DNA of 62,992 nt, counting the filler, from Kipferlia bialata (Eukaryota): NCBI GenBank assembly GCA_003568945.1. It is 4 parts of 4 records of this genome, joined end to end, with 100 filler letters (N's around TTAATTAATTAA, not from the genome) between each part and the next. Parts side by side here need not be neighbours in the genome. Positions count along the whole stretch, not along the records: positions 19,459 to 38,798 come from BDIP01000428.1; 3 more parts are not named here. The stretch is one strand, 5' to 3'. Shown here one piece after another: positions 1 to 62,992 of this stretch. Position numbers and translations under genes: made by a program. The notes beneath the pieces are model-generated. The model worked only from the letters and a program-made list of their open reading frames with translations, did not search any database and was not told the DNA's origin. Position 1 is the stretch's first letter. Every line of letters begins with the position of its first letter.

Positions 1-12106: not shown

Positions 12107-14428
12107 TCAATCTACTCGACCAGTCCCACTGACTTGACCATTCTTGACTTCCATGTCAGCGAGGACACCTCTCTCACTGTTACGATTCCTGCTGTGGGTG
12201 ACTGCCTCAACGTCGACTGGGGTGACGGTGACGTGTCCGCCGGGTTGGTGCACACATACACTGAGCCTGGTACATACACCGTAACCATCCAAGGGCAGGT
12301 CGAGCGGCTCAAGTTCAACAACAACCTGACTCTCGTTAAGGTCGAGCAGCTGTGCACTGGCCTCAGAGAGTTATCCTTTGACGGATGCACCAACCTCAGG
12401 CGGGTTGGCAGCGACATTGATGTGAGCGGTCTCACCAACATGTCTCGCATGTTCCACCAGTGCGAGTCTCTATACGCAGCTGATATCTCCCTGTGGAACA
12501 CGACCAGTGTCACAGACATGTCTAGCATGTTCGCTGGGTGTTCCTCTCTCCTCCACCTTGACGTCTCTGGGTGGGACACCTCCAGTGTAACCGATATGTC
12601 GGACATGTTCCGCGACTGTTGGACTATCATGCATGTCGATGTATCCCACTGGGACACATCAAGAGTAAAGAGCATGGCTGGAATGTTTACAGACGCAAGC
12701 CGTGTCTTCGTCGATCCATCGACGTGGGATACTTCCAGTGTCACAGACATGTCCTACATGTTTAGTGAGTCCTCTGCGTCTATCCGTGTGGACTTTACTC
12801 ACTGGGACACGTCGAGTGTAGTGAGTATGGTGGGCATGTTCAGTAATGCGCAGGCTGATCACCTTGACCTCTCGAGCTGGAACACCACCAGGGTCACTGA
12901 CATGAGTGGGATGTTCTCTGGCTGCAAGTCGCTAGTGACGCTCGATGCATCTGGTTGGGACACATCGAGTGTGCTGAACATGGACCGGATGTTCTCAGAC
13001 TGCCACGAGATCTTTAGCGCGGGTATATCTGGCTGGAACACCTCCAGTGTCACTTCCATGTCGTACATGTTCTATAACTGTGCTCGCATCAGAGACCTAG
13101 CCTTCTTGGCCAACTGGGACATGTCGAGTGTTACAGATATGTCTTACATGTTTGCCGGCAACAATTTCACTGAGTTGACTGTCCCCGGCTGGGACACATC
13201 CAGTGTCACCAACATGAGTGGAATGTTCATATCACCCTACCTAACAAGTGTCGACCTCTCCCTCCTCGATGTGTCCAGTGTCGCTGACATGAGTAATATG
13301 TTTGGCAGCTGCGTCAGTCTCACCAGTGTCAATCTCACCTCCTGGGAGACATCGAGTGTGACTGATATGTCTTACATGTTCTACTCGTGTAAGGTGCTGA
13401 CAGAACTTGACGTCTCTTCCTGGGACACATCGAGTGTAACTGACATGTCTCACATGTTTGAGTCGTGTCCAGTTCTAACAGATCTCGATGTCTCTGAGTG
13501 GGACACATCGAGTGTAACTGACATTTCATACATGTTCACTGAGTGTTACGACCTCTCGCCAGAGGTCTCCGGCTGGGATACGTCCAGTGTGACGGATATG
13601 AGTAGTTTGTTCTCCTGCTGCACGTCAATCACAGCCACAAGTATCGATGTATCCCACTGGGATACCTCAAGTGTCACTAACATGTCCCACATGTTCGAAA
13701 ACTGTAATAATCTCACTGGTCTAGACCTCTCCCTGTGGGAAACGTCTAGTGTGACAGACATGTCTGGCATGTTCCTATCTTCCGCCGCGATGGCACTCAC
13801 CTCTGTCGACGTCTCCACTTGGGACACATCCAGTCTGACTACAATGAGTGAGATGTTCTACAACTGTCGATCTCTGACCACCGTCGATGTCGCCCTTTGG
13901 GACACATCGAGTGTGACCGACATGTCACACATGTTCTACAAGTGTCACTCACTCAGCGGTCTCTCTGTTTCTGGTTGGGATACGTCCAGTGTCACTGACG
14001 TGTCAAACATGTTCTACGAGTGTTACCGCCTCGCCACTCTCGACGTCTCCGGATGGGATACGTCCAGCGTCTCTGATATGTCTTGGATGTTCCACGAGTG
14101 CGAGTCCATCCCATACCTCGACGTGTCACACTGGAACACATCAAGTGTTACTGATATGACAGCCATGTTCCAGTACTGTCACTTCAGCGAACTAGACGTG
14201 TCGCGTTGGGACACATCCAGTGTGGAGAGCATGTTTAACACGTTCAACGACTGCGAGTCTCTCACAGCACTCGATGTCTCGTCTTGGGACACATCTCGTG
14301 TGACAGACATGAACGAGATGTTCTATGACTGCTACGCTCTCTCCAACCTCGACTTGTCTGGATGGGATATGGACCAGACATACACCCACGATATGTGTTA
14401 CAACTGCCCAGGGTGTGATGTAATGTAA
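12107..14428 (+). CDS. Surface protein: PKD-like N-terminal domain plus about 25 copies of the bacterial 25-28 aa surface repeat (DUF285 / BspA-like LRR), single long exon
   Basis: VDWGDG...HTYTEPGTYTVTI followed by a tandem LDVSxWDTSSVTDMSxMFxxC repeat. A splice acceptor (cttaccctccag) lies at 12106, in frame with the 764-aa ORF. Confidence 0.9.
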   Translation, partial: SIYSTSPTDLTILDFHVSEDTSLTVTIPAVGDCLNVDWGDGDVSAGLVHTYTEPGTYTVTIQGQVERLKFNNNLTLVKVEQLCTGLRELSFDGCTNLRRVGSDIDVSGLTNMSRMFHQCESLYAADISLWNTTSVTDMSSMFAGCSSLLHLDVSGWDTSSVTDMSDMFRDCWTIMHVDVSHWDTSRVKSMAGMFTDASRVFVDPSTWDTSSVTDMSYMFSESSASIRVDFTHWDTSSVVSMVGMFSNAQADHLDLSSWNTTRVTDMSGMFSGCKSLVTLDASGWDTSSVLNMDRMFSDCHEIFSAGISGWNTSSVTSMSYMFYNCARIRDLAFLANWDMSSVTDMSYMFAGNNFTELTVPGWDTSSVTNMSGMFISPYLTSVDLSLLDVSSVADMSNMFGSCVSLTSVNLTSWETSSVTDMSYMFYSCKVLTELDVSSWDTSSVTDMSHMFESCPVLTDLDVSEWDTSSVTDISYMFTECYDLSPEVSGWDTSSVTDMSSLFSCCTSITATSIDVSHWDTSSVTNMSHMFENCNNLTGLDLSLWETSSVTDMSGMFLSSAAMALTSVDVSTWDTSSLTTMSEMFYNCRSLTTVDVALWDTSSVTDMSHMFYKCHSLSGLSVSGWDTSSVTDVSNMFYECYRLATLDVSGWDTSSVSDMSWMFHECESIPYLDVSHWNTSSVTDMTAMFQYCHFSELDVSRWDTSSVESMFNTFNDCESLTALDVSSWDTSRVTDMNEMFYDCYALSNLDLSGWDMDQTYTHDMCYNCPGCDVM

Positions 14429-15177
14429 TCTGTGTATATATGTGTGATATCCACAATGGCCTTCTCCATCTCTCAGTACCTCTGAGAATAGATATTCTGA
14501 AGTCGACTTTCCAGCATCAGTCTCTATATATATGTTACCGCGCTGTGTCCAGTGTGGCCTCTGTTGGTGGCTAGTATTGGACTAGTATAGGCCCTATACT
14601 CTAGCGTGACCATACGCACCCTTAAACTGTTCATACCTAAGTGAGGCATCTTCAAGTAGTCCAAATGCTTGGTACATAATCTAATCAAATAATTAATACA
14701 TATGCATGATTCATGAAGACACACATACATATATACTAGGACTCATACCCGGTACATGCATCGCATTTGCAGGTCCTGACGCCCCCTGGACTGTGAACAC
14801 ATGCCCGTGTAATATACGTCAACACAAATTTGTACACACTAGACTACTCCACTATACCTCTGCTAAAGTCCAGCCATCGGAAATGCCCCTGACCCCTTGG
14901 TTCAACCAGGCAAAAACTAGGTATATCATATATATATATCATCATTTAGTTCCATCTCTGAGCTCTGTTGTGGATCATTCCTGGTAATGTACCATAACAG
15001 CCCAACCATGTCCCCCATCAAGAATTAGGCTTTTCGTGTCACGTCACGTTAAGACGACCAACTAAGTGGATTCATAGAGGATATACATATAGTAGTACTG
15101 AATCAGTGCTGTTACTGATGGACACTCCGAGTCAAGGTTCGCCACGTCATTCGATCTCTCTATTCTATCCTCAGACT

Positions 15178-16860
15178 CTACATCGTAAACACTCCAGAGC
15201 GGCTTAGAGACAGTGTAGCATCCTGACGTGAGGTATGAACAGTACCAATGATACTGTACCATTGTAACACACACACTGTCAGTAGTGGATGGCAAATTAT
15301 CAGTATCAATGTCAGCATCATATTGCTACACATACAGCAGCGTTCCATTACCTGGTACACATCTGCCCTGCCTCCCTGCCTCTTCTCTCCCTGCCTTGTC
15401 TCTCCCTCCCCCTCAGTGGTTATGTCTTCAACCTCACTCTTCTCTGCCAACAGGGGTGCCCTCACATCCTCAGGCAACTGTGTCTTCTCAACCTCGTATG
15501 AAAGCTTAGGTAAGTTAAAGTAGTAAAGGCTCAAGAACCATTGAATATACAGGTGTTGCTGGTATCAAATTGCATATGATTTGAGCTGGGAGCTAGGCAG
15601 CGTCACCTTGAGAAGCAGTGCGGGTAAGGTACAGTACACTGCTGTGGGTAGAATGGCACATAGCCACAGGACAGCTGTTCTGTCGAGGAAGCTGGCAATC
15701 ATAGCGGTGCCTAAGCATCAGTACACAGTGTACACACTTCAAGCCGTACAGTTTACAGAATACATATACATGTGCGACACTGTTTCTGTGGTATAGCGCT
15801 ATGCAGCGAATGACCGTTGAATGTTATGGCACACTCACCAAAGAGTCCATAGAAGATCATGGTGAACCCCAGGACATTGGCACTGGGTTAGACGTCGGAG
15901 AGAGATGAGATTCGAGTAGGAAAGGTTGGATCTAGCCAGCTGCAGACTCACCTCTTCAACCAAGTCTTGTGCCTAGAGTAGAGTCTGGGGTACTCCCGGC
16001 AGAAGTCCTCATCGAGCTGGTGTGAGAGACGACATGTTGTACCAGATAGCTGTACTCTCAATGTGGTATATCGTGTATGCTCAGAGCTTGAAACCATTGG
16101 GTGATGAGAGATGGATTATCACCATGTGTGTATGGTATATATACAATATGGACATACGCTCTGTGTCACTGCCATCATCAGTGACAACTGTACAGACTTG
16201 GTATATAGTGTAGTGTGACACATACCTAATGAATCATTATTAATGATGCCTATAATAACGGGTAGTATACTATATCACTACTCACGCTCTGTGTCACAGC
16301 CATCATCTGAGTCAGCAGCACAAACAGTGCATACAGGGTTGATGTGACAGCGGCGAGTGCAGTCCTGTCTCCATCCACTACCCCTCCCTGACCCCAGCCT
16401 AGGACTAGGTAGGGCAGGGTGTAGAGGCAGGCACAGAGGGAAAGGACAATGGCAGACTGAGTAGTGAGATATACATCAAGTGGGATCAGTATACATGAAC
16501 TATTGCACACAAATGTATAGTACATTATATAGTGACTATATATATATTGAGGAAGCTGACGTGGGCAGACTGAGAGGTCAGTTGGAGGAAGAGACACTCT
16601 CTACCCTACTGTGTTATCTGGCATGGTGTGGGTACATACCCTTCTGAGCTGCCTCGTGTCATTCCCTGCAGATGCACTGTACCCAATGTGGTACCTCCAC
16701 TTAGACTGTAGACGTGTTATGAACTCTCCAGCGGCCTAGGGGTCAGTGCGGTAAGCGTGACTGCCATACCACAAATGAATACTCCTCTATCAGTGATAGA
16801 GTCTATCACGCTACTCTACCATACCTTTGAGTCACTGCTGGAGTAGCTGTAGGAGGACAT
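15178..16860 (-). CDS. Multi-pass membrane protein of unknown function (about 8 exons, about 4 TM segments)
   Basis: ATG at 16860 (MSSYSYSSSDSK). In-frame exons include SAIVLSLCACLYTLPYLVLGW, ALAAVTSTLYALFVLLTQMM, NVLGFTMIFYGLFGTAMIASF and VLWLCAILPTAVYCTLPALLLK, then an acidic tail and TAG at 15178. Confidence 0.7.
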
Positions 16861-17210
16861 GGGTAGAAAGGGACGAATATGCTGGCTGGTAACCATCAGT
16901 GGTGCTCAACAGTTTCACCACTGTAGCCTATACCGTACACGTTTGACACCATCTATGTAACTGTAGATCCCAAACGACACTGTAACACACCACCTGTATC
17001 TATTCATTGCTTGTCAACTACTAATCAGGTTAATACTGTACTTATACATGGCAACTATCTGCAGTCTCTAAAGTAAACTATACGTTCCTTCACGAAGCTA
17101 ATGCTCTCTAACCGTTGGTACTACTGTGTAGTCAGAGCACATATGGAACACAGAGAACCCTACTATGATATACACTAGTGGAGGCTCCCTTTGCTAAGGA
17201 AACACCAGTC

Positions 17211-18141
17211 TCACACCATGTCTTCTTGGGTAACTGCCTCTCTGTCTCTCTCCTGGGTCTCAGCTGGAGTCTCTGTCTCTCCCTCTCCCTCGTCAGCCTC
17301 TGTCTGACCCCTTTCTTTTTTGCCAGTCTTGACAGGCACTCTGGCGAAGCCAAGGACGTAGCCTGGGTGAGTATAATAAGGGTGAAAGTAGGTATATCGG
17401 TTTGGATACATATTCTACCACTGTAGCAGCCGCACCTGTGAACATTGAGCTCATGAACACCAGGGCCATGATGGCACCGGCACCAACAAGCACGGTGGAG
17501 GCACCTGAAAAATTAGGGGTATATACATATATATATATATACTGAGAGAGGGAGACCCTGCGAGAGAGCATTCAGATAGGGAGATACTAACTGACCAAGT
17601 CATCGGGTATACATGTGGAACTGTACCTAGAGGTATACATATATATAGAGAGAGAATGAGGATCCAGGTGTCACCGTACCTAGCGGGAACAAGAACCCGG
17701 TTGCGATGGGACAATGTGTATATACATATATCATATATATATAGAGAGAGAGGGAGAGTACCTAGAGGGAACAGGAACCCAGTTGCCGCATAGGAGAGGG
17801 GCTCGAGACCCACCCAGCACATCATGAGGGCACCTGAGGGGTAAGATATAATATACTAATATATAGAGTTAATACAGTAGAGAGAGAGAGAGAGAGAGAC
17901 CCACCCAACACATCATGAGGGCATCAGTATACACTCAAATAATGACTGTTCCCTACCTCCCCTCCCCCCTCTCTCTCTCTACATAGGTACACTTATCAAT
18001 ATACATACACTCACCCATGACTGTGCCCATCCCCCCCTCCGGTGCATGTCCCTGGAAGAATGTCATGATGAGGGGCATAGAAGCACCATCGATCACGCCC
18101 TGAGCATAAGGTATCTGTATAGAGATAGATAGAGAGAGGTC

Positions 18142-18178
<37 letters not shown>

Positions 18179-18481
18179 TATGGTGAGGGGCATGGATGCT
18201 CTACACAACCCACCATGATGCCGGATGGCAGGATCATCTGACACACATATGGTATATGGGTATGTAATAACTATACGTATTACTGTATACATATGTATCA
18301 TATATACACTATGTATACACTCCATGTATATATATAAATGTATATATATATTAATTCTCCACTCACCATGATACCGGATGTCAGTATCATCTCCCACACA
18401 TATTGTATAGAGGTATGTAACAAGTATATGCTATACTCTGTATACATATGTATCATATATACACTCTGTATACACTCCATG

Positions 18482-18513
<32 letters not shown>

Positions 18514-18738
18514 CACTCACCATGATGCCGGATGTCAGGATCATCTCCCACACCAGGGGTGCCAGACCAAAGGCAATGAGACCCAGGCAGTAGGACAGGG
18601 TCATACTGGGAGTAAGCAAATAACATAGAGAGGAAGATATATATATATATATACATATAGGGAGAAAAAGAGAGATGCTATGAGACCCAGGCAGTAGGAC
18701 AGGGTCATTCTAGAGGTAAGGAGAGAGAGGTTACATAG

Positions 18739-18789
<51 letters not shown>

Positions 18790-19298
18790 ATGAGGCCCTG
18801 GGAGTAGGACAGGGTCATGCTGGGAGTGAGAGAGATACAAATGACAGAGGGAGGAAGATATATATATATAGACGGATATATATACATATACATCAGCATG
18901 CACCCACCCGATGACCAGTGCTATGATGCGTGAGTCCTTGACCCCCTCCCCAGAGACCATGGCCCATATGCCACCCACCATGGAGAACAGACCATAGGCA
19001 GATACCTACTGTAAGTAGTTAGAACATATACACAATATATATATGTGGTTATACACTGTATATCGAAACACACATATGGAGAACAGGCCATAGGCAGAGA
19101 CCTCGGATGAGACAATATGTGATATGTATGCATATATAGGATATGTGTTTTACAAAATGGAGTACATATACTGAATTGCATATATTGAACTCACCAGTCT
19201 ACCATAGTCAAGTGCGTCTCCTCCAATCTCCTTCTTGATCCTGTATGGCACACCCACAAAGAAGGGGCCGGAGAACACAAAGTTCTGGACGCACATGG
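17211..19298 (-). CDS. MFS-type transporter, C-terminal half (5' part beyond contig end)
   Basis: Spliced translation MCVQNFVFSGPFFVGVPYRIKKEIGGDALDYGRL-VSAYGLFSMVGGIWAMVSG...QGHAPEGGMGTVMGALMMCWVGLEPLSYAATGFL...GASTVLVGAGAIMALVF. About 6 TM helices with an MFS TM10-11 loop-like motif. Confidence 0.75.
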
Positions 19299-19306
19299 CT
19301 GACGTC

Positions 19307-19358
<52 letters not shown>

Positions 19359-19458
19359 NNNNNNNNNNNNNNNNNNNNNNNNNNNNNNNNNNNNNNNNNN
19401 NNTTAATTAATTAANNNNNNNNNNNNNNNNNNNNNNNNNNNNNNNNNNNNNNNNNNNN
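19359..19458. other. Artificial contig spacer (44 N + TTAATTAATTAA + 44 N)
   Basis: Six-frame-stop linker at 19403-19414. The same 100-nt construct occurs at 38799 and 58235. Confidence 0.98.
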
Positions 19459-19613
19459 GGACAGAGAGTGGCAGTGTCATGATTCTATGTATAATCCCCC
19501 CCCCCCCCTTACATCCATGTCTTTCCCATACTATATATACTATATACTATATACTTTTCCATATTCATTTCCCCCCCCCCCCCTCTTTGCCCCTCAGGTC
19601 TGCTCTCTCTCTC

Positions 19614-19644
<31 letters not shown>

Positions 19645-19944
19645 ACCCCTTTCCCTTTCGCTTATACTTATGTAGATATTCCCATTGTCAATCCACAGTG
19701 TGTACTCTCTCCCTGTCTCTATTCATCCTGAACTGTGCTTGTTGATATATACCCCCAGCTGTGCACCTGTCCAACCGATATCTCTCTCCCACTTCTTCCA
19801 TGAGACACACACGTATATGTATACATGTTTGTGTTTCTTAACCCCAGCTGTGCACCTGTCCATCCACAAGCACAGTGTACTATCTCTGTCTCTCTCTCTC
19901 TCTCTCTCTTAGTTCATATATGTATATATACCCTTAACCCCCAG

Positions 19945-20145
19945 CTGTGCACCTGTCCATCTACAAGCACAGTGTGTACTCTATCAGCCCACCCCTCCTG
20001 TCAGTGTCCCTGGCCAATGTCCCACTATGCACAGGTATATATACACACACACATAAGTATAGTGATATAGTTATTTGTATATGATATACTAATACTACTC
20101 CTGTCAGTATCACTGGCCAATGTCCCACTGTGCACAGGTATATAT

Positions 20146-20192
<47 letters not shown>

Positions 20193-21597
20193 GATGATAT
20201 AGATTCCGTATATGATATACCAATACGACTCCTGTCAGTGTCCCTGGCCAATGTCCCAGTGCACAGGTGTATAAGTGTATATATATATATACATAACGAT
20301 GCGCTGCAGAGCAGGATATTCAAGATGGATCATTTACTCGCAATGCACCCCCCCCCCCCATTCCACTTCCGCTGTAATGTCTTTATACATATTTGTATAC
20401 AATGAGGATTGCATTTCCGCTAATGTTATCTGACCCAACTGCTTCGTAAACTTTTAATTAGAATAATTCAAAGAAGCTAGATGAATGAGTATATATAGCA
20501 CAGTAATGCATACTCACTCAGGTGCCTGTGTGCGCATGGGTGGCGAGAGGTGCCTGGTACAGGAGGTGGTGCCAACCAACTCTACCCCTGCACTAAGCGC
20601 TTCTACCCCTCGTGTCCATGTTGTGTCCCTCTCCAGTGACACCCCCACTGACATTGTGGTGCATCCCTCTGAGGCACCGGTGTCAAGACCATGTGTGGTT
20701 AGAGTGCCTAGGGGTGAGAAGGTTTCTATAGGAACTAAGGGTAGTAAGGGGACTATGGGTACTATGTCCTATGTGGGTCCCCCCTCTCACTTGACTGCCC
20801 TGACTGAGTTACTCACAATGGGTGTCACTAGACCAGGGGAGGCTATAGATGCAGGTACCCCAAGAGCAGATGTGCATGAAGTATATACTAATCATTATAT
20901 ACTAATCATTATATAAGCATTCACCCCCAGGCGCTCTAGTCTATGGCCCCGATCGATGCATGAATTCGAATATTATTATATCATAATAGTACTCTATATA
21001 TATTCACTTCTAGGCGCCCTTGTGTATGGCCCCGAGGGTACAGGTCGCAAGACCCTCATCAAGTCAGCATGTGCAGAGTGTGGGTACAGTGTACATGAAG
21101 TCACACCAGCAGAGCTAGGAAGCAGCAGTGGTACGTATATATTGTGATGATGGAGATGTTCTTTTCTCTCTCTCCTTATTTTCTCTTCCTTTTATGTCAT
21201 TCTTCTCTTCGCATCTCTCCCCTCTCCCACCCTTTCTCTTATCCCTCAGGTCTTGGTGACGTTGAGGCCGCTGTTCTGGCAAAGGTGGGAATAATAGTGA
21301 TTGGGTGTTTATGTTATATATTATTTGTTTCCATACCTCCCAGTACATATTCAATGCACTGTTCGATAGTGACACCTCTGCCCCTCCCTCTCTACTATTT
21401 TGTGCGTATATCTACCCTCATCATCAGGTTAATAGTGTATGTGATGCAGCTGTCACTCCAACTGTCCTGTTGATCCATGACATCCACACCCTGTGTCCAT
21501 CTGAGGGGGCAAGGGGAGTAGGAGCCGTATCTGGTGTGCGCCTAACATCTGTATTGTGTCAGGTACGATATATTTAATATATATTCATACATACATC

Positions 21598-21629
<32 letters not shown>

Positions 21630-22718
21630 GAATTATACCCTGTGTCCCTCTGAGGGGGCAAGGGGGGTGGGGGCAGTGTCTGGTGTTCGCTTGACATCAG
21701 TTATATGCCAGGTATGAGATGACATTCATATATACGTATATACATGTATATATACATATGCAGTGTGTCCATTGGAGAGCAAGTGGGAGGTCGGGATTAT
21801 TGTTTGATATGTAGAGCTTCTATAGTAATTTTGTGTGTTTGTCCGTTTCCCTACTCTAGGCGCTGGACACTGTCAGGACCCGTTCCTCCTCAATCATGCA
21901 TATATATATATTTGTTTTATGTATTATGTCCATTTGTTGAGCTGTTATTAATGCTAGGCCTTGGACACTGTCCGTACCCGTTCCTCCTCCATCAGGGCCA
22001 AGACCCTTGAGGCAGGGGGCACAGTGGTACTCTCAGCTGCACCTGTCATTGTCATGGCTACAGCAGGTGTGTATACAATACATGTATATACTTATACATT
22101 GGAGTATATGTGTGTGGGACATCTTCATACTACATTTCATATGTATACTGGGATTGTTCTTGACCCTCACCCACAGGTGGAGAGACTGACGTGGCACAGG
22201 GGGTGTACAGGCCTGGAAGGTATATACATATTTAATATCATGTATATATTAGTGTAAATGTAGTAGATGTATACATATCTATGGGGTGAGACTGACGTGG
22301 CACAGGGGGTGTACAGGCCTGGAAGGTGAGGTCTTTCTCTCTGTGTACTTTCTTCTTCTCTCTCTACTAATTGCGATATCTTTACCCCTAGGCTAGGTGT
22401 GAGGATTGGCACTGCCAGCCCTTCAGTCATCGAGAGAGAGGCCATTCTGAGACAGGTATATATATAAACACTTACACATTGATACCGAAGACATTAAGGG
22501 AGAGAGATGGGTGATACTAGTCGTAGTGGCTATTCTGATCTGTGTTGAATGTGAGTGTGTCCGCAGTGTCCATTAATACTCTACTGTATCTAACTTAATG
22601 CACTACTATATATACTGTCCATTAATCACAGGTCTGGTCCAATGTGTCCAGTGACACAGATGCAGTCATCAGAGAGACAGCAGCTAGGTACCTGCCTTGA
22701 ACATATATATATATATAC

Positions 22719-22756
<38 letters not shown>

Positions 22757-23538
22757 TTTTCACGTAGTAATGTAGTAATATTCAATATATACGATATTAA
22801 TTCATACTGTGTATTCTGCATCCACCCTCTTAACACGCAGGACCTCTTTCTTCAGTGGGGCTGACCTAGTTGGCTTTGCATTATTGTGTATATGTACTGT
22901 ATATATATAGGGACTATCCTACCTCCCCTTATTTCAAGAGTATTCTAAATATTCTTATAGATAGGACATCCGGCTTCAGTGGGGCTGACCTTGTTGGCCT
23001 AGTGGCCTCATGCCCATCGGACCCCATGTCTGCACTGGGAAGAGTTAGGCCAAGTCTCATTAGACAGGTACTATACATTTGTATATTTAGGTATATGACT
23101 GTCAGACCGAGTGGGGTGAGTGAGACCATTATTGATTATTCGTGATATCATATACCCTACACTTATCTCAGGTTGTTCTGGTCGAGCCACAACAGGATGC
23201 ATACATACCAGGGTACGAGATACCTGTAGACACCGCCGCATATATATATATATATATATACGAACTATTTCATCATATGCTCTGTGTGTGTATGTATCAT
23301 ACCACTAACCACCAGCCCCTCCTATGACAGAGTCAGACAGCACCTGGAACTGCTGCTGGACCCTTCTGTGTTTGAGGTACCCTCTCTCTCTCTCTCTCTC
23401 TATATATATATGTATACTGACTCTAGGCCTTTGGATTTGAGGTAACTATCTATCTATATATTACTCATACATATGCTGCATGTGTATGCTTTATGCAGTA
23501 TTATCTCCTGGACCCATCTGTCTTTGAGGTATCCTTAC

Positions 23539-23570
<32 letters not shown>

Positions 23571-25587
23571 ATATATATATTTGTTTCTCTATTATTGAGG
23601 TATCCTACTCTCTCTCTATGTGTGTCTCTCTCTCAGTATATATAGTTCATTTATATACTGACTCTAGGCCTTTGGTATGGAACCTAGCAAGGGTGCCCTG
23701 CTCTATGGACCATCAGGCTGTGGCAAGACAGCACTGGTCAGACAACTCGCAAGGTATAGTATATATCAGTATATCAGTATATTTACATTTACACATGCTT
23801 ATATATATATAGTATGTATAGTATATGGGCCATCGGGCTGTGGCAAGACAGCACTGGTCAGACAACTGGCGAGGTATACATTCTATGCATGAGTATTAAT
23901 ACACCGAGTCGTTATCGTGTGTACTACTTGTATTGAGTACCAACGATCAATTTCCTAATATGAATGTCAGTTATCCTTAGCAGTAAACATTTGCTACACT
24001 CCTTAGTACTATCCCAATATCGGCGAGTACCAGGGCAAGTTCACCTTCTTCCTGGTGTATCTATATATATATATATATATACCTGCACATATACACATAT
24101 CTATGTATATGTATTCTTATATATCCTAATATCAGCGAGTACCAGGGCAAGGTCACCTTCTTCCTGGTGGATGGCCCATCCCTCTTCAGCCCATACTACG
24201 GAGAGACAGAGGCCGCACTCGCTCGGTATGTGATATATATACACGGATTAATAATGTACATCGACTTGTTTCAAGCCTGTATCTCACATTCAAAGGTCCC
24301 ATCTGTAGGGTATATATATTCGTTATTATATATAGTAGTAGTAGATTTATTTACCTACACCAGCGTCTTCTCCCGTGCCCGCTCTGTAGCCCCATCTGTT
24401 GTGTTCCTAGACAACGTGGATGCATTGGCACCAAGCAGGGACAAGGAGGGAGGGGGAGAGGCCAGTGGAAGGTAAACGTATATGGTATAGATAGTAAATA
24501 CGATATATCATGATATATATCAGTGGATGCCCTAGTATGCCCCCACCAGGGACAATGCGTGATTATTATTTACCCATGAGTGTATTTCTACTTATACCCT
24601 AACTCCCAGAGTGCTGTCTGGCCTCCTTGCCGAGATGGACGGTGCATACATATATATCTATGTACTATGAGTGTTATATATATATATATCTATACTTCAT
24701 ATATTGACCCCCAGGGTGCTGTCTGGCCTCCTTGCCGAGATGGACGGTGTGCAGGAGTCAGCCCCACTTGCAGTATTCGCAGGTAGGGATGTTTCTCTCT
24801 TTCAATACAATATACTATATGCTATATACTATATGTGTATATGGATATAATATATTTCATCCACTGGTAGTATTCGCAGGTGGTGTGTATCCTTAGCAGG
24901 ATTATATATGTCCCAAATAGTATATATACTATGTATATAGCATTGTAATCATTGTACTGTGTTTCTCTATTGCACATCCTGTTATATTGCTCTATGGTAG
25001 TATGTCTATAGGCATAGTTCTATACTATATACCCGTTCACTTCTCCTTACCCCAGCCACCAACCAGCCCTGGGCACTGGACTCAGCCCTGATCAGACCAG
25101 GTATGTAATACTATACATTAATATACAGATATATATGTAGTGTCCATGTAATTATACACTATTACTGCCCTGGGCACTGGACTCAGCTCTGATCAGACCA
25201 GGTGTGCATTACTATATATTCATATACATAGATATATGTAGTGTCCAAAATTTTTTTACTATTCCTGCCTTGGACACTGGACTCAGCACTGATCAGACCA
25301 GGTATGTATGACTATGTGTGTGTTTTCGACCTATGAATAATTTTGTGTGTATGAAATAGTAAGTAATATTTGTATTGATATATGTGTAATATGGGAGCTA
25401 TAGTCATCCCAATGTACTGTTTGGTGTATTACCCTGATCTGACACGATATATAAAGTGTCTCATAAGGTAATCAAAAATCACATTTAAACGCCTCTCCAT
25501 ATATTAATACGCTTTTTGAATACCTTACTCCAGGCAGACTGGACGATAGCATCATGGTGGGGGCACTCTCAGGGGACAGGTACATAG

Positions 25588-25634
<47 letters not shown>

Positions 25635-26207
25635 TACATATGTATACTTATCCATATATACATATGGTATATAAGTATCATGGTCGGGGCACTCTCAGGG
25701 GACAGGTACTTAGAAGTATATACATATATACATATATATATGTATATATATGTATACTTATACCTGATACATATACATATGATACTGAAGTATCATGGTG
25801 GGGGCACTCTCAGGGGACAGGTACCTTGATGCATATAGACTATATATATATACATACATGTATAGATATGATACTGAAGTGTCGTGGTGGGGGCACTCTC
25901 ATGGGACAGGCACAACGCCGCATACGCGGATTTGATTATTATGCACTCTACCTCGTACCCTTCTTTTCAATCCTACTGAAATATATATAATTGTAGCAGG
26001 CAGTAGAGATTATACAATATCCTCACTCCCAGGCTGGTGCAGGCTGTCTCTGCCGCCACTGAGTCAGTGACAATTAAGGGTGTAGAGAGAGAGGGTGTAG
26101 AGGGTGTTGATAGAGAGGAGCGTCTCGAGCGTATCACTGCCTCCCTGCGTACCAGTGGCATCCTCCACTCTGAGTGGCTGCCATCTGATGTGTGGCACAC
26201 AGGTACC

Positions 26208-26238
<31 letters not shown>

Positions 26239-26696
26239 GAGCCTTTTCTACCCCCAGCCAGACACGTTGCCAGGTCCCAGAAGAAGGACTATACCGATGC
26301 AGAGGGAGAGGGAGAGGGAGAGGGAGAGGGGGAGGGGGAGAGAGAGACTGTCACCACAGATACAGTTGTGTCTGCCCTGCTACAGGTATGCAGATATATA
26401 GTGTGTTAGCTTAGTTTTATATAGTAAATACTATATGTGTTACGTATGCACAATGTTTTTCAATTATAATAGATAGTAATTTAGTATTAAAGTATTTATT
26501 CAATTAATAATAATTATTTTATTTTATTCAATTAATAATAATTATTATCAATTATATGTCTCACTCCAGGCCTTAGTTTAATATATTGTATATTAGTTAT
26601 GGATATATATTATATCAATTATATGTCTCACTTCAGGCCTACCCCACTGTCAAGGGCGCTGCTGCCTGGACAGAGTACAAGAGATGGGGGGCATAG
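19945..26696 (+). CDS. Double-AAA+ ATPase of the CDC48 clan, most like SPATA5L1/AFG2B; 5'-partial, about 20 exons
   Basis: D1: [32 protein letters not shown]2: [79 protein letters not shown]. Stop TAG at 26694-26696. Confidence 0.85.
25056..25910 (+). repeat. Tandem exon-end + 5' splice-site repeats (3 units, then 4 units; period about 90-125 nt)
   Basis: CACTGGACTCAGCNCTGATCAGACCAG|GT ends at 25100, 25201 and 25301. GGGGCACTCTCAGGGGACAG|GT ends at 25579, 25705, 25820 and, degenerate, at 25909. Confidence 0.95.
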
Positions 26697-26940
26697 GGCC
26701 TATGATAGGCACTCGGCACTGCGTGCATTGCAACGTTGAGATAATAGAGCGTCATAGAGAGATTTATACGTCATCAACATACACTCATCAGGATCCACAT
26801 AGTAAGGACTTGTTTTGATATTTATACAGCTGTCTCCCTCACTGAGAGCAGGATAGATGGAAAGAGATTATAGACACCAAAGAGGGTCTCTATGCATCTC
26901 TCTCTCTCTCTCTCTCTCTACACCCTTTCTAGGTGTTTGT

Positions 26941-28260
26941 TTAGAGGATGACCACGGGGGCGTAGGCGTTGTACCACATGACAGAGGCGGGGGCCTGGAG
27001 TAAGATATATAAATCAATACAAGTACCAAAAGATACACATATAGATAATAGTGAAGAGAGGATGTATGTTTACCTGGTACTGGTATCTGGCCATGAGGAC
27101 CTCCTTGTTGCACTATATACATATACACTATATATATGTATATGTGTATATACAGACATATATACAGATATACATACATATACACTATATATATATATAT
27201 ATATATATAACATACCTGGTACTGGTATCTGGCCATGAGGTCCTCCTTGTTGCACACCACAACGTTGAAGGGTCTGGGGGTGAGTGAGAAATGAGAGGAA
27301 TTAGACAGTGAGGGAGAAAGAGAGAGAGAGATATGCCTCACCTGAAGGAGAGCTTTGCCAGGTTGAAGTAGCCAAGGCCGAAGGGGATTCCAATGATGGT
27401 GCAGCAGCAGATGGCACCCACAATGAAGAACATGATGGCTGGAATAAGGNNNNNNNNNGCAGCAGATGGCACCCACAATGAAGAACATGATGGCTGGAAT
27501 AAGGGTGTAGAGGTGGGGAGAGAGAGAGAAAGAAAGAGATGACTCCTATCATGTGGATTGAAGGTGAATCACGGTATATACACTACACTCACCCATCCAC
27601 CACCCGATGAAGATCATCCAGAAGACGTTCATGCAGGCAGCACATCCACTCCTCTCATAGGGGGACTGGGGCCTAGGGGTTAGGCATATATATAGAGAGG
27701 GAGAGAGAGCGAAATACTGAGAGTTCTAAGGGGACTTGGGGGGTGGGGGGAAGAGAGACTATACATACCTGTAAAGGGCCTTGCCGAAGGGGAATGCAGC
27801 GAATCCAGCCACCCTGAGGAGACCCACGCCGATGGGGGCACCAATGATGGAGATGCAGCAGCTAGGGTGAATGTATATATATATAGAGAGAGAGAGAGAG
27901 AGAAACAGAGAGAGATGGGGGCACCGATGATGGAGATGCAGCAGCTAGAGAGTGAGAGGGTAAGAGGAATGAAAGACAAAGAGAGTGCTTCAACCTGAGG
28001 GTCACATTGAGTAGGGGACGCCACACACACTAGCTACCATATAACGACCCACGCAACCACACACTAAACGCGCTCCCCAAACTACAAATGATGCAAGTAT
28101 AGCAACAATACGGCCGCTTTCACAAACTGACAAGAGAGAAAAGACCATAAATAGCTCTTAACCAGACGTACAGGATACCGACAATGCCATAGGTCAGGCA
28201 CAGGATCTCTCCTCCGAGGATGAACCACAGGATGTTCAAGAATATAGCACAGCCGTCCAT
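26941..28260 (-). CDS. YccF-domain (inner-membrane component, two repeats) protein, multi-exon
   Basis: Repeat 1: MDGCAIFLNILWFILGGEILCLTYGIVGIL-CISIIGAPIGVGLLRVAGFAAFPFG. Repeat 2: MNVFWMIFIG...GAICCCTIIGIPFGLGYFNLAKLSFRPF. Both fit the N(I/V)xW..GG...TIIGIP.G......L.PFG consensus. Confidence 0.88.
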
Positions 28261-28623
28261 TTTATGCTGTTGTTGGTGAAGCGATGGTCGAGTTCATCCC
28301 ACTGATCTGTATCATCAGTTTGAGAATTGAATTTCGAAAATGCACTTTCTTTATTTCGAAATTGGAAAACACGGTCACGTAATCTTATGTTACCATTTCT
28401 TACATGCGACCAATGGCTATACACGTGAAACACCACACACGCGTTCCGATCGAACCCGCTATAGCCCCTGTAGTGCAATAGCAGTGGACGTAACCGATAG
28501 TGGATAACCTACACCCTCATTCGACGGTGTTTGACAAATCTCGAGATCGGTGAGGGACAGACTGTTTACCTTCCCTGTCTAAGAAGCTTAGAGGGTTATT
28601 CCATCCTTCTGTGAGTGACAGAG
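28261..28623. promoter_or_regulatory. Putative bidirectional promoter between the YccF-like and RING genes
   Basis: 363-nt head-to-head interval with no microsatellites. It is visibly CpG-richer than the introns and contains CCAAT (about 28411) and CACGTG (about 28422). Confidence 0.5.
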
Positions 28624-28991
28624 ATGTCTGACTCTGATGTCCTTGCTGACACAGTCGATGTGACAGGTGCAGAGAGAGAGAGAGAGGTTGAGAGTGAGAG
28701 GGGTGTTAGCGAGAGTGAGACTTCACAGTCAGTGGAACCAGTGAGTGAAACAGGCAATCATGGAGAGGAAGGAGTCGAGACCGATGGAAAGAGAGATGCT
28801 GTGGAGGAGGGAGAGGGCGAGGGCGAGGGCGAGGTTGTTGTGGAAACCCTGGCTGACATTGATGCCGAGATGGACAGGGAGAGAGAGAAGAAGGGGGAGA
28901 GAGAGAGGGTGGAGAGTGCCATCGAGTGCCCCGTATGTCTGTGCACACCCACCAAGCCAATAGTGCTCAAGTGTGGGCACCTGATGTAAGT

Positions 28992-29024
<33 letters not shown>

Positions 29025-30915
29025 CACCTCTCTGCTATTGTCCTTTAGCCCAATTGAGTGAATGGTATGGTAGAGATCTTGCTGGCTGTTCTATCTCCTT
29101 CTCTCCCCATCTCATTTCAGGTGCTATAACTGCCTTCAGGGTACTCTCACTTCCCCTCTTCATATTGTATTCTCTCTCTTTCTCTCTCCCTCTATATCTT
29201 ATTCTCAGGTGCTATGACTGTCTCCAAGACTGGTGGGCAACACAGACTGCTAACCAGGTACAGTATCTATACACGTCCCTTCCTCTCCCGTGTCAATATC
29301 CCCTGTTGATTCGTTCTTTCTCTTTCTGACTTCTATTCTCTCTCTCTTACTCCCACACCCTTATATGTTGTGTGCCCCCTGTTCTCTCTCCCCCTTATAC
29401 CAGTGCCCCCTCTGCAGGGCTGTGCTGGACCCAGAGTCAGATGTCATACCAGTGTATACAGGCATGTATTATAGCATTACGTATACTATATGGATATGTT
29501 GTGTAGTCACATGGTCTTCGTCACTTAATACCATGTGTAAGTAATTCTAATGGATCATTGTTTGCAAATCGAGCACCCTTATCCAACCCCCAGGTGGTGC
29601 CTCAGCAGAGGTACCGGCCCAGTTCTCAGATGAGCTCAGGTATATAATCAATATATTTATATATATATATATGTATATATGGACGTGATCTATTTCAAGT
29701 CATTTGTATTTGTTGCTCTCCTGTATCAATATATTGTCTACTGATATGCAATGTGACTAATTAGTATCCTCGCACTATAGTGTCAATTGAAGTATATATA
29801 TACCACATGTTTAGACACTCACCCTTCAGGCAGAGGCGCCAACTATATTCATGTATATTGTCCAATGAATATATGTGTATCATGTATATTTACTTACACT
29901 CCAGGCAGCGGCGCCAGAGAGACCTGGACAGACGCATGAGGACCAATGGAAGGAACAACAACCAGAGGATTAGGTAATGGTAACTGGGGTATACACTGAG
30001 AGAGTATATTATAGAGTGTTAGTATTAAGGTGATTGAATTGGATACCTGAGGACCAACGGCAGGAACAATAACCAGAGGATTAGGTATTACTTATAGTAG
30101 AAATAGAGTAGACTATTCATATCTTCCTTGTGTGACTCTCACTGTCAGGATGATGGCCAACGGGGCCATGTTCGGATTGGGAGGTATGTTGTGTATACAT
30201 ACATAGATTCTTACAATCATCAATCATATATGAGAAAATGTAGGGTATATATGTAGGGTATGAATATGGACAATCAGAGTATATGTAGTCAGTACCGAAA
30301 TACCCTGTGTTAATGATATTCCCTTTCAACCCTCTCTTCCCCCTCACCCCAGGTGCCGGCTTCTCTCGTTATTACTCTGTAGGTTCTTCTCTCTCAACTT
30401 ATATGTGTGGTTGCAGTATTTGTCCTATTGATGCCTCACCCCAGGTGCAGGGTTCTCTCTCTCATTCGGTGCTGGTGGTGGGGGATTCCAGGTACGCAGA
30501 GTATTGTATTAATTTAGTATGCTGCGGCCCCTGATTACTGCGATGGTATCTATACTGATAGCCTACGTTCGCAGTTAAACAATGTATATTGTGCTGACTT
30601 TCAGGTCAGACGTCACCAGACTGGCATAGGGGGTCTTGGTCAGGTGAGAAATGGACTCAAATATACTCCTATGTAACATTAATGATACTCAGTATCGTTA
30701 CTATTAGCTAAACTGTGACTTTAGTTAGTGTATTTGACCGTTAGATGATCGGTGGCATGGGTCAGCCTCAGGGTGCCAGGGAGCAAGGGGGGCTAGGAGG
30801 AGAACAGGACGAGGAGGCCTTCAGAAGAGAGGTACTATACATATATATACATATATATTAATATATGCCTTTAGAGAGAGAGAGGGGACGAGGAGGCATT
30901 CAGAAGAGAGGTACT

Positions 30916-30962
<47 letters not shown>

Positions 30963-31627
30963 TTAAGAGAGAGAGAGAGAGGACGACGAGGCATTCAGAA
31001 TAGATATTCAATATGTACATATATTTTTATGTCTATTTATTCTTAAGGGAGAGAGAGGGGACGAGGAGACATTCAGAAGAGAGGTACTGTATCCTACATA
31101 CTTGTGGTTCATCCTTATTGTATGTGTGTAATACTATATAGAAGATAATAATATTATGTTTGAAGACGTTGTGTGTCTCTATTCCTCTGATTCTGTAGGT
31201 CAGACAGCGCCAGAGACGCACCATGCTAGTGATCCTGGCCAATATTTTATTGGTTGTCCTCCTGTCCCTGGCCTCGTACCTGTTGCCATCAGACGGGGCA
31301 GTGCTAGGTTAGAATACATACTGGCTCTCATATATAGTATCCTTATAGTATAGAATACATAATCTAGAACAGCAAGATGCATTATGAATACTGTGACAAT
31401 CTAACTCTCATGCACTGCTCAGCAATATAATATATGCATTTTGTATCTAGTTATGATGTTTTACCCCCAGGCCCTGCTCAGCAAGAGGGTGGAAGGACTA
31501 TATGATAGTAATATGCATTGTTAATTCAGTTATTTATGTGACTATCTCACCCTCAGGCCCTGCTCAGCAAGAGGGTGGAAGGAGACGGGTGAAGGTGTCG
31601 CCATTTGGGTTCGGGATAGTGTTCTAG
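28624..31627 (+). CDS. C3HC4 RING E3 ubiquitin ligase, RNF5/RNF185/RMA-like, with a C-terminal TM anchor
   Basis: ECPVCLCTPTKPIVLKCGHLM-CYDCLQDWW...-CPLCRAVLDPESDVIPVYTG. Hydrophobic tail MLVILANILLVVLLSLASYLL. The last exon is uncertain. Confidence 0.85.
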
Positions 31628-32314
31628 AGTGTAGGAAGAACATGCCTGAGGACCAATGAGGGGTGTGTATAGTAAGTGTGAGCGGAATGCTAAGAATTGC
31701 GAATATTGTGTGAAATAGACTTTGAGTTAGTAATTGCTGCACTGTGAGGCTTGTGAAAGCCCTGCGCATCGCCCTAGCCCTTCACAGTAGCGTGTATGGG
31801 TGTTTGGGTATGTATCTGGAAATTGAGTGCCTTTGAGCCCTATTAAACGTTTATTTCCCATCCTATAAGAGCTACCCATATAGGATTAGTACTAAGTTAG
31901 AGCTATCCCAATTCGGTCCCTGGGAGTATGTCATCTCTAGCATTTCCCACAAAGTGTGCCCGTAAATGTGTCATCTTAGCTCAGACACGTAAATATATGC
32001 AGGAACCAGAGTCTGGTCCAGACACAACCGTACACGGGTTAATTGAGTACGGTAGTGGCCACCCATGCCAGTGTCATCTTAGCTCAGCTGTTCATGTTCA
32101 TCTGAACATCTGGCTATATGATGTTTCTGTGGAACCAGTGTGTCTGCCAGGCACACTGGCTAAGGACTCCTTACCAGACACTGTCTGGTACCAGTGGTGC
32201 CGTACCACCGAAATTGTTTTCTGATGAGACTTATAGCGAGTATACTCACTCTCAGCCACTGAGTCAGTGGCTCTCTCCAGTCGGTACTCTCTCCCGACAG
32301 CCTTCACGTCCTTG

Positions 32315-33150
32315 TCATGAGCTCTCCTGAGGTGCTGACCGAGACCCTGTCTCTCCTTGTAACAAGGAGTCCTTGTTCACACTGATGCAGAGAGGACCGA
32401 GACCCTGTCTCCCCTTGTTCTCACTGATGCAGATAGGGCACTTGTAATAGATACCCGACTCCCTCTCTGACACTCTCTCATCTGTGGGAGTGACCAAGTT
32501 GGTCTCAGTAGTCTTGGCTCTGCGCTTGGCAGCGCCCTTGGCTCTCTCAGCGTGTGTGAATGCGTGTCTCTTCCCAGTTCCCTTTGCAATCCTCTTGGGG
32601 TATCTCTTTTCTGAGCATACGTGCAGCAGCAGCAGTCTCAGAGGTGAATGGACAGCCTATTCCACCCTTGGTGTGGAGGATGTTCTCATACTGACACATC
32701 CGGTAGCCGAGTGTCTGCTTGTTCAGCTTCCTGCACATAGCCTGCAGCACAAACTCCAGCATGTTGCCAACAATGGTCTCATGAGGTGTTGGGGCCTTGT
32801 TAGTCACCTTGTAGACTGGAGTGATGGAGGCTGACTCCCTGCACCACTCGAGAGCCTGCTCCTTGGTCCATGACCCGTGATCAACTAGGTGGTCACACAC
32901 TACCAGCTAAGGCTTGCTAGACCAGCAATGCTAGTGATCTTCTTGCGATCATTGCGACCGCCGCAGGTCAGCTTCCTCCTGAGCTCGTCGTAGCCGTTGT
33001 CGTAGAATAGGTACATGCCCATCCTGATGAACATAGAGGCGGCCTCTCTGATGCTGACACCAGGCCCATACAGCACAGTGCCATCCACTCTTTCCGCCTT
33101 CACGTTCTCAAGGCACTTCAGCAGAGCCCTGTTCCTACTGTGTCTTCCAA
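32315..33150 (-). pseudogene. Intronless disrupted ORF of unknown family with Cys motifs
   Basis: Three abutting coding-like ORF pieces in different frames (32900-33103, 32547-32900, 32315-32497). No splice signals or microsatellites. Contains YYKCPIC and CQYE...GCPF. Confidence 0.45.
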
Positions 33151-33599
33151 TGGAGGTGAGGATGTACTTTGTGAATCACAAATTGTGATCAATTCTGTGG
33201 GGATCTGACTACAGTCTGATGACTGTTAGTCTATCTCTCTCTCTCTCTAACCCAGTGGATCCACCTTCCAAGGCTCCTTCCCTGTCTCTCCCTCGTAGCC
33301 CTCATACCTCTTCAGCGGGGTAGTGGTGAGGGAGAGGCACTGGGAGAGGGAGAGAGAGACAATCTAGTGCAGATGGAGGAGAAGCTAGACAAGGACATAG
33401 CCATGCTGTCAAAGAGGTGGGTACAGTGAGTAATAGCTCTCATCCCTAATGGAGGCTACGAACTGTCTCCCCAGTGGCGGCTCCCTCCATGACCCTAAGG
33501 GTGAACGCCGCAAGTGGCACTTGCCAAGTGCAGTGAGAGGCTAGGCATCTCCGTCACTGAGCCACTTAGCCAACACCGGAGAGTCTTGAAGTTCAAGGC

Positions 33600-34160
33600 T
33601 TGAACCCCCCAACAACGACAAGGATGTCCAATGGCCATTAGGCACAAGAGAGCCCACGAGTCCATGGACGCCTATGATCCCTCGAAGACACTAGATGTCC
33701 TGTAGACCCCAAAAAGCTCGAGTTCAACTCCTGTATAGCCGACAAGGCCATGACGGCTCACCACATCCCTATTGAGGTTCACACAGGTCCCAAGGTGCTT
33801 AGGGAACTCTACGAGGAGCCCTATGACCCGGATCCCCTCGGCTCCCCATCCAAGAGGATGAGATCGCGCTTGCCATCACCTCGCACAAAAAGGGCACTGC
33901 TGGTGGGGAGGACGGTCATACCATGGATCACCTCAAAGACGCCATCGAGCACGAGCTTGGAATACTCACTGAGCTTGCCACCATCTTCAACTGCATGCGC
34001 GACCAGGCCTGGTGCCCCGAGTCCATCTCCTCTCTTTTTCGCGTCTTACGAAAGCGAAGCGTCTTCTTCGAAGTCTCATTGACCTCGCCAAAGGGAAGAA
34101 GAACCGGGTTCTTCAAGAACCCCGATGAGATATCCGGATACCGCCCCATGATTCCACGAG
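33600..34160 (+). mobile_element. Degenerate non-LTR retrotransposon (LINE) fragment: region leading into the RT domain
   Basis: From 33854: EDEIALAITSHKKGTAGGEDGHTMDHLKD...LTELATIFNCMRDQAWCPES...KNPDEISGYRPM, matching the EI..AI...K..KAPG.DG...E.LK...L..LFN.....P...YRPI pattern. Upstream frames are broken and no YADD core follows. Confidence 0.72.
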
Positions 34161-34534
34161 TCGGAGACTTCCGATTGTACAAAGACGTACCAAGAGGCAG
34201 ACATGTCCACGAGAGTGAGATCTGGCCTACGTATGAGTCCCACAATTAAGGCTGACTCTGTCACATGCAATCTACCAATAACAGGAAGAAAAGGCTTTCC
34301 GGTGATCACACTATTCTTCTCTATCTCTATTCTACGACATGGTTGTGACAATTACATACACACTCACACACACACGTATCACACGCCTGTCACGTTCTGC
34401 TACTAACTGGGCCTCTCTCTCTCTCTCTCTCACTCTCCTGATCTAGTTTTTCTCCCTCTCCCTCTTCCCACCAACCGGACACTTCCTGGGCCCTTCTACT
34501 CTCTCTCTCCTTCTCTCTCTCGCTCTCTCTCCTA

Positions 34535-35476
34535 CTAAAGATCGAACAGCCCAACCACCCCGGGTACAGGGTTTGCGTAGTCTGCGTCCCAGACACCTGT
34601 GTGTTAGTGGAGATATATATATATTAATATATTGGGTAAGAGACACTAGGATACAGGTATGCATATATGAAGGTATGTATATCTATGAGCAGAAAGCTTG
34701 AGATATAGCAGTCCCAGACACATGTAAGAAAGATATACAGTCTTATGTGTGGATGTATAATCATATATATAGGAAGATATTCAAGATTTCTTTTTCAGAC
34801 CCCTCTGTCGAGACATTCACCGAGAGAGAGAGCGAGATTACCTGGACTTCCCACCAACGCCTGGTATCCATAACGATTGCTATCCACGGTAAGAGAAGTC
34901 CCTGGGGTAAGCAGGGTGTATGTGCATGTGTGTATGTATGATAGAGAGAGAGAAAGAGGATGTCCCTGTGGGAAGCCTGGTGTTGATCAGTGGTGTGTAT
35001 ACATACCCAGATTGGTTTCAACCCTCTTCACTGAAGAGTCTTCAGCTGTCGTCTCTCTCTCTCTTTATATATATATTATACATATTATATATTGATAGGA
35101 CGCTCACCCAGGTCTGGGTCCTCTCCACGCTATAGGTACCTCTCTCTCCCTCTCCCCCCCCCATCTATATATACATGTGTGTCTTCCTTGGAAGATCCGC
35201 ACTCACCTAGGTATGTGTCCTCTCCACCCTCTGTGTATCCACTCTCTCTCTCTCTCTCTCTCTCTGCTAATATATAGGACACTCACGCAGATATGGGTCG
35301 TATCCACCCTCTAGGTACCCTCTCGTTCTCTTACTCTCTCTCTCTGTTCATATATGCAGGGTATGTTTACCTAGGTATGTGTCCTCTCCACCCTCTGTAT
35401 ATCCGTTGCAGATGAAGTGGCCTACGGCATCGTCAGGTCTCCAGTCTCTGTTGTACGAGTACAACCTGGGGTGGTC

Positions 35477-35509
<33 letters not shown>

Positions 35510-36761
35510 CTGTAGGAGTACAGCATGGGGTCAGTCGTGTCTACTTGATTGAGGGAGAGAGAGAGATACTTGGGGGTGGAATACAGTCTGAGGTTGGGTT
35601 ACTGATTGATACATATAGATATACATATAGATTGGAGCATACATCGAGACACAGTTCTAGTCATTATGTACTGCATGTTGTAACCTGGATTGCGAGAGAG
35701 AGAGACAGAGAGATACCTGGAGTGGCTCGAGAGAAAGAGAGAGAAGAAGAGCCACTCTTCTATATCTGATACTGCACCCTAACCTTGAGTGGTTGGATGT
35801 GTATGAGGCCCCTATGACCAGGGCATTACCATCCCCAGTCACGCCAAGGGAGGACCCAAAGCCAAAGTCCTTGCATTATTAGTAATTAGCAGTTGTTAGT
35901 AGTATCCTAGTACAGTAGTGTATATCCTGACATGCAAGTAAGGACCCAAAGCCAAAGTCCGAGAGATCAGCCCATATACATATATTAACAGTAATCTGAA
36001 GCTCTGATAGGCCTACTAAATGCACTCTGACCAGCTGTCATAAGCCATTTCTGACCAACAACACCACGCGTCTTCCAACCCCCACCTACATCTACCTCGA
36101 TGGATGTGCTGCCCTGGCAACAGCCTGCGTCCTTCCCCACCTAACTCGCGTATCTACTCCTCACTTAACTCGCGTATATATGTATATAGTTCGCGTTTAT
36201 ACCTCGATGGACGTGCTGCCCTGGATGGTGTCTACCAGTGTGTAGAAACCCGAGCTCTTCAAGAACACCTGCACCTTGCCTGCTCCAGTCTGATTGATTA
36301 GAGGATTGATTATGAGATATACTACTCGATCGACTAAGCTTAATTGAATGAATAAGTTCAAAATTATTTAGATTAAGTGCCTTGTGACTGTTGGATGAGG
36401 GACATCCCATTGCCACCAGGGTACCATCGTCACTGGAAGAGAGGTTGCACGAGTCGGATGGGCAGCTCACTGATGTAAGTATAGTTCCATGTTACTAGGT
36501 TCTATTGACCCTGACGGACAAAGACATTCTCACACTACACCCTTATTGCATGGTGTACTAGGTTAACCAGGAGGGGAGAAAGAGGGAGAGAAAGAGAGAA
36601 AGATAGAGGTCGAAGGAGTCGGAGGGGCAGCTCACTGACGTAAGGGGATAGGGGTATACTATCCGAGAAAGAGAGTACATACTTCTGACTTGGTCCTCGA
36701 ACGTCCAGATGCCGTCCTCCTGATACTGGAACACATCGATGACGTGACCACTGACGCTGAG

Positions 36762-36809
<48 letters not shown>

Positions 36810-37168
36810 ACATCGATAATGTGACCACTGACGCTGAGGTCAGAACAAGTATAATACCAGTATAATACCAGTATAATACCAGTGAATATACAATATACTA
36901 TATACTATATACAAACATGTATTGAGTATATGTACATATTGTGGCCCATAACACTAACGTGAAAGGGGGAGGGAACACTACCTATAGTATAGAGTCCATA
37001 TAGTTGTGAATATAGTGTGCATTATGTGTATATGTAGTTCTCAATGTATAGAGGTGCAGCATATAGATTCTATATGATATAGAATCATTGCACTCACTCT
37101 GAGCCTGAGAAGAATATGGTCTTGCCATTGGCCGAGACAGCGACGTTGGACCCGTACTCTAATCGGTT

Positions 37169-37199
<31 letters not shown>

Positions 37200-37878
37200 G
37201 TTGGACCCGTACTCTAGACAGTGAGATAGGGAGAGAGAGAGAGAGCGAGAGGAGCGAGAGAGACAGCGACGTTGGACCCGTACTCTAATCGGTTAGAGAG
37301 AGAGAGAGGGAGAGAGAGAGAGAGAGAGGTTGGACCCGTACTCTAATCGGAAAGAGAGAGAGAGAGAGAGAGTAGGAGCCTGTGAGAGGTGGACAAGGGA
37401 GGATAGACAGGTTGCCATAGGGCAATACTTATCATCTATATAGTAGTATACTACAACTACTCTCTATACAGAAGTACACACACTAACTAATCACACGTAC
37501 TGTGGCCTGGCCATGTGTCATGACGTGTATACTCATAGGATATAACACAATAATATACTATACTATAGTGCATTATAGTATTACATGTTGTTGTCTAGTC
37601 TAACAACACGTACTGTGGCCTGGCCATCTGTCCAGATACATAGAGAGAGTGACCTCGTGCTCTATTCCAGTGGCCTCATCCAGCCTGGAGGCAATGACAA
37701 TAAGGGTGTAGAGAGAGAGAGAGAAAGAGAGAGTCACCCAGCCTGGAGGCAGAGAGAAAGAGAGAGAGGGCGAGTGAGAGAGAGTAGGAGAGTACCTGTA
37801 CACATAGACACTTCCGTGGTCCAGTGTATCCTGGTAGGTGTCGGTAGGGCACCCGATAACCATGACACCACCTGGTGA

Positions 37879-37922
<44 letters not shown>

Positions 37923-37985
37923 GGGCACCCGATAACCATGACACCACCTGGGCGTCAGTATATACATATAAACAGTGGTAGATGA

Positions 37986-38027
<42 letters not shown>

Positions 38028-38093
38028 GGGCCATCATGATCAAGAAACTGCAGGTATACAGTATATATATATATATATGAATATATGTATATA

Positions 38094-38126
<33 letters not shown>

Positions 38127-38531
38127 GACATGGCTATCATGATCAAGAAGCTGCAGGTATACACATAGAGTATATTCACACATGTATACGTATGACACTT
38201 TCCTCACTCTCTCCGTTTTCCACCCTACCCGATAGTAGATGAGGAAGAGAGAGAGAGAGAGAGAGGTAGGGCACCCGATGGGCACCTGACATGGGGTGTG
38301 TGTATAGTATAGTAGTGAGAAGGCGTAGTGTATGTGGGTAAGTCTATGTATACCCCCCATACTACAGTGTATGTATGTCTAAGTCTACCTCCCATGGCGA
38401 CCGATGAGGGTGTGTAAATAGTACATAGTATAAATAGATGAGGGTGTGATAGAGTATATAGTATACACAGTATACATACCTCCCATGGCCAGCGATGTGA
38501 CATCGTTGGCTGGTCCCTCGAAGGAGTCAAC
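34535..38531 (-). CDS. Beta-propeller protein with FG-GAP/integrin-alpha-like repeats; 5'-partial
   Basis: Exons read TSLAMGGGVMVIGCP..DHGSVYVY, EYGSNVAVSANGKTIFFSG, SSDDGTLVAMGCPSS..GKVQVF, FGFGSSLGVTGDGNALVIGASY and SLTVDSNRYGYQALVGSPG. Stop TAG at 34537-34535. Confidence 0.75.
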
Positions 38532-38798
38532 CTGGAGGTGAGATGATGGGTAATGGTTTAATACATTATTATTTAATTTCTAATCAATTTCTACTAGTAA
38601 TACAATATTAATTCTCACCTCCAACAATTATGTGTTATATATATGTCTCTAAAGTATACTAACCCATACTCTACCTGCACCCACTCAGTCATGTCCCCCT
38701 ATCAGTGATATATACTAGTAACAAAGGTATATAGTGTAGTATGGTATAGTAGTAGCTAGTATAGTAGTAGCTAGTATAGTAGTAGCTAGTATAGTAGT

Positions 38799-38898
38799 NN
38801 NNNNNNNNNNNNNNNNNNNNNNNNNNNNNNNNNNNNNNNNNNTTAATTAATTAANNNNNNNNNNNNNNNNNNNNNNNNNNNNNNNNNNNNNNNNNNNN
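38799..38898. other. Artificial contig spacer
   Basis: 44 N + TTAATTAATTAA (38843-38854) + 44 N. Confidence 0.98.
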
Positions 38899-38946
<48 letters not shown>

Positions 38947-39083
38947 GGAGAGAAAGAGAGAGAGAGAAGGGGGTGACTGCAAAACATCAGTAACCACGGT
39001 GACACAGGTCGGTAACGGAGAGATATGTAGTTATACATACAGGACAGACAGTGCAAGTAGTGTGACATAGTTACAGTTGATAC

Positions 39084-39167
39084 CTGGTACTGAGCGAATG
39101 CCTCCTGGGTGAGAGTGGGATACACACTCAGCAGGCAGCTGAACATGCTCGGCAGAGCCTGCGACAT
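39084..39167 (-). CDS. Probable first exon of a gene truncated at contig start
   Basis: ATG at 39167 reads MSQALPSMFSCLLSVYPTLTQEAFAQYQ, then cag|gtatca and an intron-like CT/poly-C tract. Confidence 0.45.
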
Positions 39168-39390
39168 GCGAGGTTATGCTATGGTACTCTGGTCACACCA
39201 CACACAGATCGGTGAGAAAGGCCGAGGTCGGTACTGGTGAGACTTATTGGTAAAACTGTCCGTTTGTGCTAAAACTGTGAATACTCAAAGTGGCCTTCTG
39301 CAAGAGAAATTGAGTATCGCTTCTTCCCAAGAGAGACCAAGCTGTGTCCCAGCGCCCTCCACACAGACAGCCTCTCTCTACTTAGAGGCC

Positions 39391-39921
39391 ATGGATTTCG
39401 TCTCTGATCTAACACGGCTGTATCGGTTGAAGAGAGGAGCATGTGACTCCGAATTCTCAGTTTCACAGGTATACTAACACACTCGCCCAGTGTTTGTATC
39501 ATGTGTATGTGTTGTGTCATCTCCTCTTCAGATCTCTTGTTCACTACTTATATATAGTATATATAGGCTTACTGTCCAGGTCAAGCTGTCATCCGTTCCT
39601 TCGTTGCAGGATATCGCCATGGAGGTATGGAGGGTTCATGTTGTGTCTTGAACCTGTGTGTATACACACCTGACACCATTCAGTCCCTGAATTCTATCGT
39701 ATGTCTCTCTGACTCATTTTAGGCTGTGGCCAAGGAGTTTTGCCAGACTCTCTCCTTCGCCAATATCCCAGAGGAGCTCCAGGAGGTATGGAGTATTCCT
39801 CTATCACAACGGGTCTCCGATATGTCCAAATAACCCCAGCCTCTTGCTGCCTTTGTGCCTCTGGACACACCCCTGGCCGATATAGTCCCAGTGCTTGCCA
39901 GTGACGTGTACGTTTGTGCAT

Positions 39922-39962
<41 letters not shown>

Positions 39963-42734
39963 TATAGATGGTCATTAATTGTCTTCCCTTTCTCATCTAG
40001 GTACTGGCGGCGAAGACTGGTGAATGACTTTGGTACTGTTGCTAGGAGTCTAGGCCAGAGGGAGCCAGGCATCCCATACAGGTGAGAGTATTATTCATTT
40101 ATGAATAGACTATCACCACTGTTTTGGCACTCTCATTGCTTGTTGTTAATCTCAGGCAAATATACCTAGAGACCCACCTTCAATCCTTCCTAGAGGGACT
40201 GCTGCTGCCAACTGGACTGCCAGAGGCACAGGTATAGATAGTATATATATACTGCATAAGTATATATACTCTATATATATAATACTTTAATACTTCATAC
40301 TATTTATATTGATACGTGCACTGCCAAAGGCACAGGTAGCTATAGTATTATTTATATACTGTATAAGTACATTGATCAATGACTATTTATAATGACAACG
40401 GGACTGCCAGAGGCACAGATAGACCCTATATATAAGCTCTATCAAATATATTTATATATATATATGTATATATGTGTGTACAACTGGACTAGCAGAGGTA
40501 CAGTTAGATACTATTTATACTATATATCTTCGTGGAGGGAAAATACGTTGCTCTTCGTATACATATATATATATTCAGTCCCTATGTCCACCCTGACCTC
40601 CAGTCTGCCTCAGCGGATGAGCCCTTCAGTGACGCTGGCCTCAAGGGGGTCCTTGAGATATGTGCCCCCCACTGTAAGGTGTTAAGGTTCAGGTACCCAT
40701 CTCTTGAGTATGCTATAGTATATTCCCATACCATCGGATGCTAGATGATAACTTGCTGCTTACTAACATAGGCACTTCCGCTCCCACCTGTGTCTCTATG
40801 AGCTTCTGAAGCGTCTCCCGCATGTGGATACCGTCTTTGCCTCCTTCTCCTCGGGGTGTCTGGACTATGCCAGGTTCATAGGCCAGAACAAGGCATCCTA
40901 CACACCCTCGCTAGGTATACCAAATATTCTTGTCTTTAGTATGATACTGATGCCAGGTGTGCTTGAGCCTGCCTCTGGGTAACCATGTTTTATATGTATA
41001 CTATATTATACATTATTATATATTATTGATGCCAGGTGTGCTTGAGCCTGCCACTGTGTCATTTATTAGATGTATATTTAGTACTTATACTTATTAAGCA
41101 CTTATACTAGGTGTGCTTGAGCCTGCCTCTGGGGTGGACCGACAGGCAGAGGCAGACATGATACTGCTCACAGCCCTGGCAGGTGGGGTGGGCGCTGAGC
41201 AGGAGGAGGAGGGAGGGGAGGACCCCGAGATGGACCCTGACAACCTGGACAGCCTGCCCCACATGGCCACAGAGGGGTACAAGGTGTATATGTATATATA
41301 TTAATATAGGTACAAGGTGCATAGGCTATATATATATAGTTATATAAGTATATATATGTGTAAATGGAGCATATGCTGCCCCACATGGCCACAGAGGGGT
41401 ACAAGGTATATATACACACACATATATATAGGGTATAAGGTGTATAGGCTGAGGGCCGAGCCCAACTCTCTCTCTGTCTGTCTCTCTGTCTGTCTGCCCC
41501 ACATGGCCACAGAGGGGTACAAGGTATATGTATGTATGTGTTCATACCTATACTATATACATCTTCATGTGTATATCACTCTAATAGTCCGAGGGGCACA
41601 AGGTGACTAGGAAGGGGGACATATATATATGTATATATGAATATCACTCTAACTGTAGGTGCCCAGGCTGCAGGCAGAGCCCAACGAGGCCCTGACCTGT
41701 GGCATGCTGCCTAGAGATGCCATCAGTCTGGGCAGGTGGGAGGATATACACTTTATAACGTCTTCCTTGCTCTGTCCTTGATACTGATACACCCCCCTTC
41801 TGACCCCAGGGCCCTTGCCATCCCCGGTGGCATTGTCTCCTCTGTGTCTCTGCGGTCCAGTGAGGCTGGGCCTGAGCAGTGCCGCGCTGTGTGTCTGGGT
41901 GCCATGCAGAGTGAGGCCATACGGCACATAGACATGGGGTACAACCACATAGGTCAGTGTCACCTTGTATATATATATATACAACCTAGTTCTCACTGTC
42001 TCACTCTAGGTGACACCGGTGCCTCCCTCATTGCCGAGACTGTCCCCCTTGCCAAGCTGGAGGGGGTAGGGCTGGCAGGCAATGGTGTGTCTGTGGCTGG
42101 ATGCAAGGTGCTGGCCAAGGTGGCTGGGAAGAAGGGAACCACGCTCTCAACCATCGACCTCTCCTCCAATCCCATAGGTATGTGTATCGGGTAGTATTGT
42201 TTCATTGTTATATGCAAGTAAGTCCAAGTGCCGGTCCTTCTTACTCTCAGGCACCGAGGGCTTCGAGGCCCTTGTGACTGGATGCCTCCGGGCTGTCCTC
42301 AAGCACAGTCAGCGGGGCCTATCCACTCTGTGTGTGTCCTCGTGCCAGATCGAGGGGGTGCAGGGCCTGGCTGCCCTGTGCCGTCTGTTGACACATGGCA
42401 AGGTCACCCGGCTCGAGATGGACGGCAACCCCCTAGTGGCCCAGGAGAGTGAGAGTGCAGAGGCCACTAGGCATATCTGCGAGGCCATAGAGGCATCCTC
42501 CCAGCACTGCAGACTGACAGTGTCCAAGTGCGGGTTGACATCATCTGACCTCACCCTCATCGAGCAGTGCATCTTCTCCCACAGTCTAGCACTCCAGGCA
42601 CAGGCACAGGTATAGTATATACTATATATGTATAGTATTCATCCCTTGTATACACAGTATATCTGATTACACAGGCAGAGGCAGATGCCAAGGCCCAGGC
42701 CCAGGAGGAGGAGGCAAGGCAGGTAGAGGAGTGA
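39391..42734 (+). CDS. DRC5: Dynein regulatory complex subunit 5 (TCTE1)-like RNI-type LRR protein
   Basis: PSLQDIAME, TPLADIVPVL..YWRRR, PYRQIYLETHLQSFLE, then LRRs IRHIDMGYNHIGDTGA, LAGNGVSVAGCKVLA and LSTIDLSSNPIGTEG. The order matches TCTE1/DRC5 as I recall it. Start exon uncertain. Confidence 0.75.
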
Positions 42735-43020
42735 GAGATGGGGACAGGGTCGGTGGGAGCCCTTTCCTATGTGTGACCACACTGTAATATATCTCCTTTC
42801 ACTTTGAGTTTGTGTCACGTTACAAATCGATTCTGCACAATGTGGTATGTGTCTCCAGCTAGAAACAACCTGTGATAGTAGTGCTGGAGTCATATTTGTA
42901 ATTGTAACCCATTCTTGCACAGGAGAATCGGTGGACACAAAACAAAGCAGAAATAGGCCATTAGCACAACGAAGCAGACGCCCAATCTCTACCACAGCCA
43001 AAGGCCATTCAATATCTCAT

Positions 43021-43760
43021 CTATCTATTTGACTCCACCACTGGCTTAGTCCAGCTCGTCCTCCTCCTCAGGCACAAACTCAGGGTGGGCAGCCTCCCAC
43101 CGCTCAACAAGGCCTGGGTGAGATGTATATTGATATATTTGCATATATATATATGTGTGTGTGTGTGTGGGAGGGGGGGGGGGGGGGGGGGGGAGGGGGG
43201 GGGGGGGGGGGGGGGGGGACTCCAAAGGAGGGAGAGAGAGAGATACAATGTACGGAGGTGGAGAGAGTCTTGGGAGAACACATTGGCGGACATCAATCAA
43301 AGAGCGAAGTAGGCATCAGAGATAGAGAGAGAGAGAATATTGTGGTAGAACGGGAGCAAGTAGTAAGCCCCAATGTATATAAGAGGAACAGATAGTGATC
43401 CACCTGAGAGAAGTGGTTCTCCTCCTCATCTGACATGTCAGAGTCAGAGTGCACGTGGTACTCCCCACCCACAGACTCTGTGTCGGTGTCACCCGTATCA
43501 GGCCACGTGGAGTCATGGTCAAGAGACACACCCTTCCCTTCACCTGCAGCAGCAGCAGGGTTGGGGGTGGGGACTGCACTGGTGGGCAGTGGGGTGACAG
43601 ACACCACCTCTCCCACTACCTCCCCCTCTGCGTCTGCCTCTGTGTCCGAGTCCATGAGGGCACTGTCTATGGAGTCAGTCTCAGTCACAGACATGTCGTC
43701 ACACCCCACACAGTCTACCCCATCAGACTCTGCATCTGGGGCATCGGGGTCAGTCTCCAT
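43021..43760 (-). CDS. Small acidic low-complexity protein (2 or more exons), unknown function
   Basis: ATG at 43760 opens a D/E/S/T-rich exon to a donor at about 43403. A second exon starts at about 43113 and its frame is ambiguous. Confidence 0.55.
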
Positions 43761-44373
43761 ACTGCCTCAGAGAGACTCAGAGAGCAATAGTACCGATGGA
43801 GTGAGTGTAATTAAGAGTTCACCTTTGAAGAAGCTGACGTGAAGAGGTCTGACAATTCCAACATTAGTTAGTGACCGACTCATACTCTATTCTCCACTCA
43901 GTTTGACACAAGTGTGCCGCACGATACAACTAAATATTACTCAACCAAGAGGTTAAGGACTATCGTAAACAAAAGAGCAGTAAGAAAGGTAATGATAACC
44001 AAACTAAGGTATAGGTAGCGAAGTGGTGTGGATGAATCCCTTGCGACTCAACCACTAAGGCCCACATCCAAGGGAGGGATAGACACAGTCTCGAAGACAT
44101 ATCAGCTCAGGTCACTCCTCTTGCCAACGACGTTGGGACAGAGCACAAGCTCATACGCCATGCGAAGTGCCTGTACTCACAGGGCCATCAAATGCCCAGT
44201 GACACTGAGGGAGATGGGGTATATATATGGAGCCCATCTGACTGGAGCTGGATCATAGACTGCATGTCCATGGTCACTCCAATGGGCGCTGGTGTGTGAT
44301 CACACACCCATGGGCCACTATATGTAATGGAATCAGTGTGCCAGGAGCACACCGGTAGACACCACCCCAACCG

Positions 44374-47052
44374 CTAAGTGATCTCCACTATGGCCCCGTC
44401 CGCCCTTCTCAGGAAGTGCCTATACAGTTGGAACCGTCCGTTCCTGTGTACAGTCACTATGGTGAGGTCCACCAGCCGTTGGTCCCCAAGGGAAGGGTCC
44501 TGGGGTCCGTCACCCACATAGTCTGCCACCTTGGTGTCAGTATCAGTATCAATATACATTATCAGTATCAGCATCTATACATATGCTTTTACCTTGGTCC
44601 GCCTTCTCCCCCCCTTGGGCCCCCTCCACCTCTCTGCCTTGTGCACTATGTGCTCAAGCTCAGACACAGAGACCTGGGGTCAGGCAGAGATCGATCACAG
44701 ACACTGTATATATAGTGTATGATAATATACATATGAAATTATACATGTGTATATATATATTGATTAGAACATACCTCTAGGTCCATGGGTGTGGGGTATG
44801 GGCTGCTGAGCCTGGCCAAGGTATCACCAGGTAAGGCAGAGTCGTATAGTCTACCCGCAGCAGCTACAAGGATCCCAGCAAACAGCCAGGCCAGACAGGT
44901 CCCTATCAGGTAGAGCATCACCCCCCAGACAGAGCTGCCCAGCCTGTACTCTGAGGACAGGGCCAGTTGGGCCACATCTGACCGGATAGCAGCTCTCACT
45001 GAGGCGTCCAGCCCTGCCCCGAGGTCTGTCTCTACCAGGAGCCTGGCCCTCACATAGGAGAGGACAGGCTCTGGGATGAGGACAAAGGCATAGAGCAGCA
45101 GACCCCGCCACAGAATAGGGGGTGCAAGGCTGGGACGCGGTTTGTCGAGTAGCACTAGGACGGGTAGAAGGGCAGCGGCTACAGCAGACACCAGGACAGG
45201 GGGGGCGAGGGTGGCGATGCCAACGATGGGGAGGGAGAGAGTGCGTGGCTCGAAGAGGACATACCCCGTCAGAGGGTGGAATGAGGTGGCTGAGGGGTTG
45301 GCATTGATGGCCAATAACAGCCAGTAGGAGAGGAGCAGGTGCAGTGACGACACACATGCCAGAAGCAGACATGCCATAAACAGTGTCAGGAGGCAGCTCC
45401 ACAGCCGAAGGGGTCTCAGGCCCAGCTCAGACAACAGACACCGCGCTATCACACCCACGTTCATGGCTCTGCGCCTCCTGAGCAGTCCAGCGTCCTGCAC
45501 CGACCTTGGCTGACACGCGTACTCCGCAGCATCATCGGATACTATGCCAGCTGCAGCAGTGGCGTTGGTGTTAGTGACGTGTCCCAGCACAGTCCGCATA
45601 CCAGAGGAGAGTCGGGTGGGTGCGTCCCTCTCTATCCTGGCCAAGGCCTCCTCCTCTGTCTCCTGTCTGAGTGCATTGCCAGACACCCCTGTGGCCCCTC
45701 CACCCAATGGGGCGTCAGCCATGGCCGCTGCCACAGACAGACCAGTAGGCACATCCACCACACCCCCCTCCCCCACCTGCATCTCGGCATCAACCTCATG
45801 CACCATCCCAAGCTCCTCAGCAGCAGCTGCCGCAGCCTCTGCCTCGCCCTTCCTCAGCTGGTAGGGCGTGTCTGCGTATCTGTCCTGCACATAGCCTCCC
45901 CCGTCCCTCCCGTACTGCGGCATCTCCCCCATCTGGGTCAGTCTATCCACCACGTCTAGGGGGGATAGGCCACTGCTGCAGAGGGAGAGGTAGGTCCAGG
46001 TGTGGCTGAGTATCTCTCTGTACTCCTGCCTCCCCCCTCTCTCCCTCTGCCTGGGTGCCAGCTCGAAGTACATGTTGCCTAGCCAGTAGTCCACGTCCTC
46101 AGTCAGCTGCTGGGCTATGTCCTCGTGTCTGAGGAGGGTGGGGTCCAGGGGGCCCTTCAGCACAGGCATCTTGTACCGGCCGGACAGCAGGTCTCCATCA
46201 GAGCCTACAAGGGGGAACACGCCCCAGCCTGGGGTGAGTATAGAGAGGAGGGAGGATGGGGAGATAGAGAGACAGTATTGGGAGCATACCTGCAGGCATT
46301 GCCTTCCCACCCCCTGACGTGTCTATCCTGATCAGTTCACATAGCAGACACAGGGTGGGGGAGAGGCGGGCCTTTCTAGGGCACAGCAGTCCCACCCTCC
46401 CACCCACAGGCATCGACACGTCATCCGTACGGCCACTAGGGTCAAAAGAGGAAAGGAGAGAGAGCTGGGACCATATATATAACCATATATATACAAACCC
46501 TCCACCCACCCGTATGAGAACACCCTTGTGAGTGCACAGGGTGCACTGCCTGAGGCCACAGCCCCTGACCCGGCTGGGGACCGCCACGGTATGACCTTGC
46601 CACCCACCCTGGACAGCACAGACACAGACACCACATATCGACCGGGGGGGACTCTGTCCCTGACACCCGCCACAGTCCTGGGGGTCAGTACAGACACATG
46701 TGGGAGAGTTATAGGTACGGTGGTCAAGTACGGAATAGTGTGTGTAAAGAAGACTTGGTATATGTACTTGGGGCCCACACCTGATGTGGATGTCGAGGGG
46801 TCTCTTGGCCCTGTCCCATGTGTAGCTGTGCACAACGGGTCTGGACCTGGGGTAAGTAAAACGGACGGATATAGCTAGAGAGACATCTCCCTCACCTGTG
46901 CAGAGGCCCGTAGGACCTAGCCACCCCCTGTCTCCTGAGGGTCAGGGCGCCCATCAGCTGGGCTGTCACCAGGCTGAATCGGTTGATGAGCTGTTTCCGC
47001 CGGAGGGCGTCGGCCCTGGCTGCCAGGAGGTCTCTCTCCCTGGGGGTCAGAT

Positions 47053-47084
<32 letters not shown>

Positions 47085-47292
47085 GGGGGGGGGGGAAAAA
47101 AAAAAAAAAAAAAGAAAAAAAAAAGGGTAAAAACCCCCCCCCCCCCCCCCCACCCGCCCAGTCAGACATTTCTCTTTACACCCCTGGCTCACTACCAGTC
47201 TTATCAATACCTGTGTTCAGTGTTTAGGCACCTGGAGGGGGGATCAGGTCCGTATCTTACTGGATATCCCTATGTATGCCCTCCCCCCACAT
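44374..47292 (-). CDS. OFCC1-like conserved membrane protein
   Basis: GVRDRVPPGRYVVSVSVLSRVGG, GWGVFPLV..GRYKMPVLKG, DVDYWLGNMYF, a multi-TM region, and C-terminal FQLYRHFLRRADGAIVEIT*. These blocks resemble the OFCC1 family as I recall it. Start codon is tentative. Confidence 0.68.
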
Positions 47293-47493
47293 CCTTGATT
47301 TCTATCACACTTCCTCTTGGCGATACCTCATCCTGAGAGAGTCAGATCTACTTACAAGTAGAGGATTCCTCTTTAATATACGGAATATACAACTGAATTC
47401 GAAATGGCCCTTCTGTCCCTACTATAGTGTCTTTTTCCGTGAGGAGTGATCAATCAGAACTATAATAGAGTTCTTCTGTCCCCACTGACCCAG

Positions 47494-50077
47494 ATGCGCT
47501 TGTTCTCTCGTCCGAGGCGTCCATTCCAAGTGACGGTCAGAATCACCGCTGGATCCCCGTCAGAGGCCATATCGGTCGGGCAAGAGATTACATCAGATAT
47601 GACTGTAGGAGCGCTGCGCACACAACTAGGTCGGTACTATTTCTATATATATAGATAGTAACTGTTAACTATATATAATATAGTTATTATTATTAGTCAT
47701 TAAGGATTCATTTTAGGTCTGTGTCCAGAGCTTCGATGGTTTGAGTTTGGCAACAATAGTACAATATGTATCTCAGAGATTGACAGGAATGGGGCACTGA
47801 AGGGAAAGTTGGACCCTGTGAGTGAAGACTGGTTAATCTCGGACATGCGGCTTCTCACCAAGAAGCACCTCAAGAAGGGGACTCTCTTTCGTTTCCCAAG
47901 AGCAGTACTGTTGGTATCCACCAGGTTTAAGGAGGAGGTATGTGTAAGATATGGCTGAGGGTTTGTGTCTGGTGATTCTACTTTACTTAGGTAACCTTAC
48001 TCTCCCGTACCCTCAGCCCCAGTTTTCCACGCACTCCCCACCCATCCAGAGAAGTGTGAAGGTAATTACTTGTTCATATGTATATGATCACTGTAGTGAG
48101 TAGTAACAAGCTATTGTGCGATATACTTATAGCATTACATTATGAGAATCATAGCAGTGAGTGACAATGAGAACGGAGACCTCCTTGTGTTCTGTGTTAC
48201 CTGGTATTGCGTCGACCCATCTACATGTTGATACTAATGTCTATCTATATGTCAATGTGTGTATACTGATCCAGGAGCACTACTGGACCACCCTCCTCTA
48301 TGGCAGCCAAGACATGAGAGGGGTGTCTGAGGCCGTCAGGTGTGGCAGGGTCGACGTTACTGATCTGGACAAGTATCTATCACCCATCCTAGCCGCCCTC
48401 TTCTCCCCATGCTCCACCTGGACCCCAAAGAAGGATAACCCTCCTGGGATCAAGCTGCCTTCATCATTCATAACGTCATGTCCCGTCAAGGGAAGTACGC
48501 CTCTGTGTGAGATGCTGAATGCATACTTCCAGTTCCATGACACCCCAGTAGTCGGACTCCCCAGAGCTTCCCCAGTGGCCGTTACAGAGTCAGACAAGCT
48601 ATCTGACAATAGTGATGGCGAGATGACTCTGTGTCTGGATCTCCTGACGTGCTGGGGCCTTGGAGAGACTATACCTCTCTACAGTCGCCTCCGTGGCCTC
48701 ATGACTGCCAATGATGGTACCCCTGTCCCGTTCATCAAGAGTGCCCCTGGTCGGTACATCCCTCTACTTGGATTCAGGGTCAGTCCCCACGGTAGTGTAG
48801 ATCATGTAGAGTCCAGGCAAGATCGCCTCAAGGCCGCCTTTGCTTGCTTCACGTGGCAAAACGAGTGGTGCAGGCAGTTTGCAGAACGTACTGGTCAGTC
48901 GGCGAGGCTGATACCCTCCATAGTCTGTGTGAGTGTGTGTTCGATTGAGAACCAGAGAGGGGAGACAGCTGGAGTCGCTGGCTATGCAGATGCCTTTGCC
49001 CCTCCAGCCACCATATCCGGTGTCAAACCCAGGGGTTTGTCCGTGCAGTCTCGTGAGCTCGGTGATGTGGCTGGACCGCATGACCTGGCCCTTCTCTGCT
49101 GCAGCCTGGTGGAGCCTGCAGTACTACATCTTGTCGACGCGATAGGTGGTGGCGGCGGAGAGCTCCTCTTCAATGCAGCCACTCCTCTACCCATACCCGG
49201 ATTCAGCCACTGGGACTACAGGACAGACGGGCAAAGAGAGTGCCTATCGCAGAGTCAGGAACTGTTTGTCGGGGCAGTGTCCAGCCGGATCAGACCTAGA
49301 CCCTCTAGGAGTGTATCAGTGCCTCAGACTAAGTGGACGAGAGTAGTTGGACTGCGTTGCATCAATGCGGTTGATTTTGTGTGTGAGGCGGGTACTTGGC
49401 ATGGGACAGTTGGCAATGATTACGTTGCCAAGGTGTTTCGGGGGGACGCCTGTGAAGGTCACGTCTTCGACTACAATCTACGGCGGCGAGTGCTTGAGCC
49501 AGGTCTGGGTACCTGTATTACAGGTGATGGTGCCATCCTGCCTTGGGTGTGGATTCCTCAGTACCAGACCCTCATCACCCCATTCGCCCCCATTGCCCCG
49601 CCCACTTCTGCACATGCACTGCCCCTCGTCAATGCTGTCATCTCTCTGCATGGAAAGGATATTGTCCATGGCGACCTCCATATTGGCCTGTACCTTCCAG
49701 GTCCCTCTGTCAGGCTGTGTGACCTGGACTGTGCCTTCGACAGCAGAGAGCAGGACCATGGGGGTTTTGACCTCAAGGCACAGGGGGTATTCCCTCGCAG
49801 TGTGATATTCAGTGAGTATGAGGATCTGTCCAGAGAGTTTGTGACTAAGGATCTAGACATTCTGTGCTGCCTTGAGATTGTGCTGTACCTCATTCCCGAG
49901 TCTGATGCTGCTTGCCTGTGTGAGTATCTGTTTGGCACCCCAGACACTCTCTCTGTTCGTGATCAGTTCGTTGAGTATGGCACTCTCGACAACCTCCCGG
50001 GGAGGTACTCTGCCTCAGAGCTACTAACAGCGAGTAGAGACTGGCTTACGAGGCAGTATTATGTAGCAACGGACTGA
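47494..50077 (+). CDS. Crinkler(CR)-like protein: ubiquitin-like header on short exons plus a long exon ending in a divergent protein-kinase-like fold
   Basis: Header FQVTVRI...EITSDMTVGALRTQL. The long exon (about 48275-50077) has YVAKVF, LHGKDIVHGDLH, VRLCDLDCAF and KDLDILC. Confidence 0.6.
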
Positions 50078-50699
50078 GCTCCTCACTACGGTGGTGAGTC
50101 ACTACCACAAAGCACTGGCTTCGGAGACAGCAGTGTTAGAGACTGTTCCTTCTGCGTCGATGGCCTCCTATGAAGTACCTCTTCCTCAGAGCTGTCAGAG
50201 AGCAAGCACTGGATTGGGAGGCTGTAGTGCTGAGAGTATTCTGACTAAATTCTGACTGAATTCTGAGTCGTTGATGTCAGCATCTTTGTCTGTGATACAT
50301 ATGTTGTAAGTCTTCTTAAGAGCTGCTGTCAGAGGGCAGGGACTGCTTGCGTAGCAGAAGTACATATCGAAACAAGTCAGATTGTGACCAAGAGGATTGT
50401 GTGTTTAGTAAACACTGTTTACTGAAGGCTCTGTTCTGCCCTATCTACTAAATCCATAAATTCTTGGTATAAAGAGTAGTCTATAAATCTGTGACATCCT
50501 CATTTGGGCGAGTGGCATAATAGTAATACTAATGAAGACTTATGTTAGAGTTTCATAATGTAGTTGGGGTGATAGTACTTTCGGTACTGTTCTCAGTACG
50601 AGAAAAGGCTTGTATTCAACCAAGTGATTAGTATATATAATGTACCATATGTATGAATGTATATGTAATATGAGAAATGGAGAGGGCCGGAACCGAGAC

Positions 50700-52494
50700 T
50701 CTCAGGAGTAGCTGTGAGTATACAATTTGTGTCCAAATATACCTGCAATAGATTTCAAAAGAATCTTCTCGCCTTGCTGTGTGTTCTTAGAAACAGCTAT
50801 TCATTCTAGCACCAAGCCATACCCAGGTATCCCAACAAACATACGCTAACATAAATTCAATGAATTATATTCATCATGAGGTTCAAGGACGGTGTGAATT
50901 TCTATTTCATATGTGTGTATTACACCCATAAGAACTGTAACAACACAGATTCTCTATGTCAATCAGTCACCGGGCCTTCCTGTCGAATATCCTGGCCAGG
51001 TCAAGGACAATGGCTAGGGTCAGTACACATATATTACTCAACTACTAACCATACTACATATGTACACAAACGAGGGCTAGTGACAGTAGTAGTAATGATA
51101 TCTATACTCGTCATAGATGTATTTCATCACAGGTGTGTCAAGGACAATGGCTAGGGTTAGTGTATCCATCTATCTAATGCATATACATGTCACAGAGAGA
51201 GGGAGCGAGAGAGCCAAGGACATTTGCTAGCGATTGATATATCCTCTACTAATCACCAAAACATGCTCTTGGACTCTAGTTGATTATACGTTCTGACACC
51301 CCCCTTGGTAGGGCGATGTACCTCTATACCCAATCATTCTGCTTAGTATAGTATATATGTATATATGTATATGTGTGTATATACCTTCTGATACACCCCT
51401 TGGCAGTGCGAGGCCAGGGAACAGCTCTACGTACTGTCGACCTGAGAGTAAGGAGAGACATTACCAGAAGCCCTGTCGATATAGGGCAATTATAGAGACG
51501 AGAACCAGCCAGTGGTGAGATCAGTAACATATATATATACATACATATAGAGAGAGATGGCCATATATGTATAGAGTGGTGATGAGCAACCAGTATACAC
51601 ACCCCAGCAGTGATAAACAGCATATATCCATTCATTCTACTGCACTATTCACCAATATATATGTATATATATGTATATATATATGTATGCATATGCACAA
51701 AGTCGGTTTCCCGCGCAGTGTGCGTCACTCCTCAATAGGGGTGAGTGTATATATAGATTGTGAGTATACATTGTCAGAGGGGGAACACCTGATACAGTAA
51801 TATCAGATATATATCTAGTTCTATACCTGCGCAGTGTGCGTCACTCCTCAGTAGGGGTGAGTGTGGGGGCAGGAGCCTGCTATCCAGAGAGGGATAGTCA
51901 CTCTCACTCTCACTCTCTACACCCATATCACTCTCTTCCTTATCACTTTCACTCGCAGATACCACGTCAGCCGACTGGGGCTCTGCACCTCCTGTGGGTG
52001 ACACCACAGTATCTGCAACGGTATCACTCTCGTGACTCTCGGGGATAGCTAGCAAGGCACTATCACCATCACTCTCTCCCTCCCTATCTACACCCCTTCT
52101 CTCTCTCTCTCTCTCTCTCCCTCCCCCTATGTCGTCTATGGATGCACTGGGCAGAGACAGTGAGTGTGGGTTGACATGTCTACGGGGGGGCAGTCGCTCT
52201 GTGACATCTCTACCTACGTCCTGGGATCAGATTTCATAATACTATTATATGTATAATACTAATACTAATACTAATCATACTTATAATACTAATACATATA
52301 ATACTAATACATATAATACTAATAGTACTAATTAATGTATAATACTATTATATAGTATATATGCAAGGCATGTATATTCATTAATATAGGTATATATACT
52401 ATATATGTATATGGAGATATATATGAAAAGAGTAAAATCTATGATACATATACATCATTCATACCTGATCTCCCTCTGCATCTCTGTCTAGAGG

Positions 52495-52536
<42 letters not shown>

Positions 52537-55500
52537 CATGGACATACATACCATAAATATTGTATACACATATACAATGTATATACCTGATCCCCCTCTG
52601 CATCTATGTCCAGAGGTGTCAGGGCATGTCGACGGGTGGGGTCATAACCTACGATAAGACAGTCTACTATGTCGAGATAAGTCTCAATATTGGTACAAGT
52701 GTAAACTTCAGCATAAACCCATCATGCATCATGTTTTCCATACCTTTAGACTCTGAGTATGCCTGCATCTTGTGTGTACCATTAATATAGTATATATTTA
52801 CATATATATATATATAATATCGAAGGTTTAATAGTATACAATACATTATTGATAATAGTACATTATTATAGTATACAGTATATGTATACCTTTAGACTCT
52901 GAGTATGCCTGCATCTTGTCCGTGAACAGGGCACATACATATATGTATATGTATAGTAAATTAATGTATATATATTCATTATAGTACATATAGATATATG
53001 TATCAATAGTATACATGTACCTTTTGACTCAGAGTATGCCTGCATCTTGTCTGTGAACATGGCATCAAACTGAGAGCCTGATGGTAAGAGAAATACCAGA
53101 GAAATAGAAGAGAAGAGGATTGTACAATAGACATTAATATACCAACATTATTAGGAATTACGGTATCAAACTGGGAGCCTGGGGTAAGAGACTGAGAGAA
53201 AAATACAACCACAGAGACGTGGATGCTAGGGAGAGAGTCTGAGGGGAAGAGAAATAGAATAAGAGTACAATAATGATAGAAATGGAAGAGGTGTCATCAA
53301 AGTGGATATCTAGACAAGCACTGTCAATACCTGACCCTGGTAGCACAGCACATGCCGACACAAACACAGAGGCACACAGGAGATTGCTGGGGTTATATTA
53401 CAAATATTGATGTGGGTATATATGAAGAGAGAGTATATATATAGTATAAATTCATATATATGTGTGTGTATACATATACAAACACAGATGCACAGGGGAG
53501 GTTGCTGGTATCTATAGATATAGAAGTACGATACTATATACATACTACTAGTAGCACACATACTATACTGCATTAACATAGTTCATATACCTCGTTCTAC
53601 TCAGGCCACTGAGTGCTGCATGTGCACTTGTGGGTGGTGCAATACTCTCTCTCTCTCTCTCTCTATAAGTGCAGTCCATTCATGTATATAGTATGTACAC
53701 CTTGTGCGACTCAGACCACTGAGTGCTGCATGTGCACTTGTGGGTAGTATATGCATATATACATATATATATATACATATATGAGTAACATGTATATATA
53801 CACACAACACACCTAGTTCTGCTGAGGCCACTGAGTGCTGCATGTGCACTTGTGGGCAGCAACAGGGGGACAGCACAGAAACCAAGGGCTGGGACCTAGA
53901 GAGTCAGAGAGAGTGACCACGAGAGAGAGAGAGAGAGAGGGAGGGAGAGAGAGAGAGAAGTAACAGGGGGACAGCACAGAAGCCAAGGGCTGGGACCTAG
54001 GGTAACTAATGGACATCTTCTAAGTATTCACATAAAATACATAGAAAGAGAGAGACTACATATCCTACCACACCACACTATATACTACTCAGCACATGTT
54101 CGCAAAATCAGCAAAGTTTATATGTATTCTGTATATATATGTAGAGAGAGAGAGACAGGGACATGGAGCACATGTTCGCACATTCACTTAATAGATTGAA
54201 GTGAATACACATCTTTCTGAAGCTTCCTGTGACTGATGAGTCTGAGGCATATGTTACTATGTGTACAATACATACATACACATGTGTCTTTATGCATATA
54301 TATATACTTTCCTAAATGACCCCACTACTGTGACATATGCTACTCTACACACACATATATATATTTCGTATACCTTTCTGAATGACCCCACCGCTGTGAC
54401 CGATGAGTCCGAGGCATGCATATACACTATAATTTCGTATATATATATACATATATGCTACCCTACCTTCCTAAATGACCCGACTGCTGTGACCGATGAG
54501 TCTGAAACAGAGATACACACTATATATACTATATATATACATATATGCTACCCTACCTTTCTGAAGCTCCCCACTGCTGTGACCGATGAGTCTGAGGCAG
54601 ACAGCATCACCTTGGCTGGGGGGTGAGGGAGGCAATGAATATCTATATATGCATATATGTGTGTATGACTGTATATACACATATATATGTGGCTCAGGCA
54701 GACAGCATCACCTNNNNNNNNNNNNNNNTATACACATATATATGTGGCTCAGGCAGACAGCATCACCTTGGCTGGGGGGTGAGGGAGGTGGGTATGGTGG
54801 TATAATGCAATAGTATTTATACATAATTAGTAGAGGAATCTATCTATGTATAGTCCGAGGCAGACAGCATCACCTTGGCTGATGGGTGATAGAGGTGGGT
54901 GGAATATATAGAGAGTGGTAGTGTATATACATGAAGTGTGGGTTTGTGTCAATATACTGTCGGAGACAGCCACCTTGGCTGATGGGTGAGAGACGAAAGA
55001 GACCCACACACTTATGTGATGCGACTAAAACTATCAAAGTAGACCTTGATTTATATACATGATAACATGAGAGACTTCTAGACTTCATACCCAGCATGTT
55101 TTCGGGTCTCTTGTGCTACTAGTATACCCATATACATACTCCAATGGTACTAGTATGCCTCATACAATACATAGTCTCTATACCTAACATGTTCTCGGGT
55201 TTCTTGTGCAGAAGTGTCCCAAACACCCTGGAAGGGTGAGTGTATTGTTCCATGTGCATGAGAATAGTGCAGATGTATGAATATTGCATAGGACTTTTGT
55301 CCAGCAGTGTCCCAAACACCCTGGAAGTGAGAGGAACACAAGAATAATCAGGAGCGTAGGATTATTGAGACAGATATTGTAGTTGTATGTTGCCCCAAGG
55401 CCGCTTGTTCCTCCCGCTGGCGAGGCAGTCTATGCAGTTAAGTATGTATCAAAAGTACATACCTCTGCATTGGGCACTTGTACTCTTTATATACACACAC

Positions 55501-56600
55501 GCACTGTCCATATATACACAACTTCTATCAATACACTTGTGCCTATAGAATGTATATACTATGGTACACCTCTGCATTGGGCTCTGTTAATACCTATATA
55601 ATACCTATTTCTATATATATGCATGTTTTTATCTATATATATATATACAATGTCACTCCCTATACCTCTGCATTGGGCTCTGTGTGCACTTGTACACACA
55701 CTGTTCATCAAGGGCAGCCAGTAAGGATCCGGCGACTACGGTCAGATACAATACATGTAGAGCATGATATTGTATACTTATATATACACTATATAAGTAT
55801 ACACTGCTCATCAAGGGCAGCCAGAAGGGAACCCGCGACTATTGTCAGAATGACTGCGACTATAGATAGGGGGATCTATACATACTATACATACCTGTGA
55901 GGGTGGACATGTCATACAGCTAACCCCATATACACACTATACACATATACACACATATACATCCATATTCCACATGTACATCCCATATCAGTGTACACAC
56001 ATACCTGTCAAAGTGAACACCAAATAGGTCAACACCAGCGCCATGCCATATAGTAACATCATGCACCACAGCTGAGACCCATTGGGGATCTGACAGTTAG
56101 GATGACACAATGAGAATGAGTCTATCTGTAGCATGTGTATATGTATTGATATATACATGAGTAGATAGAGAGTGTTAGCAGCATGCACCAGAGCTGAGAG
56201 CCATTGGGTGACTGCGAGTTAGCATACTTATATATTGACGGAGCAGAGAATCAAGTGTCATCACTATATCTAGAGCTATGGGATGAAGAGATCACACGTA
56301 TATATAAAGACACACTCACCACCACGCTGAATGAGAGTATCTCCAGGGCACAGATGACACCGAGGGATCGGAGGAAACGCCTTCGCCTTGGTATTAGATT
56401 GGTATTAGAATAGGAAGCAGAAAAGGAATAGACTGTTTGACATATTGGCAATTATACGAATGACATCAAGCATTGAAGAGAGAGAGGGGGGGGGGGGGGG
56501 GATCGGAGGAAATGACACCTCTCAGGGTCAGAGAAACTACAAGACAAATCAGAGAGAGAAAGATCACGAGATAGAGACGAATATGACGCTTCTCTCCCAG

Positions 56601-56633
<33 letters not shown>

Positions 56634-57146
56634 CTATATCTATCTATCTATATATATATATAAAAATACATATGTCATAATGTCTATACCTCACATGCTG
56701 TACTGTCACCACTGGCCCTCTGTGGCATGATGTGAAGGAGATATCAAGGCGGGGACACAAGTCTTTGGCCTGGTGTAAGGGTGAAACACCATATATATAT
56801 AATGAAAAACATGTATAAGGGATATGTGAAGGAGATGTCAAGACGGGGACAGAGATCCTTGGCCTAAGAGTGAGATAAGTATGAATATGTATTCAGTGAG
56901 ATAGTATGAATATGTATTGTGTATATTGTATATAGTGGGATCAATATATGTGTGGCATGATGTGAAGGAGATATCAAGACGGGGGACACAAGTCTCTGGC
57001 CTAAAGGTGGAAAAGAGAATACAAAATCCAGAAAACATAGTGAACACAATGAAACATGCATAGGGCACGATAGAGAGAGAAGGGGGATATTAGAGAGACC
57101 AGAGAACAGAGAGTGAACACTGGGGAGAATTACTAGAGGCTGAGTG

Positions 57147-57183
<37 letters not shown>

Positions 57184-57310
57184 TGAGGAGGAGAGAGATA
57201 GGACAAGGACCCAACCAGTCTTAGATCAGCAGAGAGGGAGAGAGAGAAAGTCCAGTACTACAAACACACCTTCTCTGCAGCCTGTTCTGCCAGCGACAAC
57301 CGCCACATAG
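50700..57310 (-). CDS. Highly fragmented multi-exon membrane-associated protein of unknown function; both ends uncertain
   Basis: Exons RRRFLRSLGVICALEILSFSV, IPNGSQLWCMMLLYGMALVLTYLVFTLT, VAGSLLAALDEQC, VFGTLLHKKPENML, AKVMLSASDSSVTAVGSFRK, VPALGFCAVPLLLP, and an acidic exon at 51828-52220. Frames are supported by synonymous differences in the echo copies. Confidence 0.6.
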
Positions 57311-57689
57311 TCTCTCTTTCTCTCTCTACCTCTCTACCTCTCCCGGTCTCCCAGTCTCTCCCACCAACCCTTCAGAGCTCACTTTCCGGCTCTCTCGTGC
57401 TCGCAACTGGTCTTTTGCTAGTCTATCTTCCTCCCTTATTACAGTAACCCCACTCTCTCTCTCTCCCTCGCTCTGACACACCAAATGGAAGTGACTGTAG
57501 AGAGAGAGACGATTTATTGGAGTGACCCTGACTGTAAAGGATTACTCTCTTGGGCTACACCCTTTTGTCACCAACTCGGTCAGTGAACAAAAATATCGGG
57601 ACGCACGATGGTCCTTGCTCTACAGTATAGAGACCAGCCTACTGTACATACCCCACCCTCCCTCCTTCCAAGACAACCCAGGTTGAGAT

Positions 57690-57927
57690 ATGTCGAAGGA
57701 GAGCAGCCCCTCTGAGTGTCTGTCACCTGCACAAGGTAGCCACTACACCATATCTAGCATCAAGGCCAGAAGGTCCAAGGGAGTGTTGTGTTGGGTACTC
57801 ATACACATTTGTGCTACTCTAGTTTGTATCATAGCGTGTGTGGTAGCTTTGTGGTCCATCGGTAGTGTTGGTTGGGAGAACGACGGGGGGAGAGGGAGAG
57901 AAGGGGTTGTGTATGTGGCAGAGACCG
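57690..57927 (+). CDS. 5' exon of a TM-anchored protein, truncated by contig end
   Basis: MSKESSP...GVLCWVLIHICATLVCIIACVVALWSIG..., donor g|gtgagt at about 57928, followed by a pyrimidine/poly-C intron. Confidence 0.5.
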
Positions 57928-58190
57928 GTGAGTCTATACACATATATATACAGTACCCAATGCGTGTGTTTGTATGATAGATAGAGTCCCTGGACAGTGT
58001 TAGATTGTAGTTATTCATCTCCCTCCCCTCTCTCTTGGCATAATGATGTATTGTGGTAGTGACACCGATCTTCTTCCCCCCCCCCCCTCTCTCTCTCAAG
58101 TCTCACATCTACCCCTTCCTGTGTACTGCCTTCCCAACAGCATTATCTAAATGTGTATCTTTATACCATCTCCAGAGAGTCTGTTCTTCT

Positions 58191-58234
<44 letters not shown>

Positions 58235-58334
58235 NNNNNNNNNNNNNNNNNNNNNNNNNNNNNNNNNNNNNNNNNNNNTTAATTAATTAANNNNNNNNNN
58301 NNNNNNNNNNNNNNNNNNNNNNNNNNNNNNNNNN
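58235..58334. other. Artificial contig spacer
   Basis: 44 N + TTAATTAATTAA (58279-58290) + 44 N. Confidence 0.98.
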
Positions 58335-58653
58335 AATTTTTTGTTCCCCTTCTCCCCCCCCCCCCCCCCCCCCTCTCTCCCCACATCCCCCACTTCATAA
58401 TTATCGTCGTACAATGTATCAAGTGGCCGTGAGTATCAACTTCCCCCCCCCCCCCCCGACCTTGCCTACAACACATAACATACACCCTACAAGCACACAT
58501 ATAATAACTATCCACATCTGATACCAACAGGGAATTCAGCATCTCCATATACATACTCATACACGTGAACAAACAGACCATACACATACATGCACATATG
58601 TATGTATCCATATCCATATCTATATGTATATCAATGCACATATATAGCTATAC

Positions 58654-59059
58654 CTGTGACATCCTCAGAGTGTCCACATGAGGCACAGTCCATGATCAGG
58701 GCACGGGGCTTCTCCTCGGGCTGTCCACGGAAGTGGGTCTCGGGGTTGTTGCACTTGTGGCACAGCACAAAGGTCAGGATGTACTGCTTCAGGTGGGTGT
58801 TCAGGTCAAGGAAGGTGGGGGATCCGTTGAAGGTGGCGAATCCACTGCTCTCCTCATACACAGAACGGGCTCCAAGAGACTTTCCGAAGTACTTGGTGAG
58901 TACGTGGGGGTCACGGCCAAGGGCAGCAGCAAGAGCCCTCATGTTGTCGATAACGGCCTTGATACCGTTACCCCTACCAACAGACCTGACCTCGATCTCA
59001 GGCATCTTGTAACGGTAGGCGGCATCGTCCGAGAAGTTGATGTTGATCTCCTTCACCAT
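58654..59059 (-). CDS. EIF5: Translation initiation factor eIF5, N-terminal (GAP/zinc-ribbon) exon; remainder lost at contig start
   Basis: DAAYRYKMPEI..VGRGNGIKAVIDNM..A.ALGRDP..KYFG..LGA and C4 ribbon FVLCHKCNNPET...DCASCG. Donor at 58653. Confidence 0.93.
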
Positions 59060-59660
59060 CTCCTAGGGTGAGAAGAAGACCCAATGGGCTATAACATGAC
59101 CTATAACCACACAAATGAAGGCAATGCGAGATATGGATCAAAATACAGCCCTCACAGCCCTCAGAAACACACATTGAGCATAACTACTATGCTAGAACAC
59201 AATATATACGTCTCAAGCAGCAGTACCTAGTCTATACAGGTGAACTGGGCAGACGAAGGGAGGATGCGCTACCTGGGCCTCTATCCGACAATCCTCCGAC
59301 TATCCGTTTCGGAGAGTTTGGGTCTGGATTTTGTGACTCTTTGTGTATAAATGCCAGCCCCCCACTCTGGATGACACTCATATACTGTACAATAAATATG
59401 ATATGTTGTGTCTACTACCACCAGCAGCCACCTCACTATCTCTTGACTCTATTCTTACACCCACCTATAGGGCTCCCGTACTACACCTCCATCCATCCCC
59501 AGGTCATAATAATGAAACTCCTCTCACTCTCAATCAATAGTCCCAGGAGTCCCTATAGTGCAGCTATACCACAACACAACTACGTCCACACCTACGTCTG
59601 CTTCCTCCACTTGCACAACAACATACAGTCACTAAGTCATACACACACACTCCTCACTCT

Positions 59661-59691
<31 letters not shown>

Positions 59692-59700
59692 CCTCTCTGT

Positions 59701-60972
59701 CTAGGGCTTGATCCTAGGCAGACCCAGGCCAAACTTGATGCCATACTGGGTGGAGGGCTGTGGTTAGACATATTCACACACACAACTATATAGAGGGACA
59801 ATGAGTACTAGAAGAGTACCAACAAACGGCCTCTAGCACTCTATATTGGTTGGATAATGATAGCACCATACCTGGTTGCCCTGTGACATATATGAACAAG
59901 AACATATGGCATCAATATGCAGCATATATGGTATACCTGGTTGCCCTGTGAGTCTCTGGTGTCCCTGGAGCCATAGGGCAGTCTGCTGCCAGCCTGGGGT
60001 TATAGATACACATATATACATATATACATACATATCATTACAAGATAGAGTACATAGGGTATTATATACACCTACATACTCAGATGCAGAGTTTTCATTT
60101 ACGGTGTAATATGCATACATACATATATATATATATATATATCAATACTCAGTATGTACCTGTGTCCGTGTCTGGCGCCTCGGGAAGCCTCTGTGGACAT
60201 GGTTGTTGGACCCACTCCTAAGGGTAAGATATATAATAATGAATATACTATATATATGTGTGTGTGTGTGTCAGCGTACCTTGCTCCGAATGGGATAGGT
60301 GGCACTGGCTTGCCCTTGCTGGGGTCCCTTCTCTCCCTGTCTCTCTCTCTCTCCCTATCTCTGTCACGGACACTGCTCCTAGGGGTCAATATGAATATGT
60401 ATATACATATACATACATACTAAACACTACCAATGGGATCAAGGGAGATAGATGGATAGGTAGTGGGTGAGAGAGGGACAATACATGTACATACCTGCTC
60501 TTGATCTGGCTCTCCCTGTCCCTTTCACGCATACTGCCCCTAGAAGTCAGAGAGAGAGAGCGAATAAGTTTCATTTGTAGCTAGGCACTTGGCCTCGCTC
60601 CATCCAAAAATTATGGGAGATGGAAGACTAGGGTGAGAGGTACATTATGTGATACGATACCTGCTCTTGATCTGGCTCTCTCTGTCTCTGTCACGGAGGC
60701 TGCCTCTGAAGGTGAGACATACTATCACATACAAGACGGAGAGTCATTGATAATGAAGGGTCAAACACAAAAGCAGCCTCAGAGAGACTATGAAAGATGT
60801 ATGCACATATGCTAAGAAAAGACACTAACCTGGACTTGATCTGACTCTCTCTCTCCCTCTCCCTTTCAGCCCTATCTCTCTCTCCACGCAGACTGCCTCT
60901 GGGGTCAAACACAGTGAATTGAGGGTCTAGAGAGAAAGAGGGAGAGGGAGAGACAGCGAGTAGGAGAAGGAA

Positions 60973-61007
<35 letters not shown>

Positions 61008-62935
61008 TGGGGTATACAAACCTGCTCTTGATGCTGCCTCTGTGCCTCCCTCTCTCTCAAACACAAGAAAAATAAGGGTCTAGAGAGAGAGAGAGTGATA
61101 TATATATATATCTAACTAACCTGCTCTTGATGCTGCCTCTGTGTCTCTCTCTCTGACTCTCGTGCACGTGGTCACTACGGTGAGGATGGAGAGAAACAAT
61201 TAGGTCATAATAGTATATGTAAATATTATCATTTACTACGGTGAGGATGCAGAAATGGATAGGGTTCACTCATAAATACATACATAGATATACATAAATA
61301 TTAATACATACCGAGAGGTGTGCAGGGCATTGGACGAGGCATACTTGGTGGAGGCACCGTGCTTGGCAACACTTGGGGTGAGAACCACTTAAGGGTGTAG
61401 AATGAGAGAGAGAGAGAGAGAGAAGAGTATCGCTTACCTAACATGCTGCCCATGTCTACTACCCCCTCTGTCTATGCTGCCGACCCCACCCACATGACAT
61501 GTATATACATATATATATATATATATATATACATATTAATACTAAGTAGTACCTTACGTGCTGTCCATGCCTACTGCCCCCTCTGTCTATGCTGCCCACC
61601 CCACCCATCTGGCCCTGGCCATACAGACCCAGACCGGGGAGGGTGTACCTAGGGTAAGAGGGGATATATACTAATAAATGCACTAGGGAGGGGGGGGGGG
61701 GTTGATCCAGAATACATTAGAGAGAGACAGACTTAGACCGGGGGTGTACCTAGGGGTTAAAGGAGATACATATGTATTTGTATACAAAGAGGGGGGGGGG
61801 GAGAGAGAGAGAGAGAGAGAGAGAGACTATAAAAGAGAAACAATACTATACAATTCTCATACCTCTTAGGCTTGTCATCCCTGCCGTCCCTGCTTCTACT
61901 CTCTCTCTCCCTCTCCCTCTTGTGCTTCTCTCTCTCCCTGGGGGGTAAGAAGGCAATAACTATACATATACACATTCGCTCAATTACTGTCAATAATCAG
62001 TACTAGCATGCTATATTATAAACAGCTCTATCTATATGCGGTATTTATACACTATCATGTACCACACCCATACTGTCTCTGCCCATGCTGTTCTGGGGGG
62101 ATGCAATACAAATAGAAATATGTATATATATATATATATGTATATATGTATATATAATGACCATATATACACTATCATGCACCACACTCATACCTGTCTC
62201 TGCCCATGCTGTTCTGGGGGGATATCGAGTGGAGGCCGTGGCTGAGGTTAGTATATATATGTAACAGAACATAGAGTGTTATGTATATGAGAGAGGGATA
62301 TACATCATATAAGGTGATATGGATAGATACAATGCATATGAACGGTACGTACCCAGGTGGTGAGAGGTTGGGGTCAAGGGAGTCTCTTTCTCTCTCCCTC
62401 TCCCTCTCCATACGCTCCATACGCTCTCTGTCACGCTTGCTCTGGCGGCTGGCTCTCTCCACCCCTCTCTCCCTCTCCCTCTCCAGCTTGGCCTCTCTCT
62501 CTCTCTCCCTGTCCCGCTCCCTGGTCAGCTGTTGGGTGGCAGCCCTGGGATTAGACATACAAATAGATATACTGAGAGAGACACAGAGAGAGTGAGCTGC
62601 TGGGTGGCAGCCCTGGGGTAAGGTATATATATATATATATATATGTATAATTATATATATATAGAGAGAGAAAGAGAGAGCATGTCCCGCTCCCTGGTCA
62701 GCTGCTGCGTGGCAGCCCTGGGGTAAGATCATTAGATGAGAATCTACCAAATACAACAGTAAAATAATAGAGAGAGAGAGAGAGAGAGTATGTCCCGCTC
62801 CCTGGTCAGCTGCTGGGTGGCAGCCCTGGAGTAAGAGGTATAGAAATGTATATATATATAATTATATAGAGAGAGAGAAAGAGAGAGAGAGCATGTCCCT
62901 CTCCCTGGTCAGCTGCTGGGTGGCAGCCCTGGAGT

Positions 62936-62992
<57 letters not shown>
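59701..62992 (-). CDS. 3' part of an Arg/Glu/Ser/Gly-rich low-complexity protein with many short exons
   Basis: Exons AATQQLTRERDRE...DPNLSPPG, GLGLYGQGQMGG, repeated GSxR..ESQIKSR, PVPPIPFGA, ending YGIKFGLGLPRIKP* (TAG at 59703-59701). Confidence 0.6.
62510..62935 (-). repeat. Five tandem 3' splice-site + exon-start units
   Basis: The + strand unit ...CAGCTGCTGGGTGGCAGCCCTGG recurs near 62526, 62595, 62699, 62807 and 62910, separated by TA/GA microsatellite. Confidence 0.95.

Follow-up and report, generated by a model that had tools for sequence, protein, structure and literature searches.

Partial copies of exon ends in Kipferlia bialata introns are depleted of amino acid replacements

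In exon-junction duplications of the CBS 844ins68 type, part of an exon is repeated in tandem with one splice site, the distal site is used and a normal mRNA results; for that case, the copy lost in splicing has been proposed to undergo gene conversion with other alleles. Tandem exon duplication with mutually exclusive splicing also involves local duplication across splice sites and silent-biased divergence. Rogers-type intron gain starts from local tandem duplication across splice sites and reportedly requires AG/GT register. In exon-intron boundary VNTRs, tandem units begin within the exon and include the donor site each time, and the whole unit is alike. For Schizophyllum commune, two reports describe recombination limited to conserved exons at silent diversity of 0.13 to 0.20 (PMC4209137; PMC4576712), with crossovers confined to exons in crosses of parents 14% apart (PMC4209137) and silent diversity of 0.20 (PMC4576712); exchange of this kind is what the reading proposed below would need.

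Here we describe "echoes," partial copies of a flanking exon end within an intron, almost always bearing one splice site or none, in a window of 62,992 nucleotides of K. bialata DNA joined from four contigs. Echoes resemble the CBS 844ins68 type in structure and, for one RNA contig of an AAA ATPase gene, in yielding a normal mRNA. That type affects one locus, whereas echoes occupy half of the introns in many genes; its dead copy carries a harmful replacement, whereas echoes are replacement depleted at silent-site divergence of up to about 50%. The free decay expected of a dead copy (dN/dS, about 0.45) was not found (0.16 raw, 0.09 core). Mutually exclusive exons need an acceptor and a donor per copy, and only 1 of 91 echoes reaches both exon ends; a GT in the upstream copy and an AG in the downstream copy, as in Rogers-type gain, were in register in 2 of 91. 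Unlike in the VNTR, the exon part is about 93% alike while the intron part is near background: the 30 intron bases next to the splice site mismatch at 0.32 to 0.33, compared with 0.36 to 0.38 for unrelated introns, and the intron adjoining an echo is nearly unrelated to that adjoining the live exon. Schizophyllum differs in that its crossovers are allelic and its diversity and sex were measured, while those of K. bialata are only inferred; the portions of PMC4209137 and PMC4576712 concerned report no intronic exon-end copies. The open-licence literature searched held no published match, and the main text of the K. bialata genome paper mentions no duplication, alleles, heterozygosity, or ploidy. 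We regard echoes as a variant of exon-junction duplication.

Echoes in eight curated genes

Eight gene models were curated across all four contigs (AAA ATPase, MFS-like, YccF-domain, RING, FG-GAP-like, LRR-like, P0001, and the N-terminal part of P0002). All read as open frames; their introns are GT-AG apart from two that are GC-AG. Echo differences played no part in setting the reading frames. Three exact matches to database proteins were obtained (P0001, P0002, and P0003), the AAA frame is backed by RNA joints and Pfam AAA hits, and the YccF frame has a Pfam hit on one exon; the MFS, YccF, FG-GAP-like, and LRR-like frames follow mainly from ORF continuity. A Pfam search with two exons of the LRR-like gene gave no match.

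The echo detector (threshold, 13; 3 hits among 1,140 foreign-intron controls) returned 93 echoes. Two were excluded because they flank N gaps, and 91, of 14 to 65 nt, were retained. Also outside the counts are an echo at 16197-16158 (uncertain frame), a family at 11242-11479 lying apart from the gene models, whole-exon repeats at 60898-60280, and older echoes under the threshold. The retained copies fall in 44 of 87 introns, bearing out an initial annotation of this DNA that had placed echoes in at least eight genes on all four contigs. They form 61 families (41 single, 11 double, 8 triple, and 1 quadruple), and 79 of 91 are anchored at a splice site. AG is retained in 32 of 36 and GT in 37 of 44, and nearly all echoes are one-sided, as had been noted for most. 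The pattern was said to be window-wide; it is patchy, with an echo in 1 of 41 introns of five other, uncurated models. Fading into dinucleotide repeats, also claimed, is borne out in part: only 47 of 91 free ends have a dinucleotide run no more than 30 nt away (random intron stretches, 26%).

Table 1. Genes and echoes in the window (gene remarks give echo counts and synonymous/nonsynonymous differences; echo remarks give silent/replacement differences)
Feature	Position	Strand	Remarks
Putative MFS-like membrane protein gene (name presumed)	17419..19298	-	9 echoes, 5/5 introns; 13/10
5' echo of exon end 17786-17762	17680..17704	-	3/0
AAA ATPase gene	19945..26696	+	model of 21 exons, its 5' end beyond the contig; 20 echoes, 11/20 introns; 34/10
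3' echo of exon 19945-20034, with AG	19848..19878	+	skipped by RNA contig
Two further 3' echoes of exon 19945-20034	19759-19773, 19694-19711	+	
5' echo of exon end 19995-20034, with GT	20098..20137	+	3/0; RNA contig bears the live codons, not those of this echo
Second 5' echo of exon end 19995-20034	20229-20258	+	
3' echo of exon 21014-21130, with AG	20931..20952	+	3/0; bypassed by RNA joint 20852-21012
5' echo of exon end 21488-21562, with GT; at 75 nt the longest	21637..21711	+	25 residues equal bar one Leu/Ile; 10 silent in first 65 nt
3' echo of exon 21958-22066	21860..21896	+	Arg CGT/AGG switch
5' echo of exon end 23353-23376	23505..23528	+	3/0
5' echo of Walker A exon end 23704-23753	23824..23873	+	4/0
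Two 5' echoes of exon 25056-25100	25167..25301	+	one Ala codon in three states (GCC live, GCT, GCA)
Three 5' echoes of exon 25534-25579	25674..25909	+	upstream junctions similar
YccF-domain gene	26941..27861	-	2 echoes kept: 27944-27914, 27113-27074
Identical copy beside 9-N gap	27459..27493	-	dropped; likely scaffold overlap
RING-finger gene	28624..31627	+	model identical to P0003; 5 echoes; 6/3
5' echo of exon end 29937-29973	30048..30084	+	3/0
Putative FG-GAP-like repeat gene (name presumed)	34500..38698	-	14 echoes; 7.5/18.5 raw, 4/3 trimmed
LRR-like gene (name presumed)	39391..42722	+	8 echoes; 3.5/7.5
P0001 gene (KIPB_002546)	50967..57308	-	25 echoes, 12/13 introns; 44.8/17.2
Three 5' echoes of exon 54615-54557	54227..54511	-	include Ser AGC/TCA switch
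Copy beside 15-N gap, identical to 54771-54742	54687..54713	-	dropped; likely scaffold overlap
3' echo of exon 55735-55666	55801..55838	-	4/1
3' echo of exon 56769-56690	56824..56863	-	5/1
Two further 3' echoes of exon 56769-56690	56984-56951, 57000-56982	-	
Arg/Glu-rich gene, N-terminal part of P0002	59937..62544	-	8 echoes; 13/0
5' echo of exon end 61607-61553	61438..61492	-	6/0
Four 3' echoes of exon 62544-62353	62592..62928	-	AG in all

Silent excess between echo and live exon

Across the 91 echoes, 123 synonymous and 67 nonsynonymous differences separate echo from live exon (pS, 0.189; pN, 0.034). The 95% family bootstrap interval for dN/dS is 0.10 to 0.25 raw and 0.05 to 0.15 core, with upper 99.9% bounds of 0.31 and 0.19. 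By codon position the differences number 46, 22, and 122 at about 880 sites each, so that the proposed codon-position tally, made for this window, does give a third-position excess; a frame-shift control gave dN/dS of 1.6 and 2.9. The silent share is 0.65 raw and 0.76 to 0.81 once free ends are trimmed. The switches CGT/AGG, CTA/TTG, and AGC/TCA are present. The earlier wording that differences are almost only silent identified a real excess and overstated it, since one in three is nonsynonymous; two of the eight genes, FG-GAP-like and LRR-like, show no excess.

As a neutral null we simulated a copy decaying beside a constrained exon, with the live exon free to drift silently and the same detector applied. 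This gave dN/dS of 0.42 to 0.50 and about 40% silent differences. The initial annotation had expected change at all codon positions, which is too weak a null, yet the data still lie under the stricter one, and its view that echoes were filtered at the protein level survives. No core difference was found in 41 of 91 echoes, while pS is near 0.5 in some; short echoes (n = 42) have 37 synonymous and 38 nonsynonymous differences. Replacements are only slightly more conservative than random (BLOSUM mean, -0.3 versus -0.57; conservative, 23 of 57 versus 29%). Silent changes show no A/T drift (40 S>W and 43 W>S), and GC3 is 0.64 against 0.38 in introns, a weak comparison since repeats shape intron GC.

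The depletion is graded along the echo. With increasing distance from the free end, pN is 0.057, 0.044, 0.019, and 0.000, compared with 0.031 to only 0.023 expected under uniform decay, while pS is 0.16, 0.21, 0.15, and 0.28. The deepest zone (14 echoes, 4 genes) holds 31 silent differences and no replacement, and the gradient is kept within the 37 echoes of at least 30 nt (10, 6, 2, and 0). Echoes compared with one another in 37 core pairs, which are not independent, differ by 23 synonymous and 15 nonsynonymous changes (25% silent expected), and changes private to an echo number 14 and 7. Silent divergence and flank identity were uncorrelated (rho = -0.14, P = 0.22). Four distributions (Poisson, geometric, negative binomial, and zero-inflated) fitted to silent differences per echo did not separate donor models, nor a coalescent from a single event (AIC, 226 to 229).

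DNA and RNA contigs were compared over 2,259 bases of the AAA gene, with the 75-nt echo at 21637 outside both. One spliced contig, from a putative RNA run, skips three GT..AG introns and, in an assembly that drops rare forms, covers five exons with live copies only and no other letters; in it, the mRNA joins the copy linked to the rest of the exon. The P0001 and P0003 proteins also map to live copies only. A DNA contig (20341-21570), from a run that is possibly the source sample, carries echo 20931 and live exon 21014 together, and another covers three echoes. Judged within the window, 62 of 91 echo-exon spans are free of 31-mer repeats and of long dinucleotide runs (with 55-mers, 89 of 91), and those 62 keep the silent bias (92 synonymous and 42 nonsynonymous).

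No second-haplotype contig was found on the AAA exons at 80% likeness over 2.3 kb, in contigs that lose rare variants. Runs from the other sample gave no aligned contig, which weighs on neither side. A metagenome scan with an eIF5 exon gave 92 pattern hits, none confirmed, and no close strain emerged from three protein searches, the nearest eIF5 relatives being 41 to 51% identical. In a second metagenome scan, with P0003, the one locus found was rejected as a 13-residue chance match in bacterial-looking DNA. Because no second strain was found, donor alleles are only inferred.

Proposed capture of other alleles and rival explanations

On the reading we prefer, to which we give even odds, echoes are exon-end duplicates that are removed in splicing and never translated, and their sequence likely derives from other functional alleles of the gene concerned through recombination that can pair only at shared exon sequence. 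Nearly every echo repeats just part of an exon and has one splice site or none; in the RNA contig the copy attached to the rest of the exon is used. The first echo would arise from a one-sided or microhomology-ended repair event. The introns having diverged to near-unrelated, the exon end of another allele could then pair with either the echo or the true exon. Exchange running from inside the echo toward the splice site would put in the other allele's live sequence; alternatively, ordinary allelic recombination may swap the live exon beside the echo. True decay would accumulate only at the rarely refreshed free end, and echo and exon would look selected because, by population genetics, allele differences are mostly silent. 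This would require silent diversity of roughly 0.15 to 0.3 among alleles, recombination between them, and fast intron turnover, which we assume, to place near-saturated introns beside silent divergence of only 0.2. A toy simulation of allele exchange at silent diversity of 0.2 to 0.3 (one run per setting) gave dN/dS of 0.09 to 0.17, flat pS, and falling pN at rates about 100 to 500 times the per-base mutation rate. Metamonads are described as lacking NHEJ and retaining meiotic genes, with sex unobserved in Metamonada (PMC8516963). Of the routes first suggested, captured functional alleles fit best, with microsatellites no more than a possible exchange point; swapping of exon ends holds only with a diverged allele as partner.

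The same exchange could have drawn on a single diverged second set of genes, from a past hybrid, an allopolyploid, or an old asexual diploid, later lost or homogenised. This is unlikely, though it predicts the same dN/dS and gradient, needs no ongoing sex, suits the mixture of echoes free of core differences with others near pS 0.5, and in its single-rate Poisson form fits about as well as the coalescent (AIC, 228.6 versus 228.0). Against it, the poorest fit is that of the zero-inflated two-class model (AIC, 232.1), silent differences separate echoes within a family, with one site in three states, and no second set was seen in the 2.3-kb contig comparison. Somewhat less probable is that echoes are translated in a minor mRNA, by a splice or template jump from the live exon interior to the matching echo point, and are selected directly. 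We know of no mechanism for such a jump. The scarcity of echoes with AG/GT in register or with both exon ends, the RNA contig free of echo letters, and the mapping of P0001 and P0003 argue against it and against the unusual splicing mode once proposed, though rare isoforms would escape contigs. Retention of GT and AG, the rise in protection away from the free end, which this reading also predicts, and a reduced K. bialata spliceosome for which no snRNA candidates were found (PMC6679479) would suit it.

Ongoing conversion or collapse that joins an echo and its live exon within one chromosome, with selection on the live copy only, would account for the free-end gradient and the many identical echoes, and we consider it very unlikely. 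Its simulated dN/dS was 0.66 to 1.03, with pS dropping along with pN, and purging of harmful collapse products would, if anything, leave replacements in the echo; simulation largely refutes it unless the collapse load itself were strongly selected. Marginally fainter is the chance of an assembly artefact, in which haplotypes or strains of a nonclonal culture were placed in tandem. The differences look allelic, two dropped copies flank N gaps, and the check rests on short-read contigs, possibly from the source sample. Tandem-laid haplotypes had been named as what could overturn the pattern, but one DNA contig carries echo and exon together and another covers three echoes, the bias persists in repeat-free spans, echoes begin mid-exon at unique junctions, and no gradient would be predicted. 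For the set as a whole, simple neutral decay of a local duplicate next to a constrained exon is hardly credible: it fits the FG-GAP-like and LRR-like genes, the short echoes, and the free ends, whereas the 99.9% bounds fall below its expectation and replacements are absent deep in long echoes.

Implications for K. bialata and Metamonada

Untranslated DNA with a protein-selected look is a real puzzle, here common and measurable, and a dead exon copy with dN/dS under 0.5 need not be translated. Intronic exon copies also mislead gene finders; our own took several echoes for exons. With belief somewhat short of even, we suggest a genome-wide fossil archive, thousands of echoes renewed from working alleles that would record extreme diversity and recombination, with exon ends that could be swapped back. 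At the far edge of that reading, echoes would be read through an exon-end switching step. Should the donors prove to be other alleles, one assembly would suffice to estimate the species' silent diversity, and echoes would be evidence of recombination in Metamonada, where sex has been inferred only from gene lists.

Echoes in the eight gene models

Kipferlia bialata is described as a fornicate with a free-living lifestyle, and its genome annotation counts 124,912 introns (PMC5874029). All echo and intron counts given here are for the four-contig window only. Eight gene models were built ahead of the echo comparison, because reading frames must not be chosen from echo differences. All eight have open frames and GT-AG introns, plus two GC-AG introns. 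Database protein P0001 (KIPB_002546) gave a single unique path of 14 exons, the RING gene model equals database protein P0003 in every letter, and the frames at 59937-62544 were confirmed by P0002, the database protein of the Arg/Glu-rich gene. Frames of the AAA ATPase gene are supported by three listed RNA joints and Pfam AAA matches; those of the MFS-like, FG-GAP-like and LRR-like genes, tentatively so named by resemblance, are based on ORF continuity. Protein searches with two single exons returned one K. bialata match each, 100% identical.

Using exon bases only, scored against neighbouring introns (foreign exon-intron pairs exceeded the threshold in 3 of 1,140 cases), we detected 93 echoes, that is, intronic partial copies of a flanking exon end. 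Two beside N gaps were excluded, and the 91 kept form 61 families of one to four copies. Echoes occur in 44 of 87 introns and in four further host introns outside modelled exons; median intron length was 337 nt with echoes versus 113 nt without. Five other, uncurated models held one echo among 41 introns, so the trait is gene-patchy.

Positions of individual features in the window
Position (strand)	Feature	Remark
4300-9395 (-), 43000-47050 (-)	Intron-rich genes; short, GC-richer introns	Echoes 0/28
6400-9395 (-)	Gene tentatively DNase II-like	Pfam on one exon gave no confirmation
11242-11479 (+)	Exon-end family, three copies	No gene model found
12089-14425 (+)	Intronless ORF, 779 codons; DUF285/BspA-type leucine-rich repeats, weak PKD match; genome otherwise intron-dense	Possibly of bacterial origin
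23427-23441 (+)	15-nt composite echo; acceptor copied from next exon, donor from previous exon end	Could be an in-frame micro-exon
29462 (+)	GC-AG intron	In the model equal to P0003
32240-34250	Broken reading frames, both strands (by eye)	Resembles the remains of a repeat or mobile element
35590 and 35525, 38050 and 38155 (-)	Short, older-looking echoes under detection threshold (six-frame view, by eye)	At 35590, four residues kept, four silent changes
36380 (-)	GC-AG intron	
59062-58654 (-)	Exon with eIF5/eIF2B domain	Fused to the upstream Arg/Glu-rich gene in P0002, about 550 further residues of which were not found within the window; P0002 is probably a mis-joined model
60898-60280 (-)	Four whole tandem exons, repeated peptide, both splice sites each, all in P0002	Live, unlike echoes

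Silent bias of the echoes

Echoes differ from the live exons by 122.8 synonymous changes over 649 sites and 67.2 non-synonymous changes over 1,983 sites, a dN/dS of 0.16 (family bootstrap, 0.10-0.25) that falls to 0.09 (0.05-0.15) in echo cores, whose free ends, away from the copied splice site, were trimmed back to six matches. The initial annotation took decay of the copy alone as its neutral expectation, which is incomplete since the live exon also drifts silently; simulating that drift under the same detector gave a dN/dS of 0.42-0.50. The silent excess is real and well beyond this correct null, although differences are not "almost only" silent as had been proposed, replacements making up one third of the raw total. 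A single echo per family gave 95 synonymous versus 29 non-synonymous changes. The excess was absent from the FG-GAP-like and LRR-like genes, anchored echoes of <30 nt (n = 42) had 37 synonymous versus 38 non-synonymous changes, and 2 stop codons occur in, or are shared by, two of the kept echoes.

Echoes also differ silently among themselves, with 23 synonymous versus 15 non-synonymous changes in 37 core pairs (25% expected) and 14 versus 7 among echo-private changes; the signal is therefore not only live-exon change. Across 79 anchored echoes, pN was 0.057, 0.044, 0.019, and 0.000 with growing distance from the free end, while pS showed no fall. At >24 nt from the free end there were 31 silent and 0 replacement differences, in 14 echoes from four genes. 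Simulated uniform decay does not yield this pN gradient.

Splicing and known systems

One of 91 echoes reaches both exon ends and two of 91 are in AG|GT register. Ordinary splicing thus cannot use echoes, in agreement with the earlier claim that they are not ordinary cassette exons. The read check used assembled contigs covering 19460-21718. Spliced contig X2, from a guessed RNA run, follows five AAA exons with no other letters; its listed joint skips the echo at 20931, and its piece coordinates skip those around exon 19945-20034.

The same counts argue against mutually exclusive exons (1/91) and intron-gain duplications (2/91). Whole-unit VNTRs are ruled out by the intron beyond the copied splice site, which mismatches its counterpart at 0.32-0.33 versus 0.36-0.38 for unrelated introns. 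Human CBS 844ins68 has the same layout (PMC2630376), but echoes fail the neutral expectation for that type. Searches of open-licence literature yielded no description of the pattern.

Origin of the echoes

An assembly artefact is unlikely on the evidence of assembled contigs: one X1 DNA contig (20341-21570) holds echo and live exon together and another covers three echoes. X1 is possibly the source sample and so is not independent evidence. Moreover, 62 of 91 echo-exon spans lack a repeated 31-mer within the window, and the bias is kept in those 62. No diverged second haplotype on AAA exons appeared in assembled contigs over 19460-21718.

With echo structure, splicing of the tested gene, and the statistics established by observation, origin was explored in a toy population model, with a single run per setting. 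Exchange with other alleles gave a dN/dS of 0.09-0.17 at silent diversity of 0.2-0.3 and rates 100-500x mutation, as did renewal in place with allelic recombination; at those rates, pS was flat and pN fell toward the splice site, matching the observed echoes. A rate of 30 gave 0.41, and low silent diversity could not produce a pS near 0.19 plus low pN. Swapping between echo and live exon on the same chromosome gave 0.66-1.03 and is rejected by the model; of the routes originally suggested, capture of other alleles fits best. No second strain for testing donor alleles was found in assembled contigs, metagenome, and protein searches.

Silent diversity of 0.20 is known in nature (PMC4576712), and in a hypervariable fungus crossovers stay within exons (PMC4209137). 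Metamonads are described as lacking NHEJ and keeping meiotic genes, with sex unseen (PMC8516963). An origin event would create the echo, whose sequence would be exchanged with other alleles, among which silent diversity would be high. From the toy-model fit, we infer that echoes are dead copies whose sequence belonged, for the greater part of its past, to a functional exon of another allele. The processes invoked for the echoes are known ones, but operating at an undescribed scale.

Follow-up and report, generated by a model that had tools for sequence, protein, structure and literature searches.

Introduction

Templated insertions and tandem duplications that arise from aborted SDSA and end joining are, like products of unequal crossing-over, rare, and they mostly draw on the sister chromatid. 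In intron gain by tandem genomic duplication, a short duplication carrying splice signals leaves one copy intronic; the unit described there is exonic, contains an AG/GT proto-splice site and sets the size of the intron gained (PMC2891723). In tandem exon duplication with mutually exclusive splicing, adjacent copies differ mainly at silent positions, and the exons described in the accessible parts of the reports are whole, bear both splice sites and are used in mRNA (PMC9013439, PMC6071210). In the hypervariable Schizophyllum commune, with parents 14% apart, crossovers concentrate in exons; the accessible part of that report deals with crossover positions and not with duplicated exon ends in introns (PMC4209137). 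The published account of Kipferlia bialata gives 124,912 GT-AG introns and takes two k-mer peaks as a sign of diploidy; none of the terms "duplicat", "microsatellite" and "allele" occurs in its main text (PMC5874029). Metamonads are reported, in the portion available, to lack canonical NHEJ and to rely on homologous recombination (PMC8516963); the accessible text of PMC6679479 contains nothing on duplications.

Here we analyse a window of 62,992 nt of K. bialata DNA (the whole stretch under study) in which partial copies of exon ends, hereafter echoes, lie inside introns. As in the intron-gain system, a short tandem duplication with splice signals leaves one copy in an intron. Unlike there, the duplicated unit straddles an existing junction, comprising an exon end and 45-135 nt of intron; the intron is merely lengthened, what remains of it being of normal size (137 vs 113 nt), and the intronic copy is conserved at the protein level. 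Echoes resemble mutually exclusive exons in that adjacent copies differ mainly silently, but they are partial, have one splice site and are skipped where a spliced contig covers them. The low-complexity junctions and the mechanism proposed below are shared with the repair events named at the outset; in contrast to these, echo formation would fill half of the introns, with material from strongly diverged homologs. With S. commune the likeness would lie in exons being the sole pairing-competent islands between diverged homologs. The ingredients of echo formation are known, and the structure itself was not found described: the open-access literature (main texts without supplements) yielded no account of protein-conserved partial exon copies filling introns. 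Amino-acid conservation is unexpected in unspliced intronic DNA.

Results

A 25-codon copy of an exon end in the following intron

The last 75 nt of an exon in an AAA ATPase gene recur further downstream in the intron (Table 1). Direct alignment of 21637-21711 with 21488-21562 reveals differences at 14 of 75 nt, twelve at third, two at first and none at second codon positions, leaving a single L>I change over 25 codons (the copy ends in TSVICQ). This exactly reproduces the count of the first-pass annotation, from which the analysis started. Jukes-Cantor dS is about 1.03 and dN about 0.03. The GT directly 3' of the copy, at 21712, is intact, and an AG at 21629-21630, following (TA)11, precedes a stretch of 81 nt (21631-21711) open in phase 0/0; the reading frame that the annotation had proposed behind the (TA)nG is present as described. 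The copy itself begins mid-exon, and the 7 nt that join it to the (TA)11 run occur in neither copy.

Taken alone, the case departs from neutral decay of one copy with P of about 0.004; seen as the top-ranking case among 56 exon ends, it is modest only, with about 0.2 such cases expected by chance. The first-pass annotation had presented it as the strongest single case. Within the set of 81 echoes it has the greatest length and is joint highest in number of differences; it forms the extreme tail of a general feature.

Table 1. Positions along the window of the focal exon, its copy, the host gene and the echoes of the nine gene models.
Feature	Position	Strand	Basis
Host gene: two-domain AAA ATPase, AFG2/Drg1-like, 21 modelled exons	19945..26696	+	Open GT-AG chain, Pfam, PDB match, spliced length
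Functional 45-codon exon in phase 0/0, ending in the first copy (75 nt)	21428..21562	+	Joint 21284>21428 in the spliced contig, which spans the exon with 0 other letters
Spacer: used donor GT, TA-rich intron start, (TA)11 at 21608-21629, 7-nt junction	21563..21636	+	Sequence
Candidate 81-nt exon of the first-pass annotation, unsupported	21631..21711	+	No C-tract or YTNAC; score 4.2; contig leaves on G
Focal echo, intronic copy of the exon end, GT at 21712	21637..21711	+	Alignment, dS/dN
Acceptor-side echo of the next exon, same intron as the focal echo; same peptide, silent changes including CGT/AGG	21860..21896	+	Echo scan
Next exon, starts with G	21958..22066	+	Gene model (predicted junction)
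Two acceptor echoes of exon 19945	19759..19878	+	One DNA contig (record 4), echo scan
Two donor echoes of exon 19945-20034, the nearest with 3 silent changes, the farther with 0; skipped in splicing	20098..20258	+	Scan, spliced length
Acceptor echo differing from exon 21014 by 3 silent changes; in cis, skipped	20931..20952	+	Record 7, joint 20854>21014
Twelve more host-gene echoes: 22285, 22841, 23505, 23824, 24024, 24611, 24861, 25167, 25264, 25674, 25789, 25882	22285..25909	+	Scan
8 echoes, genes M1 and M2	16158..19101	-	Scan
Echoes in M3 (minus) and P2 (plus, RING protein)	27074..31497	.	Scan
Echoes in M4 (minus) and P3 (plus); neutral-looking, pN/pS 0.53 and 1.16	35110..41523	.	Scan
Gene M5: 23 echo rows, pN/pS 0.06	51291..57000	-	Scan
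Gene M5: Ser AGC/TCA switch common to three echoes	54309-54511	-	Scan
Gene M6: 7 echoes, 10/10 differences at third positions	59872..62825	-	Scan

Echoes occupy half of the modelled introns

Self-comparison of the window directly revealed near-tandem repeats throughout. Nine gene models were obtained by manual phase chaining together with a small predictor for which the AAA gene served as training set, echo mismatches not being used; the host gene alone (1/9 models) was checked against the spliced contig. None of the nine contains an internal stop, two GC donors being assumed at 29461 (+) and 36381 (-), which the in-frame models appear to need. The predictor took several echoes for exons. The introns are short, GT-AG and rich in TA/GA microsatellites. 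Every intron adjoining an exon was scanned for donor-side echoes (downstream copies of the exon 3' end with GT) and acceptor-side echoes (upstream copies of AG with the exon start). The scan, confined to the 62,992-nt window, returned 83 rows, two of which were dropped before counting, one being a 100% duplicate beside an N gap and the other probably a chance match. The 81 echoes kept lie in 42 of the 85 modelled introns and in all nine genes. Matches of equal score between exons and unrelated introns occurred in 1 of 331 pairs.

The median echo is 30 nt long and covers 37% of its exon; the exon part is about 30 nt irrespective of exon length (rho -0.02). The spacer between an exon and its nearest echo measures 45-135 nt and is never below 45 nt. 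This clustering of lengths and the minimum spacer perhaps reflect a splicing constraint. GT or AG is kept intact in 70/81 echoes. Introns with echoes have a median length of 337 nt vs 113 nt for the others, and of 137 nt once the duplicated part is removed. Intron flanks of single echoes are no more alike than controls (0.425 vs 0.395, n=33, in a comparison of 66 echoes excluding the focal one). Outer echo junctions are microsatellite-like in 43% of cases vs 23% of background windows, as expected of homolog-templated duplication joined at low complexity; the windows overlap, so that the P of 2e-6 is optimistic.

Differences between echoes and exons are mainly silent

Over all 81 echoes the differences at codon positions 1, 2 and 3 number 40, 27 and 134 (over 827, 828 and 824 sites), giving a directly observed pN/pS of 0.126; the window-wide ratio of 0.13 becomes 0.136 without the focal case. 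With one echo per exon end the counts are 21/14/96, compared with 36/34/61 expected if the echo decays neutrally while the exon accepts silent changes only. None of 3000 neutral simulations reached 96 third-position differences; the differences thus arose under protein selection. The bias remains when the focal case is removed, both in these counts (19/14/84) and in a frame-free test in which distances between mismatches, modulo 3, are distributed 153/94/84. Acceptor-side echoes alone give a pN/pS of 0.13. Twelve silent switches involve first or second position changes, among them AGC/TCA, CGT/AGG and AGA/CGC. Across echoes pS shows no correlation with pN (rho 0.12, n=45) and is overdispersed (chi2 92, df 55), and 13/81 echoes do not differ from their exon. 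Echoes that have lost GT/AG show a pN/pS of 0.41, and two genes look neutral, P3 (8 differences) and M4 (Table 1). Altogether, these data establish the echo pattern as real, non-random and general in this window.

Three further causes were considered and rejected. Compositional drift toward AT is incompatible with the balanced GC direction of the changes (60 vs 61). A detection effect does not account for the bias: neutral decay simulated under the same score rule yields a third-position share of 43-44% at all five ages, compared with 67% observed. A faster silent rate in the functional copy would have to be about 8-fold, and the farthest echoes are closer to the functional copy. A simulation in which the echo derives from another allele (branch depth about 0.1, post-capture decay 0.03), which is a fit and not a test, gives 69% third-position changes and rates of 0.036/0.028/0.14, the observed values being 67% and 0.048/0.033/0.163.

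Nearest and farthest copies probably have different histories

In 17 arrays pN/pS rises, as read directly from the copies, from 0.09 in the nearest to 0.44 in the farthest echo. Counted at third vs first plus second positions, private changes are 6:1 for functional copies, 14:8 for nearest echoes and 6:14 for farthest echoes, the last being neutral per site (4.1% vs 4.7%). The near-vs-far contrast is marginal (P 0.052 and Fisher P 0.037), and one array includes an echo split by an indel into two rows. A polarity test returned raw counts of 24/731 and 71/368 for inner and 36/762 and 56/375 for outer echoes, which point in the predicted direction. Since the farthest copy changes evenly over codon positions, intronic DNA shows no intrinsic excess of mutation at third positions. 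The nearest copy has a silent history of its own, which argues that it was once a working exon end, parallel to the present one; such a parallel history calls for a second functional lineage, either an allele or a homeolog.

The host gene and the splicing of its echoes

When the host gene is compared with AFG2/Drg1 (SPATA5) and p97/Cdc48, its second AAA domain appears AFG2-like by sequence, and the first is degenerate. Pfam AAA was found on three exons, and the best PDB match, to the exon of the second domain, is AFG2 (E 1.8e-12). A protein search with the focal exon gave 0 matches among 24 candidates. The 5' exons are absent from the window, where a 13-base probe from the 381 nt of the spliced contig upstream of 19942 is unmatched; they probably lie within the gap at 19359-19458, a joint between window parts.

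Contigs derived from reads of two runs of one sample, X1 and X2, were compared with positions 19460-21718. Repeats amounting to 571 letters were skipped, among them the focal echo and the (TA)n junction, and the joint with the next exon lies beyond this coverage. X1, possibly the source of the window, contains 0.97 of 163 words from 20900-22500. Neither run is recorded as RNA; that X2 is RNA is a guess, and three GT..AG joints in one of its contigs show spliced sequence. This contig (record 8, 2225 nt) joins 20854>21014, 21130>21250 and 21284>21428. It matches the first copy of the focal pair with 0 other letters and is not chimeric. Its span from 19942 to 21563 amounts to 714 nt, exactly the length of the model without any echo (714); the echoes at 20098, 20229 and 20931 are therefore skipped and the exon-proximal sites used.

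Among DNA contigs, record 7 (20341-21570, depth 399) holds the echo at 20931 in cis with its exon. It matches the window up to 21570 and continues for 54 further letters, ending in or near the TA run. Record 4 (depth 307) contains the echoes at 19759 and 19848 together. No second, allelic contig at 85% identity or above was present in X1 over the exons between 20341 and 21570, where variant letters were absent too, contigs being able to drop variants; no donor allele was seen in X1 at that level, nor any further copy over the 333-nt exon in the read contigs. Of the pattern matches obtained in two metagenome scans for relatives, 0/92 and 0/341 were confirmed.

Discussion

Origin of the echoes

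We consider the focal copy to be a piece of a diverged, once-functional allele that was captured by misaligned recombination between homologs and is now spliced past, with a probability of roughly 0.55. The first-pass annotation had offered two interpretations, and the relic of a deeply diverged allele is the one that fits the data of the window, namely the pN/pS of 0.13, the near/far gradient and the lack of correlation between pS and pN. Intronic TA/GA microsatellites would break or stall replication. With introns of the homologs too diverged to pair, repair would prime in the conserved neighbouring exon; copying would then cross the homolog's intron, overshoot by about 30 nt into its next exon and be joined to the broken end, so that failed annealing would leave the homolog's exon end inside the intron. 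Unequal crossing-over between an existing echo and the exon of the homolog could give the same product. Because the captured piece would have worked as an exon end until its capture, it should differ from the resident exon at silent sites, position-blind changes accumulating only afterwards. New captures would land beside the exon and push older copies outward. We propose that preference of the spliceosome for the exon-proximal site makes the insertion tolerable; spacers below about 45 nt would be purged by selection.

Allele capture would involve alleles with a typical dS of about 0.3, and of about 1 for the focal one. To our knowledge, a silent diversity of about 0.2-0.3, together with one allele at dS of about 1, lies at or above the highest known values. 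Also against it, genes P3 and M4 look neutral and the echo length of about 30 nt does not follow from the model. We put forward only tentatively, at less than even odds, the wider proposition that this lineage routinely repairs intronic microsatellite breaks from a strongly diverged homolog, such that half of its introns preserve remnants of earlier alleles, population silent diversity is at least 0.2-0.3, and thousands of intact decoy splice sites are ignored through strict exon-proximal choice.

Alternative explanations

The second interpretation in the first-pass annotation, an alternative or additional 81-nt exon born from a microsatellite-derived AG and kept under protein selection, could draw on the open phase-0/0 stretch with its AG and GT and on a pN/pS far below 1. 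It is nevertheless very improbable. The spliced contig runs one base beyond exon 21428-21562, and this base is G, the first base of the next modelled exon, whereas the candidate starts with A. A weak hint in the same direction comes from the computed end of this contig, which only skipping of the focal echo places at 26298, 3 nt short of an (AGAGGG)n array. The context of the candidate acceptor sets it apart from the modelled ones: the (TA)nG lacks any C in -12..-3, where all 85 modelled acceptors have at least one and most have 3-6, and it lacks YTNAC, YTNAY being found in 80/85. The gene-model score is 4.2 vs 14-64 for host-gene exons. Of the 28 donor echoes that have an AG close by, 11 keep the frame, which is chance (P 0.55) and not the excess that exonization would produce, and acceptor-side echoes share the same silent bias. 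Inclusion would presumably double 25 residues right after the first Walker-B-like motif. Nor is the copy a whole exon with its own acceptor and donor, as a mutually exclusive exon would be, 75 of the 135 nt being copied. The one spliced contig over the exon uses the first copy; rare isoforms are invisible in contigs, and the stretch of the focal echo was skipped as repeat. Plain tandem duplication with neutral decay, the bias being due to chance or detection, is the account to which we give least credence: it suits the farthest echoes, those devoid of GT/AG and genes P3 and M4, but for the whole set it is rejected by the simulated third-position counts, by a detection share never above 44% and by the frame-free distances.

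Selection might instead have acted indirectly within one lineage, if echoes were copied from the sister chromatid and the nearest often replaced the exon end by single-strand annealing or conversion, amino-acid changes being purged at that stage. This reading, which we regard as unlikely, fits the low pN of nearest and the neutrality of farthest echoes, as well as conserved exon parts beside unrecognisable intron flanks, and it requires no second allele in the sample. Exchange frequent enough, however, would erase silent differences and delete units, nearest echoes carry 14 private silent changes against 6 in functional copies and 6 in farthest echoes, and the spliced contig (0 other letters) is not chimeric. 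Less likely again are donors in paralogs or homeologs (an old hybrid or allopolyploid subgenome), captured by the same mechanism. Values of dS up to about 1 and AGC/TCA switches would suit species-level divergence, and a donor less than 85% identical would have escaped the contig comparison; yet the wide variation of pS and the 13 identical echoes are unlike one fixed subgenome distance, and the 333-nt exon has no copy at 85% or above. An assembly artefact in which two haplotypes were joined in tandem at (TA)n is more doubtful still. The DNA contig does end in or near the TA run, leaving the focal echo beyond coverage, and overlaps of this type do occur in the assembly, as two 100%-identical duplicates beside N gaps demonstrate. 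Against this, the echoes at 20931, 19759 and 19848 stand in cis within deep contigs from X1, itself possibly the source of the window and containing nearly all words of the region; the focal echo starts mid-exon after a novel junction, where an allele would continue into exon sequence, and no allelic contig covers the upstream exons.

Implications

If echoes are captured alleles, as allele capture holds, a single protist genome would measure population diversity without population sampling, and it would hold evidence of recombination between diverged homologs, through sex or mitotic exchange. Echoes also supply many natural decoy sites, donors as well as acceptors, for the study of splice-site choice in short-intron genomes, and gene predictors mistake them for exons.

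Other features of the window

The duplicates at 27404-27504 and 54674-54768, 100% identical and flanking short N gaps, are contig overlaps that were left unmerged; unlike the echoes, they are a true artefact of assembly. A 12-base palindromic spacer lies between N runs at 19359-19458, 38799-38898 and 58235-58334, the joints of the window parts. At 60495-60898 (-), three successive exons encode near-identical peptides and have both splice sites; they were modelled as exons and may be whole-exon duplications or echoes. An eIF5/eIF2B-domain exon at 58654-59062 (-; Pfam E 5e-26) has nearest relatives at most 51% identical, which indicates a divergent lineage. Two intronless ORFs were noted. That at 48161-50077 (+) has no Pfam match; by its ESM Atlas features it agrees at 0.98 with eukaryotic protein-kinase-like clusters, in which 12% of the members carry Pkinase. 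The other, of 779 aa at 12089-14428 (+), carries DUF285/BspA leucine-rich repeats (Pfam E 2e-190); its best relatives are metagenomic or bacterial (29-53%), and it is possibly of bacterial origin.
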